A DNA stretch of 64,000 nt from Deltaproteobacteria bacterium (GCA_030591565.1 JAUVAU010000001.1:30572-94571), one strand, 5' to 3'. Positions 1-64,000 are shown, counted from the stretch's first letter. Notes: generated from the sequence alone by a model not told the origin. Made by a program: numbers and translations.

Positions 1-838
1 TCTGCTCTTGCAGCTCAATCGTATCCGAGGTGAAAAACGAGCTGAGCGGCGAATTATTTATCCTGTCCACCGCCGGACCCGAGAGCACAGCGTGGGTGGC
101 CACGGCAGAGACTGATTTCGCGCCGTTCTCGATGAGCGCCTTGGCCGCGTTGGTCAGCGTGCCTGCGGTGTCCACCATGTCGTCGAAGAGCACCGTGTCG
201 AAGCCCTCCACGTCGCCGACGATGTTCATCACTTCGCTCACGTTAGCCTGTTCCCGGCGTTTGTCTATGATCGCGAGGCCCGCGTCAAGCATTTTGGCAA
301 ACGCACGTGCGCGCTCGACACCGCCCGCATCGGGGCTGACGACCACGAGATTTTTGCTATCGAAGCGGTTTTTTATCGTTTCGACCAGCACCGGGGCCGC
401 GTAGAGGTTGTCCACCGGGATGTCAAAGAAGCCCTGGATCTGCCCGGCGTGCAGATCGATCGTGAGCACCCTGTCCGCACCGGCCTCGGTGATGAGGTTG
501 GCGACCAGCTTGGCGGTGATCGGTACGCGGGGTCTGACCTTCCTGTCCTGGCGGGCATAACCGTAATAGGGGATAACGGCAGAGATGGAACGGGCGCTGG
601 CGCGCCGTAGCGCGTCAATGAGGATCAGCAGCTCCATCAGGTTGTGGTTGGCCGGGGGCGAGGTCGGCTGAACGACGAAGACGTCGAAGCCGCGCACGCT
701 CTCCTGGATATCCACACTGATCTCACCATCGGAAAAGGTCTTGACGGTGGCCTTCGCCAACGGCCTGCCAAGTTCACGACAGATCGCCTGGGCCAGTGGC
801 ATATTTGCTGTTCCGCTGATTATGCGAACATTATCCAT
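1..838 (-). CDS. prs: ribose-phosphate pyrophosphokinase (partial; C-terminus beyond left window edge)
   Basis: Minus-strand ATG at 836-838. My translation: [24 protein letters not shown]...[10 protein letters not shown]...[17 protein letters not shown]...[10 protein letters not shown]. These are classic Prs motifs. The frame stays open to position 1, so it is absent from the ORF track. Confidence 0.9.
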
Positions 839-909
839 CTGTCTCTTTTCCAATCACGGTCGTCAAGAAAATGAAGTCGCTATAAAAGCAACAACCTTAA
901 ATCATAAAA

Positions 910-984
910 TGGCTGGGGCGGCAGGATTCGAACCTGCGAATGCCGGGATCAAAACCCGGTGGCTTACCATTTGCCGACGCCCCA
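910..984 (-). tRNA. tRNA-Gln (anticodon UUG)
   Basis: The reverse complement reads UGGGGCGUCGGCAAAUGGUAAGCCACCGGGUUUUGAUCCCGGCAUUCGCAGGUUCGAAUCCUGCCGCCCCAGCCA. It has a 7-bp acceptor stem, a CCGGG/CCCGG anticodon stem with loop UUUUGAU, a GGUUCGAAUCC T-arm and an encoded CCA. Confidence 0.88.
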
Positions 985-1001
985 GTGTTAGCCCGGCAGG
1001 C

Positions 1002-1883
1002 TTACCGCAGTTTGCCGGTGCGGGCAGGACCCAGTGTTTGGGCCATCCTCACCAGCCATGAGGCGGGTACTCGACGCTTTATTTCATCACACGCTTTTTC
1101 AGCTTCTTCCGGGGACCCGAACAGACCGAAGACGGCTGAACCCGAACCGGTCATGAGCGTCGCCTCGGCGTGCGCCTCGATCAACAGCTTTTCCCCAAGC
1201 GCTATTTCGGGTGCAAGCTGGCTGGCGGCCTGGGCCAAATCGTTTCTCAGCCCGTCGAGAATACCCCGAAAATTGAACTGCGTAATGGTATGGACGGGGC
1301 TAGGGGTTGTCAACCCAATTGTGGACCGGGAAAACACAGCTGCCGTGGAAAGAATTACGCCTGGATGCACCACGACCAGCCAGAGCACCTCGTCAAAGGC
1401 GACAGGGCTGACCTTTTCGCCTATGCCCTCCACCCACGCGGGCGCTTCCGCGAAGAAGAACGGCACGTCGGCCCCGACCTCGAACGCCGCGTCCTGCTTG
1501 GCTTTTTCGCCCAATACGGTTTGGAATATCTTTTCCATTCCAAGGATCGTGGAGGCGGCGTCCGACGAGCCTCCTCCCATTCCTGCACCCGAGGGTATCC
1601 GCTTCGTTATCTCGATGAGCACCCCTCCAGTGACACTGGTTTTCTCGAAAAAAAACTGCGCGGCCCTGTGGCAGATATTGGTGGGGCCGCTTTCAACGTG
1701 GGGGGAGCCTTTGCAGATGAGTTCGATTTCACCGGATTTGGGGGTGCGGCTGACCTTCACCGTATCGAAAATGTTTATGGGAGACATGAGCATTTTGAGC
1801 TCATGGTAGCCGTCGGCGCGTTTGGAGACGAGTTCCAGGACCAGGTTGATCTTTGCCGGTGCGGCCAGTTCTATCGAGTCCAT
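1002..1883 (-). CDS. ispE: 4-diphosphocytidyl-2-C-methyl-D-erythritol kinase
   Basis: 293 aa. N-terminus APAKINLVLELVSKRADGYHEL and GHMP-kinase motif IPSGAGMGGGSSDAA. Confidence 0.9.
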   Translation of the reverse strand: MDSIELAAPAKINLVLELVSKRADGYHELKMLMSPINIFDTVKVSRTPKSGEIELICKGSPHVESGPTNICHRAAQFFFEKTSVTGGVLIEITKRIPSGAGMGGGSSDAASTILGMEKIFQTVLGEKAKQDAAFEVGADVPFFFAEAPAWVEGIGEKVSPVAFDEVLWLVVVHPGVILSTAAVFSRSTIGLTTPSPVHTITQFNFRGILDGLRNDLAQAASQLAPEIALGEKLLIEAHAEATLMTGSGSAVFGLFGSPEEAEKACDEIKRRVPASWLVRMAQTLGPARTGKLR

Positions 1884-1987
1884 GGGGCGATCCGGGTGGC
1901 TTTTGGGTTAATGTCACAAGTTGAAATGCCCGGTCTATAGACCGGGCATCACTCGTTAATAATCAACTGGGGACGATATTAATACAA

Positions 1988-3169
1988 CTAAAGCTCCGCC
2001 GCCAGCGCCTTTCCGTACTCACGGCACGCGGCCAGATCCTCATCGGTGGGCACGAGCTTTATGCGTAGCGGGTCCAGGGGAACCCTTAGCTTTAGCCCCT
2101 TCATTCTTTCGGTGAGCATCTTCGGGCCTTCGCCGCTCCAGCCGTAGGAGCCAAACGCTGCGCCGACCTTCTTTTTGATGGAGATCGTGGCCATGGAGGC
2201 AAGGAGCTCCCAGGTGTGTTCAAGGGCATCGCCGTTGATCGTGCAGGTGCCCACCGCGATGCCCTCGGCGTTCTCCACCTCGTCGGGAATCAGGTGCAAC
2301 TCCACGCCCACGAGGTCGAACACTGCGACATCGGCCCCTGCGTCACGTGCGCCTTCGGCGATCTCGGTCGCCATTTTTTCCGTGTTGCCGTATGAGCTGG
2401 CGTAGAAGACCAGCAGCTTCTTTTTTTCTCTGGGTGCCGGTTTGACACTCCATTTGCGGTAGCGGTCAAGGTAGCTCTGTACGTTGCTCCGTAACATGGG
2501 GCCGTGGCTGGGGCAGACCATATTCAGGTCCAGTCCCTCGATTTGGTCCAGGGCGTAGCGAACGTGCTCCTTGAAGGGGCGCATTATCACTTGAAAATAA
2601 TAGTGGAAGGAGTATTCGTAGTTCTCCACCAGATCGTTGAACATGCGATCGTCGCAGTAGTGCGCACCCAGAAAATCGCAGCTGAACAAAATTCCCTGGC
2701 TCTCTTCATAGGTCATCATCGTGTCGGGCCAGTGGACGTAGGGGGCGATGATGAAGCGTAGCTTTTTGTCCCCAAGGTCCAGCAGATCGCCATCTTTGAC
2801 CGCAACGCAGGGGAACTCGCGATTGACGATGTTTCCGGCGAAGTTCAGCCCCGGCTTTGTTGCATAGACGACTGCGTTGGGGGCCACCTCCAGCAACTGC
2901 GCCAGCGCCCCGGAGTGGTCGGGCTCAAGGTGGTTCAACACGATGTAGTCGATCTTTGCGGGGTCGATGAAGCTCCCCAGTGTGTCCAGGAAGGTGTCGG
3001 CGAAGATCGCTTTGTTCGCGTCGATAAGCGCGGTCTTTTCGCTGCCTTGGACAAGGTAGGAGTTGTAAGTGGTGCCGTGCTCCGCCTGCATTATGACGTC
3101 GAAGCGCCTTAGCTGCGGGTCAAGGGTGCCGACCCAGTCTATTCCGTCGGCTATGGGTAACGGTCGCAT
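1988..3169 (-). CDS. flavodiiron protein (rubredoxin:oxygen/NO oxidoreductase type; metallo-beta-lactamase plus flavodoxin domains)
   Basis: 393 aa. Di-iron motif NHLEPDHSGAL and a C-terminal flavodoxin-like part (LVFYASSYGNTEKMA). Lies directly downstream of a rubredoxin gene. Confidence 0.85.
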   Translation of the reverse strand: MRPLPIADGIDWVGTLDPQLRRFDVIMQAEHGTTYNSYLVQGSEKTALIDANKAIFADTFLDTLGSFIDPAKIDYIVLNHLEPDHSGALAQLLEVAPNAVVYATKPGLNFAGNIVNREFPCVAVKDGDLLDLGDKKLRFIIAPYVHWPDTMMTYEESQGILFSCDFLGAHYCDDRMFNDLVENYEYSFHYYFQVIMRPFKEHVRYALDQIEGLDLNMVCPSHGPMLRSNVQSYLDRYRKWSVKPAPREKKKLLVFYASSYGNTEKMATEIAEGARDAGADVAVFDLVGVELHLIPDEVENAEGIAVGTCTINGDALEHTWELLASMATISIKKKVGAAFGSYGWSGEGPKMLTERMKGLKLRVPLDPLRIKLVPTDEDLAACREYGKALAAEL

Positions 3170-3202
3170 TTTGGGGAAAACCTCTTTATATTTGTCGGGG
3201 TG

Positions 3203-3361
3203 TTAAATGGCCTCGAAGACTTCTTTTTCGGCACCGCAGTCGGGGCATACCCAGTCTTCGGGTACATCTTCCCAAGCGGTGCCGGGGGCTACGCCATTGT
3301 CGGGGTCGCCAGCTTCGGGGTCATAAATATAGCCGCAGATGGTGCACTGGTATTTCGTCAT
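3203..3361 (-). CDS. rubredoxin
   Basis: Start trimmed to [16 protein letters not shown]...[16 protein letters not shown] (52 aa). Two CxxC pairs. CAT at 3359-3361. Confidence 0.92.
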
Positions 3362-3498
3362 GGTGGTTACCTCCTCTAGTGGGTTAGACTTGATGTGAAA
3401 GAGTAAGAATGACACCACAAGGTGTCAAGCGCAAGGGTACTGCAAAGTATACCCACAGCATCGGCGACTTGAGAGCTTGTCGGAGGAATAATATTTAC

Positions 3499-4065
3499 AT
3501 GCCAACATTTTTGCGTTTGATCGTTTTGCTCTTCATCATCGGGCTTTGCCCCACGGGCGCCCTGGCCGAGATGTATAAATGGGTCGATGACAGCGGCAAG
3601 ATGCATTTTACCGACAACGTTTTCAATATCCCCCAAAAACACCTCAACCAGGTGCGCACCTTTGAGGAGAAGTACACCGATGAGGATATGCGTGGGCAGA
3701 TTCCACTGAAGAAGACGCAGTCGGGTTATATGGTGGAGGTCATGCTCAACGGTTTCACGCCGGTCAGTTTGGTGGTGGACACCGGGGCCACTTCAACGGT
3801 GATAAGCCCCCAGGCGCTCGACCGCGCAGGGATTACCCCCTCTGCGAAAAAAACCGTCACGCTGATGACCGCAGGTGGCAAACAGCAGGCAGGTTGGGCC
3901 GAGGTTGAGTCGATGACCGTGGGGGATTTCAAGCGGGGTCCGATGAAAGTGGTGGCACACGATGCGCTGGAGGGCGCTGACGGTCTGCTGGGGATGGACT
4001 TTCTCGGGGTCTACAGGGTGGAGATAATGACCATCGGTCCCTCGCTGAGGCTGATGCCCCAATGA
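3499..4065 (+). CDS. secreted DUF4124-like / retropepsin-like aspartic protease family protein
   Basis: Start trimmed to ATG 3499, with GGAGGA at 3482-3487. Signal-like N-terminus MPTFLRLIVLLFIIGLCPTGALA, then YKWVDDSGKMHFTDN (DUF4124-like), then VVDTGATSTVIS (clan AA Asp-protease motif). Confidence 0.6.
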   Translation: MPTFLRLIVLLFIIGLCPTGALAEMYKWVDDSGKMHFTDNVFNIPQKHLNQVRTFEEKYTDEDMRGQIPLKKTQSGYMVEVMLNGFTPVSLVVDTGATSTVISPQALDRAGITPSAKKTVTLMTAGGKQQAGWAEVESMTVGDFKRGPMKVVAHDALEGADGLLGMDFLGVYRVEIMTIGPSLRLMPQ

Positions 4066-4084
4066 GATGCAAGGGTATTTTTTT

Positions 4085-5467
4085 ATGAATGACGTAACCG
4101 CTGTCATCCTTGGAGCTGGCAAGGGGACGCGCATGAAGTCGGATATCGCCAAGGTGCTCCACCCGCTCATGGGCGAGCCCCTCATCACCTACCCGGTCGC
4201 TGCCTGTCAAAAGGCGGGAGTGGGCAAGGCGGTGGTGGTCGTGGGCCATCAGGGTGGTGAGGTAAAGGAGGCGCTGGAAAAGAGCGCGGCTGGAATCGGG
4301 CTGAAGTTCGCCATCCAGGCGGAACAAAAGGGCACCGCCGACGCGGTGATGAGCGCAAGAGAGGTGCTGGGGTCCGCAAAGGGTACCCTGCTTATCCTCT
4401 GCGGAGATGTGCCGCTCCTCAGGGCTGAGACGTTGGTGCGGCTGGTGGGAGAGCACCGCGCCAATTCCCGGCTGGTCACCGTGCTCTCCATGGAAGCGGG
4501 GGACCCCACCGGTTACGGTCGGCTTGTTAGAAACAGGGATGGCGGGCTTGAAAAAATAGTTGAGCAGCGCGACTGTGACGAGTTGGCGCTGGCTATTCCA
4601 GAGGTGAACACCGGCACCTATGCGGTGGAGCTGCCCTGGCTCTGGCGGGCGCTGGACGAGGTCGATAGCGACAATGTGCAGGGGGAGTTCTACCTGACCG
4701 ATATAATCGCACTTGCTGCCCAGAGCGGCGGCGCAGGGAGTTACAAATTGCCAGATGATAACGAAGCGATGGGAATCAACTCGCGGCTGCAACTGGGTGA
4801 GGCCGCCAGGGAGCTGCGCCTTCGTATCAACCGCGACTGGATTGAGCGGGGCGTCGAGATCGAGGACCCCTTCTCAACCTGGATCGAGCCGGAGGTGGTG
4901 CTGGGTGAGGGGACGGTAATCGGCCCCGGGTGTCGCCTTGGCGGCAAGACCGTTATAGCTGAAGGTGTGCGTGTGGAGCAGGGCAGTGTCATCACCGACT
5001 CTGAAATCGAGAGCGGCGCGCACGTCAAACCCTATTGCGTGATAACCGGTGCGACCGTCGGGACGGGTGCAGCGATTGGACCCTTTGCCCATCTTCGCCC
5101 CGGCGCGAAGATCGGCCCCGAGGCCAAGGCGGGCAACTTCGTCGAAGTGAAAAACTCTGAGCTTGGGCGCGGCGCCAAGGCGAGCCACCTCACCTATCTT
5201 GGCGACACCACCGTGGGAGAAGGGGCCAATATCGGCGCAGGCACGATCACCTGCAACTACGATGGCGTCAATAAGTCCCGCACGACAATAGGCAAGGGCG
5301 CGTTCATCGGTTCCAACTCCAGCCTAGTGGCCCCGGTTACGGTGGGCGACCATGCGGTTATCGGCGCGGGCTCCACCATAAGCAAAGATGTGGAAGCGCA
5401 CGCGTTGGGTATCGAGCGCGCCAGGCAGCGAAACATTAAAGGCTGGACCAAGAAAGAACAGGACTAG
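4085..5467 (+). CDS. glmU: bifunctional UDP-N-acetylglucosamine pyrophosphorylase / glucosamine-1-phosphate N-acetyltransferase
   Basis: MNDVTAVILGAGKGTRMKS N-terminus and C-terminal left-handed beta-helix hexapeptide repeats. An alternative upstream ATG at 4067 is less typical. Confidence 0.92.
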   Translation: MNDVTAVILGAGKGTRMKSDIAKVLHPLMGEPLITYPVAACQKAGVGKAVVVVGHQGGEVKEALEKSAAGIGLKFAIQAEQKGTADAVMSAREVLGSAKGTLLILCGDVPLLRAETLVRLVGEHRANSRLVTVLSMEAGDPTGYGRLVRNRDGGLEKIVEQRDCDELALAIPEVNTGTYAVELPWLWRALDEVDSDNVQGEFYLTDIIALAAQSGGAGSYKLPDDNEAMGINSRLQLGEAARELRLRINRDWIERGVEIEDPFSTWIEPEVVLGEGTVIGPGCRLGGKTVIAEGVRVEQGSVITDSEIESGAHVKPYCVITGATVGTGAAIGPFAHLRPGAKIGPEAKAGNFVEVKNSELGRGAKASHLTYLGDTTVGEGANIGAGTITCNYDGVNKSRTTIGKGAFIGSNSSLVAPVTVGDHAVIGAGSTISKDVEAHALGIERARQRNIKGWTKKEQD

Positions 5468-5473
5468 AGATAT

Positions 5474-7303
5474 ATGTGTGGAATAGTCGGCTACGTCGGG
5501 GCCGAGGCGGCAGCGCCCTTCATCCTCGACGGCCTCAGATCTCTGGAATACAGGGGGTATGATTCCGCCGGGATAGCCGTTGTGGAAGCTGGGGAGATCC
5601 TCATCGAGCGCAGCGAAGGCAAGCTGGTCAACCTGGAAAAGAAGCTCAAAGGCGTGGAGCTGGCGGCCACCACCGGCATCGGCCATACGCGCTGGGCTAC
5701 CCACGGACAGCCCAACGAAGCCAACGCCCACCCCCATCGCGCAAAAAACGTGGCGGTGGTGCACAACGGGATAATCGAAAACTACCTTGACCTGCGCGTG
5801 GAGCTGTCGGCGCTGGGCTATACCTTCGATTCCGACACCGACACCGAGGTCATCCCCCACCTCATCGACCTTTACATGAGCTGCGGCATGTCGGTGAAGG
5901 ATTCGCTGACCAAGGCGCTGGGAAGATTGCAAGGCTCTTACGCGCTGGCGGTGGTCTCCACCGACGACCCGGACCACGTCTACGCCGCTCGACGTGCCAG
6001 CCCGCTGGTCGTGGGGATCGGCGAGGGCGAGACCTTTGTCGCCAGCGATATCCCGGCGCTCCTCTCCCGTACCCGACGCATGATCTTTCTCGAAGATGGC
6101 GACGTGGTGGTGATCGACACCAATGGCGCGCAGATAACGGATGAAAACGGCGATGGGGTGGACCGCCCGGTGACCACGATTAATTGGTCCCCCGCCCAGG
6201 CGGAAAAGGGTGGCTACAAGCACTTCATGCTCAAGGAAATTTATGAGCAGCCCCGCGCGGTGGCCGATACTCTGGCGGGCCGCATCCATCCCATTGACGG
6301 CAATATCGACCTTGAAGGGGGTGAGCGCGCAGAGGAGATTGCCCGCTCCATCGAGACGCTGCACATCGTAGCCTGCGGCACCAGCTACCACGCGGCGCTG
6401 ACCGGGCGCTACTGGATCGAGCGGCTGGCGGGTATCCCCGTGACGGTGGATCTGGCGAGCGAGTACCGCTACCGCGACCCGCTGGTGGACGAGAAGACGG
6501 GACTGCTGCTCATAAGCCAGTCGGGGGAGACCGCCGACACGATGGCGGCGATGGAAGAGGGGCGACGCCACGGAGCGCCGGTGCTGGCGATCTGCAACGT
6601 GGTCGGCTCAAGCCTCGCACGCGCCGCCGATGCAGTGCTCTACACCCACGCCGGTCCCGAGATCGGGGTCGCCTCCACCAAGGCGTTCACCACACAACTG
6701 GTCACCCTCTACCTGCTCGCCCTCTTTCTCGGCAAGGCGCGGGGCAAGCTTGACGGCATCGAGCTGGTAAGGCGGATGGATGCGCTTATGCACCTGCCCG
6801 GCAGGATGGAGGAGGCGCTTGAGCTTGACGAGCAGTGCAAGGTCGCGGCGCAGGCGATGATGGATTGCACCAGCGCGCTCTATATCGGCCGTGGGGTCAA
6901 CTTCCCCATCGCGCTGGAGGGGGCGCTGAAGCTGAAAGAGATCAGCTACATCCATGCCGAGGGCTACGCCGCCGGTGAGATGAAGCACGGCCCCATCGCG
7001 CTGGTGGATGAGCATCTGCCGGTGGTGGCGATAATGCCCGCCGATCAGACCTTTGAGAAGATGCTCTCCAATATTGAGGAAATCCGCGCCCGCAACGGCA
7101 GGATTTTTGCCCTGGCCTCGGTGGGCAGCGACGCGGTGGCGCGACTGGCCGAGCAGGTGCTCACCCTGCCCCAGTGCGGCGAAGAGCTGATGCCGGTGGT
7201 CGCCGCCATACCCCTTCAGCTGCTTGCCTACCATGTGGCCGAGTTGAAGGGGACCGACGTGGACCAGCCCCGGAACCTCGCCAAATCCGTAACAGTAGAG
7301 TGA
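5474..7303 (+). CDS. glmS: glutamine--fructose-6-phosphate aminotransferase
   Basis: 609 aa. Starts MCGIVGYVG (Ntn Cys). Two SIS domains. Ends AKSVTVE. Confidence 0.95.
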   Translation: MCGIVGYVGAEAAAPFILDGLRSLEYRGYDSAGIAVVEAGEILIERSEGKLVNLEKKLKGVELAATTGIGHTRWATHGQPNEANAHPHRAKNVAVVHNGIIENYLDLRVELSALGYTFDSDTDTEVIPHLIDLYMSCGMSVKDSLTKALGRLQGSYALAVVSTDDPDHVYAARRASPLVVGIGEGETFVASDIPALLSRTRRMIFLEDGDVVVIDTNGAQITDENGDGVDRPVTTINWSPAQAEKGGYKHFMLKEIYEQPRAVADTLAGRIHPIDGNIDLEGGERAEEIARSIETLHIVACGTSYHAALTGRYWIERLAGIPVTVDLASEYRYRDPLVDEKTGLLLISQSGETADTMAAMEEGRRHGAPVLAICNVVGSSLARAADAVLYTHAGPEIGVASTKAFTTQLVTLYLLALFLGKARGKLDGIELVRRMDALMHLPGRMEEALELDEQCKVAAQAMMDCTSALYIGRGVNFPIALEGALKLKEISYIHAEGYAAGEMKHGPIALVDEHLPVVAIMPADQTFEKMLSNIEEIRARNGRIFALASVGSDAVARLAEQVLTLPQCGEELMPVVAAIPLQLLAYHVAELKGTDVDQPRNLAKSVTVE

Positions 7304-9498
7304 TGCCAAGTAGCGCAATGTCCGAGGCATTTCTTGAGGGACTAAATCCCGAACAGCTACGCGCAGTGACCCACGGCGACGGGCCGCTCATGATTCTGGC
7401 CGGGGCCGGCTCGGGCAAGACCCGCGTGCTCACCCACCGTATCGCCTGGCTGGTCCAGCACGCTGGGGTCGATCCCCGTTCCATTCTTGCGCTGACCTTC
7501 ACCAACAAGGCGGCGCGTGAGATGTCCCACCGGGTTGAAACCCTCCTTGGCACCACCGCTACGGGAAGCTGGATCGGCACCTTCCACTCAATCTGTCTGA
7601 GAATCCTTCGACGCCACACCGATCTGCTGGGAGTGGGCCGGGACTTTGCCGTCTATGACGTGGACGATCAGCGTCGGCTGGCGAAAAGAGTCGTAAAGGA
7701 GTTGAACCTCGACGCAAAGAAGTTCAAACCAGCGGCGCTCCTGGCGGGGGTATCGCGGGCAAAGGACACGGGGCAGGGGCCCGACGATATGGAGGTGCCG
7801 CCCTACCCCGCCACCCTCGTCAAATTCTACACCGCCTATCAGAAGATGATGAAAGAGGCTTCGGCGCTGGATTTCGGCGACCTGCTGCTGGAGACTTTGA
7901 AGCTTTTTTCCCGCCACCCTTGTGTAGCGGACCACTACGCCAACCGCTTCAAGTATGTGCTCATTGATGAGTACCAGGACACCAACCGGGTGCAGATGCT
8001 CCTGGCCGAGCGGATAGCCGACCGGTGGGGCAACCTCTGTGTAGTTGGCGACGATGACCAGTCGATCTACGGCTGGCGCGGCGCGGACCTGGACAATATC
8101 CTTTCGTTTTCCCAGCGCCACAAAGAGACCACGACGATCAAGCTGGAGCAGAACTACCGCTCTACCTCTCCCATCCTCGACGCGGCTTCCACCATCATCA
8201 GCAACAACAAAGGGCGACACGCAAAGAAGCTCTGGACCGACCGGGAGGGCGGCGAGCCGATCCGGTTGCACGAGGCGGCCACCGAGGAGGAAGAGGCGCT
8301 CTGGATCGTGGCGATGATCGACCAGCTCGCGCAGCAGGGCTATCAGCCCGGCGAGATCGCGGTGCTCTACCGCACCCATGCCCTTTCGCGCCCGGTTGAA
8401 GAGGCGCTGATCTTTTCCGGCATCCCCTACGTCGTCTACGGCGGGCTGCGCTTTTACGAACGCAGGGAGATCAAGGACGCGCTGGCCTACTTGCGGTTGG
8501 CTGTGCATCCCGACGACCCGGTGGCGCTGACCCGCGTGATAAACCTGCCCACCAGGGGGATTGGCGCGCGCACGGTGGATCTCATTTTTAAACACGCTGA
8601 TTCGCATGAAACAGGATTGTGGGACGGGGCGCGACTGGCGATTGAAGAGGGGGCGCTTACAGCGCGGGCGGCGAAGGCGGTGGGCGGTTTCATGGAGATG
8701 GTCGAGGGTTGGCGCGCAACGGTGGAGTCGACCCCGCTGGACCAGCTCATTGAGCGGATTCTGGTCGAATCGAAATATCGCGACCACATTGAAAAAGATG
8801 GAGACGAAAGGAGCAGCGACCGCCTTGAAAACCTCGCCGAACTCCTGAGCGCAGCCGAAGCCTTTGAAAAAGAGGGCGGGGGCGGCGCGACGCGTTTCCT
8901 TGACCGGGTCGCGCTGGTCTCCGACATGGACCGCGCAGGCGACACCTTCAGCGCCGTGACCCTGATGACGATCCACTCGGCCAAAGGGCTGGAATACCCC
9001 TGCGTCTTCATCAGCGGCATGGAAGAGGGAATCTTCCCCCACCAGATGTCAATGGATGAAGAGGGCGGCGTGGAAGAGGAGCGGCGGCTCTGCTACGTGG
9101 CCGCCACCAGGGCGAAAGAGCACCTGCACCTCTCGTACAGCCGCATCAGACGTGTCTACGGCAACCAGTCGGAATACCGCATCCCGAGCCGCTTCCTCTC
9201 CGAGCTTCCGGGTATGGCCCCGTCGGTTGCAAAGATCAACCCCTACGCCAGACCGCCGGGGGCCGAACCCCAGGTCCAGCAAGTCACGGGCGAAGAAGAG
9301 GGGGGCAACTACTACCTGCCCGACCCGGAGGAGGCCAGCTACTCCACCGGGATGAAAGTGCGCCACCCCCGCTACGGCATCGGCGTGGTCACGCAAGCCC
9401 AGGGCCTGGGGCCATCGGCCAAAGTAACAGTGGAATTTGGCTCAACAGCCAAGAAATTTATCGCGGGCATGGCAAAGCTGGAGATATTAGTCACCTGA
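7303..9498 (+). CDS. pcrA: ATP-dependent DNA helicase, UvrD/PcrA family
   Basis: The start is probably ATG 7303, overlapping the glmS TGA, rather than the track start at 7174. Motifs: LNPEQLRAV, AGAGSGKTRVL (Walker A), VLIDEYQDTN, YRS, TIHSAKGLEYP. Confidence 0.9.
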   Translation: MPSSAMSEAFLEGLNPEQLRAVTHGDGPLMILAGAGSGKTRVLTHRIAWLVQHAGVDPRSILALTFTNKAAREMSHRVETLLGTTATGSWIGTFHSICLRILRRHTDLLGVGRDFAVYDVDDQRRLAKRVVKELNLDAKKFKPAALLAGVSRAKDTGQGPDDMEVPPYPATLVKFYTAYQKMMKEASALDFGDLLLETLKLFSRHPCVADHYANRFKYVLIDEYQDTNRVQMLLAERIADRWGNLCVVGDDDQSIYGWRGADLDNILSFSQRHKETTTIKLEQNYRSTSPILDAASTIISNNKGRHAKKLWTDREGGEPIRLHEAATEEEEALWIVAMIDQLAQQGYQPGEIAVLYRTHALSRPVEEALIFSGIPYVVYGGLRFYERREIKDALAYLRLAVHPDDPVALTRVINLPTRGIGARTVDLIFKHADSHETGLWDGARLAIEEGALTARAAKAVGGFMEMVEGWRATVESTPLDQLIERILVESKYRDHIEKDGDERSSDRLENLAELLSAAEAFEKEGGGGATRFLDRVALVSDMDRAGDTFSAVTLMTIHSAKGLEYPCVFISGMEEGIFPHQMSMDEEGGVEEERRLCYVAATRAKEHLHLSYSRIRRVYGNQSEYRIPSRFLSELPGMAPSVAKINPYARPPGAEPQVQQVTGEEEGGNYYLPDPEEASYSTGMKVRHPRYGIGVVTQAQGLGPSAKVTVEFGSTAKKFIAGMAKLEILVT

Positions 9499-9565
9499 AA
9501 ATACAAGGTGCACCCAACCCCTTGACCGGCCAGAGCCCCTATGATATACGTCTTTTCCTTCGCGT

Positions 9566-9652
9566 GCCGGAGTGGCGGAATTGGTAGACGCGCTAGGTTC
9601 AGGGTCTAGTGAGTTAACGCTCGTGCTGGTTCGATTCCAGTCTTCGGCACCA
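9566..9652 (+). tRNA. tRNA-Leu (anticodon CAG), long variable arm
   Basis: GCCGGAGUGGCGGAAUUGGUAGACGCGCUAGGUUCAGGGUCUAG...GGUUCGAUUCCAGUCUUCGGCACCA. The acceptor GCCGGAG pairs with CUUCGGC (one G-U pair). Anticodon loop UUCAGGG. CCA is encoded. Confidence 0.88.
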
Positions 9653-9664
9653 TTTAAAACAAAA

Positions 9665-9695
9665 AGGTCGTCCTTCGGGACGGCCTTTTTTGTTT
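9665..9695 (+). terminator. intrinsic terminator after tRNA-Leu
   Basis: AGGTCGTCC-TTCG-GGACGGCCT hairpin (9 bp including one G-T pair) followed by TTTTTTGTTTT. Confidence 0.8.
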
Positions 9696-9785
9696 TCGTG
9701 CCGCAGACCGGTTGAGAACCAGCACTTACAGCACGCCAGCGGCGTGTTGGGTGCTTTCCTCCTGGACCGGTTTTGGGGTTTCCTG

Positions 9786-9956
9786 CCGGGACTGCGTCGC
9801 TGAGATGGCTCACTCGCTTGCCGTATTATTCATACTGTCTGCTCTCGTTCGCCTCTCTGGGCTCCTTGCCCTGCGAAAAACTCCAAAGGCCGGCGGCGGC
9901 GATGCATGCTAAAAGAATCGCTCTGCGTCGTCGCTTGCGACGTTCCCTCCTTGGTC
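9786..9956 (+). repeat. intergenic repeat family A, copy A1
   Basis: About 85 nt (GGGACTGCGTCG...CTCACTCGCTTGCCGTATTATTCATACTGTCTGCTCTCGTTCGCC...) is nearly identical to 25990-26075. A second unit (CTCTGCGTCGTCGCTTGCG..TCCCTCCTTGGTC) matches 26125-26165 and 20911-20950. Confidence 0.85.
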
Positions 9957-10091
9957 AGTCAGTGTGTAGGTCGTGGAGGAATTTTATGGTTGAGGGGTGT
10001 GGGTTGCCCTTGGGGAGGGGGTAAGGGCGTTTCGAGGGAGGCTGGGATTTTACTCGAATTGGTTGATTGTCCTTTTAATGACGACCATATT

Positions 10092-10874
10092 TTATTCCGT
10101 GAATTCCGGCGGCGGGTGACCTGCCCATCCCGCATCCATCCCCTCCAGGAAGGCGCGCACATTGCCCCCCAGCACCGAATGGTAGTAGCCGCCTTCCAGC
10201 ACCCCGAAGACCCGAGCGCCCAATTCCTTTGCCCGCAAAGCCGCCCAGTGGCCTATGTACCGGTAATCATCGGTTTCCAGCAGGCCGCCCCAGTCGAGCT
10301 TGTGGTTGTCGAAACCCGCCGAGAAGGCGATGCAGTCTCCCTCGAACTTGTGAATAGTTTTGTACACTTGGTCCATATAGCTCTGACGCGTTCCATCGGG
10401 GTTGTAGGTTTTCACCCAGGCTTTGCCGATGAGCATGTTGACGGTGCCGTCGCCGTAGTGCATGTCGAAGTCCAGCGCCATGGCGGAACGAATTTTCCCC
10501 TGTGCGTGCAGCGCCACCAACGCCACGGCCAAATTGGAATAGAAACAGAACCCCCAGCAGGAGCCGGGCGATGCGTGGTGGCCCGGGGGGCGGATGAGCG
10601 CGAAGGAGGGGCCTTCATCGGAGTGCTCGGCGGCAAGGATCGCGCCCCCTGCGGACAATGCGGCGATTTCGTGGAACCCTTTGGCCTCCACCCGTTCAAG
10701 TTGCCCTTCGGTGTGGCAGCGCAGCAGGTCTTCCGGGGTGGCGGGTTCGGGTGTGAGCCATTCGATCCCGTCCATCGCTTCCAACGCCTCCAGAACAGAC
10801 TCCATGCGCCCCGCCGCCGCCGCCGGATCATCGGTGTACTGTTCGAGAAATGCTTCATGCCATATAATTTTCAT
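10092..10874 (-). CDS. histone deacetylase / acetoin-utilization (AcuC)-family deacetylase
   Basis: 260 aa. Motifs: IRPPGHHASP, DFDMHYGDGT, AGFDNHKLD, LEGGY. Confidence 0.8.
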   Translation of the reverse strand: MKIIWHEAFLEQYTDDPAAAAGRMESVLEALEAMDGIEWLTPEPATPEDLLRCHTEGQLERVEAKGFHEIAALSAGGAILAAEHSDEGPSFALIRPPGHHASPGSCWGFCFYSNLAVALVALHAQGKIRSAMALDFDMHYGDGTVNMLIGKAWVKTYNPDGTRQSYMDQVYKTIHKFEGDCIAFSAGFDNHKLDWGGLLETDDYRYIGHWAALRAKELGARVFGVLEGGYYHSVLGGNVRAFLEGMDAGWAGHPPPEFTE

Positions 10875-10880
10875 CGTACC

Positions 10881-11072
10881 TTAATCCGCGTCGGGAAGTT
10901 CATATAGTAGCGGTAGGTTACCATAATCGTCATCAATAATAAACAGCACCATGGAATAGACGCCGAACGGGGCTTTCAAGGGAAAAGTATCCGTATCCAT
11001 TCGGGCCGATCCCTTAGCCGCCAGCACTTCAGGACCGTCGTAAACACCCCCTGTCGCTGGAGGCGACAACAC
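10881..11072 (-). CDS. hypothetical small protein (start uncertain: GTG 11072 or ATG 11000)
   Basis: Its TAA stop lies 6 nt upstream of the deacetylase ATG (gatTAAggtacgATG), which suggests coupling. No recognisable motifs. Confidence 0.3.
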   Translation of the reverse strand: MLSPPATGGVYDGPEVLAAKGSARMDTDTFPLKAPFGVYSMVLFIIDDDYGNLPLLYELPDAD

Positions 11073-11116
11073 CTCTCAGCGCGCAGACTTCAATACATTT
11101 TATTGTTCGCCAATCC

Positions 11117-11611
11117 TCACAAGTTCAAACCCATAGCCATGCTTGCTATCTTCTTTAAAATACTCGCAGTCATGGTACCGCCTTGGCCTATTATCTCATA
11201 AACAAGCACAACCATCTTTACCTTGGCCGTAGTGCTCGCCGCATACGCGTTATCCTTCAGAAAATCTTCTACAACCTGTAGCGATTGAGTCAATAGTTGA
11301 GTATCCACCGAATCACCAGCTACCAAATCCATCGATTGGGGGGTATCATTGTCCCAGCTATCCGCAACCCCCTCCCCGGCGAGATAAGCACCTCCAGGCG
11401 TTTTTTTCAACGCCGCGTGCTCTTTCCCCAACAACCAGTTGATGTCAACGCCCAGCCTCAACAGCGCGGTCAGGGCCTTGCCCCCGGGAACGGATGAATC
11501 TTTCTCATAGGACTGTAGTGCGCCGTGGCTTATACCAAGCATCGTGGCAAAAGCCACCTGGCTAAGGCCCTTTTTTTCGCGCACGATCTTAATTCTTTTA
11601 CCTATGCTCAT
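11117..11611 (-). CDS. XRE/cI-family HTH transcriptional regulator with uncharacterised C-terminal domain
   Basis: N-terminus MSIGKRIKIVREKKGLSQVAFATMLGISHGALQSYEKD is a typical HTH_3. 164 aa. Lies in a low-GC patch. Confidence 0.8.
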   Translation of the reverse strand: MSIGKRIKIVREKKGLSQVAFATMLGISHGALQSYEKDSSVPGGKALTALLRLGVDINWLLGKEHAALKKTPGGAYLAGEGVADSWDNDTPQSMDLVAGDSVDTQLLTQSLQVVEDFLKDNAYAASTTAKVKMVVLVYEIIGQGGTMTASILKKIASMAMGLNL

Positions 11612-11874
11612 CGACTTCCTGAAAAAACGGTTGAATCGGGAAGTTTTAGGAAGCGAGTCCCAAAACCAGCGACCATAAAAAAATGTTTAAAAACAAGTTG
11701 TTAAAGAAATATACCTCCAGGCTGAAAATATTTGTTAGGAAGTACTATTGAATAGGGAGTGATATTGAAATATTATACCTGCTACCGCTTTTTTATGCTG
11801 CACAACCAAAATATGCAGTCTAGCATTTTAGCACAACGGTCGGCATATCGACACAATAGCGGCGGAGACGAAAA

Positions 11875-12144
11875 TTGACAAGGGTATTAAAGAAATCACA
11901 AGACTGGCACCCGGCGGATGTAAAAGCCTCGCTGGAAAAAAGGGGGTTGTCGCTGGCAAGCCTCGAAAGAGAGGCTGGCTATTCACGCGGCGCTTTCTCC
12001 CACGTGTGGACCAGGTGCTATCCCGAAGCTCAAAAAATCATCGCCAAAGCCCTCAACGTAGAGCCGTGGAAAATATGGCCCGATCGCTACAGGGACAAAA
12101 ACCCCCTGCGCGGAAGGGATGTGTTCGGAGGGCCCCATTGGTAG
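11875..12144 (+). CDS. Ner/Nlp(SfsB)-family DNA-binding protein
   Basis: QDWHPADVKASLEKRGLSLASLEREAGYS...EAQKIIAKALNVEPWKIWPDRY closely parallels the Mu Ner / E. coli Nlp signature. TTG start with GGAG 8 nt upstream. Divergent from the XRE gene. Confidence 0.75.
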   Translation: MTRVLKKSQDWHPADVKASLEKRGLSLASLEREAGYSRGAFSHVWTRCYPEAQKIIAKALNVEPWKIWPDRYRDKNPLRGRDVFGGPHW

Positions 12145-12528
12145 CAAGCGGTTCGCATCTGCCGAATTGGATGGCTTTGCGGGGCTGCCCGGAACATAGA
12201 GAGGCATTCAGGCTAGGGTCAAAACCGAAAAAGGGAAGGAAAGAAGGATGCCTTCCAGGACGCGCAGCGCTCATATTTGACGAGGAGCGACGACCGCCAT
12301 GTCCCCAAGTACCAGGTTTAATAGCCAGAAAGGGGGGAAGTTGAACTTCTGGAAAAACACGGCATATTCAGGGGTATTAGGAAAACACCCTGCCGCCGTA
12401 CCAAAATCGTATTTTATCAGTAATAATATATATAATTCTAACTCGACCGGAATTATATGGTATAACACATGACCAAAATGGTCTGCTATACCGGATGGCT
12501 AAATTGCGCAAACTCAGCAGGAGCCTAA

Positions 12529-15372
12529 ATGTCTACCCCTCAAGATTGTTTGCAATCGACAGATGTGAAAAAAAATTACCGCGCAATGCAAATATGCGCG
12601 CTTGGCAATGAAGCTATCCTTCGGGCGAAAGACGAAGAAGAGCTTCTCCACTCTCTCTGCCGGGTCACTGTACAGGAGGGCGGACACAAATTTGCCTATG
12701 TGGGCTATGTAGGGGACGACGCGGGGGAAATGGTGGAGCTACAGGGCGTTTTTGGGGAAAACGACTCTTTCCTGGAAAACATCCGGCTTTCCTGGGGGAG
12801 TGACGAATGGGGACGCGGCGTGACGGGCATGGCGATCAGCACCGGCAAGATCTCTCTCATCAAAGACCTCCTCCAGGACAAACGCGCCGAACGCTGGAAG
12901 GAGGATGCACGCCGCTACGGGTTTGGCTCTTCCATCGGTTTGCCGTTATTTGAGGACGGGCGCGTTTTCGGAGCTCTGACCATCGTTTCGGCCGATGTAG
13001 ACGGCTTTGACGAGCAAGAGGTCCAACTACTGGAAAGGCTGGCCGTAAACCTGGGTTACGGCATCCAGGCACTGCGCTCCAAAGCCATATACCAGGAAGC
13101 CGAAAAAAAAACCCGGGAACGGGAGGAATTTTTCAACACTGTTTTGGAGTCGATCCCGGAAGGGATCGTCGTTTGTGAATCCAACGGGGTAATTACCTAC
13201 GCCAACCGACGAATGGTCGAAATCGCCACGCCTGTAGAAGATGAACTCCTGGGGAGCAAGTGCGTCGAGATGTTCGGCGAAGATAATCGACAGATAATGA
13301 TCCACCAGAAGAAGGACCGGGCAAAGGGGGTCATCTCCAAGTACGATCTGGAGGTCGACCCCAAGACGTTTGCGATTCACGCGATCCCACTCACGGGAGA
13401 GGATGGCCGGTTCGTGGGGTCAGTGGGCGTGGTGAGCGACATAACAGAGATGAAACGCATGCAGGAGAAGGCGACCAAATTGGCCTCCGTGGTTGAGAAC
13501 TCCGGCGATCTCATCGGGCTGGCAGACACAAAAGGCATGACCACCTACCTCAACCCCTTCGGTCGCAAGCTGCTGGGCATCGAACCAGAGAGCTCGCTGG
13601 AGGGGGTTCACGTCAGCCAGCTCACTCCTCGCGATGGCTGTGAACCAATGAGGTCGCAAGTCCTGGCTGACGGCCAATGGCGCGGCGAATTCGAGCTACT
13701 CCACCAAGGCACGGGCGAGCCCGTCTACGTGGAGATGCACGCTTTCGTCATCCGGGACGAGCATACGGGAGAGCCCATAGCCTTAGCCAACATCAGCCGC
13801 GATAACCGGGAAAGGCTGGAGGTCGAGCGAGATCACACCCGGCTCCTCACGGTGCTCGAAGAATCCCCCAACATGGTCAGCACCGCCAATCTTGAGGGCG
13901 GGGACGTCTATATCAACCGCTTCGGTCGAAAATTGCTGGGCATCGATCTGGACGCCGATCTAACCGGCCTTTCGATCTTCGATTTTGTCCCCGAGGATAG
14001 GCGGGAGAACGCGAAACAACAAATTTATACAACGCTCTTTGAAGAGGGCGTTTGGCGCAAGGAATTCCCGCTTTGTCATTACGGTACGGGAGAGCCCATA
14101 CCTTTTGAGATGCATGCGTTCCTGATCACCGACCCGAAAACCGGCGAGCCCATGTATATAGCCAACGTAGCCCGGGATCTTCGCGAACAGAAAGGGTCGG
14201 AGGAGGAACGGAAACGGCTCCAGGCGGACCTGCTCCAGGTGCAGAAAATGGAATCCATCGGTCAACTGGTCGGGGGCATGGCTCACGACTTCAACAACAT
14301 TCTCAGTGTGGTCATGACCAATGCCGGCATGCTGAAGTACAGTATGCAGGTAGAGGATGAGCGGCTGAAGTTCGTCCGGCAGATTCTCTCCTCCGCCGAC
14401 CGGGGAGCAGAGATGATCCGGCGACTGATGACCTTCAGCCGAAAACAGCCGATGAAACTGGAGACCTTCGATCTCTGCGAGTACATAGAAAAGCTGGTCC
14501 CCTTCATCGCCAGGCTCGTGGGTGAGAGGGTTGAAATCGAGACCCATTTGAAGACGTGCCCGAACTTCATCCGTGCTGACCGGCTGCACATCGAGCAAAT
14601 CCTGATGAATCTGGCGACCAACGCCCGCGACGCCATGCCCAATGGCGGGAAATTGATTTTGTCGACCGAAACCGTTGCCCATCAACAATTTCCGGGCGGC
14701 ATCATGGAGTGCGGCCTCGTCGGATGCGATTGCGTTCGCGTCAGCGTGCAGGATACCGGCTGCGGTATGGACGATGCTGTGATCGAAAAAGCGTTCGATC
14801 CCTTCTTCACGACGAAAGAGGTGGGGAAAGGTACCGGGCTGGGACTGTCCACCGTTTACGGACTGGTACAACAAAATGACGCGAAGATTCTCTTTGAAAG
14901 CCAGCCTGGAGAAGGGACGACGGCGAGAATCTGCTTTCCCGCTGCGCCCGTTCCCGAGCATGAGACCCGTGAGAAGCAAGAGGCGTCGACAGGGTTGTCC
15001 CATGGCAGCGAAACGATCCTGTTGGTGGAGGATGAGGAGGAGGTGCGGGAAACGGGAAGAACAGTCCTGGAGAGCCTCGGCTATACGGTGCACGAAGCCT
15101 ACGATGGAGTGGACGCGGTGGAAAAGTTGCAAAGCCTGCACGACAAAATCGATTTGGTGATACTCGATGTCGTCATGCCGAGAATGAGCGGCAAAGAGGT
15201 CTTCGACCGTGTGCGCGAACTCAATCCCGGTATGAAAGTTTTGTTCACCAGCGGGTATACCGCCGATATCGTGGACCTGGACAATCTTCCCGATTCGGGC
15301 GTGGCGTTCGTGGCGAAACCCATGTCCGTGGATCAGCTGTTACTGGCGGTTCGCGGTGTGCTCGACAATTGA
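12529..15372 (+). CDS. hybrid sensor histidine kinase (GAF, multiple PAS, HisKA, HATPase, C-terminal REC)
   Basis: 947 aa. H-box GGMAHDFNNILSVV. ATPase motifs NLATNARDAM, DTGCGM, GKGTGLGLSTV. REC domain ILLVEDEEEV...DLVILDVVMP...KP. Confidence 0.88.
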   Translation: MSTPQDCLQSTDVKKNYRAMQICALGNEAILRAKDEEELLHSLCRVTVQEGGHKFAYVGYVGDDAGEMVELQGVFGENDSFLENIRLSWGSDEWGRGVTGMAISTGKISLIKDLLQDKRAERWKEDARRYGFGSSIGLPLFEDGRVFGALTIVSADVDGFDEQEVQLLERLAVNLGYGIQALRSKAIYQEAEKKTREREEFFNTVLESIPEGIVVCESNGVITYANRRMVEIATPVEDELLGSKCVEMFGEDNRQIMIHQKKDRAKGVISKYDLEVDPKTFAIHAIPLTGEDGRFVGSVGVVSDITEMKRMQEKATKLASVVENSGDLIGLADTKGMTTYLNPFGRKLLGIEPESSLEGVHVSQLTPRDGCEPMRSQVLADGQWRGEFELLHQGTGEPVYVEMHAFVIRDEHTGEPIALANISRDNRERLEVERDHTRLLTVLEESPNMVSTANLEGGDVYINRFGRKLLGIDLDADLTGLSIFDFVPEDRRENAKQQIYTTLFEEGVWRKEFPLCHYGTGEPIPFEMHAFLITDPKTGEPMYIANVARDLREQKGSEEERKRLQADLLQVQKMESIGQLVGGMAHDFNNILSVVMTNAGMLKYSMQVEDERLKFVRQILSSADRGAEMIRRLMTFSRKQPMKLETFDLCEYIEKLVPFIARLVGERVEIETHLKTCPNFIRADRLHIEQILMNLATNARDAMPNGGKLILSTETVAHQQFPGGIMECGLVGCDCVRVSVQDTGCGMDDAVIEKAFDPFFTTKEVGKGTGLGLSTVYGLVQQNDAKILFESQPGEGTTARICFPAAPVPEHETREKQEASTGLSHGSETILLVEDEEEVRETGRTVLESLGYTVHEAYDGVDAVEKLQSLHDKIDLVILDVVMPRMSGKEVFDRVRELNPGMKVLFTSGYTADIVDLDNLPDSGVAFVAKPMSVDQLLLAVRGVLDN

Positions 15373-15397
15373 CGCGCCCCCCCCGCTGAACTGAATC

Positions 15398-15500
15398 CGC
15401 AGGAGTTGGCTGGAAAATTGTCTACTCGCAACGTCTGTCTACTTACTCAGCTTACTTAGCCTGACGAAGTCAATTGGGGAAAATGTCAGGCCTTGTCAGC
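15398..15500 (-). repeat. intergenic repeat family B, copy B6 (short form, inverted orientation)
   Basis: The reverse complement reads CCAATTGACTTCGTCAGGCTAAGTAAGCTGAGTAAGTAGACAGACGTTGCGAGTAGACAATTTTCCAGCC. This equals the left end and right end of the long copies at 45.8 kb and 61.6 kb, without their internal segment. Confidence 0.85.
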
Positions 15501-15503
15501 TGA

Positions 15504-16907
15504 TCAGGGGCTTTGCGGGGGGACTATCCCATAAAGCTCCATCTTTCGCTTCAGAGTCGAGTAAGAGATATTAAGGGACTGCGCCGCGTCCTTGTAGTGG
15601 AAGCGATACGCCTTTAACGTCCTTTCAATGAGCAGGTGCTCCATATCATCCAACGCCATGAGCGGCCCTTCCTCCGCAATGGGACTGGCGGCAGCAGCAG
15701 CGGTGGCGGACTGCCCGGCGGGCTCTTGGAGAAATAAAGAGGGCTTCAGCTCCGGACCCTTTTGCAGCAGCATGGCGCGTTCAATCAGGTTTCGGAGTTC
15801 GCGAACGTTACCGGGCCACTGATACTGCTGCAGCAACTCTATCTCTTCCGTGGTGATCCTGAATTCCGCCTGGTTTTTTCCAAGGAAATATTCGCACAGG
15901 GCAGGGATGTCGCCGGTGCGTTCCCGCAGGGGTGGAATGTGTATCCGGATCACGTTGAGGCGGTAGTAGAGGTCGCTGCGGAATCCCGTGCCCAGCTCTT
16001 TTTCCAATTCCAGGTTGGAGGCGGCGATGATCCGTGCGCGGATGGGGGTGAAAGAGGAGCTGCCGATGCGTTTGACCATGCGCGTCTCCAGGACCGATAG
16101 CAGCTTGGACTGCAAGTGGAGCGGCATCTCGCCGATCTCGTCCAAGAGGATCGTCCCTCCCTCGGCCATGCCGAAGAGCCCCTCCCGCGACGAGGTGGCG
16201 CCCGTGAACCCCCCCTTTTCATAGCCGAAAAGTTCGGCCTCGATCAAATTCTCCGGTAGCGCTGCGCAGTTGAAGGGAACGAAGGCTGAAGCATCGCTGT
16301 GGGCGGCGTAATGGATGCATTTGGCTGCGACGCTTTTCCCCGTCCCGGTCATCCCGCTGATCAGGACCGGAGCGTCGGTGGTCGCCGCCAGCTCGATGAG
16401 GCGGTGCACTTCTCCCAACCCATCACCGACCAGGACAGCCTCTACCCTGTCCTTTTCATGCTGATATTGTTGGACGCGCTCGATCCGCTCCAGCCCCGCC
16501 ACTCGCACGGCGCGGTCCACCGCTATCCGAAGTTCTTCCACGGAGATGGGTTTTGACAGAAAATCGAAAGCCCCTGCCTTGAGCGCATTGACGGCGTACT
16601 CGAACTTTGGATATCCAGTAATAACTATGATTTTGGCAAGCGGGTTGTGCTGAAGCAGCCGGTCGCAGAATTCATCTCCCAAACCATCCGGCAGGCGCTG
16701 ATCCAGCAGGATCACGTCCACACGGTGTTGGGCGCTTAGCTCCACCCCCTTTTCACCAGTGGCTGCGATATGGACCTGTCGAGCGGCCCCCTGAAAGATG
16801 TCCTTGATCGTCTCCGCCTGGACCTGGTCGTCATCGACGACGAGCAGAGCAAGCTGCTCCATGGGGTCGTTATCCGGTTTTGGCGACTGGGCAGTGAATT
16901 TCGACAA
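15504..16907 (-). CDS. sigma-54-dependent response regulator (NtrC family: REC, AAA+, Fis-type HTH)
   Basis: 467 aa. REC (LLVVDDDQ...VILLDQRLPD). Walker A GMTGTGKS. GAFTGA-type loop (EKGGFTGA). Also ELFGY and a C-terminal HTH. TTG start at 16907 preceded by GGAGGAGG. Confidence 0.9.
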   Translation of the reverse strand: MSKFTAQSPKPDNDPMEQLALLVVDDDQVQAETIKDIFQGAARQVHIAATGEKGVELSAQHRVDVILLDQRLPDGLGDEFCDRLLQHNPLAKIIVITGYPKFEYAVNALKAGAFDFLSKPISVEELRIAVDRAVRVAGLERIERVQQYQHEKDRVEAVLVGDGLGEVHRLIELAATTDAPVLISGMTGTGKSVAAKCIHYAAHSDASAFVPFNCAALPENLIEAELFGYEKGGFTGATSSREGLFGMAEGGTILLDEIGEMPLHLQSKLLSVLETRMVKRIGSSSFTPIRARIIAASNLELEKELGTGFRSDLYYRLNVIRIHIPPLRERTGDIPALCEYFLGKNQAEFRITTEEIELLQQYQWPGNVRELRNLIERAMLLQKGPELKPSLFLQEPAGQSATAAAAASPIAEEGPLMALDDMEHLLIERTLKAYRFHYKDAAQSLNISYSTLKRKMELYGIVPPQSP

Positions 16908-18687
16908 TGGTTCCTCCTCCTTTTACGCTGTCCACTGTGAGAAGACAGTTCATGGAGGCTAATAATTTTTTAGAAATAGTCAACCCGAGTCCGCTCGCAG
17001 CGGCCTTCGTCGTAAAGAATGGATCAAAGACCTGTCGCCGGGTCTCCTTGGACATCCCGCAGCCATTGTCGGTGATGCGGAGAGTTACTCCCTGGTTATG
17101 ATGCAACGCAACGAGAGTGACCGTGGGGTCGGGTCGGTCTTCCAGCGCATCCAGCGCATTGTTCAACAAATTGAGCATGACGTGCTGCATGGCGCGGGGG
17201 TCGAAATACGCTTGCTCCGCCTCCGGGTGCACGATGGTCTGGAAACGGATGCCGCGCAGCCCGGTGGATCTGAAAGCCATTTTTTCGAAGTGGCGACAAA
17301 ACTGCTCCAGCACCACGGACTCGCAAAATGGCTTCTCGTGTATATTGAAGTTTTTCAATTCACGCAGCAATACCTCAATTCGCTCGACAGCCCCCAGTGA
17401 GCGCCCGATGTAGCTGAGTAATTTGTCACGGGCGAGCTGGTCGAAATGGTCCTCGATGAGCGACAGGTTCATCTTCAGGATGTTCAACGGGTTGCCGATC
17501 TCGTGGCGCAACCCCAACGCGATGGTCCCCAGATTGTCACCCAAATTGACCGCTTCGGCAATGTTTTCGAGCCGGACGCGCTCAGTAACATCCGTACTGG
17601 ACACGGCGAAATTCACCATTTCTTTCGTTGAGTGCGGTCCCACCACCTTCACGGGATAAATATACACCTCTTTCGTGCTGCTGCTTCCGTCAGTTTTCTC
17701 CTGGGTCAGTCGACCGTTCCAGGGCTGCTCCGCTTGAATAGCGTTGCGTGCCGCGCGCCAGGACTCCGCCTTCGGGTCATCGCCGACCGAAAGGGAAAGA
17801 TCATCCTCGTCCGGATCATCGACGAACATAAAGGGATCCCGCTTGAAAGCGGGGTTCAGGTACTGTATCTGCCCGTGGCGGTCGGTAATCGCGAACTGGG
17901 TGGGTGACGCCTCCAACACCGAAGAGAGAAGGTCCTTTTGAAACTCCAACTCCATCTGCTCGGTAACGTCCTCCATCATCAGCATGATGCGCTGGCCGTC
18001 CGTTGTCGTGATGGGCAGGATGGTCAAAAAAACAAGGCGAGGTGCATCATCGTCGCGGGAAACGTACTCGGCCCGGAATCTCGGGGAAGCAACCCCCTTT
18101 TTCAACGTGTCTTGGAACAGGCGGAGCAGCGGGGTCTTCACGCTGTCGTCGATGATGATCGGCTCCCGCTGCGTGAAGCGCATCTGTTCGGACAGGCCCA
18201 TGCGGGTTGCCGCTTCATTGGCGAATTCCACCCGGCCATCTGCGTCGATCAATAAAACCGCGTAGGGCGCACTTTCCAGCAACAGGTGCATAATACCGTG
18301 TATTTCGACAAACTTACGTTGCTCCTGTTCCCGTTCCGTCACGTCGTTGAGGAGGATAAAAACTATGTTGTTGTCGACCCAGTGTACGGTGTAGCCAATG
18401 TGGTAGCCATTGCGGGCAATGGTGTCGGAGACCCGGTTCACGCCGCCGACAAACTGGGGCATGATGGAGACGACCATCTCCTCGCGAAGCTCCTTGAAGC
18501 GCACGGGGATGCCTACCTTCTCCAGCGTTTCCTCCGCCGCGGGATTGCGCAGCAGGAGCTTTTTCCGGGTTAGGTCGAGCATGATGCAACCGAGACTGAT
18601 GTGAACGAGGGAATATAAACATATGGGCATGCCGTCGATTTCAATATCCTCACACCATGCTTCTATATTACTTTTCCGGGTGCTCAT
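16870..18687 (-). CDS. PAS-domain sensor histidine kinase (NtrB-like partner of the downstream NtrC-type regulator)
   Basis: 605 aa. H-box LRHEIGNPLNILK. ATPase motifs NLLNNALDAL, DNGCGM, SGLGLTIS. Its end overlaps the regulator start by 38 nt. Confidence 0.85.
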   Translation of the reverse strand: MSTRKSNIEAWCEDIEIDGMPICLYSLVHISLGCIMLDLTRKKLLLRNPAAEETLEKVGIPVRFKELREEMVVSIMPQFVGGVNRVSDTIARNGYHIGYTVHWVDNNIVFILLNDVTEREQEQRKFVEIHGIMHLLLESAPYAVLLIDADGRVEFANEAATRMGLSEQMRFTQREPIIIDDSVKTPLLRLFQDTLKKGVASPRFRAEYVSRDDDAPRLVFLTILPITTTDGQRIMLMMEDVTEQMELEFQKDLLSSVLEASPTQFAITDRHGQIQYLNPAFKRDPFMFVDDPDEDDLSLSVGDDPKAESWRAARNAIQAEQPWNGRLTQEKTDGSSSTKEVYIYPVKVVGPHSTKEMVNFAVSSTDVTERVRLENIAEAVNLGDNLGTIALGLRHEIGNPLNILKMNLSLIEDHFDQLARDKLLSYIGRSLGAVERIEVLLRELKNFNIHEKPFCESVVLEQFCRHFEKMAFRSTGLRGIRFQTIVHPEAEQAYFDPRAMQHVMLNLLNNALDALEDRPDPTVTLVALHHNQGVTLRITDNGCGMSKETRRQVFDPFFTTKAAASGLGLTISKKLLASMNCLLTVDSVKGGGTIVEIHCPVAKTG

Positions 18688-18720
18688 GAGAAGCCTTTGC
18701 CCTTTCTATCGTTTCGCAGG

Positions 18721-18737
18721 CAGCAATGACAACACCT
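18721..18737 (-). promoter_or_regulatory. weak sigma-54-like promoter candidate upstream of the kinase/NtrC operon
   Basis: Minus strand reads AGGTGTTGTCATTGCTG. GG-N10-GC spacing and a good TTGCT -12 element, but a poor -24 element. About 35 nt upstream of ATG 18687. Confidence 0.3.
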
Positions 18738-18977
18738 GGCGCATGAACGCGCTTTTCGACGAACACGACTAACCGGGCAGGACACTAGCTGGGATCCGTG
18801 CCCGCATCGTCGGGGAGTTCACCAGATGTTTTCGTGAAACTTCTCTTCAGCCACAGGGCGAAGACGCCGGCAAACGGAATACCGAAAACCAAAGCCTGCC
18901 ACCCGTGTCCAACACAGTTGGGGCAGATATGCATTGAATTATCCTTACTTGGTTGCCTTCATTTGTTCAGCGCGCCT

Positions 18978-19352
18978 TCATAAAAGATTCGCCCGTAGGG
19001 CCTTCGTGGATTCCTCCGGTTCACCGTGGGGCAACCGCACCATTTGGGCCGATTGATGCCCTTCGTCGAACACCTTGAATCCGAACTGCTCGTAAAAACG
19101 CACCAAGCGGGCTACTGTCTCATAATCCGTGCGCCCAATGGGCCGGGCGGTCAGGAATATTTTTTTCCCGCAGCAATCGGCCATGTACAAAATGCGCTGA
19201 ACCAGAATGCTCCCCACACCTGCGCTTCTCGCCATGGACGGCACGAAAACGGTGTCGATGGAAAACGCCTCCTTGCTTTCGGAGAACCGAAGCTTGGCGT
19301 AATCTCCTTCGCCCAGATGGGATTGAATTTCTCCGGTGATGTTCATTTGCAA
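18978..19352 (-). CDS. GNAT-family N-acetyltransferase (small)
   Basis: 124 aa. Motif A-like ARSAGVGSILVQRIL. C-terminal YEQFGFKV. Confidence 0.6.
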   Translation of the reverse strand: MQMNITGEIQSHLGEGDYAKLRFSESKEAFSIDTVFVPSMARSAGVGSILVQRILYMADCCGKKIFLTARPIGRTDYETVARLVRFYEQFGFKVFDEGHQSAQMVRLPHGEPEESTKALRANLL

Positions 19353-19467
19353 CCTGTCGTGAAAAAGAAGGGGGATTGCCTCTGGAAGAGAAAAAACACG
19401 CGGGGAAGAGAGCCTGTCCAGGAGGCAGGAACTCCAGGACAGACCCGCTCCCTTCCGCGTGCGGGCC

Positions 19468-20622
19468 TTAGCCCAATTCGTCCACGACCGGTCCGGACAT
19501 CTTGTCCAGGGTCATCTTCATCAGCGCCTGGTTCCCGTCGGCTGCCAGGATGCCGATGAAATGGGTGTGGGTTTTGGCTTTAACGCCGGAGCAGTGCATG
19601 CAGACCACCCCTTTGGGGGTAGCGATCACCGTGTCATGACAGGCCTCCAGCCCAATCTTCTCGCAGGCGGCGTGGGCCCCGCGGAAGATGTCATTGAAGG
19701 TGGCGCCCACCATGTTGAGGTCGATTTTGTCGTCGGTCGAGTCGGCTGCCAGGATTTCGCCGGTAAAGCTCATGATGGCGGAGGCTTTGTAACCGTTGAT
19801 CGAACGAAGCTCTTCTAGATGTTTTTCCAGTGCCATGGTTCTCTCCTTTGAAGGGTGGGGAAGTGCCTCTTCCCCAGTTGGTGTGTTGGAGCCGGATGCC
19901 GATTCATTGGCAGGTCCGTCCCCTTTTTGGTCTTCTAACTCTTCTTTTTGGGCTTCTACTAAACCTTGTTCATCAATCACCCGGCACGCTTCGAGTAGGA
20001 CGAAGCTCAAGGGGTGGGTAATGTTTCGCTTGATCTTCTTGACCCTGTTGATTTGCAGCTTGCATTGCTGCCATTGCAGCATGTCGACGGCGGCATCCAT
20101 CCCCTCTTTTTCGCCGGTATTGACGGCCCAAAGCATGCCGCCCCGGAAGTGGAACCACCCCTTGCCCCCGTCCGCGCGGACCTGGACGGCGCAACTTTTA
20201 CCCTCCATTTCCAACAGTTGAAGAAACGAGGGCAGGGATATGCCGTCCAGGTAGTTATCGGACTTATCCAGCTCCTCGTTGATTATCTTCATCAATGTTG
20301 AAAAATCGATCGGCTTGGGTAAAAAGCGGATGCCTTCCGTATGCAGGTTTGTTTCCGCTGCGCTGTCCAAAAAAGCGCTCATCGCCACCACCGACATAGA
20401 GGGAAAATGGACACTGATCCATGCCATCAGTTCAAAACCGTCCATTTTGGGCATTTTCAAATCGGTGACGACCAGATCTATTTCATTTTTCTTGAGCACC
20501 TTGACGGCTTCCCTGCCGTTCAGCGCCGTCAGAACAGAAAATTTCTGTTTAGACGTCTGTATGCGATCCAGCAAGGTGTTCAAAAAATCTTCTTCATCAT
20601 CCACGATCAAAATGCGCGCCAT
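19468..20622 (-). CDS. response regulator with REC, PATAN (DUF4388) and C-terminal Roadblock/LC7-like domains
   Basis: REC (ILIVDDEEDF...DLVVTDLKMPKMDG...KP). PATAN-like LPSFLQLLEMEGKSCAVQV...GWFHFRGGMLWAV. C-terminal 110 aa are Roadblock-like (INGYKASAIMSFTGEILAADS...). Confidence 0.7.
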   Translation of the reverse strand: MARILIVDDEEDFLNTLLDRIQTSKQKFSVLTALNGREAVKVLKKNEIDLVVTDLKMPKMDGFELMAWISVHFPSMSVVAMSAFLDSAAETNLHTEGIRFLPKPIDFSTLMKIINEELDKSDNYLDGISLPSFLQLLEMEGKSCAVQVRADGGKGWFHFRGGMLWAVNTGEKEGMDAAVDMLQWQQCKLQINRVKKIKRNITHPLSFVLLEACRVIDEQGLVEAQKEELEDQKGDGPANESASGSNTPTGEEALPHPSKERTMALEKHLEELRSINGYKASAIMSFTGEILAADSTDDKIDLNMVGATFNDIFRGAHAACEKIGLEACHDTVIATPKGVVCMHCSGVKAKTHTHFIGILAADGNQALMKMTLDKMSGPVVDELG

Positions 20623-20657
20623 CGTTTTCTCCCGTTTTAGGCTCCCGCAATTGGTAT

Positions 20658-20673
20658 AGCAACTGCCGTGCCA
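20658..20673 (-). promoter_or_regulatory. sigma-54 (-24/-12) promoter of the REC-PATAN-Roadblock gene
   Basis: Minus strand reads TGGCACGGCAGTTGCT, a full match to TGGCACG-N4-TTGCW. It lies 36-51 nt upstream of ATG 20622, and GGGAG lies just upstream of that ATG. Confidence 0.75.
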
Positions 20674-20777
20674 ACCGCCTGCAACTAGAGAGATCGTGTT
20701 AATTACAGCAATATTTACAGCTGGTTAGCATGATAATTAAATTATGCAGCAACATAAAACCCAGGGAGGGCGCATGG

Positions 20778-20824
20778 TTCAAAATGATCGATTAGTTCAT
20801 TTTGATAGATCAAAATGAACTAAT
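20778..20824. promoter_or_regulatory. candidate enhancer (UAS) for a sigma-54 activator: AT-rich perfect palindrome plus a third half-site
   Basis: ATTAGTTCATTTTGAT-AG-ATCAAAATGAACTAAT (20791-20824; 16-bp perfect arms), preceded by a direct half-site TTCAAAATGATC (20778-20789). It sits about 120-165 bp upstream of the sigma-54 promoter with AT-rich DNA between. Confidence 0.5.
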
Positions 20825-20904
20825 AGGCCCCACGCGGAGGGGGTGTTTGCAGCGCATAAAACACGGTAGGATGAAAAATGTTCGTTTTCTGAGGATGTTG
20901 CGAC

Positions 20905-20990
20905 ACCATTCTGCACCATCGCTTGCGTCGCGCCCTCCTTGGTCGTATTCGAGGATATTGCCCAGCGGTGATCGTGTGCCCCCGCACTCG
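20905..20990 (+). repeat. intergenic repeat family A, partial copy A3
   Basis: CTGCACCATCGCTTGCGTCGCGCCCTCCTTGGTCGTATTCGAGGATATTGCCCA is roughly 80% identical by eye to 26125-26180. Same orientation. Confidence 0.75.
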
Positions 20991-21011
20991 TAAACCAATA
21001 GCCCACCAAGG

Positions 21012-21039
21012 TTGACAAGCATTCCTCCCACCCTATAAA
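21012..21039 (+). promoter_or_regulatory. sigma-70-type promoter candidate for the biotin operon
   Basis: TTGACA (21012-21017), 16-nt spacer, TATAAA (21034-21039). About 100 nt upstream of the bioB GTG. Confidence 0.5.
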
Positions 21040-21137
21040 CTCCGCCCTGTCAACCACATCCTCAGATCGCAAAAAATTCATGGTCGCCTGGAACCCCCCG
21101 AGGGTGCCCGCCGACCATCTTCCATTCCGAGGTAATC

Positions 21138-22135
21138 GTGAGAGACTGGATCGAATCGCTTGAAGAACGGGTCATCAACGGCGGAGAGGTAAAGGAGGAA
21201 GAGGCCCTTCGACTGATAAACATCAATGGGCCGCACCTTTTCGACCTCTTCGCTTCCGCCAACAGGGTGGCGCGCCATTATAAGGGTTACGAGGTGGAGC
21301 TCTGCGGCATTATCAACGCAAAGAGTGGCCGCTGCGCTGAAGATTGCGCTTTCTGTGCCCAGTCGGGTCATCACAAAACCGACGCCCCCGTCTACGACCT
21401 CTGCCGCACCGACGAGATCGTCTGCGCCTCGCGGGATGCCGCCGGGATCAGCGCCAACCGCTTTGGTATTGTCACAAGCGGGACGGCCATCAACGAAGGC
21501 GCTGAATTGAATCGTCTCTGCGAGGCTATCGGCGAGATCGCGGCAGAGAACAAGGTGAGCCCCTGCGCGAGTCTGGGAATACTCTCAGCCGAGGCGCTGG
21601 GTAAACTCTGGGACGCGGGCCTCAGGGGTTACCACCACAACCTGGAGACAGCGCGCAGCTTCTTCCCCCAGGTATGCACCACCCACGACTATGACGACGA
21701 CGTGGCGACGGTGGCTGCGGCCCAGAAGCTTGGGTTCATGACCTGCTCCGGCGGCATCTTCGGCATCGGCGAGAGCCGCGCACAGCGCGTCGAGATGGCG
21801 CTGACCCTTCGCGAACTGAAGGTGGAGAGCGTGCCGGTAAATTACCTGGTGCCCGTGGCTGGAACCAGGCTGGGGGAGATGCTCCCGCTGCCGCCCATGG
21901 AGTGTCTCCAGATACTGGCCGTCTACCGCTTCCTCCTACCCAGCGCCACCATAAAAGTATGCGCAGGCAGGGACCGCAACCTGGGGGACCTCGCCAGTTG
22001 GATCTTCTACGCCGGGGCCAACGGCATGATGGTCGGCCACTACCTCACAACCGCCGGGAGGGACCCCGAGAGCGACTTGACCATGGTGCGTGACCTGGGT
22101 TTTCGCCCCGTGGCGGAGGGGACCGGAGAGCTGCT

Positions 22136-22139
<4 letters not shown>
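21138..22139 (+). CDS. bioB: biotin synthase
   Basis: 333 aa. Radical-SAM CAEDCAFC motif. GTG start preceded by GAGG. Confidence 0.9.
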
Positions 22140-24638
<2,499 letters not shown>

Positions 24639-24640
24639 CT

Positions 24641-25954
24641 ATGGACGACCGGCTCTTTTCTTCTATTGACGAGTTGCTCGACTACGACAAAGCGCACGTC
24701 TGGCACCCCTACGCTTCGATGCCCAATGACAACCTCGTCTTCCCGGTCGCCTCGGCCAGGGGAACGAAGCTCACCCTTTGCGACGGGCGGGAGCTGGTGG
24801 ACGGCATGTCCTCCTGGTGGGCGGCTATCCACGGCTACAACCACCCGGTCCTCAACCGCGCGGTGCGCGACCAACTTGAGAAAATGTCCCACGTCATGTT
24901 CGGTGGACTCACCCATGAACCCGCCGTCAGGTTGGCGGAGAAGCTGGTCAGGCTGACGCCTGAACCTCTCCAGAAGGTCTTCTTCTCCGATTCAGGCTCA
25001 GTCGCGGTGGAGGTCGCCATAAAGATGGCGATCCAGTACTGGTTCTCCAGGGGCGACACCCGCAAGCAGAAGCTCCTGGCCGTCCAGTCCGGCTACCACG
25101 GCGACACCTTCGGAGCCATGAGCGTCTGCGACCCTGTGGCGGGGATGCACCGGATATTCTCCGGCCTGCTTCCCGAACATCACTTTGCGAAAGCGCCCCC
25201 CGGAGGCTATGACCGGCCCCTGGAAGAGGAAGACCTTGAGAGCTTTCGCTCCCTCATGGAAGCCCACAGCCACGAGATCGCCGCCGTCATCATCGAACCC
25301 ATCGTGCAGGGCGCGGGCGGCATGCGTTTTTACTCACCCGAGTACCTGCAACGGGTCCGCGAGCTATGCGACCGGTACGATGTGCTGCTGATATTTGACG
25401 AGATCGCCACCGGCTTTGGCCGCACCGGCAAGCTCTTCGCCTGCGAACACGCGGGAGTGGTACCCGACATAATGTGTCTGGGAAAGGCGCTTACTGGCGG
25501 TTATATCTCGCTCGCCGCCACCCTTGCCACCGAGAGGGTCAGCGACTCCATCGCGAGGGGCGAACACCCGGTCCTCATGCACGGTCCCACCTTCATGGCA
25601 AACCCCCTCGCCTGCGCCGTAGCCCTGGCGAGCATAGACCTTCTGCTAAAGAGCGACTGGGAAGAAAAGGTGGCTCGCATCGAAGATGAGCTGAGGCGCG
25701 GCTTGGCCCCGGCGCGCTCGCTCCCCACTGTCGCCGACGTGCGGGTGCTCGGCGCAATTGGAGTAATAGAGTTAAAGCGCCCGGTGGCGATGAACCCCAT
25801 AACCGCCGACCTGGTGAAGCGGGGAGTTTGGCTGCGCCCCTTTGGCCGGCTCGTCTACACCATGCCACCGTTCATTGCGGAAACGGACGAAGTGGAGCTG
25901 ATAGCGACCGCGATGGTGGAGGTTGTTGCTGTGGATGTGAATTTTTTGAAGTAG
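24641..25954 (+). CDS. bioA: adenosylmethionine-8-amino-7-oxononanoate aminotransferase
   Basis: Real start ATG 24641 ([27 protein letters not shown]). The track ORF begins upstream at 24476. Motifs: [33 protein letters not shown]. Confidence 0.9.
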
Positions 25955-25989
25955 GAACCGGCCTCCTTGACCGGCTTCGCCCTTTCCCA

Positions 25990-26233
25990 CCGGGACTGCG
26001 TCGTCGAGACGGCTCACTCGCTTGCCGTATTATTCATACTGTCTGCTCTCGTTCGCCGCTCTGTGCTCCTTGCCCGACGATAAAGGTCAAAGCCGGTGAT
26101 GGTGATATGTGCTGGAAGAATTGCTCTGCGTCGTCGCTTGCGCCGCTCCCTCCTTGGTCGTATTCAAGGATACTGCCCATCGTCGGTCGCACCACGTCTC
26201 CTCGCGGAGCGAAAAAAGCAAAGGCCGGTGGTG
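25990..26233 (+). repeat. intergenic repeat family A, copy A2 (two roughly 110-bp related units in tandem)
   Basis: Both units begin CTGCGTCGTCG. They end (C)AAAGCCGGTGATGGTG and AAAGGCCGGTGGTG. Unit 1 matches 9788-9875. Unit 2 matches 9920-9956 and 20911-20970. Confidence 0.85.
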
Positions 26234-26321
26234 TTACTTAATTATTTTAACAGGGGATAAAAAGCGTAAGCTTTTAAGGTAGATAATTTTCAGACAATCT
26301 AACAAGTTGAGGCAATGTAGG

Positions 26322-26389
26322 TTGACTTTCCGCCTGGATTGTATATATTGATACAAGAATTTGTATGAAATAACGCAATATATTGTATG
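26322..26389 (+). promoter_or_regulatory. promoter and operator-like TTGTAT repeats of the AT-rich two-gene island
   Basis: TTGACT (26322-26327), 16 nt, TATATT (26344-26349). Inverted repeat TTGTAT-N6-ATACAA (26339-26356) overlaps the -10. Two more direct TTGTAT copies at 26361 and 26383. Confidence 0.5.
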
Positions 26390-26400
26390 GATATACACAA

Positions 26401-26985
26401 ATGGACTACAGGCTAAACAAAGATGATTTGATGGAGGCGTTGAAGGGGTGGAACAGCTTTCTGGGAAAGAAGATCCACCTAATCGCCTGCGGTGGTACGG
26501 CAATGACCATGTTGGGTGTCAAACCATCCACCAAAGATGTGGACTTCATGGTGCCCAATGTTGGCGAGTATAAATACCTCATAAAGAAACTGAGGTCTCT
26601 GGGCTACAAATCTGTATCCGGTAACGGGTGGCAACGAAAGGGAGAGGATTATCAATTCGATCTTTTTCGGGGTAACAGGATTCATACGACGGAACTGTTT
26701 GAATCGCCATTGGGGGAGGGCAGGCACGAGCCGCTTTTTGAGTTGTCACGGCTCTACATCGGTGTCTTGAATGACTACGACCTCATATCCAGTAAATTGA
26801 TGAGAGGCGACCGGGTAGATTTTGAAGATTGCCTCAAGCTTTTTGAAGCTCACCTCGAAACTATTGACCTGAATCGACTCATCGAGCATTTCAGGGAGCT
26901 CGTTAGCTACGATATTGCGGTAGATAGACTCGCCAAGAATATCGAAATCTTTGTCGAGATGCTGAAAGAAAGAGGTTTGGCATGA
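26401..26985 (+). CDS. nucleotidyltransferase-fold protein (MNT/DUF6036-like)
   Basis: Signature hG[GS]-x13-DhD: IACGG-TAMTMLGVKPSTK-DVDFMV. About 195 aa with a helical C-terminal half. Start ambiguous (ATG 26383 or 26401), with no obvious SD. AT-rich codon usage unlike the neighbours. Confidence 0.6.
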   Translation: MDYRLNKDDLMEALKGWNSFLGKKIHLIACGGTAMTMLGVKPSTKDVDFMVPNVGEYKYLIKKLRSLGYKSVSGNGWQRKGEDYQFDLFRGNRIHTTELFESPLGEGRHEPLFELSRLYIGVLNDYDLISSKLMRGDRVDFEDCLKLFEAHLETIDLNRLIEHFRELVSYDIAVDRLAKNIEIFVEMLKERGLA

Positions 26986-27653
26986 AAGAGCAAGACTTAA
27001 TGGATAATCTCTCGAAACTCGGTCTCACGTTTCTGATGCCTAGCGAAGAGGTTGATGTGAACGAAACTCTGGCTGAAGTAGTCAAGAGCGACGATATGAG
27101 ACTGTGGGAGGGCTTCCCAGTTCTTTTGGCTAACGCTGTCAAGCATAGTGCTTTTTCCATGACTGAGGTTGAATCCGAGCTAAGCATGAAGCAGAGGGAG
27201 TTTTTCCGCGACCTTTTGCTTATGTCGCTGTCCGTATACGCATTTGCCAACCAAGAGTTTTCCTGGTCGAGGAGTTACAAGCAAAAGCTGTCCAGCGATG
27301 ATGGGGAGAGGGTTAAGCAATGGCGAAACTACCTGGCACACGGCCAGCCACTCTCTTTGTCAGGCAGGAAGTTTAGCAGTAGCCGCCTTTTGAAGAACTT
27401 CCGTCTATATGCCTCAGAAGCTGTCAAAAAGGCGAAAAGGAGCAAAGAGCGGCACACAGAACTGTCGCTTGATTACGCTCAATCTCAGCTTTTTACTCCG
27501 AGGCAGAAAGAGATACTGAACAAAAAGCTTGATGGCCTGCGGATGACGAAAACGGAACAAGAGTACTATTCTCGGTCAATCAAAAAAAAAGTAGTTGCAC
27601 TGGCCAACGAGGAGCTTCACGCAATAGCGAAAAGGCTCTTGGAGCAAAGGTAG
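26982..27653 (+). CDS. hypothetical protein with HEPN-like RNxxAH motif and C-terminal HTH-like basic region
   Basis: 223 aa. ATGA overlap with the upstream NTase-fold gene. WRNYLAHG at residues 114-121 (R-x4-H). C-terminus LFTPRQKEILNKKLDGLRMTKTEQEYYSRSIKKKV. Confidence 0.5.
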   Translation: MKEQDLMDNLSKLGLTFLMPSEEVDVNETLAEVVKSDDMRLWEGFPVLLANAVKHSAFSMTEVESELSMKQREFFRDLLLMSLSVYAFANQEFSWSRSYKQKLSSDDGERVKQWRNYLAHGQPLSLSGRKFSSSRLLKNFRLYASEAVKKAKRSKERHTELSLDYAQSQLFTPRQKEILNKKLDGLRMTKTEQEYYSRSIKKKVVALANEELHAIAKRLLEQR

Positions 27654-27860
27654 CTGTGCAGGATTCCGCTTTTGGTGGCTCCAGACCTGCTCTTGGTGAT
27701 GTCCGTGCCACCCGCCCCGGTGCACATACGAGATATATTCTACTATTCTGTACGAGAATATGTCCAGAGAGTAGCGTGTATCGTAGGTTTTAACCCGGCA
27801 AGCGACCTGCCCCACACTAAACCACACAAACACCGTACAATATAAAAACATTAAACACTA

Positions 27861-27888
27861 TTGACATGCTTGTAATTGTGTATATATT
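27861..27888 (+). promoter_or_regulatory. sigma-70-type promoter candidate for cysK
   Basis: TTGACA (27861-27866), 16 nt, TATATT (27883-27888). About 45 nt upstream of ATG 27932, which has an AGGAGG RBS. Confidence 0.5.
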
Positions 27889-27931
27889 CCTGATAAGCAA
27901 ATGAGACAACAATTGTCAGGAGGATTATAAG

Positions 27932-28888
27932 ATGAAATGGTTTGAAGATAGTGCGCGTTCGATAGGCAACACACCGCTTGTAAAGCTCAATAAGGTAGTC
28001 GCCCCCGGTGGAGCTACGGTGCTGGCGAAGATTGAGGGCAGGAACCCCGCTTTTTCCGTCAAGGACAGGATCGGCGCTTCAATGATCCGGGCTGCCGAGG
28101 AAGATGGTTCGTTAAAGCCCGGTATGACTATAGTCGAGCCGACCAGCGGCAATACCGGTATTGCGCTCGCCCATGTGGCGGCGGCGCGCGGCTATAAAAT
28201 TGTTTTCACCATGCCCGATACGATGAGCGTGGAGCGCAGGAAGGTTCTCGCCTATCTTGGGGCCGAGCTTGTGCTTACTCCCGGAGCTGGCGGGATGAAG
28301 GGCGCGATCGAGAAGGCAGCTGAGATAGTTGCCTCCGATACTTCCAAATATTTCATGCCCCAGCAGTTCAGGAACCCGGCCAATCCCGATATTCACCGCC
28401 TCACCACCGGGCCTGAAATTTGGGAAGGCACCGAGGGCGAGGTCGATCTGCTGGTCTCAGGCGTTGGCACCGGCGGGACGATCTCCGGTGTTTCAAAGTT
28501 CATCAAGGAGGATAAGGGCAAGAATATTCTCTCGGTGGCGGTGGAGCCCGAGGAGAGTCCGGTCATGACCCAGACGCTGGCGGGTGACCCGATCCAGCCT
28601 GGACCCCACAAGATTCAGGGGATCGGCGCAGGGTTCATTCCCGATACGCTGGACCTCTCGGTCGTGGACCGCGTGGAGCAGGTGAATAGTGGTGATGCTC
28701 TGGCTTTTGCGAGGAGGCTTGCAACGGAAGAGGGACTGCTGGTTGGAATTTCCAGTGGCGCAGCGGGTGCCGTGGCGGCTAAGCTAGCGGAAGAGGAGCA
28801 GTTCAGGGGCAAGACTATCGTGGTCGTCTTCCCGGACCTGGCCGAGCGCTACATTTCGACTCCGCTTTTCGAGGGGATCGAGGTCTAA
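27932..28888 (+). CDS. cysK: cysteine synthase A (O-acetylserine sulfhydrylase)
   Basis: 318 aa. [11 protein letters not shown] (PLP lysine), [22 protein letters not shown]. Confidence 0.9.
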
Positions 28889-28924
28889 GCTGGCGTTACT
28901 GATGTAAACCGAGAGGACAAGGTT

Positions 28925-30061
28925 TTGGACATAAAGACACTGCTGGCCCAGGCGGGCAGCCGATCGGACGAGAAAACAGGAGCGCTGTCGACGCCGATAT
29001 ATCAGACGGCGACCTTTCGACACCCTGCGCTGGGCGAGTCCACCGGGTATGACTACTCGCGTAGCTCAAACCCCACGCGGGCCGCGTTGGAAGAGACCCT
29101 CGCCGCGCTTGACGGCGGTGTGGCGGGCTTCGCCTTTGCCTCGGGCATGGCTGCCATCGCCGCTGTTTTTCAGCTCTTTGGCCCCAATGAGCGCGTCATT
29201 GTGACCGAGGATCTCTACGGCGGGACCTTCCGGCTGCTTGAAAAGGTCTTTACCGCAAGGGGGTTGGAGGTCACCTACGTCGACACCTCTTCCTTTGAGG
29301 AGGTGGAGAAAGTCTGGACACCCGACGTCAAGGGGGTGTTCATCGAGATACCCACAAACCCGATGCTCAAGGTGGCCGCGCTACCCCGGATCGCCAAATT
29401 GGCGAAGGAGTCGGGGGCGCTGACGGTTGTGGACAACACCTTTTTGACTCCGGTGCTGTTGCAGCCCCTGGAGCATGGCGCGGATATCGTCGTCTACAGC
29501 GCGAGCAAATACCTCTCGGGCCACAATGATGTGGTTGCAGGTGCGGCGGTGGCGGGCAGCGACGAGCTGGCCGAACGGATTTATTTCTACCAGAACACTA
29601 TCGGCGCGGTGCTGGGGCCCCAGGACTCCTGGCTTGTCCTAAGGGGGTTGAAGACCCTGGCCCTGCGGGTGGAGCGCCAACAGGAAAATGCCCTGGCGGT
29701 CGCCAAATTTCTTGAAAGTCATCCCGCGGTCTCCCGCGTTTACTACCCGGGCCTCCCGGACCACCCGGGCCACGAGCGGCTGCGAGAGTTGTCGACCGGG
29801 TTTGGGGGCATGGTTTCTTTTGAGTTAAAAGACACTGCCCTCGTCCCCCATATCCTTTCCACGATAAAAATATTTCACTTCGCCGAGTCCCTTGGCGGTG
29901 TTGAGTCCCTATTGACCTTCCCGGCAGAGCAGACACATGCCGACATGCCGACCGAGCTTAGAAGCCGTCTGGGCATAACCGACGCGCTGCTGCGGTTGTC
30001 GGTGGGTATAGAGAGCAGTGACGATCTCATTGACGATCTGAGCAAAGCACTTAATGGCTGA
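28925..30061 (+). CDS. Cys/Met-metabolism PLP enzyme (cystathionine gamma-synthase/gamma-lyase family)
   Basis: 378 aa. YSRSSNPTR, DNTFLTP, YSASKYLSGHND (PLP lysine). TTG start with GAGAGGA upstream. MetB versus MccB versus MetC cannot be resolved by eye. Confidence 0.8.
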   Translation: MDIKTLLAQAGSRSDEKTGALSTPIYQTATFRHPALGESTGYDYSRSSNPTRAALEETLAALDGGVAGFAFASGMAAIAAVFQLFGPNERVIVTEDLYGGTFRLLEKVFTARGLEVTYVDTSSFEEVEKVWTPDVKGVFIEIPTNPMLKVAALPRIAKLAKESGALTVVDNTFLTPVLLQPLEHGADIVVYSASKYLSGHNDVVAGAAVAGSDELAERIYFYQNTIGAVLGPQDSWLVLRGLKTLALRVERQQENALAVAKFLESHPAVSRVYYPGLPDHPGHERLRELSTGFGGMVSFELKDTALVPHILSTIKIFHFAESLGGVESLLTFPAEQTHADMPTELRSRLGITDALLRLSVGIESSDDLIDDLSKALNG

Positions 30062-30077
30062 GAGGTAGCCGACAAAG

Positions 30078-31223
30078 ATGGATGAAAAAACCAAACTCCT
30101 GCACGCCGGACCCGACAGGGACCCCCACACCGGGGCGTCGAGCATCCCCATACATCAGGTCTCCACCTACCATCAGGAAGACCCGGTGAAGCTGGGCAAA
30201 TATGACTATGGGCGCGGCGACAACCCCACCCGGTATGCACTGGAGGAATTCGTCGCCAACATGGAGGGCGGCTCCGCCGGCTTTGCCTTTGCCTCTGGTG
30301 TGGCGGCTATCGGGTCGGTGCTGCTCCTTTTTCAGCCAGGCGACCATATCATCGTCACCGAGGATGTGTATGGGGGCACCTACCGGCTGCTCACCAAACT
30401 TTTTGCCCGCTGGGGGCTGGAGGTCACCTTCGTGGATATGGCGGACCCCGACAAGGTAGCCGACGCCATAACCGAGAGCACCAAAGCGGTCTTCGTGGAG
30501 ACGCCGTCGAACCCGATCCTGAAGATCATTGACCTTGAGCGAATTGGTCGCCTCGCGAAGGATAAAGGGCTGGTCTCGATAATCGACAACACCTTCATGA
30601 CCCCCTATCTGCAAAAACCGCTGGCCTTCGGTTTCGACATCGTCATCCACAGCGCCACGAAATTCCTTGGCGGCCACAGCGACCTGATTGCCGGGGTGGT
30701 CGTCGTCGAAGATGAGAAACTGGCGCGCAAGCTGAAATCCATGCAGAACATGTTTGGTGCCATCCTCGGTCCCCAGGACTCCTGGCTGGTGCTTCGCGGC
30801 ATCAAGACCCTCTCGGCGAGGATGGAGGCGCAGCAAAAGAGCGCCGCCGAGCTGGCCGATTGGCTTTCCCTCCAGCCCCAGATAGAGAAGGTCTATTACC
30901 CCACGCTCAAGGGGCACCCGGGCAGGGAGATACATCTTCGACAATCATCCGGCGGCGGGGCAGTGGTCTCTTTCGAGCTGGTCGATGGGGAAGCAGCCCA
31001 AGGTTTTTTAAAGGCCGTCAAACTGCCGCTGGTCGCGGTGAGCCTGGGCGGCGTGGAGTCGATCCTCTCCTACCCGGCCACTATGTCACATGCAGCCATG
31101 ACGCGTGAAGAGCGGCTGGCCCGTGGCATAACCGATGGGCTAGTGCGCCTTTCGGTGGGGCTGGAGGGCGTGGACGACCTGAGAGAAGACCTGCGACAGG
31201 CGCTCTGTTTGACGGACTCCTGA
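30078..31223 (+). CDS. Cys/Met-metabolism PLP enzyme paralog (cystathionine beta-lyase/gamma-synthase family)
   Basis: 381 aa. YGRGDNPTR, DNTFMTP, HSATKFLGGHSD. A paralog of the preceding gene. Confidence 0.8.
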   Translation: MDEKTKLLHAGPDRDPHTGASSIPIHQVSTYHQEDPVKLGKYDYGRGDNPTRYALEEFVANMEGGSAGFAFASGVAAIGSVLLLFQPGDHIIVTEDVYGGTYRLLTKLFARWGLEVTFVDMADPDKVADAITESTKAVFVETPSNPILKIIDLERIGRLAKDKGLVSIIDNTFMTPYLQKPLAFGFDIVIHSATKFLGGHSDLIAGVVVVEDEKLARKLKSMQNMFGAILGPQDSWLVLRGIKTLSARMEAQQKSAAELADWLSLQPQIEKVYYPTLKGHPGREIHLRQSSGGGAVVSFELVDGEAAQGFLKAVKLPLVAVSLGGVESILSYPATMSHAAMTREERLARGITDGLVRLSVGLEGVDDLREDLRQALCLTDS

Positions 31224-31292
31224 CTTGAAAATATAGTTTCTGCCAGCTTCGCGTGGTCCGGTTTACAGGGTTTCAAAACCACCACCGAGACG
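31207..31292 (+). repeat. repeat C, copy 1: duplicate of the promoter and 5' half of the riboswitch candidate at 32428-32518
   Basis: TTGACG (31209-31214), 17 nt, TATAGT (31232-31237). Then TTGAAAATATAGTTTCTGCCAGCTTCG is identical over 27 nt to 32446-32472, with looser similarity to about 31292. The 3' P1 partner GAAGCTGGCA was not seen nearby. Confidence 0.8.
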
Positions 31293-31294
31293 CC

Positions 31295-31696
31295 TTACCC
31301 CCCTACTTCGGCCAGGGGGTCCTCTCCATATTCATTTGGTCCGGTTGTCCCTTTCAGGAAATACAGTTCGATCAGTGGCCACAGATTGACGACGGGCACC
31401 AGGTAGAGCAGCAGGAACGCCCCGGAACGCCCCCGGTCATGGCAGCGCTTGAGGCTCACGGCGAATGATGGGTATAGCATGGCGAGTGAGAACAATATTG
31501 AAACGACGCCGATCGGGGTTCCCTGTTGGGGATCGCCAAGGCGGGCTAAACCGATCGTTATCTCGGTCAGCTGGATAGCGAGCGAAATCATCATGAGCGG
31601 CAGGGTGAATTTAAATAACAAGGTGGAGCGGGAGATTCGTCCCTGTAATGAAAAAAGCAACTCAGCGTAGCCCATACCGTACTCCTTAAATCGCAC
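31295..31696 (-). CDS. DUF805-family inner-membrane protein
   Basis: LQGRISRSTLLFKF..., KRCHDRGRSGAFLLLYLVP, GPNEYGEDP. Start may be the internal MGYAELL. Confidence 0.7.
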   Translation of the reverse strand: MRFKEYGMGYAELLFSLQGRISRSTLLFKFTLPLMMISLAIQLTEITIGLARLGDPQQGTPIGVVSILFSLAMLYPSFAVSLKRCHDRGRSGAFLLLYLVPVVNLWPLIELYFLKGTTGPNEYGEDPLAEVGG

Positions 31697-31810
31697 TGCT
31701 TCGAGGGGGTGAAACGAGACGCTACGACCCGATTACACAATGTGCACCGCTAATGTTACACGTACGGGCGTAGCGCTATTTCTTGAAATGCAGCGGAAAG
31801 CGCTCTCTCG

Positions 31811-32251
31811 CTAGGCGCGCTCACCCATGGCGCGGCCAAAGTCCTGGCAGGCCGTCATGCCTTCGTCGGAGTCCACGACCCGCTCTTCCAGCTTGAAGGG
31901 GCCCAGGTTCTCCATGTTCATCTTGAGGACGTGCTCCATGGTTTCGTGCAAGATGATCGGTGCCTCTCCCGAGTGGGTGTGAGAGCCAAAAGCGCCGCCG
32001 AGTTTTCCTTCAAGTCCCGCTTTTTTTGCCTTGAAGAGGAAGGGCTTGAAGCCCTCGACTATGTCCTTGTGGTAGGTGGGGGAGCCGAAGATGTAGCCAT
32101 CATACCCTTGCAGGTCTTCCGCTGTTTTAATCTTGGGCAGCAGCTTTAGCTCAACTTCAGCGCCGCTGAACCGGAGACCCTCTGCGATGAATTCAGCCAT
32201 ACGCCTGGTTTTACCGCTGAGGCTTATGTAGACGATGAGAAAACGTTTCAT
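31811..32251 (-). CDS. flavodoxin-like protein
   Basis: Start trimmed to ATG 32251 (MKRFLIVYISLSGKTRRMAEFIAEG), preceded by GGAGAGGAG. 146 aa. Also FGSPTYH. Confidence 0.8.
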   Translation of the reverse strand: MKRFLIVYISLSGKTRRMAEFIAEGLRFSGAEVELKLLPKIKTAEDLQGYDGYIFGSPTYHKDIVEGFKPFLFKAKKAGLEGKLGGAFGSHTHSGEAPIILHETMEHVLKMNMENLGPFKLEERVVDSDEGMTACQDFGRAMGERA

Positions 32252-32429
32252 GTGAAGCTCCTCTCCATTATCAAAGGCAAAAAGTTGTTGTGACAATGTG
32301 CAACACCGCCCGGAAAGGCGACCGGTCAATAATTATAACAATTATGGTAACAATACAAAGGAAAAGCTGCCTGTTGCCAAATAAAGAGCAGACAATACAA
32401 TGCACCTCTCCCTTCTCACCTTCCTATGC

Positions 32430-32458
32430 TTGACGAACATTCAATTTGAAAATATAGT
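32430..32458 (+). promoter_or_regulatory. sigma-70-type promoter driving the riboswitch candidate
   Basis: TTGACG (32430-32435), 17 nt, TATAGT (32453-32458). The predicted transcription start falls at the 5' strand of the P1 helix. Confidence 0.6.
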
Positions 32459-32459
32459 T

Positions 32460-32572
32460 TCTGCCAGCTTCGAGTGGCCCGGTCTAACGGTTTGAAAAAA
32501 CCCATGACCACCCACCGATGGGCTCTGGGGGAAACTCTTCGGCCTCCCGTGTTTGGAAAGAAGCTGGCATGA
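32460..32572 (+). ncRNA. Moco/Tuco (molybdenum/tungsten cofactor) riboswitch candidate
   Basis: A 10-bp closing helix: TGCCAGCTTC (32462-32471) pairs with GAAGCTGGCA (32560-32569). Internal hairpins GGTTT-GAAA-AAACC and CCCAT...ATGGG. Blocks CTTCGAG, GCCTCCCG and GGAAAG resemble what I recall as conserved Moco-motif blocks (CUCCGAG, CCUCCC, GGAAAGG). A tungstate/molybdate-type binding protein lies downstream. Confidence 0.55.
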
Positions 32573-32678
32573 CGCAGGAACCCCTGCGCGCCGCAATCGG
32601 CACGAGCTTTTTGCCTGCGATGGCCGTTGCCTTCTTTCCTTGGTGTTATTTATCATTGCCACTGGCAGAGGAGGAACC

Positions 32679-33512
32679 ATGTCGCAGCGTTTTACCGCCA
32701 TCGTGTTTGTAACCCTAGTCCTTTTTTCTTTCCCCACAACCCTTTTCGCTGATCTGTGCTTGAAGATGAGCACCACCACCAGCACCGATAACTCCGGGCT
32801 TCTTTCGGTTTTGCTGCCTCCCTTTGAAGAGGCGAATGGTTGCAAGGTCGGGGTCATTGCGGTGGGCACCGGCAAGGCCCTGAAGCTCGGGGAAAACGGC
32901 GACGTCGATCTGGTCTTCGTCCATTCGCGACCGGCCGAGGACAACTTCGTCGCTGGTGGTTTCGGCGTTTACCGCCAGGATGTGATGCACAACGATTTCG
33001 TGCTGGTCGGTCCCGCCGAGGACCCTGCGGGGTTGGGCGGGGCTGGAGACGCCAACGGGGCGTTTACGCTGCTGGCAAAGGGCGCAGCCCGTTTTGTTTC
33101 ACGCGGGGATGATTCGGGGACAAATAAAAAGGAGCTGGCCCTTTGGAAGGCAGCCGGGGTTGTCTCGGATGGCGAGCGGCCCGACGGCGAGTGGTATGTG
33201 GAGTCGGGCCAGGGTATGGGCCAGGTGCTCGCAATCGCCGACGAGATGCGGGGTTATACCCTTTCCGACCGGGGCACCTTTATCGCCTATGGCGACAAGG
33301 TGGAGCTGTCGGTGGTTTTTGAGGGCGACCCGGCGTTGTTTAATCCCTATGGGATAATTGCGGTGAACCCGGAAAAACATCCCCACGTAAATAACGAGAT
33401 GGCGAAGAGGCTGATCGATTATATAACCGGGCCCCAGGGCCAGAAGCTCATCGGCGAATACAGGGTCAAGGGTAGGTTGCTTTTTTATCCCGATGCGATT
33501 AAGCCCGAATAG
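32679..33512 (+). CDS. tungstate/molybdate-type periplasmic substrate-binding protein (TupA-like, PBP2 fold), no adjacent permease or ATPase
   Basis: Start trimmed to ATG 32679 (GAGGAGG RBS). Signal peptide MSQRFTAIVFVTLVLFSFPTTLFA. Motifs STTTSTDNSGLL, AVGTGKALKLGENGDVDLVFVH, VMHNDFVLVGP. Confidence 0.65.
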   Translation: MSQRFTAIVFVTLVLFSFPTTLFADLCLKMSTTTSTDNSGLLSVLLPPFEEANGCKVGVIAVGTGKALKLGENGDVDLVFVHSRPAEDNFVAGGFGVYRQDVMHNDFVLVGPAEDPAGLGGAGDANGAFTLLAKGAARFVSRGDDSGTNKKELALWKAAGVVSDGERPDGEWYVESGQGMGQVLAIADEMRGYTLSDRGTFIAYGDKVELSVVFEGDPALFNPYGIIAVNPEKHPHVNNEMAKRLIDYITGPQGQKLIGEYRVKGRLLFYPDAIKPE

Positions 33513-33641
33513 CCGTCAGCCTCTTCAGTGCTTTCAATCCGCAACCATTTGCAGCTCCTTGGTGGGTGGCATAGAATGCCCCGATGCGCGCCCCGGTGAA
33601 AGCCCCAACGAATGCTGTAGCGAATACAGGAGCCACCCCCA

Positions 33642-34361
33642 ATGGCTAAGATTCTGGTTGTCGATGATGAGATTGATCTGCTCGAACTGGTTAAGTACAA
33701 TATGGAGGTCGCCGGTTACGAGGTGGACACCGCCGCCACCGGCAATGGCGGGCTTGAAAAGGTGGGCGAGTTCGGGCCGGACCTCGTCGTTCTGGATGTG
33801 ATGCTGCCCGACCTGACCGGGTTTGAAGTGTTGAGAACGCTGCGCCAATCGGCGTTGACCAGGGACATTCCCGTAATAATGCTCACCGCGAGGGGCGAAG
33901 AAGCCGACGTGCTGGGTGGCTTTGAGCTTGGCGCCGACGACTATATGACCAAGCCGTTTAGCCCCCGCGAGCTGGTCGCCAGGGTGCGGGCGGTGCTTGC
34001 ACGGGGGGCGGGCGTGGAGACCAAGCCCAAGACGCTCAACTTCGACGAGCTTGAGATCAATAGGGACTCGCACCAGGTTTTCGTCGATGGCAGGGAGATA
34101 CCCCTGGCCCCGCAAGAATACAAACTGCTGGTGTTTTTGGCGATGCATCCGCGCCAGGCTTTTTCACGCGAGAGCCTCCTGGCCCACGCCTGGGGTCCGG
34201 ACGTATACTTGGAGCTGCGCACCGTGGATGTGCATGTGAGAAGATTGAGAGCCCACCTGAATAAGCAGCCCACAGCGCCGAAATTCATCGAAACGGTGAG
34301 GGGCGCGGGCTATCGCTTCAACCCCAACCCCAACAGTGACCCGGAGTCGGTTAAAAAGTGA
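33642..34361 (+). CDS. phoB: OmpR/PhoB-family response regulator
   Basis: MAKILVVDDE...TRDIPVIMLTARGEEADVLGGFELGADDYMTKPFSPRELVARVRAVLAR is strongly PhoB-like. C-terminal wHTH ends RGAGYRF. Confidence 0.7.
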   Translation: MAKILVVDDEIDLLELVKYNMEVAGYEVDTAATGNGGLEKVGEFGPDLVVLDVMLPDLTGFEVLRTLRQSALTRDIPVIMLTARGEEADVLGGFELGADDYMTKPFSPRELVARVRAVLARGAGVETKPKTLNFDELEINRDSHQVFVDGREIPLAPQEYKLLVFLAMHPRQAFSRESLLAHAWGPDVYLELRTVDVHVRRLRAHLNKQPTAPKFIETVRGAGYRFNPNPNSDPESVKK

Positions 34362-36106
34362 AACGTTCAATCCTTTCACGCCTTCTATGGAGCTTCGCCC
34401 TTGTTTTCGCCGTGATGCTGGCTGCCGCCGGGATATTTCTCGAAAAATTCCTGACTGAACGGCACACGGGGCTTCTGCAAAATGAGCTGGAGGTGATCGC
34501 CACGCTGGCCCACACGGCCATTGGAAATGGGGGGGACGATATTGAAAAAGTCGTTAAAAAGTTCGGGCAGGATTCCGGGCTGCGTCTTACGGTAATTGAT
34601 GGCGCGGGGGTGGTGCTTGCCGACTCGGTGGCGGACTCGGAAAAGATGGACAACCACGCTACCAGGGTGGAGATAGCCGGGGCGATAGGTGGCGCCGTGG
34701 GTGTTTCCCAGCGGAAAAGTTCCACCCTTGGCGTGGAGCTGATGTATCTAGCCATACCCACCGCCCCGGTGGTCAGGGCGGCCAAGCCGATGGATGAGGT
34801 CAACGGGATCATCGCCCAGACCAGGAGCCGCATAGTGCTGGCGGGGCTGCTGGCGTTTATGTTGGCGATACTGCTCTCCTATTTTCTGGCGACGCGCTTT
34901 TCGATCAGGCTGAAAAAGATGGAGGTCTTCGCGGGAAAGCTGGCGAGGGGCTTTTACGATGAGAAGCTTGAGGTCCAGAGCGATGACGAGCTGGGCGGGC
35001 TGGAGAGCAGCCTTGACAAGCTGGGCCGGGAGCTTGGCGACTACGTCATGCAGCTCGATAACGATCGGCAAAAGCTGACAACCATAATGGACGCTTTGCC
35101 CGAAGCCGTGCTTCTCTTCAACTCGTCCAGACGCCTCACGGCAGCCAACGCCACCGCCATCAAGCTCCTGAAGCTTACGGCAAGCGCCATGGAGGGTCTT
35201 TCCATCGAGGAAGTTTTCCGGATTCCGCAGGCGTTGAAGCTACTGGGCGAGGCGCTTGAGGGTGGGAAAGATCGATCAACGCCCAAGCGAATACTCTGGC
35301 CCGAGCCGCTTCTTGATCTTGAGTTGAGCGTGCACGATGTCACCGACACCAGCGGCGACGGTGGTGTCCTGGTCATCCTCAGGGATGTCACCAGGCAGGC
35401 GCACCTGGAACAGGTGAGGACCGACTTCATCACCAACATGGCCCACGAGCTTCGCACGCCGCTGACCGCCATACGGGGCTCGGCCGAGACGCTTTTGGAC
35501 AATGAGGACCACAGCCCCGAGATCGGCAGGCGGTTTCTGGGCACGATTAGCCGCCACTCGCTGCGGCTGGGTAATATCCTCTCCGACATCTCGCAACTGG
35601 CGCATCTCGAAAGCGGGGTCGCGCCGGTTGAGGTTGACGCTCACGACCCCAGGCGCGTGCTTCAAGAAGTTGCCGAGCTGTTTCGGGCCGAGGCGGAGAA
35701 GGCTGAGATCGGGTTGACCGTGGATTTTTCGGGTATCCCGGGCGAGTTGATCTCGGATCAGGAGAAAATCGAGTCGATACTGGTCAATCTTGTGCAAAAC
35801 GCCATCCGCTATACACCAGCCGGGGGCCAGGTGAAGCTCATCGGACGAAATACCCCTGATGGTAACGTGATATATGAAGTGATTGATTCCGGCATCGGTA
35901 TCCCCCCCTCGGAGCTTCCCAGGGTCACCGAGCGTTTCTACCGGGTGGACCCGGGCCGCTCGCGCGAAAAGGGTGGCACCGGGCTTGGCCTCTCCATCGT
36001 CAAGCATCTGATCTCGGTACTTGACGGGGAACTTGAGATCGAGAGCGAGCATGGCCACGGCACCACCGTCCGGGTCAAATTACCCTCCCTAAACACAGAT
36101 CGCTGA
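34358..36106 (+). CDS. phoR: PhoR-like sensor histidine kinase
   Basis: 582 aa. TM, periplasmic segment, HAMP and PAS. H-box NMAHELRTPLTAIRGSAE. Also RFYRVDPGRSREKGGTGLGLSIVKH. 4-nt overlap with phoB. Confidence 0.65.
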   Translation: MKRSILSRLLWSFALVFAVMLAAAGIFLEKFLTERHTGLLQNELEVIATLAHTAIGNGGDDIEKVVKKFGQDSGLRLTVIDGAGVVLADSVADSEKMDNHATRVEIAGAIGGAVGVSQRKSSTLGVELMYLAIPTAPVVRAAKPMDEVNGIIAQTRSRIVLAGLLAFMLAILLSYFLATRFSIRLKKMEVFAGKLARGFYDEKLEVQSDDELGGLESSLDKLGRELGDYVMQLDNDRQKLTTIMDALPEAVLLFNSSRRLTAANATAIKLLKLTASAMEGLSIEEVFRIPQALKLLGEALEGGKDRSTPKRILWPEPLLDLELSVHDVTDTSGDGGVLVILRDVTRQAHLEQVRTDFITNMAHELRTPLTAIRGSAETLLDNEDHSPEIGRRFLGTISRHSLRLGNILSDISQLAHLESGVAPVEVDAHDPRRVLQEVAELFRAEAEKAEIGLTVDFSGIPGELISDQEKIESILVNLVQNAIRYTPAGGQVKLIGRNTPDGNVIYEVIDSGIGIPPSELPRVTERFYRVDPGRSREKGGTGLGLSIVKHLISVLDGELEIESEHGHGTTVRVKLPSLNTDR

Positions 36107-36107
36107 A

Positions 36108-36360
36108 AAACTCCGCCCTTTATCCGATTGACGTCGTCGGCCTTATTGACTCGGCTCCCTCTCTGGGGCCTCGCCTTTTAGTATTTTGCCCTTGACCCAC
36201 GCTTTTGAAGTTCAACTCCCCGTCCAAGCGGTTGAAGCGAGTGGCGAAGGATAAGAACCTTACGCGGAAGCGAGGGGTATTTCGAGCGGCTTCGTAAGGT
36301 TCCCGTAGTCGTGAGCGGTCCGCGTAGCGGAGCAGAGCTTGTGGGGCGTCCGGGGATTAA
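36108..36360 (+). repeat. intergenic repeat family B, copy B5 (rearranged variant)
   Basis: The left end AACTCCGCCCTTTATCCGATTGACGTCGTCGG and the GACTCGGCTCCCTCTCTGGGGCCTCGCC module match other copies. The CTCGAAATAC module is present in inverted orientation inside a 10-bp inverted repeat (GAACCTTACG...CGTAAGGTTC). Confidence 0.7.
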
Positions 36361-36432
36361 AGGGGATGGGACGAGCCATCCCCTTTACCGCTCCAGCCCT
36401 CGAAGAGGGAGAGCGGAACGCCTTTAAATACC

Positions 36433-36459
36433 AATAAAAAAGGCCTTCGCAAGAAGGCC
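36433..36459 (-). terminator. orphan intrinsic terminator on the minus strand
   Basis: Minus strand reads GGCCTTC-TTGC-GAAGGCC followed by TTTTTTATT. No convincing ORF lies upstream on that strand. Confidence 0.55.
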
Positions 36460-36705
36460 CACCAAATCAAAAAAACCGCGTGCCAAGCTGCGCGACTCAG
36501 CGCCCCCCCCTCCTTGCCTAAACCGTAATCAATCCTCCGCAGCACTTTATTTCACTGCAAAAAATATCAAGCCCACGCCTATTCTCTATGCAAGTAGTGG
36601 GAAATACGATCCCTGTAAGCCATTTGTAACCACACCGGGGGTAGGCTTCAATTAGGCGCTTGCGCCTTAATTCACACATCCCCCAAATTGGAAGGAGGCC
36701 CAACC

Positions 36706-36960
36706 ATGAAGCGCAGAATTGTTGACCTATCCTATCTGCTGTTTGTCGGTGCACTACTCGCCGGTGCGGGACTCTTCGTGTTTGCGATCCCCGGAGTGGC
36801 GAAGATTTTGGGCATGATTGTGGTATTTTTCACAGCCGTGGCGGCCCTCTTTGCCGGATTGCTGGCGGTGATTGAGTTCACCTTTGACGCCCGCGCCGGA
36901 GCCGCGCAGAGAAAACAGACGGGCAGCATCCGTCTGGCAAAGACGTTCGGCAGGGGCTGA
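36706..36960 (+). CDS. small membrane protein (two predicted TM helices)
   Basis: ATG 36706 preceded by GGAAGGAGG. MKRRIVDLSYLLFVGALLAGAGLFVFAIPGVAKILGMIVVFFTAVAALFAGLLAVIEF. Confidence 0.55.
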   Translation: MKRRIVDLSYLLFVGALLAGAGLFVFAIPGVAKILGMIVVFFTAVAALFAGLLAVIEFTFDARAGAAQRKQTGSIRLAKTFGRG

Positions 36961-37162
36961 TTCGACCCGCTTGAAAGCGCCTCGCCCTGGGGCGTGGTTT
37001 TGATGCCCGGGGTGTGGTTTCGATGAAAGACTGTAAGCAGAAGGCTGCTGTGTGGGTGTTTGCGGTTTAGGCCGCGCACCCTACCCTGGTGGCGCGAGAG
37101 GCGTAGAGGCCAGGGCGAAAGCGGTTTTGCGTGGGATGGCAAGAGGTGTGACAGCGTGCTTT

Positions 37163-39172
37163 TCAGCTATCCTGCCTGGCCTCCTCGATGATTGAGACCG
37201 TAAGTCTGGAAGGCTTCTCCCCCAAAAGCTCCATGGATTTTTTGCATCTTTCAAAGGTACGCAGCGCCTGGCTCCGGTTGCCGCGCCGCAGCTGGCAGTT
37301 TATCAATTTGCGAAAGTGAAGCTCGCAGGAGGAGTCCGCGAGCGCCGCCTTTTCATAAAGCTGCTCCGCCTCGTTCCACCGCTCCATTTTTTCCAGAAAA
37401 TCTCCCGCTATTCTGACGCCCTTTTCAAGCCTGGAAAGCAAGCGTTGCTCGAAGGTGGTTGAGGGCGATTCGCTTTGGTGGCGTCCCATGAAGGGGCCAT
37501 TGAAGTGGTCTATCGCTTCCAGCGCCTTCTGGGCCGCCGCTGAGCTTGTCTGCGCCTTTTCCGCTTCGCCTATTAGCCGCAAAAAGGCCCAGGTATCCAG
37601 CCAGACCTTCCGGTGGTTCAGGCTCACCAACCCGTTCTCCACCAGTATCGCCTCTTTGGTGCCCAGTAGTTTTCTAAGACGGTGGAGGGTAACCGAAAGG
37701 GATTGCTGCGCGCAGTCGCCATCGGCATCGGGCCATAGCTCAAGGGCCAGGGAGATGCCATCCACCTTGCGCGCCCCCGCCTCGATAAGCGCCCCCAAAA
37801 GCTCAAGCGGCCTTTTTTGCGCCTTGTTGGTGAACCTGATCGGATCATCCCCCCTTACGATCTCCAGCCTTCCAAGGGTGTAGATGCGTACCTGCCAGGG
37901 CCAGTTCTCCATCGTCACAGGCGGCGCCTTGGGTTCCAGCTTGCGCTGCTTGACGAGATCGAGGACGGTCTGGGTCTCTATCCCAAAGGTTAGCGCCTGT
38001 AGGCAAAGGGAGGCCATAACCGAGCTGCGCCAGAGGGGCGAGCCCGCAATCCCACGCTGCCGGGAAAAGCTAAAAAGCTCTTTCAATGATTCTTTAAGTC
38101 CCGGCTCGATGCCCCCCTTTTTCACCGCTGCAAAGGCGGCGGCCGTCTGGCACATGAAGGTATAGATATTGGGCTGGACGTAGTCGGCCCTCTCGCGCAC
38201 CTCCCGTATAAGGGTCTCGGCGCTTCTATAGTCCCCCAGCTCTATCAGTACGTGGGCTTTTAGCAGGCTGGCGGTCGCGATGCGGTCGAACCCCCCTGTC
38301 TTCTGGCCGCTGTCGATGGCTGATTGGGCATGGGTTTGTGCAAGCTGGAGTTGGCGGTTTCCAAGGGCTTGGAGTCCTTTGAGGAACTGGAGTCGGGAAA
38401 AATTCCCGGGCAGGTGAGCCTGTGGCGACTCTTCCAGCCGGGCGATCTGAGTTTTTGCGCTCTTAAGGTCATTTTCCGCCAAGGCGGTGCAGGCCAGCTG
38501 GACCCGGAAAGGGAACTCAAGCCGAGCCGCCCCGACCGCCCCGGTCGCTGTCAGCAGTGCGAGTCCCTCGGCGCCTTTGGTTTTGCAAGCCTCCACCTCG
38601 CCGGTGAAGTTGTAGAGGGTGGCCTGGGCCAGCAGGGAGAGCAGCACGACGCGCCCGGAAGCCTCTTTTGTCGATGAAAGGGCTTTGAGGGAGTCAGCGG
38701 CCACCGTCGCCTTGGCGGGCTGGGCTATCGCCAGACAATAATTCACTTCGCTGCACAGCGTCAGGGCAGCCAGCTCCATGTCGCCCCACTTTTCAAAACC
38801 ACTGAGTGCAGTATCGCGCCATTTTTCAATGTCGGGATGAAAGGGGCTGCAATGGGTCAGCATGCAAAAAGCGCGAGCCACGATGGGAAAATCGTTCTTG
38901 AAAGGGGTTTCTTCCAGCGCTTCGAGAAGCTCTTTTAGCTTTCTCTGTGTCTGGTTAACGTCAACCCAGAGAGTCGGTGAAGCCCCCATATTGGCAGCAC
39001 CCTCCACCCACCAGCAGCAGCACGCCGCCAGCTGCTCGTCGAGCATCCGGCAGAGCTTCGAGCGCTCCAGTGTCCGGGCAACCGCCGGTCTCGTTGTCTT
39101 GGCTGGTTTCGTCAAAATAAAGTCACCCCGGTTAAACAAATATGGTGCGTAAAGGAGCAAAAAGCCTTGCAT
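37163..39172 (-). CDS. transcriptional regulator with N-terminal TPR/MalT-like helical repeats and C-terminal OmpR-type wHTH plus BTAD (SARP-like) module
   Basis: 669 aa. C-terminal VRIYTLGRLEIVRGDDPIRFTNKAQKRPLELLGALIEAG...SVTLHRLRKLLG is a wHTH. It is followed by VWLDTWAFLRLIGEAE...ELHFRKLINCQLRRGNRSQALRTFERCKKSM, which is BTAD-like. Confidence 0.6.
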   Translation of the reverse strand: MQGFLLLYAPYLFNRGDFILTKPAKTTRPAVARTLERSKLCRMLDEQLAACCCWWVEGAANMGASPTLWVDVNQTQRKLKELLEALEETPFKNDFPIVARAFCMLTHCSPFHPDIEKWRDTALSGFEKWGDMELAALTLCSEVNYCLAIAQPAKATVAADSLKALSSTKEASGRVVLLSLLAQATLYNFTGEVEACKTKGAEGLALLTATGAVGAARLEFPFRVQLACTALAENDLKSAKTQIARLEESPQAHLPGNFSRLQFLKGLQALGNRQLQLAQTHAQSAIDSGQKTGGFDRIATASLLKAHVLIELGDYRSAETLIREVRERADYVQPNIYTFMCQTAAAFAAVKKGGIEPGLKESLKELFSFSRQRGIAGSPLWRSSVMASLCLQALTFGIETQTVLDLVKQRKLEPKAPPVTMENWPWQVRIYTLGRLEIVRGDDPIRFTNKAQKRPLELLGALIEAGARKVDGISLALELWPDADGDCAQQSLSVTLHRLRKLLGTKEAILVENGLVSLNHRKVWLDTWAFLRLIGEAEKAQTSSAAAQKALEAIDHFNGPFMGRHQSESPSTTFEQRLLSRLEKGVRIAGDFLEKMERWNEAEQLYEKAALADSSCELHFRKLINCQLRRGNRSQALRTFERCKKSMELLGEKPSRLTVSIIEEARQDS

Positions 39173-39221
39173 GACAAGACCATATACTTAACTCGTTAGC
39201 GCCGAATGGCGAGGTTTACAA

Positions 39222-39248
39222 GGGGTGGAATAAATTTTATTCCACCCC
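39222..39248. other. perfect 13-bp-arm hairpin between the exonuclease-sensor gene and the BTAD regulator gene
   Basis: GGGGTGGAATAAA-T-TTTATTCCACCCC. Possible terminator or attenuator, but there is no clear U-tract on the minus strand. Confidence 0.45.
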
Positions 39249-39255
39249 GCGGGGG

Positions 39256-41997
39256 TCAGAACCTTGAGGATTGCCACTTCAGAATAAGGTTTTTATCACA
39301 AAACGCTTTCGCCTCCGCGAGGGTGTGTACGCCGCGCGCTGCAAGCAGTGGGAGCATTCTTACAAAGATCTGCGCCGTCGTCTTGGCGTCGCCCAGCGAG
39401 GTGTGCCGACCTTCCACCTCTACGCCCATGCGCAAAGCCATGGCTTCGAGGTTGTGCCCCTCATGGTCGCCGTGGACGCCGTAGGAGATGAAAAGAGTGT
39501 CGAGCACCTGGTTTTCCACCATGGGTTGCGCCGCTCTGGTGGTTTCCACCTCCAGCATCTTGATGTCGAAGGCGGCGTTATGCGCCACCAGCACCGCATC
39601 GCCTACCCACTCGACAAATTTCGGCAGCACCTTGCCTGCGATGGGGGCATCGGTGACCATCTCGTCGGTGATCTTGTGAATCGATATGGAGATGGGCGGT
39701 ATCTTCATCCCAGGATTGACCAGCGCGTGAAAGGTGTCTGCCTTTAACACCTTCGTGCCGCGCACGCGCACCCCTGAAATGGAGACGATGCGGTCGCCCT
39801 GGGAGGGGTTGAGACCGGTGGTCTCGGTGTCGAAGACGACGAACTCCAGTTCGGAGAGCTTCGCGTCCAGCTGTGCCCCGGTGACCTTGCCGGGACGCCC
39901 CATGAAGAGGTCGAAATCGTAGAACTCCACCTGATCGTCCGCGATATGAGGCTCGTCCCGATACTGGGAAACCACCGAGGCCTTGCTCATTGCAAGGCGC
40001 ACCTCGAACCCCTCAGGGGTCTTGCGGGTCCATATCTCTCCCCGGTTGTTCTTGACGGCTGTTTCCAGATTCACGGGCTCTTCACCCTCAGGAGAGATCT
40101 GTATCGCGTAAAGCTCGGCGGTGGCTATCTCCCCCTTGGTCACGAGGCGGAAGGTGACGACGACGGAATCCTCCTCGATCTCCAATGCTGTCTCGATGGG
40201 GGTCAAGCCGTCGGATTTTGAAGCGGTCCATTTCAGCGCCGCGCCCATTACCGCGACCCAGGTGAAGGGTTCGACCGCCACATGGGGAGCTTGCTCTTCG
40301 GGCATCGTCAGCTTGACGAAGGTCCCCTCCTCCATCGCGAGCGCCTCTTCAAGGAGCTCCCTGGGGTCGGAGGGCTGGATCGGCCAGCGGGCAAACTGGA
40401 TAGCGGGGGTAGTCAGCTCAAGCCCTTCGAGCACCTTTACCGATCTCTCCGCTTCAGCGGCCAACCCCTGCAGGAATGATTGGCGTCGTTTGGGGTCCAG
40501 ATCGGGGCGCCGCGCCAGGATCTCGGTCAGCGAGTGGATCGAGGCCATCGGTCCCTTGAGGCTGGCGGGGAGGTTGCGCAGCATCTTCTCCGCCTCTTTT
40601 TCACGGACAGCGTCGGCGGACACGTCGCGGAAGACGAAGAGAAAGCCTGCGCGGTCGCCCGAGGGGTCGGGCAGCGGTGTGATGATGCCGGTGAGCACGG
40701 TGGAATCGGCGAGGGGGAAGAGCACTCTTTCCACACCCTGGCGGCCCTCATCCCATGCCGAGCGCAGACGCCTGAGATAGAAGTTGAGCCGCGCCCTGGG
40801 CAGCAGACTCTCCAGCTTGATTCCGATGCCGGAGTGGGGTCCGGTCTTCAGCACCCCCCTGGCCCGGGGATTCATCAGGAGCACTTCGCCATTCTCATTT
40901 GCCGCGACAAGGCCTTCGGCCATCGTGCGCAGAAGGATCGCCAGCCGGTTGCGCTCCCCTTCAAGGCTCTTGGTAACCTGCTCCAGCCGGTGTTCCAGCT
41001 CGCCGTAGGAGTTTTGTAGCGACTCGGCCATATGGTTGAAGTCGTCGGCGAGCCCTTCGAGTTCGTCGCCGGTATCGACCACGATGCGATGCGAAAGGTT
41101 GATCTTGGAGATGATCTCCGCGCCGCTCCTGAGTACCTTTATCGGGCTAAGTATCTTGTTTCCCGTCTTCCAGGAGAGGGCCAGGACCATGATGCCCAAC
41201 ATCACGAGCATGATGCTCGCCTGGGTGGCGGCGAAATTGAAGTCTTCCAGTATGTCGCTTTCGCGCAGTACCACCATCACGCGCCACCGGCTGCTGGCTT
41301 TGCCCCAGCTTTTGCCTACCACCTTTTTGCCGAGGTAGTAGCCTTCGCCGCCTTGCACGAAGGTGTTCCAGGCTGAGGTCCCCCATAAAAAGTGGTGGGG
41401 AATTTGGATCGGGTCCGGTCCCGAGCTGGCCAGAATGCCAGTGGGCGTTACCAGGGAGGCGAGGCCTTTGTGGTCACGCCGAAAGCGTGCTATCTGCTCG
41501 AAGATCATATCGGGAGAGAAGCGTGCGACCACTGCCCCGACCGCCTTGCCGCCGGCTTGCAATATGGGCGCGCTGCACTGGATTGAGCCGTCATCGCCCA
41601 GTACGGTGTGGAGCAACTCCTCGGCCGGCAGCTTTGCCCCTGGTATGATTTCTACCTCAAGGGCGAAGGGTTGCAGTTTTTGGGCGGTTGCTATGAATTC
41701 TTCGGGGAAGGGGGCGGCTTTTGTCAGGTGACGGCGTACCGGCAATGTGACAGCCAGCTTTTGGGTCCAGTCGGACAGCCGCTCAATCTCATCCTCCACC
41801 TGATAGGCGAGAAGTGCCGCTTCCTGGGCCAGGGACTCGCCCATAAACTCCCTTACGTCTGCTTTTGCGATGTGGAAGAGCACCACCATCGAAACCGAGA
41901 AGGGCAAAACCGCTAATGTCACCATCGTCAGGACGACTCTGAAACCGAGCCGTTTGAACAGTGGCAGCTTGGCGGACGACGGTGTTTTGGGGTTCAT
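39256..41997 (-). CDS. transmembrane sensor: periplasmic domain, HAMP, PAS, degenerate histidine-kinase-like core, C-terminal DEDDh 3'-5' exonuclease (DnaQ/epsilon-like)
   Basis: 913 aa with two TM segments. HAMP (SPIKVLRSGAEIIS...GDELEGLADDFNHMAESL). PAS (LLRTMAEGLVAANENGEVLLMNPRA). The H-box-equivalent is PASLKGPMASI, with Ala in place of the phospho-His. The N-box-equivalent is GAALKWT, with Asn lost. Exo I is VVFDTETTG, Exo II is VAHNAAFDIKML and Exo III is HTSLGDA. Confidence 0.8.
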   Translation of the reverse strand: MNPKTPSSAKLPLFKRLGFRVVLTMVTLAVLPFSVSMVVLFHIAKADVREFMGESLAQEAALLAYQVEDEIERLSDWTQKLAVTLPVRRHLTKAAPFPEEFIATAQKLQPFALEVEIIPGAKLPAEELLHTVLGDDGSIQCSAPILQAGGKAVGAVVARFSPDMIFEQIARFRRDHKGLASLVTPTGILASSGPDPIQIPHHFLWGTSAWNTFVQGGEGYYLGKKVVGKSWGKASSRWRVMVVLRESDILEDFNFAATQASIMLVMLGIMVLALSWKTGNKILSPIKVLRSGAEIISKINLSHRIVVDTGDELEGLADDFNHMAESLQNSYGELEHRLEQVTKSLEGERNRLAILLRTMAEGLVAANENGEVLLMNPRARGVLKTGPHSGIGIKLESLLPRARLNFYLRRLRSAWDEGRQGVERVLFPLADSTVLTGIITPLPDPSGDRAGFLFVFRDVSADAVREKEAEKMLRNLPASLKGPMASIHSLTEILARRPDLDPKRRQSFLQGLAAEAERSVKVLEGLELTTPAIQFARWPIQPSDPRELLEEALAMEEGTFVKLTMPEEQAPHVAVEPFTWVAVMGAALKWTASKSDGLTPIETALEIEEDSVVVTFRLVTKGEIATAELYAIQISPEGEEPVNLETAVKNNRGEIWTRKTPEGFEVRLAMSKASVVSQYRDEPHIADDQVEFYDFDLFMGRPGKVTGAQLDAKLSELEFVVFDTETTGLNPSQGDRIVSISGVRVRGTKVLKADTFHALVNPGMKIPPISISIHKITDEMVTDAPIAGKVLPKFVEWVGDAVLVAHNAAFDIKMLEVETTRAAQPMVENQVLDTLFISYGVHGDHEGHNLEAMALRMGVEVEGRHTSLGDAKTTAQIFVRMLPLLAARGVHTLAEAKAFCDKNLILKWQSSRF

Positions 41998-42362
41998 CCC
42001 TGCAAAAGGCCTCGCATGATAGTAAGCAGTTCAGCGGCTTGAAAGGGTTTGGTCACATAGGCGTCGGCACCAAGTTCAAGCCCCTTTTTCCGTTCCAGCG
42101 GTTGTCCCTTGGCGGTGAGCATGATGACTTTAGGCGAGTCGTCGCCAGCTTCTTTCAGCTCGCGGCACACGGCGTAACCATCTTTTACTGGCATGGAAAT
42201 ATCCAGCAGCACCAGGTCGGGCTTGAAAGCTTGCGCCGTACGTAGCGCCTCTTCACCATCGGTGGCGGTTTTTACCTCGAACCCCTCTTCCTCAAGGATG
42301 AACTCAAGGGACAAGAGGATGTTGGGCTCGTCATCAACCGCGAGGATTTTGTGCGCGCTCAT
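41994..42362 (-). CDS. single-domain (REC-only) response regulator
   Basis: Start trimmed to ATG 42362 (MSAHKILAVDDEPNILLSL...DLVLLDISMPVKDG...TAKG...KPF), 122 aa. ATGA overlap with the downstream sensor-exonuclease gene. Confidence 0.85.
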   Translation of the reverse strand: MSAHKILAVDDEPNILLSLEFILEEEGFEVKTATDGEEALRTAQAFKPDLVLLDISMPVKDGYAVCRELKEAGDDSPKVIMLTAKGQPLERKKGLELGADAYVTKPFQAAELLTIMRGLLQG

Positions 42363-42494
42363 TGGTCTTTCCGCCTTGCTAAAAGTACAATGGAAAAATT
42401 CCCCTAATAAACCGTATAAAACCATATTTCGGGTAGAATTTCCAGCTTGGCTTGCGCGGTTGACACCGGGGGGCTGCAGCTTTACCATCCCGCC

Positions 42495-43094
42495 ATGGAT
42501 TTTAATGCTGAAATGGGCAGGCAGGCGAGGGTGCGTTCTCGTCCACGCGGGGTGAAAAGCTACCTCGTGTTTTTCACGACCCTCGTGGTCTTCAGTCTTA
42601 TCATAGCTTTCTGGGTTTCTTCCATACGTGAGCAGCGGGCAATTGAAATTGGCCGGGCGCGTATGGCCGAGGCGACCGAGCTGGTGCGCGTGGGCCGCGC
42701 CCACACCGAGGCCGGACGCTTTGACCAGGCGACCGGGGCGATGGAGAAGGCCCTCACCCTCCTTGAGGCGGACAAAAATATCAGGAGCCACCCCTCATAT
42801 CCCGTTCTGGTTGCCGATCTGGCGGTCAGCCACTTGAGTCTGGAAAATCCCGATAGTAGAGATGTGGCGAGGGCCGTAGCCCTTTTAACGATTGCGTGGG
42901 AAAATTCTTCCGGTAGCGACGCCAAGTTCAGGGCGCGCCTTGCCCGCGACCTGGGTTTTACCACGGGGATCGGCGGAGAGTTGAAGACCTCGCTTTCCTG
43001 GTACCGCGAAGCCCTCAAGCTCGACCCCGACGACACGAACACTCCCAAGCGCATAAAGATGTTGGAACACGCCGCCACAATCGCCCCAAAGTAA
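42495..43094 (+). CDS. membrane-anchored TPR-like protein
   Basis: Start probably ATG 42495 or 42513. TM segment YLVFFTTLVVFSLIIAFWVSS. TPR-like helices (AGRFDQATGAMEKALTLLE..., LSWYREALKLDPDD). Confidence 0.5.
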   Translation: MDFNAEMGRQARVRSRPRGVKSYLVFFTTLVVFSLIIAFWVSSIREQRAIEIGRARMAEATELVRVGRAHTEAGRFDQATGAMEKALTLLEADKNIRSHPSYPVLVADLAVSHLSLENPDSRDVARAVALLTIAWENSSGSDAKFRARLARDLGFTTGIGGELKTSLSWYREALKLDPDDTNTPKRIKMLEHAATIAPK

Positions 43095-43272
43095 CCGCCC
43101 CAAGTAAGCGCCCTGCCCCGGGTGCGATCAAGACAAAACACACACAAAAATTACATGTTTTCCCCCTCCCAAGGCTTGACGCTGGTTGTGGGGGTGGTTA
43201 GGTTCCCGCCACGCACATGGGCCGGGTACGTGGTCCATTGTCAAAAACAGTTGAAGGGAGACGGCTAGCGAA

Positions 43273-43821
43273 ATGACCAAAAAGAAAAAAGAGCCTAAAG
43301 CCTCTAAACAGGCGCTGGAAGATAGCGAGTCTGGAGTTGATGTGACCCGGGAAGCTGCCAAGGGCCAGCCAGCAGGCCAGGAGAGCGCAGAGCTTATTGC
43401 GAAGCTGCAGAGCGAGCTTTTGTACCAGCGCGCCGAGTTGGAAAACTTCAAGAAGCGCACCGAGCAGCGTTATCTCGAATCATTGAAGTTCGCAGCGGAG
43501 CCTGTGATGAACAGCCTGCTGCCTGTTATGGACAACCTGGAGAGGGCTTACGAACACGCTTGTGCCGAGGGAGCCGATGTGAAGTCGGTCGCCGAGGGGC
43601 TCAGCCACATCGTCAACCAGCTTTTAAATGCGTTGGAAAATAATGGCGTTGAGCTTGTTGACGCAATGGGCGAGAAGTTCGATCCCAACAAGCACGAGGC
43701 GCTGGGTCAGGTTCCCGGCGAAGAGAACAACCTCGTGGCGATGGTCCACGAAAAAGGCTACACCCTGAACGGCAAGCTGCTCAGACCGGCAAAGGTCTTC
43801 ATCACCAGGGTTGCCGAGTGA
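43273..43821 (+). CDS. grpE: nucleotide exchange factor GrpE
   Basis: 182 aa. Motifs: LLYQRAELENFKKR, LPVMDNLERA, FDPNKHEA. Confidence 0.9.
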   Translation: MTKKKKEPKASKQALEDSESGVDVTREAAKGQPAGQESAELIAKLQSELLYQRAELENFKKRTEQRYLESLKFAAEPVMNSLLPVMDNLERAYEHACAEGADVKSVAEGLSHIVNQLLNALENNGVELVDAMGEKFDPNKHEALGQVPGEENNLVAMVHEKGYTLNGKLLRPAKVFITRVAE

Positions 43822-43897
43822 TAGGTGAATGGTTATGCTCTCCGTCGCGGGACGGACTAACTAAAAATTTTAGAAAACCAAACATATCCGTGAGGAG

Positions 43898-45802
43898 TTG
43901 AACATGGGCAAAATAATAGGAATAGATCTTGGCACCACCAATAGCTGTGTTGCGGTGCTGGAAGGCGGCGAACCCGTCGTCATCCCCAACGCCGAGGGCA
44001 GCCGCACCACACCCTCGATGGTCGCCATAACCGAAGATGGTGAAAGACTGGTGGGCCAGCCCGCCAAGCGTCAGGCGGTGACCAACCCCAGCAACACCGT
44101 TTTTGCAATCAAGCGATTGATCGGAAGGAAGAACAAGGACCCCGAAGTTGAAAAAGACAAGGGGATGGTCTCCTACAAGATCGTCGAAGGTTCCGCCGGA
44201 GACGCCTGGGTGGAGGTACGCGACAAGAAGTACAGCCCCGCCGAGGTTTCCGCCTGGATTCTTCAGAAGATGAAGCAGACGGCGGAGGATTATCTGGGCA
44301 GCGAAGTGACCGAAGCTGTCATTACCGTACCTGCGTATTTCAATGACAGCCAGCGCCAGGCCACCAAGGACGCCGGACGCATCGCCGGGCTGGACGTCAA
44401 GCGCATCATCAACGAGCCCACCGCAGCGGCGCTCTCCTATGGCCTCGACAAAAAGGCGGAGCTCAAGATCGCGGTGTTCGACCTTGGCGGCGGTACCTTT
44501 GATATTTCCGTATTGGAAATAGCCGAGGGTGTCTTTGAGGTCAAGTCCACCAATGGCGACACCTTCCTGGGTGGCGAAGACTTTGACAAGAAGATCATCG
44601 ACTACCTCGCCGACGAGTTTAAAAAGGAGCAGGGCATCGATCTTCGCGGCGACAAGATGGCGCTCCAGCGGCTCAAAGAAGGTGCCGAGAAGGCCAAGAT
44701 GGAGCTTAGCTCCACGATGGAGACCAACGTCAACCTGCCCTTCATCACCGCCGACCAGTCGGGCCCCAAGCACCTCAATATCCGCCTGACCCGCGCCAAG
44801 TTCGAGCAGCTCTGCGAGGATCTCCTTGAACGGCTGGTGGGACCCTGCAAAAAAGCGTTGGCCGATTCGGGTTTCAGCCAGAGCCAGATCGACGAAGTGA
44901 TCTTGGTGGGTGGCATGACCCGCATGCCCAAGGTGCAGGAGAAGGTCGAGGCGATCTTCGGCAAAAAACCCAACAAGAGTGTCAACCCCGACGAAGTGGT
45001 CGCGGTGGGCGCAGCGATTCAGGGCGGGGTGCTGACCGGCGACGTCAAGGATGTGCTCCTTCTCGACGTCAACCCCCTCTCCCTGGGCATCGAGACGCTG
45101 GGCGGCGTATTCACCCGCCTGATCGAGAAGAATACGACTATCCCGTGCCGCAAGACCCAGGTTTTTTCCACCGCCGAGGACAACCAGGCGGCGGTGTCGA
45201 TCCACGTGCTCCAGGGCGAGCGCGACATGGCGAGCTATAACAAGACGATCGGGCGCTTTGAGCTTGTGGGCATACCCCCGGCGCCCCGCGGCCTGCCCCA
45301 GATCGAGGTTACCTTTGACATAGACACCAACGGCATCCTGCATGTCTCCGCCAAGGATCTCGGCACAGGCAAGGAGCAGTCGATCCAGATCAAGGCAAGC
45401 TCCGGCCTCAGCGAAGAAGAGATTGCGCAGATGGTCAAGGACGCTGAACTTCATGCCTCCGAGGATAAGGAGAATCGCCAGAGGGTTGAGGAGCGCAACA
45501 AGCTCGATGGCCTGATCTACTCCACCGAGAAGAGCATGGGCGAGTTTGGCGACAAGCTCGATGCGGAAACCCGCTCCTCCATCGAAGCGGCCCTGGCCGA
45601 GGGCAAGAGTGCGATGGAAGGCGAGTCGGTCGATGCGATCAAGGCGGCGTATGAAAACCTCACCACCGTCTCCCACAAACTGGCCGAAGAGATGTACAAG
45701 AAGGCCCAGGACGAAGCCGGAACCACGGGCGATGACGCAGGCGGGGCGACTGGTGGGGACGACGATTCGGTGGTGGATGCCGATTTTGAAGAGGTCAAAT
45801 AA
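43898..45802 (+). CDS. dnaK: molecular chaperone DnaK (Hsp70)
   Basis: 634 aa. Motifs: [36 protein letters not shown]. Confidence 0.97.
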
Positions 45803-45805
45803 TCG

Positions 45806-46012
45806 ATCGCCGACAAAGCCTGTCTTTTCTCCGATTGACTTCGTCAGGCTAAGAAATGATCCTCGAAATACGACAAGTATTCCTCCGGTCGTTTCTTATC
45901 ACCTTCCTTGTTCTCGAAGAAAATCCAGCCCTTGTCAGCAATCGGTCAGGCTGGGTAAGTAGAGTAAGTAGATAGACATACAGTTGCGAGACAACTTCCT
46001 TTTTGTCTGCCT
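45806..46012 (+). repeat. intergenic repeat family B, copy B1
   Basis: CTCCGATTGACTTCGTCAGGCTAAGAAATGATCCTCGAAATACGACAAGTATTCCTCCGGTC...GGTCAGGCTGGGTAAGTAGAGTAAGTAGATAGAC. Begins 3 nt after the dnaK stop and precedes the terminator. Confidence 0.85.
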
Positions 46013-46025
46013 TTGTCAACAGCCA

Positions 46026-46050
46026 GGGGGCGCATTTGCGCCCCCTTTTT
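46026..46050 (+). terminator. intrinsic terminator of the dnaK transcript
   Basis: GGGGGCGC-ATTT-GCGCCCCC followed by TTTTT. Confidence 0.85.
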
Positions 46051-46153
46051 CCATTCAAATGCCCCCGACTCCGACTCTTTTTCAAAAACTACCGCTGGTC
46101 TGGGAAAATCCATTCTGGTAACCTTCTGTATCACTTTTCTTATGGAATACGGG

Positions 46154-48211
46154 ATGAAATTTAAATCGATAATATTGCTCGGTGTGGCGTTCCTGGCGGC
46201 TGGCTGCGCCTCGACTCCCCGGAGCGAGAAAATAAGCGAGGCTTGGTACGAGCCGCGTGGAGAGCTTGTCGGCGAACCTTCGGCGATAGCTCCTGCCAGG
46301 GCTGAAGATATATTGCCCAAGCCCGAGTCCCTGCCTGAATTCACTGCCAGCTCCAGAATGACCATCATCGAGCAGGAAAGCCTTGACTCTCCCCTCCCCG
46401 AGCGAAGCGGTGAGCACCTTTATTGCCAGGCCTTCGCTGCGCTGGATGGGGGTGACCAGGTCAAGGCCCGGATGCTTTTGCGCAAAGCGTTATGGGAGCT
46501 TGACCACGACGACCCGTTGCGCCCCAGCGCCGCCATGGGGTTGGCCCGGCTCTATTACTTCGAGGGTAATTACGGCAGCGCTATAGCGCTGCTGACACGA
46601 TCCGGCGTGAAGCCGGCAGGCGTCGAGGCCTATTTCCTCGCCGACCTCTACCGCGCCCAGGCCGATTACTCCAACGCGGTGGATACCTATCTCGGGATGG
46701 TTGGGGGGATGGATGAAATCGCAAGGGATGAGCTACATGCGCGCATAAGACGGATGATCGACAGGATGGGCCGGGCCACTCTCTCCGAGTTTGCCGCCAG
46801 TAGGCCCTTCACCCCTGAGGGCGGCTATGCAACGCTGAGACTTTCGCGCTGGCTGATGGCAAGTGGCCGGGAGGTTGAAGCGGAGCCCATGCTTGGCAGG
46901 GTGGCGTTCATCTTCTCCGGGTCGCCCATGGGGGAGAGCGCAGAAAAGCTGCTCGTCAGACAGCGCGGCATTCGAAATGTGAGGCCGGGAAATATCGGAG
47001 TCCTGCTGCCGCTAAGCGACCGGCTTGCCCCCTTTGGCAAGAAGGTGCTCCACGGAATTTTGCTGGGCTCCCGGCTTTTCGGCGCTGACACCTCTGGGCA
47101 TGAACAGAAGCAAAATCAAATAACCCTTCAAATAGCCGATTCCGGGGGCGATCCCCTTAAATCCGCCGAGGCGGTGATCGATCTCGCCACACGCGGAGTG
47201 GTGGGAATAATAGGCCCGCTAAAGGGCGAAGCGGCCCAGGCCGCCGCTGAGGCCGCCCGCATGATGGGCGTGCCGCTTGTCACCGTGACCCCCACCGGCG
47301 GCTTCGAGGGCGATGGGGTCTTTAGGCTCTATCTGCGCGAAGAGGATGAGGTGGACCGGCTGGTGGCCCACGCCGTCGAGACCCTGGACATACGCAGGTT
47401 CGCGATTCTGGCTCCCGACAATGAAGCGGGCAGGCGCTATCGCAAGCTCTTTTGGGACTCGGTGGTTGAACATGGGGCGGAGATCGCCGGGGCCAGCCTC
47501 TTTGAGGCGAGTGAAAACATCACCCTTGAGACGCCCATCCACAAGCTTACGGGGATCTACGGGCTGAAGGGTGCAGAGCTTCGCGAGCGGTTCGAGACTG
47601 AGCGCAGGGCTGAGCTTGAGAAGCAGAAGAGTTTGCTCATGGCGCTGGGCATCGCGCTGGGCGAAGCCGAGGCGGGTCTGGATGACGCCGAAAAGGAGTT
47701 CGCAAAGTATGAGCCCGAGCCGCAAGTGGACTTCACCGGGGTCTTCCTGCCGGTGTCCAGCCTCACGGCGGGCCAGCTCGCGCCCCAGCTGCCCTATTAC
47801 GATGTGAACGATGTGGTGTTGCTCGGCATCAGGTCATGGAACTATTCCGCACTCACCAAGGTGGGCAAACGCTACGTCCGGGGTTCGCACTTCCCCGTGG
47901 AGTGGACGGTCGATTCGGAGGAGGGCGCAGCCTTTGCGACTGCCTTTGAAGAGGCCTACGGCCATGCGCCAGGGGTGTTGGAGGCCTACGGTTACGATGC
48001 CGTGCAACTCATCCTCGACATCGCTGCCGAGCTTGAGGTGATGGGCCGTACCGAGCTGCAAAGGGGGTTGGAGATCGTCTGGGCCAAACCGGCGGTTACC
48101 GGACCGCTCACCACCCATCCCGGCGGAGAGATCGCTTCCGAGCCTAAATTGATGAAGGTGGTCGGAAGAAAAATCGTCCCGGCCACAAATGGGAAAGAGG
48201 CGCGGCAATGA
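46154..48211 (+). CDS. lipoprotein with TPR region and type-1 periplasmic-binding fold (LpoA/LppC-like or LivK-like)
   Basis: Start trimmed to ATG 46154. Lipobox MKFKSIILLGVAFLAAGC. Central IGVLLPLSDRLAPFGKKVLHGILLG and IGPLKGEAAQAAA are typical of the PBP1 fold. Confidence 0.55.
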   Translation: MKFKSIILLGVAFLAAGCASTPRSEKISEAWYEPRGELVGEPSAIAPARAEDILPKPESLPEFTASSRMTIIEQESLDSPLPERSGEHLYCQAFAALDGGDQVKARMLLRKALWELDHDDPLRPSAAMGLARLYYFEGNYGSAIALLTRSGVKPAGVEAYFLADLYRAQADYSNAVDTYLGMVGGMDEIARDELHARIRRMIDRMGRATLSEFAASRPFTPEGGYATLRLSRWLMASGREVEAEPMLGRVAFIFSGSPMGESAEKLLVRQRGIRNVRPGNIGVLLPLSDRLAPFGKKVLHGILLGSRLFGADTSGHEQKQNQITLQIADSGGDPLKSAEAVIDLATRGVVGIIGPLKGEAAQAAAEAARMMGVPLVTVTPTGGFEGDGVFRLYLREEDEVDRLVAHAVETLDIRRFAILAPDNEAGRRYRKLFWDSVVEHGAEIAGASLFEASENITLETPIHKLTGIYGLKGAELRERFETERRAELEKQKSLLMALGIALGEAEAGLDDAEKEFAKYEPEPQVDFTGVFLPVSSLTAGQLAPQLPYYDVNDVVLLGIRSWNYSALTKVGKRYVRGSHFPVEWTVDSEEGAAFATAFEEAYGHAPGVLEAYGYDAVQLILDIAAELEVMGRTELQRGLEIVWAKPAVTGPLTTHPGGEIASEPKLMKVVGRKIVPATNGKEARQ

Positions 48212-50766
48212 GTCAGCGGAGCCACACGGTGACCCTTGAAAATGGCATGACGCTCGTCTACGTGCGCAATGAGGCCGCCCCCGTGCTGGCCCTTGACGTG
48301 TGGATCAGGGCGGGCAGCGCCGATGAGCGCGAGGACGAGGCGGGGCTTGCCCATGTGGTCGAGCATATGATGTTCAAGGGGACCGGGCAGCGCGGCCCGG
48401 GAGTCATTGCGGGTGAGGTGGAGAATATGGGGGGGGAGATAAACGCCTTCACAAGCTTCGACCATACAGTCTACACCCTCTGCGTGCCGGGCAGGTATGG
48501 GGCGCAGGCGTTCGACATCGTCCATGACGCCCTGACCGGTTCACTCTTCGACTCCGAAGAGCTTGAGCGGGAGAAGCTGGTTATACTGGAAGAGATCAAG
48601 CGGGGCCGCGACCATCCCCAGCAGTATCTCTCCCGGATGCTCTTTTCCACCGCCTACCAGCGCCACCCCTACAAAAACCCGGTAATCGGCAGCGCGGAGT
48701 TGGTCTCCTCTTTCACCCGCGAGAACCTCAAACGTTTCGTTTCGCGCTGGTACCGTTCCTCCAACATGACCCTTGTGGCCGTGGGAGAGCTTCCCATTGG
48801 AAAAGTAAAAAAGATGGCCGAGGCCACTTTCGGCAAAATGGATAGAAGCCCCGTTCCACGCAGGACAAAGAGGGCAGCAGAGGGTGAGCCGGACAGCTTT
48901 CGCTGCTCGATCGAGGGGCGCGACATCGCCGAAATCTACTTTGACATCGCTTTTCCCGGCCCCGGCGCGGACCACCGCGATGTGGTGCAGCTCGACCTGA
49001 TGGCGGCGGTGCTCGGCAATGGTGAGGCCTCAAGGCTCGAGCACAGGATAAAGCTGGACCTGAACCTTGTACACGCCATCGGGGCGGGGGTTTATCTGCC
49101 CACCGACCCCGGCGTGATCAATATCGGAGGCGCCGCCGACCCGGCCAAGTTCGAGGAGGCCTACCGGGAAATATGCTCTGAGCTTTACCGCATAGCCCAT
49201 GAACCGGTCTCGGCCACTGAGCTGAAGCGCGCCAAGGACACGGTGGAGACGGAGTTCATATACCAGCGCGAGACCTCCCAGGCCCAGGCGCAAAAGCTCG
49301 GCTACTGCCAGCTGGTTTTAGGTGACGCCGATTACGAGGCCCTCTATCTGGAGCGTCTTCACGAGGTCACCCCGGATGAGCTGATGGGGGTGGCCCAAAA
49401 ATATATCGCCCCCCGCCGTGGCGTCGTCACCTACATTCACCCCAGGGGTGAAAAGCCGCCCCTCTCGGTTTCCGCTGCCAAAGCTGCTATGCAGAAGGCG
49501 GAGAAGAAGTGGTCGGCCAAGAAGAAAACCGTTAAAAAGCCGCCGGTGATGTCGCGCTATGTGCTGGATAACGGCGCACGCGTGCTGGTGCGGCGACAAA
49601 ACGCGGTGCCCATTGTTTCAGTGAGGGCAGCCATGCTCGGTGGCTCCCGCGTGGAGCAGGAGGGGAAACAGGGTCTCTTTCACTTGCTCAGCGCGGCGGT
49701 GACGAGGGGAACGGGGTCGAGATCGGTCTTCGATATCGCCCACGATTCCGACCGCATCGGCGGACACATAGAGGGCTTTTCAGGGCGCAACTCCTTTGGG
49801 GTCAAGTCCGAGTTCCTCTCCAAACACCTTGAAAAAGGGGTGGAGCTTCTCTGCGACACTTTGACAACGCCCACTTTTCCCGACGAAGAGGTGGAAAAAT
49901 CGCGGATCGAAACCCTCTCGGCATTAAAACGCAGGGATGACAACCCGGCGGCCAAGGCTTTCCGGGCCTTTGAGCGTGCCCTGTTCAGTCCCCATCCCTA
50001 CGGGATTGATCCGCTGGGAACCGTGGAGGGGGTCCAGAATCTTTCCCCCGACGATCTGCGCGGGGCTTATGGCAATTACGCCAGCGCCGAGGGGCTCGCC
50101 ATTGCTGTTTCCGGCGATGTTGAGCCTGAAGCGGTGGTTGAACTATTTAATGAAAAGCTCAAACTGGCGAGAACCGGCAGGGCGACGCTTGAAGTAAAGT
50201 TGCCCAAGGCGAATCCTGCGTACAAAGAGGTGCTAAAGGTCGAGTCGCCCCATGAGCAGGCGCATGTGGTGTTGGGCTTTCTCGGGGCTACGATCTTCGA
50301 TGAGGGTCGCCTTGCGCTAAAGGTCGCCAACTCGATCCTCAATGGACAGGGGGGCAGGCTATTCAGGTCTTTGCGTGACGAGCAGGGGCTTGCCTACGCG
50401 GTGATGTCCACTTCGATGGAGGGGATCGACCCGGGGTTCATCGCGGGCTATATCGCGACCTCCCATGAGAACGCCGAGAAGGCGCGTCTTGGGCTTTTGG
50501 AGCAGTTCATGGGGTTGTGGGCGACCAGGGCGTCAAAGTTGGAAGTGGACAGCGCCAAGCGCAAGCTGGCGGGGGGTTATGAGATGAACCTGCAGGAAAA
50601 TGATTTTCATGCCTCCCAGATGGCGCTGGACGAGATATATGGGCTTGGCTACCGTGACTACCTCTCCCACGCCGGGCGCATACTCAAAGTGACCCCTGAC
50701 GAGGTCTGGGCGGCTGCGAGCCGCTACTTTGGCGAGGACAACTGGGTGGCGGTGGTGTCAGGCTAA
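48208..50766 (+). CDS. M16-family zinc peptidase, double-length (two M16 units)
   Basis: 852 aa. Inverted zinc motif AHVVEHMMFKGT (HxxEH). The second half repeats the M16 fold without the motif. ATGA overlap with the upstream lipoprotein gene. Confidence 0.8.
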   Translation: MSQRSHTVTLENGMTLVYVRNEAAPVLALDVWIRAGSADEREDEAGLAHVVEHMMFKGTGQRGPGVIAGEVENMGGEINAFTSFDHTVYTLCVPGRYGAQAFDIVHDALTGSLFDSEELEREKLVILEEIKRGRDHPQQYLSRMLFSTAYQRHPYKNPVIGSAELVSSFTRENLKRFVSRWYRSSNMTLVAVGELPIGKVKKMAEATFGKMDRSPVPRRTKRAAEGEPDSFRCSIEGRDIAEIYFDIAFPGPGADHRDVVQLDLMAAVLGNGEASRLEHRIKLDLNLVHAIGAGVYLPTDPGVINIGGAADPAKFEEAYREICSELYRIAHEPVSATELKRAKDTVETEFIYQRETSQAQAQKLGYCQLVLGDADYEALYLERLHEVTPDELMGVAQKYIAPRRGVVTYIHPRGEKPPLSVSAAKAAMQKAEKKWSAKKKTVKKPPVMSRYVLDNGARVLVRRQNAVPIVSVRAAMLGGSRVEQEGKQGLFHLLSAAVTRGTGSRSVFDIAHDSDRIGGHIEGFSGRNSFGVKSEFLSKHLEKGVELLCDTLTTPTFPDEEVEKSRIETLSALKRRDDNPAAKAFRAFERALFSPHPYGIDPLGTVEGVQNLSPDDLRGAYGNYASAEGLAIAVSGDVEPEAVVELFNEKLKLARTGRATLEVKLPKANPAYKEVLKVESPHEQAHVVLGFLGATIFDEGRLALKVANSILNGQGGRLFRSLRDEQGLAYAVMSTSMEGIDPGFIAGYIATSHENAEKARLGLLEQFMGLWATRASKLEVDSAKRKLAGGYEMNLQENDFHASQMALDEIYGLGYRDYLSHAGRILKVTPDEVWAAASRYFGEDNWVAVVSG

Positions 50767-50769
50767 TAA

Positions 50770-50985
50770 ACTCTGCCTTTTATCCGATTGACGGCGTCAG
50801 CCTGAAAAAATGATCCTCGAAATACGCTGAGTATTCCTCCGGTCATTTTTTATATCCTTCCTTGTTGACTCGACCCCTCTCGGGGCCTCGCCTAAAGGTG
50901 CGCTAATGCGCATCCAAGTTTTCAGGACAGAAAACTTGCCTCGAATAAAATTCAAAGTTTACAGCAATCTGTCAGGCTGAGATGG
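50770..50985 (+). repeat. intergenic repeat family B, copy B2
   Basis: By eye roughly 85-90% identical to 61620-61835 over about 170 nt (GATCCTCGAAATACGCTGAGTATTCCTCCGGTCATTTTTTATATCCTTCCTTG...AAGGTGCGCTAATGCGCATCCAAGTTTT...AAAACTTGCCTCGAATAAAATTC). Starts directly after the peptidase stop. Confidence 0.88.
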
Positions 50986-51003
50986 TCTGGCGGGAAAGTG
51001 AAG

Positions 51004-51040
51004 GAAAAAAAGGCAGAACCCATTGGGTTCTGCCTTTTTA
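51004..51040. terminator. bidirectional intrinsic terminator (M16 peptidase on plus / atpE on minus)
   Basis: AAAAAAA-AGGCAGAACCC-ATT-GGGTTCTGCCT-TTTT. 11-bp stem with an A-run and a T-run on either side. Confidence 0.85.
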
Positions 51041-51103
51041 GTTGTATCTAAAAGAAAATAATGAAGACTCGCAGGGCAATTTCCTGCGAACACTTCTATC
51101 GTA

Positions 51104-51403
51104 TTAAATTTTGCCGAAGATCATGAACGCGATAACAAGCGCGTAGATAACCAGTGACTCGATGAGCGCCAAGCCGACGATCATGGGGGTAAAAAGTTTG
51201 CCACTGGCGGCGGGGTTGCGTGCGATGCCCTCAAGGGCGGCAGCCAAACCACGGGACTGACCCAGTGCGCCGAGACCGGCCGCGAAGGTGATGGCCAGGG
51301 CGGAAGCGATGGCGATCAGGCCGCTGTCGGAACCACCGCCTGCAGCGAAAGCGGGAGCCGCGAGGGCGATCAGGGACAGGGTGATGAATGTACGTTTGAT
51401 CAT
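51104..51403 (-). CDS. atpE: F0 ATP synthase subunit c
   Basis: GLGALGQSRGLAAALEGIARNP...IVGLALIESLVIYALVIAF. 99 aa including an unusual hydrophobic N-terminal extension, MIKRTFITLSLIALAAPAFAAGG. Confidence 0.88.
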   Translation of the reverse strand: MIKRTFITLSLIALAAPAFAAGGGSDSGLIAIASALAITFAAGLGALGQSRGLAAALEGIARNPAASGKLFTPMIVGLALIESLVIYALVIAFMIFGKI

Positions 51404-51488
51404 TGTGTTGTCCTCCTCTCTTTAAGAGATTTCAAGAGCAGCCCTTCAAAGGGTGGGCCGCGTTGATTGCTGGTTGTTTGATTGTTAC

Positions 51489-52268
51489 TTAGTGATCGTG
51501 CGCCACCGCGCCAGCCAGGTAGATCATGGCGAGCAGGCAGAACACGAAGGTCTGCACCACCGAGACGAACACGCCCAGAAAGAGCGAGACCACCGGTAGG
51601 CCGATCGCCACCAGGCCGAAGAAGATCGCGCCGACCTTGTGATCGCCCATTATGTTTCCGAACAGACGAAGGCCAAGGCTGAGCGGACGAGCCAGATGAG
51701 AGATGATCTCAATCGGCAGCATCAGCGGTGCAATCGGCATGTAGGGGCCAAGAAAATGTTTTGCGTACCCGATCCCTTTGACCTTGAAGCCGTAGAAGTG
51801 GGTGGCGAAAAAGACCGTCAGCCCCAGCGCGAAGGTGGTGTTTACATTCTCGGTGGGTGGCAAAAAGCCGGGAATCAGCCCCGAGAGGTTGCAAAAGAGG
51901 ATGAAGAGCGCAAAGGAGCCGACCAGATGGATATACTTTGGTCCCTCGCTTCCCAGGACATCGTCCAGCAGCTTGGAGATCGCGGAGACGGCTATCTCCA
52001 TCACGTTCTTGATGGTGATCTTGTCCTCAGGAATAAGGTCCTCGTCGGTGAAGTTCGAGGTCTTCAAGCCCTTGCGCGCCAGCAGGGCCAAGACGACCAG
52101 GACGACGAAGATCACGATACCATTGCTCACATGGTAAGCGGGATGCGCGGCTTCGTGTTTGGCGCCGGCCTCTTCAACCGTTGCGTGGGAAAATTCCCAG
52201 TCGTGGTCCTCAAGCTGCTTAAGACCGGGGATCATGGAAGTCCAGACGATGTCGTTACCGGCACTCAT
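51489..52268 (-). CDS. atpB: F0 ATP synthase subunit a
   Basis: 259 aa, polytopic. Conserved LSLGLRLFGNIMGDH (essential Arg region). Confidence 0.88.
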   Translation of the reverse strand: MSAGNDIVWTSMIPGLKQLEDHDWEFSHATVEEAGAKHEAAHPAYHVSNGIVIFVVLVVLALLARKGLKTSNFTDEDLIPEDKITIKNVMEIAVSAISKLLDDVLGSEGPKYIHLVGSFALFILFCNLSGLIPGFLPPTENVNTTFALGLTVFFATHFYGFKVKGIGYAKHFLGPYMPIAPLMLPIEIISHLARPLSLGLRLFGNIMGDHKVGAIFFGLVAIGLPVVSLFLGVFVSVVQTFVFCLLAMIYLAGAVAHDH

Positions 52269-52678
52269 TGCGGCGTGTCCTCCCGAATATCGCTGCTTTT
52301 TCTTACAGCTTCAAAAACAATAGAGGGCAGAATGACGGAGAATCCGATCACCAGCCCTATGGCATTCATCTCAAAAACCAGTATCAACACGCCGACCGAA
52401 GCGATCAAAAACGTGTATTTGAACCAGTAGATCGCACCGGGCCAAAACCCCATGCGCCTTTTCCTGAAAACCGGGCCGAGCGATACTGCGCTCACCCAGA
52501 AACTTGCAACGGCTATCGCCCCGCTTACCGCAACCGCGCTGCCGATCGACTTGTCGAACATGAACGATAGGGCCACTGCAATGGCGTAGACGATGACGTT
52601 CACGCGGGCGATGCGCCTGATTGACGAGGTGTCTACCGCTTCCTCTTCCCCGGTGGTGGTGGGGAGGGGGTCACCCAT
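52265..52678 (-). CDS. atpI: ATP synthase protein I-like membrane protein
   Basis: 137 aa with four hydrophobic segments. Assigned from its position immediately upstream of atpB and the 4-nt overlap. Sequence identity not verifiable by eye. Confidence 0.55.
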   Translation of the reverse strand: MGDPLPTTTGEEEAVDTSSIRRIARVNVIVYAIAVALSFMFDKSIGSAVAVSGAIAVASFWVSAVSLGPVFRKRRMGFWPGAIYWFKYTFLIASVGVLILVFEMNAIGLVIGFSVILPSIVFEAVRKSSDIREDTPQ

Positions 52679-52913
52679 TGTCGTCTTCCTCTTCCATTTC
52701 GCGCTCCACCTTTTTTGCCAGCCGGTAGAGGCTGCGAAAGCCCGCGATAGACCCGAAAACCACCCAGGACAGCGCCATCCAGGGTGCTGTATCTAGGACG
52801 CCGTCAAGCCAGTTGCCGATCATCAGGCCGATAACCACCGAGATACCCATCTCCAGCGCACCTGCGCTGTAGCGGGCCCATGTTTTCATCTTTTCGGGGC
52901 TTTTGTCGGCCAT
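52671..52913 (-). CDS. AtpZ/AtpI-family small membrane protein
   Basis: 80 aa. WARYSAGALEMGISVVIGLMIGNWLD plus a second TM. First gene of the atp F0 cluster. Confidence 0.6.
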   Translation of the reverse strand: MADKSPEKMKTWARYSAGALEMGISVVIGLMIGNWLDGVLDTAPWMALSWVVFGSIAGFRSLYRLAKKVEREMEEEDDNG

Positions 52914-53152
52914 TGCTTGTCAACCCGGCGGAGAATTAATTCTTCCACCGTCTTTAAAAAATCCGGCTTTCTATACCATGCCAACTGGTTTTGCGTCAAG
53001 CAGGGAAGCTTTACCCGGAATCACCCTGTTCCGATTTCTTTTGACTGACTTTTCCGCTTTTTTCATCCCTTGGACCAGATGTGGTTGAGGACGTAGGGGA
53101 TTTGGGTGGTATACTGCCCTGAGATATTCAATGCAAACGACCGGGAGGGATA

Positions 53153-53554
53153 ATGGAACTGGAAGGCGGACTGGGCTGTTTCGTGTGTGGAAAGGGTAAC
53201 CCCCACGGACTGCAGATGGATTTTGAACTCAACGAGGCACAGAGGACGATAACCGCGAAATGGGTCCCCGATGAGCGCTATCAGGGGTACGATGGTATCG
53301 TTCATGGCGGCATAATCGCTACGCTTCTCGACGAGGGGGTGGCGAAGCTCTGCTACATGCTCGATTTGCGCGCAGCCACCGCTGAGATGACCGTGCGCTA
53401 CCGCAAGCCGGTACCGGTGGGCAGGGCGATCACGCTCTTGGGCGCGATCACAGGGGAAAAGGGCCGGGTGATAACAGGCAAGACGGAGATATTCCTGGAG
53501 GATGGGACGTTGGCTGCCATGGCCCAGGTAAAATGCATAAGGAGTAAAAGTTGA
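53153..53554 (+). CDS. PaaI-family hotdog-fold thioesterase
   Basis: 133 aa. CFVCGKGNPHGLQMDF and GIVHGGIIATLLDE. Confidence 0.75.
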   Translation: MELEGGLGCFVCGKGNPHGLQMDFELNEAQRTITAKWVPDERYQGYDGIVHGGIIATLLDEGVAKLCYMLDLRAATAEMTVRYRKPVPVGRAITLLGAITGEKGRVITGKTEIFLEDGTLAAMAQVKCIRSKS

Positions 53555-55725
53555 TTCCGACACCCGAGGCATTCGTGAAGTTTCTGACCCATCGGGCAGG
53601 CAAGCCGCTCGACCTGCGCAAGCTGATGGACCGTTTCGATATCACCAGGGAGGGTGAGGGTGCGTTTATCGCCTTTCTCGACGAGCGGGTCGCAGCCGGG
53701 GAGGTCGTTCTCATCAAGGGCGGGCGCTACGCCCATCCCTCAAGGGTGGGGCTGGTGGTGGGGCGGTTGACGGTGCACCCCGATGGTTTCGGCTTCGTCA
53801 TCGCCGATGATGGCGAGACCCCTGACCTGCACGTCAAGGGGCGCAACATGAAGTCCGCCATGCATGGTGACCGGATCGTCGCCCGTGTGGAGGAGCGCGG
53901 GGGGCGGCCCTCGGGACGGATCATCCGCATCCTCGCCCGCTCAAACGACCGGATCATAGGAAAGCTCAGGGTCAGGAGGCGCAACGCGGTCGTAGTGCCT
54001 CTGAACGAGCGGATTCCCCAGCACATATTGATCGACTCCGACGACCTGATGGGCGCTGCCGAGGGCCAGATAGTGGAGGTGGAGATAACCCGCTTCCCCA
54101 CCGAAGACTCGTCGCCCGAGGGCAAGATCACCGTGGTGGTGGGCTATCCGGGCGACGCGGACGTGGAGGCTGAGGCGATAGCGCTTAAACAACGCATCCC
54201 CATCCGTTTTGAGGAAAGTGTCATAGTCGAGGCTGCCCAGCTGCCCAAGAAGGTACGCGACTCGGACACCAAGGGGCGAAAAGCTCTGCTGGACGTGGAG
54301 TTCGTCACCATAGACGGCGAGACGGCAAAGGATTTCGACGACGCCGTGCACGTGGAGAAGCTGAAAAACGGCTATCTTCTGCGCGTCGCCATCGCTGACG
54401 TGAGCCATTACGTCACGCCTGGCAGCGAGGTGGACGACGAGGCGCTGGCCCGCGCTACCTCTACCTATTTTCCCGACCGTGTATTCCCCATGCTCCCCGA
54501 ATCGATCTCCAATGGCTTGTGCAGCCTCGTTCCCGGTGAAAAGCGTCTCGCCTTCGTGGCCGAGATGCAATATTCGCGGGGAGGCAGGCCCGGCGCGGCA
54601 CGCTTTTTCCCGACTGTCATCAAGAGCAGGCACCGGTTGACCTACACCGAGGTCGCCAGGGTGCTCGACGACCCCGACAGCGAAGAGGCCGTGAGGCTCG
54701 GCCCCACCGCGCACGGCCTGGAGCTGATGTGGGAGCTGGCAGAGAGGATACGCAGTCGGCGCTATGACCGCGGCTCCATCGATTTCGATCTGCCCGAGGC
54801 GGAGATCATACTCGATCTGCGCGGCAAGCCCGAGGACATTGTAAAAAGCGAGCGCAACCGCGCACATTTTTTGATCGAGGAGTTCATGATCGCCGCCAAC
54901 GAGGCGGTCGCGGCTTTTTTTGAGGCCAAGGCGATCCCGGCGCCCTTCAGGATTCACGAGCCCCCCGATCCCGACGACGTGGAGGAGTTCCGCAGCTTCA
55001 TCCACAACTTCGGCTATACGTTGAAGGGGCGGGCCAAGGTGCACCCTGAGGACTACCAGGATCTGGTGAGCCAGTCCGAAGGCAAGCCCGAGGCGCGTGT
55101 CATCCGCCAGATGCTCCTGCGTTCGATGAAAAAGGCGGTCTACAGTCCGTTTAACGAGGGGCATTTCGGTCTGGCCTCGGAAAACTATCTCCACTTCACC
55201 TCGCCTATTCGCCGCTATCCCGACCTGATAGTACACCGCACCCTCAAGCAGTTTTGCACGGGTAAAAAACCGGCGAAGAAGTGGCGGGAGAGGGAGCTGG
55301 AGTATCTTGAGCGGGAGTGCGTAAGGCTCTCCGAGCGCGAACGCGCCGCCGAGGTGGCCGAGCGCGAAGCGGTGGCCCGGCTAAAATGCCTCTTCATGGA
55401 CGATAAGACCGGTGAAGAATTCTGGGGGATAATAACCGGCACGGCGAGCTTCGGCTTCTTCGTGGAGCTGGAGCAGTTTTTCGTGGACGGGCTGGTTCAC
55501 GTCTCCAGCCTGGATGATGATTTTTACCATTACAGCGAACAGACCCATTCGCTCATAGGTGAGCGCACCAGGCGCTGCTACGGGATGGGTGACCGCGTGA
55601 GGGTCGTGGTGGAGAGGGTCAACGTGGATAAGCGCCAGATAGATTTCAAGACGGTCAGGGACGAGAGCGGGGGCAAGGGCAAGAGTAAAGGCAAGGTCAA
55701 GGTCAAGGGTAAGGGCAAGGGCTGA
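53551..55725 (+). CDS. rnr: ribonuclease R
   Basis: 724 aa. RNB motifs (TIDGETAKDFDDAV, YFPDRVFPMLPE, HFGL, YLHFTSPIRRYPD). S1 domain. Lys/Gly-rich tail GKGKSKGKVKVKGKGKG. TTG start overlaps the upstream stop. Confidence 0.9.
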   Translation: MIPTPEAFVKFLTHRAGKPLDLRKLMDRFDITREGEGAFIAFLDERVAAGEVVLIKGGRYAHPSRVGLVVGRLTVHPDGFGFVIADDGETPDLHVKGRNMKSAMHGDRIVARVEERGGRPSGRIIRILARSNDRIIGKLRVRRRNAVVVPLNERIPQHILIDSDDLMGAAEGQIVEVEITRFPTEDSSPEGKITVVVGYPGDADVEAEAIALKQRIPIRFEESVIVEAAQLPKKVRDSDTKGRKALLDVEFVTIDGETAKDFDDAVHVEKLKNGYLLRVAIADVSHYVTPGSEVDDEALARATSTYFPDRVFPMLPESISNGLCSLVPGEKRLAFVAEMQYSRGGRPGAARFFPTVIKSRHRLTYTEVARVLDDPDSEEAVRLGPTAHGLELMWELAERIRSRRYDRGSIDFDLPEAEIILDLRGKPEDIVKSERNRAHFLIEEFMIAANEAVAAFFEAKAIPAPFRIHEPPDPDDVEEFRSFIHNFGYTLKGRAKVHPEDYQDLVSQSEGKPEARVIRQMLLRSMKKAVYSPFNEGHFGLASENYLHFTSPIRRYPDLIVHRTLKQFCTGKKPAKKWRERELEYLERECVRLSERERAAEVAEREAVARLKCLFMDDKTGEEFWGIITGTASFGFFVELEQFFVDGLVHVSSLDDDFYHYSEQTHSLIGERTRRCYGMGDRVRVVVERVNVDKRQIDFKTVRDESGGKGKSKGKVKVKGKGKG

Positions 55726-55732
55726 GCTATCT

Positions 55733-57412
55733 ATGGATATAATAAGGATAACGCGTACTTACCGCAGCATGCAGAGGGTGCGGGAGATAGTGACGATCCT
55801 GTCGCGCCACGGCTTTTCGCGGATGCTCCAGGCCACCGGGCTGGGACGCTTCATGCCTGTGTCCCAGAGGATGAAGCGGGCCGAGAACGTCAACGAGACC
55901 GTCACCGCGCCCGAGCAGCTGCGCTTTGCGCTCGACGAGCTTGGCCCCACCTTCATCAAGCTGGGGCAGATGCTGGCCTCGCGGCCCGATCTGGTGCCGG
56001 AGCCCTACGTCGAGGAGCTCAGAAAGCTCCAGGACGAGGTCAGCCCCTTCCCCTTTGAAGAGGTGTGCCTCGTGGTGGAGGAGCAGACCGGGCTGCCCAT
56101 GGACGAATGCTTCAAATCGGTGGATGAACAGCCGATGGCCGCCGCCTCCATCGCCCAGGTGCACCGCGCCGTCCTGATCGACGGCACCCCGGTTGTGCTC
56201 AAGGTGAGGCGACCGGGCATCAAGAATATCATCAATCGCGACCTCTCCGTGCTCCAGCTCCTCATAACCGCCGCCGAGCGCTACATGCCTGAGAGTCGCG
56301 AGCTGGACCTGCCCACCATCCTCGACGAGTTCTCCCGTACCATTCGCAGGGAGCTTGATTTTTATCTCGAAGCCTCCCACACCGAGCGAATCAAGCGAAA
56401 CTTTGGGGACGATGAGCAGGTGGTGATTCCAGCCATCCACTGGGAAATGACAGGGGAAAGCCTGGTGGTGATGGATGAGCTTGAGGGCTTTGCAGCCGAT
56501 GATATCGAGGGGATAGACGCTGCCGGTATCGACCGTGTCCAGGTCGCCAAAATCGCTGCGCGCTGCTTTATGAAGCAGGTATTTGAAGATGGGGTTTTCC
56601 ACGCCGACCTGCACGCCGGTAATGTCCGGGTGACGGCTGAGGGCAAGCTGGGGCTGCTGGACTTTGGGGCTGTGGGCTTTCTCTCCGAGGAGATTCAAGA
56701 GAGCCTGGGCACCTTCTTGATGGCGCTCTTGAGCCGCGACTATACGGCGCTGGTGGATGAGTTCATGCACATCGGCACCTTCGAGCGCGCGGTGGATATG
56801 CGGCGGTTCGAGCGCGATCTTCGCGAGCTGATCGAGCCTTATTTCGGCAGGCCGTTGGGGGAGCTGCGCTTTGGTGAGATAATGAAGGAGTGCGTGGCGA
56901 TTGCGCTTCGCCACCATATCCGTGTGCCCGCCGACATGGTTCTGCTGGCCCGCTCAACGATCTCCATTGAGGGGATCGTGCGCCAGCTGGACCCCGAGCT
57001 GGGGATAATCGAGGAGGCGGAGCCCTTCGCCAAAGAGCTCATAGCCAAGCGGCTGGACCCACGCAGGCAGTGGCGCGCCTTTAGCCGCGCGGGGCGTGAC
57101 TACAAACATTTTCTCACCCGGCTGCCCACGCAGCTGGGTCGCATATTCCAGCAGCTTCTCGACTCGCGTCTCTCAATCGATTTCGTTCACCGCGGCTACG
57201 AAAAGGCGCTCGATGAGATGGACCGCTCCTCCAACCGCATCAGCGCAAGCCTGATAATATCGGCGTTGATCGTCGGTAGCGCGCTCATCGTATTGTCGGG
57301 GAAGGGGCCGATGCTCTGGGATTTTCCGGTGTTCGGGATTGTGGGCTTTATCCTCGCGGCCGTTATGGGGTTTGGCCTTGCCATACAGATATTGCGTTCG
57401 GGGAAGTTCTAG
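55733..57412 (+). CDS. ubiB: ABC1/UbiB-family atypical kinase
   Basis: 559 aa. LGPTFIKLGQMLASRPDL, AAASIAQVHRA, HADLHAGN, DFG. C-terminal TM helices. Confidence 0.85.
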   Translation: MDIIRITRTYRSMQRVREIVTILSRHGFSRMLQATGLGRFMPVSQRMKRAENVNETVTAPEQLRFALDELGPTFIKLGQMLASRPDLVPEPYVEELRKLQDEVSPFPFEEVCLVVEEQTGLPMDECFKSVDEQPMAAASIAQVHRAVLIDGTPVVLKVRRPGIKNIINRDLSVLQLLITAAERYMPESRELDLPTILDEFSRTIRRELDFYLEASHTERIKRNFGDDEQVVIPAIHWEMTGESLVVMDELEGFAADDIEGIDAAGIDRVQVAKIAARCFMKQVFEDGVFHADLHAGNVRVTAEGKLGLLDFGAVGFLSEEIQESLGTFLMALLSRDYTALVDEFMHIGTFERAVDMRRFERDLRELIEPYFGRPLGELRFGEIMKECVAIALRHHIRVPADMVLLARSTISIEGIVRQLDPELGIIEEAEPFAKELIAKRLDPRRQWRAFSRAGRDYKHFLTRLPTQLGRIFQQLLDSRLSIDFVHRGYEKALDEMDRSSNRISASLIISALIVGSALIVLSGKGPMLWDFPVFGIVGFILAAVMGFGLAIQILRSGKF

Positions 57413-57424
57413 GAGCTTCGCCGA

Positions 57425-57520
57425 AAAACCCCGGATATCCTCCGATTGACGTTGTCAGGGGCGAAAAATGATCCTCGAAATACCTATCAGTATGCCTCGA
57501 ATGATCTTCGGGGTTTCCAG
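57425..57520 (+). repeat. intergenic repeat family B, copy B4 (left module only)
   Basis: CCTCCGATTGACGTTGTCAGGGGCGAAAAATGATCCTCGAAATACCTATCAGTATGCCTCGAATGATC. Begins about 12 nt after the ubiB stop. Confidence 0.75.
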
Positions 57521-57661
57521 TTTATCGTCGGCTTAGTTGGAGGTTTGTCCGGCATCGGCTAGCATCTCCAGTTTGGCCCAGTTTAGTGTTATCCCCCCGC
57601 TTCGGGAGAGTTTTTCAACAGCCTCCTAGTGGGGGAACTTCAATAGAAACTGGCTGTTCCG

Positions 57662-59053
57662 TTATTTTCCTATGCAGAACTCGGAAAAAATCCTCTCCAA
57701 CACCTCATCCACCGCCCCATCTCCCAATAGCTCACCCAGCTTCCCTCGGGCCAGATGCAGTTCATTGGCGGCAGCCTCGACGTAGGGGGTCTTTTCAAGG
57801 GTGTCGATGGCGCAGACCACCGAGTTGTGGGCGGCCTCCACCGTTTCCCGGTGGCGAAGCCTTGTCAGCGCCTCTTCGCACTTCGGTCCTGAGCCTGACC
57901 ATGCCCGCTCCCGTAGCGCCAAAAGCAGCTCGTCCACCCCTTCGCCGGTTTTTGCGCAGAGCTGCATCGGCACGCCAAAGTTGGCTTTAATGCGGGAGAG
58001 TGATTTTAGCCCCTTGTCCACTTTGTTGATGACGGCGAGATGGGCGTTGCCCTCAATTGCCTTTGTTGCCTCTGCAAGCTCCTCGTCGGAGAGCTTGATG
58101 CTGCCATCGAAGACGAGCAGGACGAGGTCGGCGGACTTTGCCGCTTGGCGGGCGCGGTTGACGCCTTCGACCTCGATCTCGCAGCCTGATACTCTAAGCC
58201 CCGCCGTGTCGATGATGTGTACCGGCGCGCCAAGGGCGTTGATTCGTACTTCAATCGTATCCCGGGTGGTCCCCGCCACCGGGCTGACGATTGCGCGATC
58301 ATCGTCGGCCATGCGGTTTAGCAGGCTCGACTTGCCCACGTTGGGTGCGCCCACTATCGCGATGCGGTACCCTTCGCGCGCGGTGCGGCCCCAAGCGTAA
58401 GTATCCAGCATTTCACGCATTTTAGTCGACATTGACATGAGCGAGGATTTCAGCTCGGCCCAGTCGGGCAGCCCCACGTCCTCTTCTTCGTCAAAGTCTA
58501 GATAGGATTCGAGGTGCATCAGCACCCTCGCCAATTCATCCTGCCAGTCGCGGGTCAGCGTGGAGAGTCGGCCCTTGAGCAACGCTTCGTGGACCTTGAG
58601 GGATTCCCCGGTTTCGGCCCCGATGATGTCGGCGACGGCTTCGGCCTGAACAAGATCGATGCGGCCACGCAGGAATGCGCGCAGGGTGAACTCACCGGGA
58701 CCGGCCAGCCGTATACCCTCGGCCATTACGACTTCCATGATGGCGTTGGCTGCGGCGCGACCGCCGTGGCAGTGGATCTCCAGGACATCTTCGCGTGTGT
58801 AGGAGTTGGGCCCCGGCATCCAGAGGGCCAGGACTTCATCGATGGTGGACCCCTTGGGGTCGTTGGGATTGGAAACGTGGGCCAGCGCGGCGTAGCGGGG
58901 TTTTAGTTCAAGGGGTTCGCCGCCGGTCGTTCTCAGAAGTTTCCCCGCGACCTCACCGGCTCGGCCACCGCTTAGACGCACGATGGCTATGCCGCCGGGT
59001 CCGGCGGCGGTGGCGATGGCGCATATGGTATCGTCCAGGCTGTTGAGGTTCAT
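57662..59053 (-). CDS. mnmE: tRNA modification GTPase MnmE
   Basis: 463 aa. DTICAIATAAGPGGIAIVRLSG, GAPNVGKSSLLN, DTAGLR. C-terminal CIGK. Confidence 0.92.
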   Translation of the reverse strand: MNLNSLDDTICAIATAAGPGGIAIVRLSGGRAGEVAGKLLRTTGGEPLELKPRYAALAHVSNPNDPKGSTIDEVLALWMPGPNSYTREDVLEIHCHGGRAAANAIMEVVMAEGIRLAGPGEFTLRAFLRGRIDLVQAEAVADIIGAETGESLKVHEALLKGRLSTLTRDWQDELARVLMHLESYLDFDEEEDVGLPDWAELKSSLMSMSTKMREMLDTYAWGRTAREGYRIAIVGAPNVGKSSLLNRMADDDRAIVSPVAGTTRDTIEVRINALGAPVHIIDTAGLRVSGCEIEVEGVNRARQAAKSADLVLLVFDGSIKLSDEELAEATKAIEGNAHLAVINKVDKGLKSLSRIKANFGVPMQLCAKTGEGVDELLLALRERAWSGSGPKCEEALTRLRHRETVEAAHNSVVCAIDTLEKTPYVEAAANELHLARGKLGELLGDGAVDEVLERIFSEFCIGK

Positions 59054-59108
59054 CTCTGTTCCCCTGTAAAAGCAGCTTGGAAGCCGCTTTTCTTTGCCGG
59101 AGTTCCCT

Positions 59109-60734
59109 TTAGCTTTGTATCGCGGGTGCGGCGGGCTTTGGGGTGCTCTTTTTACGCATCATCAACCACTGCTGGAAGATACTCAGGACGTTGTTCCAGA
59201 GCCAGTAGATGACCAGTCCCGAGGGAAAGTCCATGAACATCCAGGTGAACATGACCGGCATGCCGTACATCATGAACTTCATCTGGCCTTCGCTGGCGCC
59301 GGAAGCCGGGGTCAGTTTTTGCTGGATGAACATCGAGGCGCCCATGACAATGGGAGTCACGTAGTAGGGGTCTTTGGCCGCGAGGTCCTGAATCCAGAAC
59401 ATGAAGGGTGCGTGGCGGATATCGATGGAGTACATGAGGCCGCGGTAGAGCGCGATGAATACGGGTATCTGGACCAGGATCGGCAGGCAGCCGCCCATGG
59501 GGTTGACCTTGTGGGTCTTCCACAGGTGCATCATCTCTTTGTTGAGCTTCTCTTTGTTCTCGCCATACTTGTCTTTTAGTATCTGGACCTTGGGAGACAG
59601 CTCCTTCATCCGCGCCATCGACTTGTAGCTCTTGTTGCTCAGCGGCCAGAAGAGCATCTTTATCAGGGTGGTGAGGATGATGATGGCTACGCCGTAGTTG
59701 CCGACCATGGTGAAGAGCAGGTGAAGAAAGTCCATCAGCGGCCCGGAGATCGGCTGGAACCAGCCGTAATCCACTGCACGGTCCAGGTTCAAGCCAACCG
59801 GCACGATTGCATTTTTGGCCTTGGGGCCGACGAAAACACCGGTGGTGAAGCTGTGGACGCCGCCGGGGGGCAAGTCGAACATCTGGCCTGTCAGGGTCAC
59901 TTTGACTGAGGCGTTGCCGCCGATCTCCGGTCCCACGGAGATGTCGAAGTCGCCCGGGTTTCTGGGCACTAGGATGCTCATGAAGTACTTCTGGGTGCAG
60001 CCGGCCCAGGAGATGGCGCCAGCGTCTTTCAGGCCATCCTCCACCGCGTCGTCAACCGCCACATCTTCAAGCTCGTTGTCTTTGAAGTAGACGGGACCCT
60101 GGAAGACATATTTGGACTCTTTGCCGGCGAAATCCTGGCTGACATAGAGGGCGGCGCGGTCGCGCAAGGGGGCTTGTCCACCGTTGGTTATGCTAACCGT
60201 CAGGTCCAGGTCGTAGCGACCGGGGATAAGCGTGTAGCGCTTTTCAACGGTGAGGCCTGTAGGGGTTGTAACAGAATAGACGATGTGCTCGGGGGTGGTC
60301 TCAACTATGGAGTAGAGGGCATCGGGGTTGAGGTCGCCCGAGACCAGCCCAAGGGAGCCGATGGAGTCGATCCCCTTTTGCAACATCACGAGCGGCTTGC
60401 CCTCGGGGCCTGCAACGTCGGTGTATTTGGAGAGAACAGCCCCTTCGACCCGTGCTCCCCAGTTGGTGAGGTTGAAGGTAGCGACATCGTTGGAAAGCTG
60501 TGATTTTTCCACGCCGCTGGCGGGTTGGGCTGGTGTGATTATGTTGTCGATAGTCGCCGCTGCGTCGGGGGCTACCTGCTGAGCCTGTACCGGTTGACCC
60601 TGCACCGGCTGCCCCTGTACCGCCTGGGATTGCGCCTGGGTAGCCACTTGCCTTGGCTGCACAAAATACGTCTGCCAAGCCATGAGGATCATAAAACTTA
60701 TTGCAAGGGCGAGAAGCGTACGCTTTCCATCCAT
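59109..60734 (-). CDS. yidC: membrane protein insertase YidC
   Basis: 541 aa. N-terminal TM, large periplasmic domain, C-terminal GCLPILVQIPVFIALY...P. Confidence 0.9.
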   Translation of the reverse strand: MDGKRTLLALAISFMILMAWQTYFVQPRQVATQAQSQAVQGQPVQGQPVQAQQVAPDAAATIDNIITPAQPASGVEKSQLSNDVATFNLTNWGARVEGAVLSKYTDVAGPEGKPLVMLQKGIDSIGSLGLVSGDLNPDALYSIVETTPEHIVYSVTTPTGLTVEKRYTLIPGRYDLDLTVSITNGGQAPLRDRAALYVSQDFAGKESKYVFQGPVYFKDNELEDVAVDDAVEDGLKDAGAISWAGCTQKYFMSILVPRNPGDFDISVGPEIGGNASVKVTLTGQMFDLPPGGVHSFTTGVFVGPKAKNAIVPVGLNLDRAVDYGWFQPISGPLMDFLHLLFTMVGNYGVAIIILTTLIKMLFWPLSNKSYKSMARMKELSPKVQILKDKYGENKEKLNKEMMHLWKTHKVNPMGGCLPILVQIPVFIALYRGLMYSIDIRHAPFMFWIQDLAAKDPYYVTPIVMGASMFIQQKLTPASGASEGQMKFMMYGMPVMFTWMFMDFPSGLVIYWLWNNVLSIFQQWLMMRKKSTPKPAAPAIQS

Positions 60735-60741
60735 TATATGT

Positions 60742-60981
60742 TCATCCTTTAAAATCGAAGGGAGAGCGATCAGGAACGGGATCGAGGCCCCCAGGGTGAT
60801 GCGGGTGGCATTTCAAAATTCGTTTGGCGGTGAGGGCGCTGCCTGCGAAAAACCCGTGTCGCATGTACGCTTCGTGGGCGTAGGCGCTGCAGGTGGGCTC
60901 GAATCTGCATGCCGGGGGCAGCAGCGGCGAAATCCACTTGCGGTACTGGGTGATCAGCCATGCGGCTATCAGGCGTGCCAT
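60742..60981 (-). CDS. yidD: membrane protein insertion efficiency factor YidD
   Basis: [31 protein letters not shown]...[18 protein letters not shown]. Confidence 0.9.
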
Positions 60982-61325
60982 CTGTTCAATGCCTTAAGTA
61001 TTTCGTTGGTTACTTCTTCCAGCGTGAGTTTATCGGCTCCCCGCTTGGCGACAACCACAAGGTCCACCGGAGGGTCGATTGTGTGGCGGTTGGCCCTGAA
61101 GGCCTCTCGCACCAAACGCTTGATCCGGTTGCGATCAGGTGCCCTTTTAGCCGTCTTTTTAGAAACAACAAGGCCCAAGCGGCTTGGCGTGCCCTGGGCC
61201 TCGATAGCTATAAAACGAAAATGGTCAGTGTGAAACGAGCTGCCTTCGGTGAAGACCCTGTCGAACTCACACTTTTTCCGTATGCGGCACGACGGTGGAA
61301 ACGTCAGCCGCCGAGTCGAGTTCAA
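60969..61325 (-). CDS. rnpA: ribonuclease P protein component
   Basis: 118 aa. Basic. [29 protein letters not shown] (RNR motif). Lies between rpmH and yidD. Confidence 0.88.
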
Positions 61326-61478
61326 CTACTTCTTGGGTATCACGACGGCAAGCACTTTGCGTCCGCGACGACGGCGACGGGCAAGGACATTGCGACCATT
61401 TTTGGTTGCCATGCGGGCACGAAAGCCGTGGACACGCTTACGACGGATACGACTGGGGTTGTAGGTTCTCTGCTGCAT
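61326..61478 (-). CDS. rpmH: 50S ribosomal protein L34
   Basis: Start trimmed to ATG 61478: [45 protein letters not shown].... GGAG lies 9 nt upstream. The 97-aa track ORF is an upstream extension. Confidence 0.9.
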
Positions 61479-61619
61479 AGCTTTCTTCTCCGAAAATTGG
61501 CCTCGCCGCGTCATGTTTCCAGCTACGGCGGCGGGCAAAGCGATTCCATATTTGTAAAGAAACGGGGAGATTAGACCCCTTTCCCCCCGACTGTCAAGGG
61601 TTTTACAGACCGCTGACAA

Positions 61620-61895
61620 ACTCTGCCTTTTCTCCGATTTACTTCGTCAGGCTAAAAAATGATCCTCGAAATACGCCGAGTATTCCTCCGGTCATTTTTT
61701 ATATCCTTCCTTATGGACTCGGCCCCCTCTCTGGGGCCTCACCTAAAGGTGCGCTAATGCGCATCCAAGTTTTTGATTTTGAAAACTTGCCTCGAATAAA
61801 ATTCAGTGCTTGTCAACGATCAGCCAGGCTGGGTAAGTAGATAGGCAGACAATTACCAGTAGCCGATTTTCCAGCCAGCTTCCCGTTGTCTACCT
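61620..61895 (+). repeat. intergenic repeat family B, copy B3 (longest, all modules)
   Basis: Contains the left module (CTCTGCCTTTTCTCCGATTTACTTCGTCAGGCTAAAAAATGATCCTCGAAATAC...). Also the hairpin modules shared with 50770-50985, and the right module (CCAGGCTGGGTAAGTAGATAGGCAGACAATTACCAGTAGCCGATTTTCCAGCC) shared with 45.95 kb and 15.4 kb. Confidence 0.88.
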
Positions 61896-61967
61896 TTGTC
61901 GGCAGCCTGGGGTTTTAAGCGATTTGCGGTGTTGATAAATGGGTGCTTATCGTGCAATTTTCATAGG

Positions 61968-63098
61968 ATGATCGAATCCATTTACATCCACGTGCCGTTT
62001 TGCCTTGAGCGTTGCGCCTACTGCAACTTTTATAGCGGTGAGTCGTTGGCACACCTTGGCGAATATCCCGCCCTGCTGGTTGAGGAAATGCGACTGCAGC
62101 GCGAGGGTAGCCCGCTGGGACCGGTGGCTACCCTCTACTTTGGTGGCGGAACTCCCTCGCTCCTTGGCGTCGGTGGGGTTGGGCGCGTGATTGAGGGTGT
62201 GGCGCGGCTTGTGGGGTTGTCCAATGGCGCGGAGGTCACGGTGGAGGTCAACCCGGCGGCGGGTTTGGACTTTGGGGCGCTGGCGAGTGCAGGGGTCAAC
62301 CGGGTCTCCATAGGGGTGCAGGCGCTGGACGACACCCTGTTAAGGATGCTCGGCAGGGTTCACGACAGTGAACTGGCGCTCGAAACGGTGCGCAGCGCGG
62401 TGGGTGCGGGGTTGCGGGTGAGCGGCGACCTCATATATGGGTTCGCTGGCTTGACAGGCGAGCTGCTGGCCCGCTCGGTTGAGGTTTTGACCGGCGAGGG
62501 GGTTGAACATCTGTCGGCGTATTCTCTGGAGATATCAAGTATGTGCGAAGATGCCCCCGCTGTCGAACCCTCTTCCCAGGAGGTTGAGCAGCTGCACTGG
62601 GAGAGTATAATCGAGAGCGCAGCCAGGGCCGGGTTGCGCCAATATGAGGTGTCCAACTTTTGCCTGCCGGGGTGCGAGAGCCGCCATAATGTGAACTATT
62701 GGGAGGGCGGTGGCTACCTTGGCCTGGGTCCGGGTGCGAGGGGGTTTGATCCTGGGAAGGGTAAGTTCGGCACACGCTATTCGACCGTTGAGGAGTTGGC
62801 GAGCTGGTCCGACGCGATTGAGTCGGGTAAGCTTCCGCCCTGCGAGGCTGAGGTGTTGGCCGAGGATGAGGCGCTGCTTGAGAGGCTGTTTCTCGCTTTC
62901 AGGAGGGTCGCACCGCTAAAAAGCCACAAGATACTTGATGGGACATCCTATTCAAAAGTGAGGCTGGACGGGCTCTTTGGTGAGTTGGTGGATGAACGCG
63001 ACCTTGAAAGGATCGGGGAGGATATTTTCCCCACACAGAAGGGGTTGCGGCGGGGTGACGGTCTGGCGGTGTGGGCGATGGAGCGGCTGGAAAGCTGA
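61968..63098 (+). CDS. hemW: radical SAM heme chaperone HemW (HemN-like, oxygen-independent coproporphyrinogen oxidase family)
   Basis: Start trimmed to ATG 61968: MIESIYIHVPFCLERCAYCNFYS (CxxxCxxC). Also YFGGGTPS. Confidence 0.82.
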   Translation: MIESIYIHVPFCLERCAYCNFYSGESLAHLGEYPALLVEEMRLQREGSPLGPVATLYFGGGTPSLLGVGGVGRVIEGVARLVGLSNGAEVTVEVNPAAGLDFGALASAGVNRVSIGVQALDDTLLRMLGRVHDSELALETVRSAVGAGLRVSGDLIYGFAGLTGELLARSVEVLTGEGVEHLSAYSLEISSMCEDAPAVEPSSQEVEQLHWESIIESAARAGLRQYEVSNFCLPGCESRHNVNYWEGGGYLGLGPGARGFDPGKGKFGTRYSTVEELASWSDAIESGKLPPCEAEVLAEDEALLERLFLAFRRVAPLKSHKILDGTSYSKVRLDGLFGELVDERDLERIGEDIFPTQKGLRRGDGLAVWAMERLES

Positions 63099-63216
63099 TT
63101 CGCCTGCTAATTATTTTCCAAAGGAGAGCGCGGAAAAACGCCCTCGCCCATTTTAACTGAAATTGCTATACTCCGCCTCCCCCTGAATATATGACGGATT
63201 GTGGTGAACACGTGAT

Positions 63217-63232
63217 TGTTTCACGTGAAACA
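63217..63232. promoter_or_regulatory. parS (ParB-binding centromere-like site)
   Basis: TGTTTCACGTGAAACA is an exact match to the tGTTNCACGTGAAACa consensus. It is embedded in a 20-bp perfect palindrome ATTGTTTCACGTGAAACAAT (63215-63234), 20 nt upstream of mnmG. Confidence 0.8.
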
Positions 63233-63251
63233 ATTGGAGCAGGCAGTACGG

Positions 63252-64000
63252 ATGATATGGTCTGAAAAGTTTGATGTGGCGGTGGTCGGAGCCGGACACG
63301 CGGGAATCGAAGCAGGTTTGGCTTCCTCTCGCATCGGGGCGAGGACCGCGCTCTTCACGATGGATCTGGATGCCATCGGCAAGCTGTCCTGCAATCCCGC
63401 CATCGGAGGGGTCGCCAAGGGGCATCTGGTGCGCGAGGTCGATGCGCTGGGGGGAGAGATGGGGCGAGCGATTGACGCCACCGGCATACAGTTTCGCCGC
63501 TTGAATACCCGGAAAGGCCCGGCAGTGTGGGCTTCCAGGGCGCAGGCGGACCGTGCTCAGTATGGCCTCCATATGAAGGAGAGGGTCGAGAGCGCCGGAA
63601 ATCTGCTTGTGCGCCAAGAGGAGATTGTCGGCCTGTGGGTGGAGGGTGGAAAACTGGCGGGCGTGGTTGGCAGGACCGGAACCAAATATCCGGCCACCAC
63701 CGTCGTGCTCACGCCGGGGACCTTTCTAAATGGGCTCATCCATATTGGAATGCAGAGTTTTCCCGCCGGGCGCGCGGGTGACCCGCCAGCCAAGCTGCTG
63801 GCTGAGAACCTGAAGGTGCTGGGCTTTCCCATCGGCAGGATGAAAACCGGTACTCCGCCAAGGCTGGCTGCCGCAACGATAGATTGGGAGCGGGTTACAC
63901 CCCAATATGGCGATCCCGATCCTGTGCCCTTTTCAGTTGAAACGGATAGTATAAACCGGCCCCAGTTGCCCTGCTATATCACCTACACCAACTCTGAAAC
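63252..64000 (+). CDS. mnmG: tRNA uridine 5-carboxymethylaminomethyl modification enzyme MnmG/GidA (partial; continues beyond right window edge)
   Basis: ATG 63252. My translation: MIWSEKFDVAVVGAGHAGIEAGLASSRIGARTALFTMDLDAIGKLSCNPAIGGVAKGHLVREVDALGGEMG...MKTGTPPRL. Open to the window end, so it is absent from the ORF track. Confidence 0.92.
   Translation, partial: MIWSEKFDVAVVGAGHAGIEAGLASSRIGARTALFTMDLDAIGKLSCNPAIGGVAKGHLVREVDALGGEMGRAIDATGIQFRRLNTRKGPAVWASRAQADRAQYGLHMKERVESAGNLLVRQEEIVGLWVEGGKLAGVVGRTGTKYPATTVVLTPGTFLNGLIHIGMQSFPAGRAGDPPAKLLAENLKVLGFPIGRMKTGTPPRLAAATIDWERVTPQYGDPDPVPFSVETDSINRPQLPCYITYTNSE

Follow-up and report, generated by a model that had tools for sequence, protein, structure and literature searches.

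The window analysed here, a 64-kb stretch of DNA from a deltaproteobacterium, carries six copies of an intergenic repeat, Family B, beside genes for histidine kinases, a sigma-54 activator, DnaK, an M16 peptidase, UbiB, RpmH and a radical-SAM protein; the gene identities agreed with Pfam. The source organism has a GC content of 58%, and its nearest named relatives are Deferrisomatales and 'Deltaproteobacteria' MAGs. A sequence-only reading had proposed a six-copy family, and the claim was borne out by a core search against shuffled sequences and by a profile search, the copies being far above chance and all at or near the coordinates first noted. Allowing up to 3 mismatches, the core CCGATTGACNNCGTCAGG matched the six copies and one 3-mismatch chance site in the window; shuffles gave a mean of 0.64 matches, and 7 were reached in 0 of 100. 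Similarly, AATGATCCTCGAAATAC was exact in 4 copies (expected, 0.06), and the right module occurred 3 times (expected, 0.04). A search of the 64-kb window with an nhmmer profile of the full-length copies recovered the six known copies and no seventh. The modules and three small hairpins quoted in the reading were present as described, and its extents needed correction at two copies.

The anatomy of the element was read from five metagenome copies, and its termini were defined from 7 full-length copies. Family B consists of two abutted fold-back units, A and B, each with its own pair of terminal inverted repeats (TIRs) and separated by a 1-nt spacer. Unit A is ~145 nt long, has the ends CAGATTGCTGACAAAC ... 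GTTTGTC(A)GCAATCTG, and contains the previously described left module and a central AAAAATGATCC...GGTCATTTTT hairpin. Unit B is 70-85 nt long, with the ends CAGGCTG... ... CTTTGTCAACAGCCTG. A 75-nt insert, unit C, is found whole or in part in three window copies. Full-length copies measure 213-304 nt, and their outer ends are invariably CAG...CTG. The outer TIRs (CAGATTGCTGACAAAC versus the reverse complement of CTTTGTCAACAGCCTG) agree at 12 of 16 positions; the TIR pairs of the individual units match better than this outer pair. Indeed, unit A aligned with its own reverse complement (nhmmer E = 3.6e-7), and units A and B each folded into a long hairpin (z = -5 to -10 versus shuffles).

Across 8 copies from the window and the metagenomes, the mean column identity of unit A was 83%. 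The best-conserved segments of the element include TTGAC and AAATGAT. In the central hairpin, all 8 copies have an identical left arm, AAATGATCCTCGAAATAC, whereas the sequence it pairs with differs among them, which hints at a sequence-specific role of some kind for this arm. A search for a conserved ORF across the copies found none: the only ATG-initiated ORF common to all of them (MILEI...) shifts frame and ranges from 22 to 58 aa.

The six copies range from intact to heavily decayed. The copy at 15385-15502, the only one on the minus strand, is internally deleted and fills the gap between convergent histidine-kinase (stop codon, 15370-15372) and sigma-54 activator (stop codon, 15504-15506) genes. 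Its left ~45 nt of unit A, comprising the left TIR and the CCAATTGACTTCGTCAGGCT module, are joined directly to unit B, and the fusion point is the repeated octamer GTCAGGCT, as left by a GTCAGGCT-to-GTCAGGCT deletion. The second copy had been placed at 36108-36360. Family homology spans 36096-36176 (+) only; the sequence from 36177 on is unrelated to Family B, and 36177-36360 matched no other copy. This truncated, rearranged remnant retains the left TIR CAGATCGCTGAAAAAC, the left module and the first hairpin of unit C, and the stop codon TGA of a histidine-kinase ORF (36104-36106) falls within the TIR. The peptidase copy (50759-50988, +) has a partly deleted left TIR, within which lies the stop codon TAA of the M16 peptidase ORF (50764-50766). 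Its unit A holds a unit C insert (50867-50939), and its unit B is truncated after CAGGCTGAG.

The remaining three copies are full length and lie on the plus strand. The dnaK copy (45803-46026; unit A, 45803-45945; spacer, 45946; unit B, 45947-46026) begins immediately 3' of the dnaK stop codon (45800-45802). A terminator scan placed the intrinsic terminator of dnaK, the hairpin GGGGGCGCATTTGCGCCCCC and a T-run, at 46025-46046 (+), directly adjoining the right TIR. The hairpin is host sequence, although the 22-nt stem called by the scan starts 2 nt inside the element (46025-46026); the abutment thus puts the insertion at the 5' base of a terminator. A further terminator lies 3' of the peptidase copy (51007-51039), so that the scan upheld the earlier claim that the dnaK and peptidase copies precede intrinsic terminators. 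The ubiB copy, first given as 57425-57520, is in fact complete and the most diverged (57413-57625; unit A, 57413-57558; unit B, 57560-57625). Finally, the copy at 61606-61909 (unit C, 61716-61790, of 75 nt with three small hairpins; unit B, 61825-61909) occupies the divergent region between rpmH (-) and the radical-SAM gene (+).

Related copies were found in metagenomes (n = 5, including L038, L039, L040, L041 and L043), some near-identical and next to genes unrelated to those flanking the window copies. Direct target-site duplications (TSDs) exactly adjoin the CAG/CTG ends in five copies, and their lengths are widely spread: 4, 8, 26, 26 and 29 bp. The ubiB copy has CTAG on each side (57409-57412 and 57626-57629), the left one including the native ubiB stop codon, and the copy at 61606-61909 lies between exact 8-bp direct repeats, GGGTTTTA (61598-61605 and 61910-61917). 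The other three are from L039 (29-30 nt, 100% identity), L041 (26 of 28 positions identical) and L043 (24 of 26). Each of these is a complete GC-rich terminator hairpin that differs from locus to locus; their alignment scores were 21-30, versus a cross-locus null maximum of 9. Four of the five TSDs are therefore palindromic (CTAG and the three hairpins of 26-29 nt), the 8-bp one being non-palindromic. In L040, a fourth copy from the same metagenome, a GC hairpin adjoins the left end. The L039 locus was reproduced exactly over 404 nt in an independent assembly, which excludes an assembly artefact. Hairpin duplication was confined to copies from this one metagenome: none of the window copies had a hairpin at its left side, and the full-length dnaK and L038 copies had no recognisable TSD.

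The position of the left end relative to stop codons is strikingly narrow. At dnaK, ubiB and the sigma-54 activator gene, the left end follows the stop codon by 0-1 nt, and at the histidine-kinase and peptidase genes the stop codon falls inside the left TIR; the adjacency initially estimated at about 0-15 nt in five of six cases therefore holds and is tighter. The accompanying claim of co-orientation with the upstream gene was seen in five copies but is mostly uninformative, since the flanking genes converge at four of the five sites, and a match to one neighbor is automatic there. The intact left repeat contains TGA in two frames and the rearranged peptidase copy contains TAA, so that ORFs interrupted near their ends terminate within 3 codons.

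The ubiB site was compared with those of relatives. The C-terminus of UbiB, ...GKF-stop (SGKF in the window), is shared by the window and three distant relatives, which indicates that the element inserted right after the native stop codon. Downstream of ubiB, one relative has an empty site of 66 nt, versus 250 nt, although at 58-60% amino-acid identity these relatives are too distant for proof. The closest relatives of the window UbiB in a 5.8-billion-protein database are no more than ~63% identical; the highly similar unit A copies of the window and the metagenomes thus come from unrelated hosts as well as unrelated gene contexts. Among the fetched relatives, which were too distant or not syntenic, no close relative had an empty orthologous site; for L039 and L043, those checked lacked synteny or had contigs that were too short.

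Searches for a partner and for known relatives were negative within their scope. No transposase or full-length IS sharing the termini of Family B turned up: the 64-kb window held no long TIR-bounded element, and the plasmids and viral contigs searched gave no match. No RAYT was seen in the window either. A scan of a genome collection returned chance 17-mer matches only. No copy matched Rfam 15 at the gathering threshold, nor did the region 35900-62100 at E ≤ 1. The supplements of PMC3543383 and PMC2996986, which describe multicopy intergenic sequences of Geobacter and Pelobacter, did not contain the core strings, and neither did the literature full text searched; a check against these described repeats thus revealed no identity.

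TSDs abutting TIR ends are the signature of a non-autonomous transposon (MITE). A multicopy family within the usual size range (roughly 50-500 bp), with TIRs, flanking TSDs, duplicated hairpins, truncated and deleted members, unrelated metagenome contexts and an absence of coding capacity, agrees with the mobile-element reading that had been suggested. Based on these data, we consider it probable that Family B is a non-autonomous DNA transposon that lands at gene ends. A transposase encoded elsewhere would recognise the outer CAG...CTG inverted repeats, mobilise the A+B composite in trans as a single piece, and insert it with duplication of the target. The usual targets would be palindromes, either CTAG or an entire GC-rich terminator hairpin; in the latter case the whole hairpin would be duplicated, with one copy on either side of the element. 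If both strand transfers occurred at the base of an extruded cruciform, a short stagger could become a duplication of 26-29 bp.

A preference for palindromic and terminator targets would account for the position at gene 3' ends. Together with selection against insertion elsewhere in a gene-dense genome, it would leave copies at gene 3' ends and, in the window genome, at stop codons or a few nucleotides away. This accounts only in part for how closely the left end adjoins stop codons in five window copies. Once inserted, the element would be transcribed with the upstream gene as a 3' UTR that is long and highly structured, and any effect on the mRNA would be a by-product.

The reverse order of cause, in which Family B is primarily a functional 3'-UTR RNA module retained 3' of stop codons by selection, either as a long double hairpin that protects the upstream mRNA from 3' exonucleases or as a processing site for RNase III/E, appears unlikely. 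It would fit the five of six window copies that start 0-1 nt past a stop codon or include it, the location of the dnaK and peptidase copies 5' of intrinsic terminators, where they would be transcribed, and a fold much more stable than shuffles; ERIC and Correia MITEs are, moreover, known to influence transcript fate (PMC10969869). Two-sided compensatory changes occurred in 7 of 36 unit A pairs, versus 2.4 ± 1.1 in shuffles, but a DNA fold-back with paired TIRs would also give such changes. Further, the target duplications prove insertion events, some copies are truncated or internally deleted, and the copy between rpmH and the radical-SAM gene occupies a region of divergent promoters. Of the five 'co-oriented' sites, four are intergenic gaps between converging genes, and L038 appears anti-oriented to its upstream ORF. 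In 6 of 7 copies the antisense RNA folded 10-23 kcal/mol better than the sense RNA, so the sense transcript is not what the palindrome is tuned to. Folding of both strands in these 7 copies and the Rfam searches gave no evidence of a sense-strand-specific RNA function. An influence on 3'-UTR stability or processing thus finds no support as the main explanation, but may be a side effect.

Two other explanations appear less probable still. In one, which we regard as very doubtful, the element carries its own promoter, and a small RNA runs from the TTGAC and AATGAT boxes through the right half to the downstream hairpin. TTGACT-16-AATGAT scores 9/12 in L041, the boxes fall in the best-conserved segments, more promoter-like hexamers occur at the unit C boundary in the peptidase and rpmH copies, and MITE-derived sRNAs are known in Coxiella (PMC10969869). 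However, the spacer between the boxes is not constant (14-17 nt overall, 14-15 nt in every window copy), a promoter scan called this promoter in no window copy, promoter-like matches were not commoner than in shuffles, and Rfam offered no match. In the other, which has very little probability in our judgment, an HUH transposase moves the element as single-stranded DNA, either as a REP/REPIN via RAYT or as a palindrome-associated element of the IS200/IS605 type. Strong secondary structure, fold-back units and the REP-like location between convergent genes would suit it, as would the 5 of 6 window copies on one (leading, G-rich) strand, although this bias is not significant. REP, BIME and REPIN sequences are likewise extragenic palindromes, concentrated between convergent genes and at the 3' ends of genes, but a REP measures only 20-40 nt, has neither TIRs nor TSDs, and depends on a RAYT tyrosine transposase for its movement. 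More generally, elements mobilised by HUH transposases lack TIRs and do not duplicate their targets. At 210-300 nt, and with TSDs of 4-29 bp adjoining clear TIRs, Family B does not fit a REP or REPIN, and the REP-like part of the sequence-only reading falls with it. Nor does it fit an IS200/IS605-derived element, which would insert 3' of a fixed target of 4-5 nt: TIRs and TSDs are present, and no tetra- or pentanucleotide is conserved 5' of the left end.

With Family B taken as a MITE, its closest parallels in target choice are in the IS30 family. IS1630 of Mycoplasma fermentans inserts into inverted repeats and duplicates 16-26 bp (PMC3317919); that paper also cites Calcutt et al. 1999, whose title refers to the long, variable-length target duplications. 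Family B likewise has variable-length duplications of inverted repeats, in its case 26-29 bp hairpins and a 4-bp palindrome. However, IS1630 comes from an AT-rich mollicute and is an autonomous IS of 1.2-1.4 kb that has 27-bp IRs and carries its own transposase gene, whereas Family B is a non-coding element of 210-300 nt with 16-nt TIRs in a host of 58% GC. As neither a sequence relationship nor a partner transposase has been established, the relation to IS1630 and the IS30 family is one of analogy, not membership. In E. coli, IS30 favors hot spots that are nearly palindromic and also inserts beside its own IRs, which yields abutted IR-IR junctions (PMC9333248). The internal two-terminus junction of Family B, with its 1-nt gap (...GCAATCTG-N-CAGGCTG...), is similar: it is the reverse complement of a right-end/left-end circle junction and may have originated as a junction of the IR-IR type. 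IS30 differs in its fixed 2-bp duplication and its autonomy.

Correia elements duplicate the target TA. Like Family B, Correia and ERIC/IRU, which are classic bacterial MITEs, are short, non-coding, intergenic fold-backs bounded by TIRs, but their sequences are unrelated to it, and neither a two-unit composite nor duplication of a whole terminator hairpin has been reported for them. In Neisseria and Enterobacteria, respectively, they are co-transcribed with adjacent genes and fold into long hairpins in the RNA, through which the processing of the mRNA can change, by RNase III for Correia and by RNase E at gene 3' ends for ERIC (PMC10969869). The BOX, RUP and SPRITE repeats of Streptococcus pneumoniae are modular mosaics with nested insertions and some terminator-like modules (PMC10969869, PMC3049150). 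Family B is modular too (A, B and optional C), and A- and T-runs flank its central hairpin, but the sequences and hosts are unrelated. BOX modules are not known to have the TIR/TSD signature. The kind of element to which Family B belongs is thus familiar, but the family itself, with both intact and decayed copies, is new.

Family B is represented by six copies in the window, and the sequence that they have in common lies far beyond chance. Allowing up to three mismatches, the core CCGATTGACNNCGTCAGG was found in the window at six sites and one weak chance site, as compared to a mean of 0.64 in shuffled sequences. The 17-mer AATGATCCTCGAAATAC was present exactly in four copies versus 0.06 expected, and the right module of the element occurred three times versus 0.04 expected. 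The same repeats were recovered by a repeat finder run on the window, and a profile HMM built from the full-length copies returned the six known copies with no further match in the window. The copy w45806 (45803-46026) is full length, as are w57425 (57413-57625), which is diverged, and w61620 (61606-61909), which carries an insert termed unit C. The minus-strand copy w15398 (15385-15502) has an internal deletion between two GTCAGGCT octamers, w50770 (50759-50988) has a truncated unit B, and w36108 spans 36096-36176. The sequence-only reading had located all of these copies, but it made w36108 too long, the remainder of its interval being without match elsewhere, and cut w57425 at 57520. The stretch that follows the truncated w36108, 36177-36400, is unique GC-rich sequence in which GAACCTTACG...CGTAAGGTTC forms a 10-bp stem and positions 36358-36387 make up a 30-nt palindrome; it had no match elsewhere in the window and no Rfam family.

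Two further sets of repeats were observed in the window. The first is a second family, unrelated to Family B, at 9758-9956, 25962-26189 and 20910-20974. Positions 9758-9956 and 25962-26159 are 84% identical over 199 nt, and 20910-20967 and 26125-26182 are 86% identical. Copies of this family lie upstream of plus-strand ORFs at 9906 (333-aa protein, unknown) and 21138 (radical-SAM/BATS protein), and resemble leader or promoter regions shared by paralogous operons. The other is a 76-nt direct repeat (31203-31278 and 32424-32499; 78% identical). The copy at 32424-32499 overlaps the 5' part of an Rfam-called Moco riboswitch (32456-32580), and that at 31203-31278 may be a degenerate second riboswitch, or else a shared promoter, without an Rfam call.

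The Family B element comprises two abutted fold-back units, A and B, separated by a single spacer nucleotide. Unit A is approximately 145 nt long, starting with CAGATTGCTGACAAAC and ending with GTTTGTC(A)GCAATCTG, and includes the left module described previously together with a central hairpin, AAAAATGATCC...GGTCATTTTT. Unit B is 70-85 nt long and ends with CTTTGTCAACAGCCTG. Its start, CAGGCTG..., reads CAGGCTGTTGACAAG in copies from metagenomes and CAGGCTGGGTAAGTAGA in the window copies, the latter corresponding to the right module. The outermost termini of the element are inverted repeats in which 12 of 16 positions are paired, and each unit's own pair is better matched. Unit A matched its own reverse complement with an nhmmer E value of 3.6e-7, and the two units fold into two long hairpins (z = -5 to -10 versus shuffles). 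Unit C is a 75-nt insert within unit A and is the site of the three small hairpins noted in the sequence-only reading. It is present only in w50770 and w61620, although its first 20 nt also occur in w36108. Finally, the central hairpin has an invariant left arm, AAATGATCCTCGAAATAC (e.g., 45855-45872), in all eight aligned copies, among which its pairing partner varies. Conservation of one arm only suggests that the sequence itself has a specific role, perhaps as a subterminal site for transposase binding or as a site for another protein.

Scanning metagenomes using a 22-base gapped pattern returned six contigs, five of which carry clear Family B copies: four complete (~230 nt) and one cut by the contig end. 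Four of these copies are from sample Ga0334722 and one is from another sample. The clean metagenome copies show the anatomy that is blurred in the partly decayed window copies. The remaining match, L042 (830-946 of Ga0075121_1086570), is AT-rich and has only CGTCAGGCT and AAAATGATCCTCGAAATAC...GTAT in common with the family, with 22 nt extra between them. It matched the Family B profile with an nhmmer E value of 1.4e-4 and either represents a distantly related version of the conserved core, from another lineage, or matched the search pattern by chance. In the genome collection, AATGATCCTCGAAATAC yielded only chance matches in unrelated genomes. No Family B match was found in scans of viral contigs, where the terminal inverted repeat (TIR) pattern of unit B matched only coding sequences of phage proteins, or in a distant-mode search of the plasmid collection. 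The core strings were also absent from the Geobacter and Pelobacter repeat catalogues and from the searchable literature.

The window organism has a GC content of 58%. In a search of 5.8 billion proteins, the closest relatives of its UbiB were at most about 63% identical, and the nearest named matches were Deferrisomatales or 'Deltaproteobacteria' MAGs. None of the relatives carrying UbiB homologues of 58-60% identity has the element; their sites are empty, but the distance is too great for this to be decisive. Relatives of the enoyl-CoA hydratase encoded beside the metagenome copy L039 (77-82% identity) and of the porin encoded beside another, L043, were non-syntenic, too short or absent. As unit A is highly similar across organisms whose proteins are no more than ~63% identical, the family marks horizontal spread within a lineage about which little is known.

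Evidence for transposition was provided by direct repeats that exactly abut identical CAG...CTG termini in five copies from the window and the metagenomes. These target-site duplications (TSDs) are 29-30 nt (100% identical) in L039, 26/28 nt in L041, 24/26 nt in L043, an exact 8 bp (GGGTTTTA) in w61620, and CTAG in w57425. Those in L039, L041 and L043 each consist of a complete GC-rich stem-loop. Because the hairpin is a different one at each locus, it is target sequence, not element sequence. The right-hand hairpin copy retains a T-run in L039 (...GCGGCCCTTTTTT) and L043 (...CCCCGGCCTTCTTTTT). Alignment scores of the three hairpin TSDs were 21-30, whereas flanks paired between different loci scored at most 9. 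Moreover, the L039 locus is identical over 404 nt in an independent ENA assembly; because the two match base for base, the locus is not an assembly artefact. In L040, a fourth copy from the sample of L039, L041 and L043, a hairpin abuts the left end and the right side is lost at the contig end. No recognisable duplication was found at w45806 or at the metagenome copy L038, both of which are full length. Four of the five duplications are palindromic, and each is as long as its palindrome, with no fixed stagger.

The ubiB locus was informative as to the insertion site. The UbiB C-terminus, ...GKF-stop (residues SGKF in the window), is shared by the window protein and those of three distant relatives, and the gap between ubiB and the convergent gene is 66 nt in one relative versus 250 nt in the window. 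Thus, w57425 was inserted directly after the native stop codon, and its target, CTAG, is now present on both sides of the copy. This CTAG prompted consideration of a TA duplication of the IS630/Tc1 type, which was rejected as the flanking TA is missing at other copies.

Five of the six window copies lie at or on a stop codon, in agreement with the sequence-only reading, and the neighbouring genes it had named were confirmed using Pfam: a sigma-54 activator, DnaK, an M16 peptidase, UbiB and a PAS/HisKA/HATPase kinase. The left end is 0-1 nt past the stop codon in the dnaK, ubiB and sigma-54 activator copies. In the kinase and peptidase copies, the stop codon falls within the left repeat, which supplies TGA in two frames when intact and, in its rearranged form at the peptidase, TAA. 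Such placement is far from random for elements scattered through intergenic DNA. In metagenome copies, 55-124 nt separate the upstream stop codon from the left end, with the duplicated hairpin in between. Exact abutment is thus confined to the window genome, and is explained only in part. Co-orientation with the upstream gene was observed as described, but is largely automatic, as four of the five sites are between convergent genes. The only tandem gene pairs are those at w45806 and L039, both co-oriented, and L038 appears to be anti-oriented relative to its upstream ORF. GC skew is positive over the whole window, with no origin or strand switch visible, and the 5:1 strand ratio of the copies is therefore not interpretable. 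The copy w61620 is flanked by divergent genes, rpmH on one side and a radical-SAM gene on the other. An mnmE-yidC-yidD-rnpA-rpmH cluster is located at 57662-61478 on the minus strand; dnaA is not adjacent to rpmH, the MITE copy and the radical-SAM gene being there instead.

Some copies are placed such that they would be transcribed. The right end of w45806 abuts the dnaK terminator, the peptidase copy w50770 is followed by a terminator, and both would form part of a 3' UTR, as had been proposed. At L043 (3031-3313), the duplicated hairpin sits between convergent genes encoding a porin and an aldehyde:ferredoxin oxidoreductase, and was formerly a bidirectional terminator. Its left copy keeps an A-run and is the terminator for the minus-strand gene; its right copy keeps a T-run. 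Both convergent transcripts therefore cross the whole element before reaching a U-tract hairpin.

The family had been proposed to be a MITE- or REP-like mobile element, a 3'-UTR module or a source of sRNAs. Consistent with a functional RNA, 7 of 36 predicted pairs in unit A have compensatory two-sided changes (shuffles, 2.4 ± 1.1, with 0 of 500 reaching 7; slid controls, ≤4), and the fold-back is therefore maintained. Such maintenance is also expected of a DNA palindrome with paired ends. Searches of Rfam at the gathering threshold and at E ≤ 1 gave no match at the Family B copies. Compared with the sense RNA, the antisense RNA has the more stable fold in six of seven copies, by 10-23 kcal/mol, which argues against tuning for a sense 3'-UTR transcript. 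As primary explanations, the 3'-UTR module and the sRNA source are both unsupported. Among mobile elements, REP/REPIN and IS200/IS605 identities were rejected because Family B has TIRs and TSDs. Family B shows each of the defining features of a MITE that could be examined, and the MITE-like reading was right. Its TIRs, TSDs and duplicated hairpins are shown directly, as are its decay products and its insertion into unrelated contexts.

Coding and promoter functions were also considered. A small protein, MILEI..., starting at an invariant ATGATCC in all copies was rejected, as its frame and length shift and it has no clear Shine-Dalgarno sequence. Promoter-like hexamers occur in L041 (TTGACT-16-AATGAT); in Family B, such hexamers are spaced by 14-17 nt and are no commoner than in shuffles. 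Rightward promoter-like hexamers were also observed at the unit C/unit A boundary, at 61773-61802 (TTGATT-18-TAAAAT) and 50924-50951 (AGGACA-16-TAAAAT). In w61620, the radical-SAM gene (its ORF being listed from 61896) lies downstream of these hexamers, and the element might contribute a promoter to it.

Taking Family B to be a MITE, we infer a transposase, its attack on cruciforms, and effects on transcripts. The element would be a non-autonomous transposon moved in trans by a putative transposase that binds the CAG...CTG inverted repeats. Strand transfers at the base of an extruded hairpin or cruciform, with a short stagger, would duplicate the whole stem-loop, and insertion into ordinary duplex DNA would duplicate 4-8 bp. 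Target preference combined with selection against other sites would concentrate copies at the 3' ends of genes and in convergent intergenic regions. The two termini meet internally with 1 nt between them, in a junction that reads as the reverse complement of a right-end/left-end circle junction, and this A/B junction would be the product expected of insertion beside an existing end. It is conceivable, albeit rather unlikely, that the transposase recognises structure rather than sequence and attacks the bases of terminator cruciforms, duplicating complete terminators, with landings in the window genome exactly at stop codons. If so, gene ends would gain a 'hairpin - structured spacer - terminator' cassette, and Family B would be the first MITE shown to insert with IS1630-like duplication of palindromes. 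This would constitute a general bacterial route to long structured 3' UTRs and to tandem or bidirectional terminators, which might have been co-opted to influence mRNA stability or interference between convergent transcripts.

Overall, what was a 'multi-hairpin 3'-UTR element' becomes mobile DNA with precise ends, a reading that guards against mis-annotation as regulatory RNA and accounts for several ORFs that end in a repeat. If a partner transposase is found, the family would provide a tractable system for structure-directed target choice and would show how transposons reshape transcription units in bacteria at their 3' ends. Family B is a new family of MITEs, with whole-terminator duplication being a moderately unusual property. 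The closest behavioural precedent is the palindrome-duplicating insertion of IS1630, an autonomous element of the IS30 family, by analogy only; IS1630 is also the sole precedent that could be documented for duplication of entire locus-specific terminator hairpins. IS30 prefers near-palindromic hot spots and its own ends, and forms IR-IR junctions (PMC9333248). The likeness of Family B to IS30 and IS1630 is one of analogy, not of family membership, as the searches recovered no partner IS. Correia and ERIC elements are the best functional comparators for the effects of transcribed fold-back MITEs (PMC10969869), and for the modular, nested organisation of Family B the comparators are BOX, RUP and SPRITE.

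Follow-up and report, generated by a model that had tools for sequence, protein, structure and literature searches.

A membrane-bound pseudo-histidine kinase fused to a DEDDh exonuclease and translationally coupled to a receiver-only response regulator

Introduction

DivL of Caulobacter crescentus is a pseudo-kinase that senses DivK~P; the proposal is that signal flow is reversed, with DivL responding to whether a single-domain response regulator is phosphorylated (PMC4211667). In Pseudomonas putida, the cNMP-CBS-nucleotidyltransferase PP_0354 and the RNase_T exonuclease PP_0353 form an operon of unknown function under the control of MxtR/ErdR (CrbS/CrbR), and their homologues in P. aeruginosa adjoin actP and yjcH (PMC9927547; bioRxiv 10.64898/2026.09.07.749794). 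Kinases of the SLC5/STAC type carry a small upstream ORF, cbrX (PMC6591292, PMC9100948).

The fusion protein described here, encoded in a 64-kb stretch of DNA from a Deltaproteobacteria bacterium (the whole stretch is referred to as the window), resembles each of these systems, or its family does, only in part. Like DivL, it has a DHp-CA core without the phospho-acceptor histidine and a single-domain response regulator as putative partner; DivL, however, has tyrosine at the histidine position, whereas the window family has alanine or glutamate and lacks the ATP-binding motifs, and DivL has no enzymatic output domain and acts on the kinase CckA, whereas the fusion carries a DEDDh exonuclease. 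The likeness to PP_0353/PP_0354 lies in an RNase_T/DEDDh exonuclease linked to DUF294, ActP/SSF, Acs and an SLC5-type kinase (PMC9927547), and it rests on a shared Pfam family and gene neighbourhood, not on direct sequence comparison. The Pseudomonas exonuclease is short, free-standing and transcriptionally controlled by CrbR, whereas that of the window is fused to a HAMP-PAS-pseudo-kinase and has a receiver-only partner, which implies post-translational control. The N-terminal layout (TM-sensor-TM-HAMP-PAS-DHp) is that of WalK/PhoR/NblS-type kinases, from which the fusion differs in having neither phospho-His nor HATPase_c and in ending in an exonuclease.

Results

The receiver and its coupling to the fusion gene

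The locus consists of two genes on the minus strand: a receiver-only response regulator (41994..42362, 122 aa) and, after it, the membrane fusion protein (39256..41997, 913 aa, stop codon included). The receiver is functional-looking and translationally coupled to the sensor. It matches Pfam Response_reg (PF00072, E = 8.7e-31), and D10, D11, D54, T83 and K105 are all intact and conserved in 47 partner receivers. Its stop codon and the start codon of the fusion gene share four nucleotides, ATGA (...CAG GGA TGA / ATG AAC CCC), an overlap already given in a preliminary description of this locus, read here from the DNA and found again in 19 of the 46 relative pairs measured. A homologous REC gene lies directly upstream of the fusion gene in 66/80 related loci.

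It is uncertain whether either flanking gene is part of the system. The downstream co-directional gene (37163..39172, minus strand, 669 aa) has a TPR-like N-terminal part and a C-terminal winged-helix/BTAD (SARP-type) module (Pfam BTAD, E = 2.3e-7, with a weak Trans_reg_C match and TPR matches); its homologues were absent from 90/90 related loci, and it occupies the position held in relatives by a small ORF and a kinase. On the other side lies a divergent TPR protein (42447..43094, plus strand; Pfam TPR_2), a 215-aa ORF with a TTG start whose true start may be further downstream, and which is syntenic in L014, the closest genome relative (tblastn 27% identity, divergent from REC).

Domain order, membrane and sensor parts

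The 913-aa protein runs from a TM segment through a periplasmic domain, a second TM segment, HAMP, PAS and a pseudo-histidine-kinase core to a DEDDh exonuclease, with all coordinates below on the minus strand. The two TM segments, the periplasmic domain of roughly 200 aa, the HAMP and the PAS claimed beforehand are all borne out by the ORF call, the hydropathy scan and Pfam. The hydropathy scan places the TM segments at residues 21–39 (41881..41937), helical also in the AF2 model, and 256–274 (41176..41232). Between them, the periplasmic domain of ~216 aa (residues 40–255, 41233..41880) is without any Pfam family match; in the AF2 prediction, two beta-sheet units come after a long helix. Apart from the window protein, only about 10 close relatives have this domain, and typical family members have a loop of ~15 aa in its place. 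The HAMP domain (residues 280–328, 41014..41160; Pfam HAMP, E = 2.2e-8) is followed by the PAS domain (residues ~355–461, 40615..40935; Pfam PAS_4 at 361–461, E = 7e-7), and PAS models match about 24 of 62 scanned family members. The NCBIfam models WalK, NblS and PnpS align to residues 261–525, their alignments ending at the DHp.

The dead histidine-kinase core

The kinase core keeps the DHp-CA fold and has lost the phospho-acceptor histidine and every ATP-binding motif. It is composed of a pseudo-DHp helical hairpin (residues ~463–536, 40390..40611) and a CA-like alpha/beta domain (residues ~540–672, 39982..40380), both recovered in the AlphaFold model of residues 462–712 (pLDDT 78.8). The top Foldseek matches to this model are all DHp-CA kinase cores (E down to 6e-10, probability 1.0), and the matches include HK853, the EnvZ chimera, YycG, DivL (4q20), CpxA and DesK. 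The H-box equivalent is LPASLKGP, in which A478 (codon 40564–40566) replaces the phospho-His and stands opposite that of a real kinase, 6nb0 (SHDLRSPL), in the PDB profile alignment. Histidine occurs in none of the 73 family members at this column (E 44, D 6, R 5, Q 4, K 3, A 2), in agreement with the earlier reading of alanine at the phospho-acceptor position.

The loss of the N-box asparagine and of the G1 and G2 boxes, likewise claimed before, holds for the CA-like domain of the window protein and for the family, as the 73 members have no Asn-rich column and no G1/G2-like column (DxGxG or GxGxG) in this part, and the ATP-lid position is spanned only by a short stretch of about 24 residues. 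Among the Pfam models, HisKA matches the window protein below threshold (E = 0.29, residues 475–526), and HATPase_c matches neither the window protein nor any of the 62 scanned members. One could still argue for an active histidine kinase, with a non-canonical histidine and a divergent ATP site, from the retained fold and from a His-rich column, 651, in the CA-like part (62/73, with Asn in the window protein), but the 73-member alignment has no conserved histidine anywhere in the DHp-like helices, and this, together with the missing motifs and the short lid, leaves the idea with hardly any credence.

Within the pseudo-kinase, conservation is highest in helix 1 at residues 481–492, just past the H-box position. 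Response regulators dock at this place in HK-RR complex structures such as HK853-RR468.

The exonuclease domain

The C-terminal domain (residues ~717–890, 39328..39849) is, on the evidence of its sequence, a DEDDh 3'-5' exonuclease with a complete catalytic set and belongs to the PolC/epsilon-like branch, its activity being inferred. The three motifs reported as intact in the preliminary description are indeed so: Exo I is D723/E725 (DTETTG), Exo II H806-N807...D811 (HNAAFD) and Exo III H865...D870 (H-x4-D), and each of the seven residues is present in 73/73 members of the family alignment. RNase_T (PF00929) matches residues 720–878 over the full model (1–164/164, E = 1.5e-33), and NCBIfam PolC/DEDD models match at E ~ 1e-42. 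The PDB matches include the PolC exonuclease 2p1j (E = 1.9e-24) and epsilon 1j53 (E = 1.6e-16). The PolC and DnaQ (epsilon) proofreading domains are thus the best sequence matches and have an identical DEDDh catalytic set, but the window domain is neither within nor beside a polymerase, is membrane-tethered, and has a family-specific leader motif, PEFYDFDLF, and a C-terminal helix. The leader belongs to the linker QVEFYDFDLF (residues 689–698, 39904..39933; family consensus RPEFYDFDLF), which outside the exonuclease is conserved more strongly than any other stretch, occurs in free-standing relatives as well and is disordered in the AF2 prediction. The conserved C-terminal helix and tail (residues 891–913, 39259..39327, "...AKAFCDKNLILKWQSSRF") can be aligned also in P0160, a free-standing relative.

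The closest free-standing exonucleases, P0146 and P0160, share 50–51% identity with the fused one across the whole domain and the EFYDF motif. These relatives are anchored in the membrane by a simple N-terminal TM segment without a sensor module, and their gene neighbours are DUF4212+SSF and CBS-DUF294+SSF.

An Orn-like role, degrading linear di- or oligonucleotides (pGpG, pApA) from cyclic-dinucleotide signalling, had been put forward among the possible functions. Such an activity is chemically plausible within the DEDDh superfamily, to which Orn also belongs, but the proposal found no specific support and seems to us quite improbable: the best matches are to exonuclease domains of the PolC/epsilon/DinG type, the Orn and RNase T models are absent from the top 25 NCBIfam matches and from the PDB matches, and no GGDEF, EAL, HD-GYP or cyclase occurs among the Pfam-annotated recurrent neighbour clusters. 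Even less can be said for a nuclease of anti-phage defence or DNA repair that a two-component system controls, which we consider very improbable. The domain does resemble proofreading exonucleases, and the PADLOC generic DEDDh and candidate PDC-S48 models match it; these matches, however, cover only the generic domain, defence-system partners were not found, the genes conserved nearby serve transport and metabolism, not defence or repair, and no mobile-element context was seen around the locus in the window.

Distribution of the family

The fusion of pseudo-kinase and exonuclease occurs at no fewer than 525 loci (at least 525) in species-representative genomes of several phyla. A profile search with the pseudo-kinase module against 1.84 billion representatives gave 528 matches (50%-identity clusters, about 528), and nearly all full-length matches are proteins of ~700–730 aa with the match at ~260–515, so that about 200 aa remain for the exonuclease; the module is essentially confined to the exonuclease-fusion architecture. 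Since the architecture recurs in hundreds of genomes, the pairing of a dead kinase with an exonuclease is far beyond chance. The preliminary description had held the protein to be possibly novel. This stands insofar as no characterised member of the family was found, but the architecture cannot be called rare, being that of a large family, annotated generically in the databases as "exonuclease domain-containing protein" or "DNA polymerase III subunit epsilon".

The core might merely dimerise and tether a constitutively active exonuclease to the membrane, with REC signalling to targets other than the fusion protein. The simple anchors of the free-standing relatives suggest that membrane localisation alone may be the point, and AF2, in which the linker is of low confidence, gives no defined interface between exonuclease and pseudo-kinase. 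We nevertheless doubt this explanation and hold it unlikely, as members from different phyla have kept the HAMP-like, PAS and DHp-like parts and the REC gene stays adjacent and often translationally coupled, neither of which is expected for a mere tether.

Gene neighbourhood in relatives

The related loci have a conserved gene context, which could not be seen by the preliminary description, made from the sequence alone. Besides REC, 56/80 contain a linked kinase with HisKA and HATPase_c after a long TM-rich N-terminus, 52/80 an ORF of ~74 aa (a small ORF that precedes the kinase), 53/80 a CBS-DUF294 nucleotidyltransferase, usually right after the fusion gene, 35/80 an SSF/ActP-type transporter, and 14/80 acetyl-CoA synthetase (Acs). 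The neighbouring kinases resemble CbrA/CrbS in having about 12 TM helices, a preceding ORF of 62–74 aa and a weak SSF similarity of the N-terminal region (pairwise E = 3e-6 and 1e-3, without a Pfam match), but they contain GAF and do not belong to the hybrid kinases. The cbrX-cbrA layout (PMC6591292) is matched by the small ORF and kinase of the relatives, not in the window.

By analogy, the gene set of the relatives is that of the CrbS/CrbR (MxtR/ErdR) acetate switch, and the conserved context of SLC5-type kinase, DUF294, SSF and Acs points to the control of carboxylate uptake. This argument is borrowed from the relatives. Pfam scans of the flanking ORFs detected no kinase, DUF294, SSF transporter or Acs beside the REC/fusion pair in the window, and a tblastn search found no DUF294 in the window as a whole. 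The window copy is derived, having gained the periplasmic sensor domain of ~215 aa and being without an adjacent kinase or DUF294.

Discussion

The explanation that we favour, with about an even chance of being right, is a signalling module of two proteins that acts through a nuclease and not through transcription: a receiver-gated exonuclease. The pseudo-kinase core would provide a dimeric scaffold and, much as DivL reads DivK~P, a sensor on which the receiver docks, preferably in its phosphorylated form, with binding itself inferred. In relatives the receiver would be phosphorylated by the adjacent bona fide kinase; the window copy has no such neighbour, so the kinase acting on its receiver would have to be encoded elsewhere. 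The bound receiver and the HAMP/PAS input may then jointly reposition the exonuclease by way of PEFYDFDLF, a linker both conserved and flexible, thereby switching the activity of the enzyme. The repurposing of a kinase scaffold for the control of an exonuclease, inferred already in the preliminary description, is supported by the REC gene directly upstream in most related loci (see above). The support for receiver docking is indirect only, namely the overlapping adjacent REC gene and the conserved DHp helix 1, and there are no experimental data on receiver binding, nuclease activity or substrate.

In this receiver-gated module, the fused exonuclease would do the job of the free-standing, membrane-anchored exonucleases encoded beside DUF294/SSF genes, an arrangement found also in the PP_0353/PP_0354 operon of the acetate-switch regulon; this job is probably to trim or remove a nucleotide-containing substrate tied to the control of carboxylate (acetate, pyruvate or propionate) uptake. 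The mild phenotypes reported in the literature for PP_0353/PP_0354 mutants suggest that the physiological role may be subtle.

A more specific version, which refines the receiver-gated exonuclease without replacing it, would have the enzyme remove a nucleotidyl mark or short nucleotide tail added to protein or RNA by the linked GlnD/GlnE-like DUF294 protein, with pseudo-kinase and REC inputs setting the rate of removal. We regard this as a tentative possibility, not a likely one. CBS-DUF294 is frequent in the related loci and occurs also beside one free-standing relative, but 27/80 loci have no DUF294 within their flanks and, as noted, the 64-kb window has none. DUF294 is grouped with the GlnD/GlnE protein nucleotidyltransferases (Pfam match; PMC3710099), and DUF294 proteins, unlike GlnD, have no removing domain detectable in Pfam scans. 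On chemical reasoning, a DEDDh enzyme frees a 5'-NMP from an O-P bond, and the same bond occurs in a Tyr-NMP adduct; against this, we know of no DEDDh enzyme that de-nucleotidylates proteins.

The pseudo-kinase/exonuclease fusions make up a widespread and unstudied family, tied in relatives to bacterial acetate/carboxylate-uptake gene clusters. There may be, though we would put it no higher than speculation, an undescribed cycle of nucleotidylation or nucleotide tailing in which DUF294 writes and the pseudo-kinase/exonuclease erases, tuning the uptake or activation of a carboxylate (acetate, pyruvate or propionate); the erasing rate would be set by a relay from the transporter-like kinase through the receiver-only protein to the dead kinase core. 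If true, this would be a two-component pathway ending in a nuclease-type hydrolase that acts on a covalent nucleotide mark, and PP_0353/PP_0354, the enigmatic pair in the CrbS/CrbR regulon, would gain a function.

Architecture of the fusion protein and its receiver

The fusion gene (39256..41997, minus strand) encodes 913 aa. Hydrophobic segments at residues 21–39 and 256–274 flank a periplasmic stretch of ~216 aa, modelled with AF2 as a long helix and two β-sheet units (pLDDT ~80; a prediction that rests on the model alone), and are followed by HAMP (residues 280–328; Pfam E = 2e-8), PAS_4 (361–461; E = 7e-7) and, at the C-terminal end, RNase_T (720–878; E = 1.5e-33), the model of which is covered end to end. 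Hydropathy and Pfam thus agree with the layout of two TM segments, a periplasmic domain of ~200 aa, HAMP and PAS proposed in the preliminary description. Among the NCBIfam models, those of the kinases WalK, NblS and PnpS align to residues 261–525 and none beyond, while the C-terminus matches DEDD/PolC/epsilon exonuclease models (E ~1e-42).

The gene directly upstream on the same strand encodes a receiver-only response regulator, which ends at 41994 and most plausibly starts at the methionine at 42362, giving 122 aa. Reading the DNA confirms the ATGA overlap described earlier: the receiver ends CAG GGA TGA, and the fusion gene starts ATG AAC CCC. Receiver residues D10, D11, D54, T83 and K105 are all present, and are conserved in 47 partner receivers.

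A kinase core without kinase chemistry

The segment between PAS and exonuclease is barely recognizable as a kinase from sequence: in the 913-aa protein, the Pfam scan gives only a sub-threshold trace of HisKA (E = 0.29) and no match to HATPase_c. A profile of residues 462–712 built from 18 family members and searched against the PDB finds marginal matches to kinase DHp domains (6nb0, E = 0.046; HK853, E = 0.35), in which the phospho-histidine of "SHDLRSPL" faces A478 of "LPASLKGP". Because such sequence-only matches (E = 0.05–0.35) are marginal, a fold comparison was needed. The AlphaFold model of residues 462–712 (pLDDT 78.8) is a two-helix hairpin followed by an α/β domain, and Foldseek against the PDB returns, at probability 1.0, only histidine-kinase DHp–CA cores: HK853 (E = 6e-10), an EnvZ chimera, YycG/WalK, CpxA, DesK and the pseudo-kinase DivL.

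The family alignment (73 members) tells the same story. Residues in the H-box column include E (44), D (6), R (5), Q (4), K (3) and A (2) but never histidine; there is no other conserved histidine in the DHp-like helices, and the CA-like part has neither an Asn-rich column nor G1/G2-type glycine motifs. In the AlphaFold model, merely ~24 residues span the position of the ATP lid, and none of 62 family members scanned with Pfam matches HATPase_c. Could the protein still be an active kinase? The column statistics over 73 members and the absence of HATPase_c from 62 contradict this, and a working kinase with a displaced histidine or a divergent ATP site is rejected on the same statistics together with the profile scans. 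Three independent checks (profile register, model with Foldseek, and column statistics) agree, so that the core is, as judged from sequence and predicted structure, a kinase fold without any kinase catalytic equipment. The alanine at the H-box histidine, first noticed by eye, falls in the same register (A478) in the PDB profile alignment, and the loss of the N-box asparagine and of G1 and G2 holds in the 73-member columns, with HisKA below threshold and HATPase_c missing.

At the column of residue 478, 50 of the 73 members carry Glu/Asp, the window protein being one of two with alanine. Such an acidic residue, standing where a phosphate would be added, might resemble the phosphorylated form.

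An exonuclease domain with all catalytic residues

Residues D723, E725, H806, N807, D811, H865 and D870 are each present in 73/73 members of the alignment, and the three exonuclease motifs said to be retained are indeed intact. The domain is therefore complete in its catalytic residues; its activity is only inferred. The nearest solved structures by sequence are the PolC exonuclease domain 2p1j (E = 1.9e-24), PolC, the epsilon subunit (E ~1e-16) and the DinG exonuclease. The resemblance of the domain to proofreading exonucleases suggests that it acts on DNA or RNA 3′ ends, a reading that rests on sequence. The Orn-like activity suggested earlier, that of a nanoRNase, has no specific support: Orn and RNase T are absent from the top NCBIfam and PDB matches, and the nearest relatives are the PolC, epsilon and DinG exonucleases.

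Relatives of the exonuclease domain, leader motif included, number more than 2,299. Among the matches listed, the closest free-standing ones (50–51% identity) start exactly at the EFYDF motif, carry an N-terminal TM segment and adjoin either DUF4212 and SSF (ActP-type transporter) genes or CBS-DUF294 (nucleotidyltransferase) and SSF genes. At one such locus (L007), a 123-aa ORF without a Pfam or NCBIfam family (5628–5999) lies downstream of DUF4212 and SSF and ends 1 nt before the exonuclease gene, at the place taken by the receiver gene in fused systems.

Size and spread of the family

A word-indexed search yielded 32 further clusters with the same architecture (41–53% identity), from Deferrisomatales, Geobacter and Desulfuromonadaceae assemblies, with names that are absent or generic ("exonuclease domain-containing protein," "HAMP domain-containing protein," "DNA polymerase-3 subunit epsilon"). 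About ten proteins, the window's included, form a class of ~905–920 aa with the periplasmic domain; most others have ~705–725 aa and just a short loop joining the TM helices, and a few intermediates have ~830 aa. Scanning one genome per bacterial species gave at least 525 related loci. Among the 80 retrieved, 4 are of the close subfamily and 76 match residues ~260–913 at 26–32% identity; the latter are mostly 700–790 aa long with two TM helices ~15 residues apart, and come from Gamma-, Beta- and Alphaproteobacteria (including Competibacter, Accumulibacter, Zoogloea, Sulfuritalea, Thiothrix, Pseudomonas, Colwellia and Serpentinimonas), Desulfobacterales, Chloroflexota, Nitrospirota and one actinobacterium.

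With HMMER, the pseudo-kinase profile has 528 matches in 1.84 billion representative proteins. Nearly all full-length ones are 700–730 aa long and match at ~260–515, which makes the dead-kinase module essentially private to the exonuclease fusion. The literature search found nothing relevant on the fused pseudo-kinase/exonuclease architecture, in keeping with the preliminary description, which knew of no characterized member. The fusion is real, well defined and widespread, and no member of it is known to us to have been characterized.

Gene neighborhood and the acetate switch

Five metagenomic loci of the close subfamily share a fixed order: a 123-aa receiver overlapping the fusion gene, the fusion gene, a two-TM peptide (62–63 aa) and a ~1055-aa kinase with about 12 TM helices followed by GAF, HisKA and HATPase_c; three of these loci also have DUF294 genes alongside. 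The membrane part of the kinase is weakly similar to SSF transporters (pairwise E = 3e-6 and 1e-3). To survey neighbors more widely, every ORF up to 7 kb from the fusion gene at 80 genome loci was clustered, and the recurrent clusters were annotated. A receiver-only gene, as a rule the next one upstream in the same orientation, occurs at 66/80 loci, a TM-rich kinase at 56, a ~74-aa ORF preceding the kinase at 52, CBS-DUF294 at 53, an SSF transporter, in many cases together with a small subunit of ~106 aa, at 35 and acetyl-CoA synthetase at 14. Of 46 receiver/fusion pairs measured, 19 overlap by 4 nt.

The fusion gene is present twice within ~20 kb at some loci of Burkholderiales and Gammaproteobacteria (L022, L074 and L084), with DUF294 and SSF between the copies; a separate receiver gene accompanies each copy in L022 and L074. 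Three ORF clusters lack a Pfam family: ~140 aa, between kinase and receiver at 13 loci (e.g., L083, 8168–8590); ~271 aa, after DUF294 at 12 loci (e.g., L017, 9614–10429); and ~310 aa, near or within the kinase gene at 41 loci (e.g., L085, 2727–3659). The ~310-aa cluster may be spurious, the product of reading GC-rich DNA in an alternative frame.

An SLC5-type (transporter-like) kinase, ActP/SSF, Acs, cNMP-CBS-DUF294 and an RNase_T exonuclease make up the CrbS/CrbR (MxtR/ErdR) acetate-switch gene set of Vibrio and Pseudomonas (PMC9927547; bioRxiv 10.64898/2026.09.07.749794; PMC5715377), the same combination as the relatives' neighbors (TM-rich kinase, SSF, Acs, CBS-DUF294) plus the exonuclease. 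In P. putida, the PP_0354–PP_0353 operon is a direct, strongly dependent ErdR target of stated unknown function, whose mutants have only mild pyruvate and propionate phenotypes, and the P. aeruginosa homologues adjoin actP and yjcH (PMC9927547; bioRxiv 10.64898/2026.09.07.749794; PMC5715377). Few genes depend on the switch as strongly as the exonuclease/DUF294 pair, whose function is likewise unknown (bioRxiv 10.64898/2026.09.07.749794). SLC5/STAC kinases also have a small, translationally coupled upstream ORF, cbrX (PMC6591292), and the pseudo-kinase DivL, whose structure is among the Foldseek matches of our core model, reads DivK~P (PMC4211667). We rate the fusion not as a new category but as joining two familiar ones, the DivL-like pseudo-histidine kinase and the CrbS/R-regulon exonuclease.

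The persistent DUF294 partner suggests another substrate, a nucleotidyl mark or tail that the exonuclease would take off. That the genes form a defence system was also considered; the PADLOC matches are to generic domain models only, and a known defence system is rejected on that ground.

The window locus

The window copy carries the ~216-aa periplasmic insert and is without the small ORF, the kinase and DUF294 that accompany its relatives. Searching the window (tblastn) with the relatives' small ORF, SLC5-type kinase and DUF294 (two proteins) gave only generic kinase and receiver similarity. Where relatives have the kinase, 83 nt downstream of the fusion gene, lies a 669-aa protein (37163..39172, minus strand), TPR-like in its N-terminal two-thirds and with a C-terminal winged-helix and BTAD (SARP-type) module. 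It has no homologue in any of 90 related loci; the exact sequence with this start is absent from the protein collection, so the annotated start may differ. The closest genome relative among the matches listed (L014, 52% identity) has a soluble 460-aa GAF-HisKA-HATPase_c kinase downstream, and shares with the window a divergent TPR gene opposite the receiver gene (42447..43094, plus strand, in the window; 8706–9290 in L014; 27% identity). The loci therefore form a series from transporter-fused kinase to soluble kinase (L014) to no adjacent kinase (window), and we infer that the window receiver must be phosphorylated by a kinase encoded elsewhere.

At the locus itself, scanning the window with Rfam revealed no RNA element, riboswitches included, and a promoter/terminator consensus scan gave counts at chance level, which are no guide to where the operon begins and ends. 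On one side lie plus-strand ORFs of 182 aa (43273..43821) and 634 aa (43898..45802), which we take by eye to be grpE and dnaK; the other side holds genes for a PALP enzyme and, in tandem, two PLP enzymes of Cys/Met metabolism (27932–31223, plus strand). With such ordinary housekeeping flanks, nothing around the locus suggests a mobile element.

Elsewhere in the window, a Moco (molybdenum/tungsten cofactor) riboswitch (32456–32580, plus strand; 48.3 bits against a gathering threshold of 36 in Rfam) sits at the 5′ end of a PBP_like_2 solute-binding gene listed as 32553..33512. Its product is hence more likely a molybdate/tungstate-binding protein than PstS, and the gene probably begins further downstream than the listed TTG. 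Next come genes for an OmpR-type regulator (33642..34361) and a PAS kinase (34358..36106). At 26001–28000, GC falls to 0.465, compared with ~0.58 elsewhere in the window, and a DUF6036 nucleotidyltransferase-like ORF (26383..26985) overlaps a 223-aa ORF without a family (26982..27653); this stretch may be a small acquired toxin–antitoxin-like island.

A proposed working

Outside the exonuclease, conservation across phyla peaks at the RPEFYDFDLF linker (column identity 88%) and at the stretch of DHp helix 1 immediately following the H-box position (65%). In solved kinase–regulator complexes (e.g., HK853–RR468), this part of helix 1 contacts the regulator. Receiver and fusion genes are, in addition, tightly coupled genetically. 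By analogy with DivL, we infer, without binding data, that the pseudo-DHp may be a docking surface for the receiver. In relatives, the transporter-like kinase would phosphorylate the receiver, which would then bind the pseudo-kinase, and the receiver signal, together with the HAMP/PAS input, would be relayed to the exonuclease via a flexible linker; AF2 gives residues 675–703 in the linker region a pLDDT of 31–37. It is possible that the kinase core is merely a passive tether that anchors the exonuclease, but this leaves the conserved PAS and pseudo-DHp and the coupled receiver unexplained.

To our knowledge, two-component systems almost always end in transcription, second-messenger turnover or another kinase. 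In the fusion family, across several phyla, signaling ends instead in an exonuclease, an output inferred from architecture. The family has kept the fold of the kinase core and given up its chemistry, and is a natural test case for dead kinase cores as readers of phospho-receivers. As far as we know, such reading has so far been studied mainly in DivL; the fusion family, which is much larger, may be a second instance of it. The family is prominent in acetate specialists (Geobacter relatives, Accumulibacter, Competibacter, Zoogloea, Thiothrix and Desulfobacterales). The fused form, in the absence of activity data, points to post-translational control of the exonuclease by phospho-signaling at the membrane. 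It gives a biochemical handle on the unexplained exonuclease/DUF294 pair of the acetate switch, and turns that pair into a testable signaling problem.
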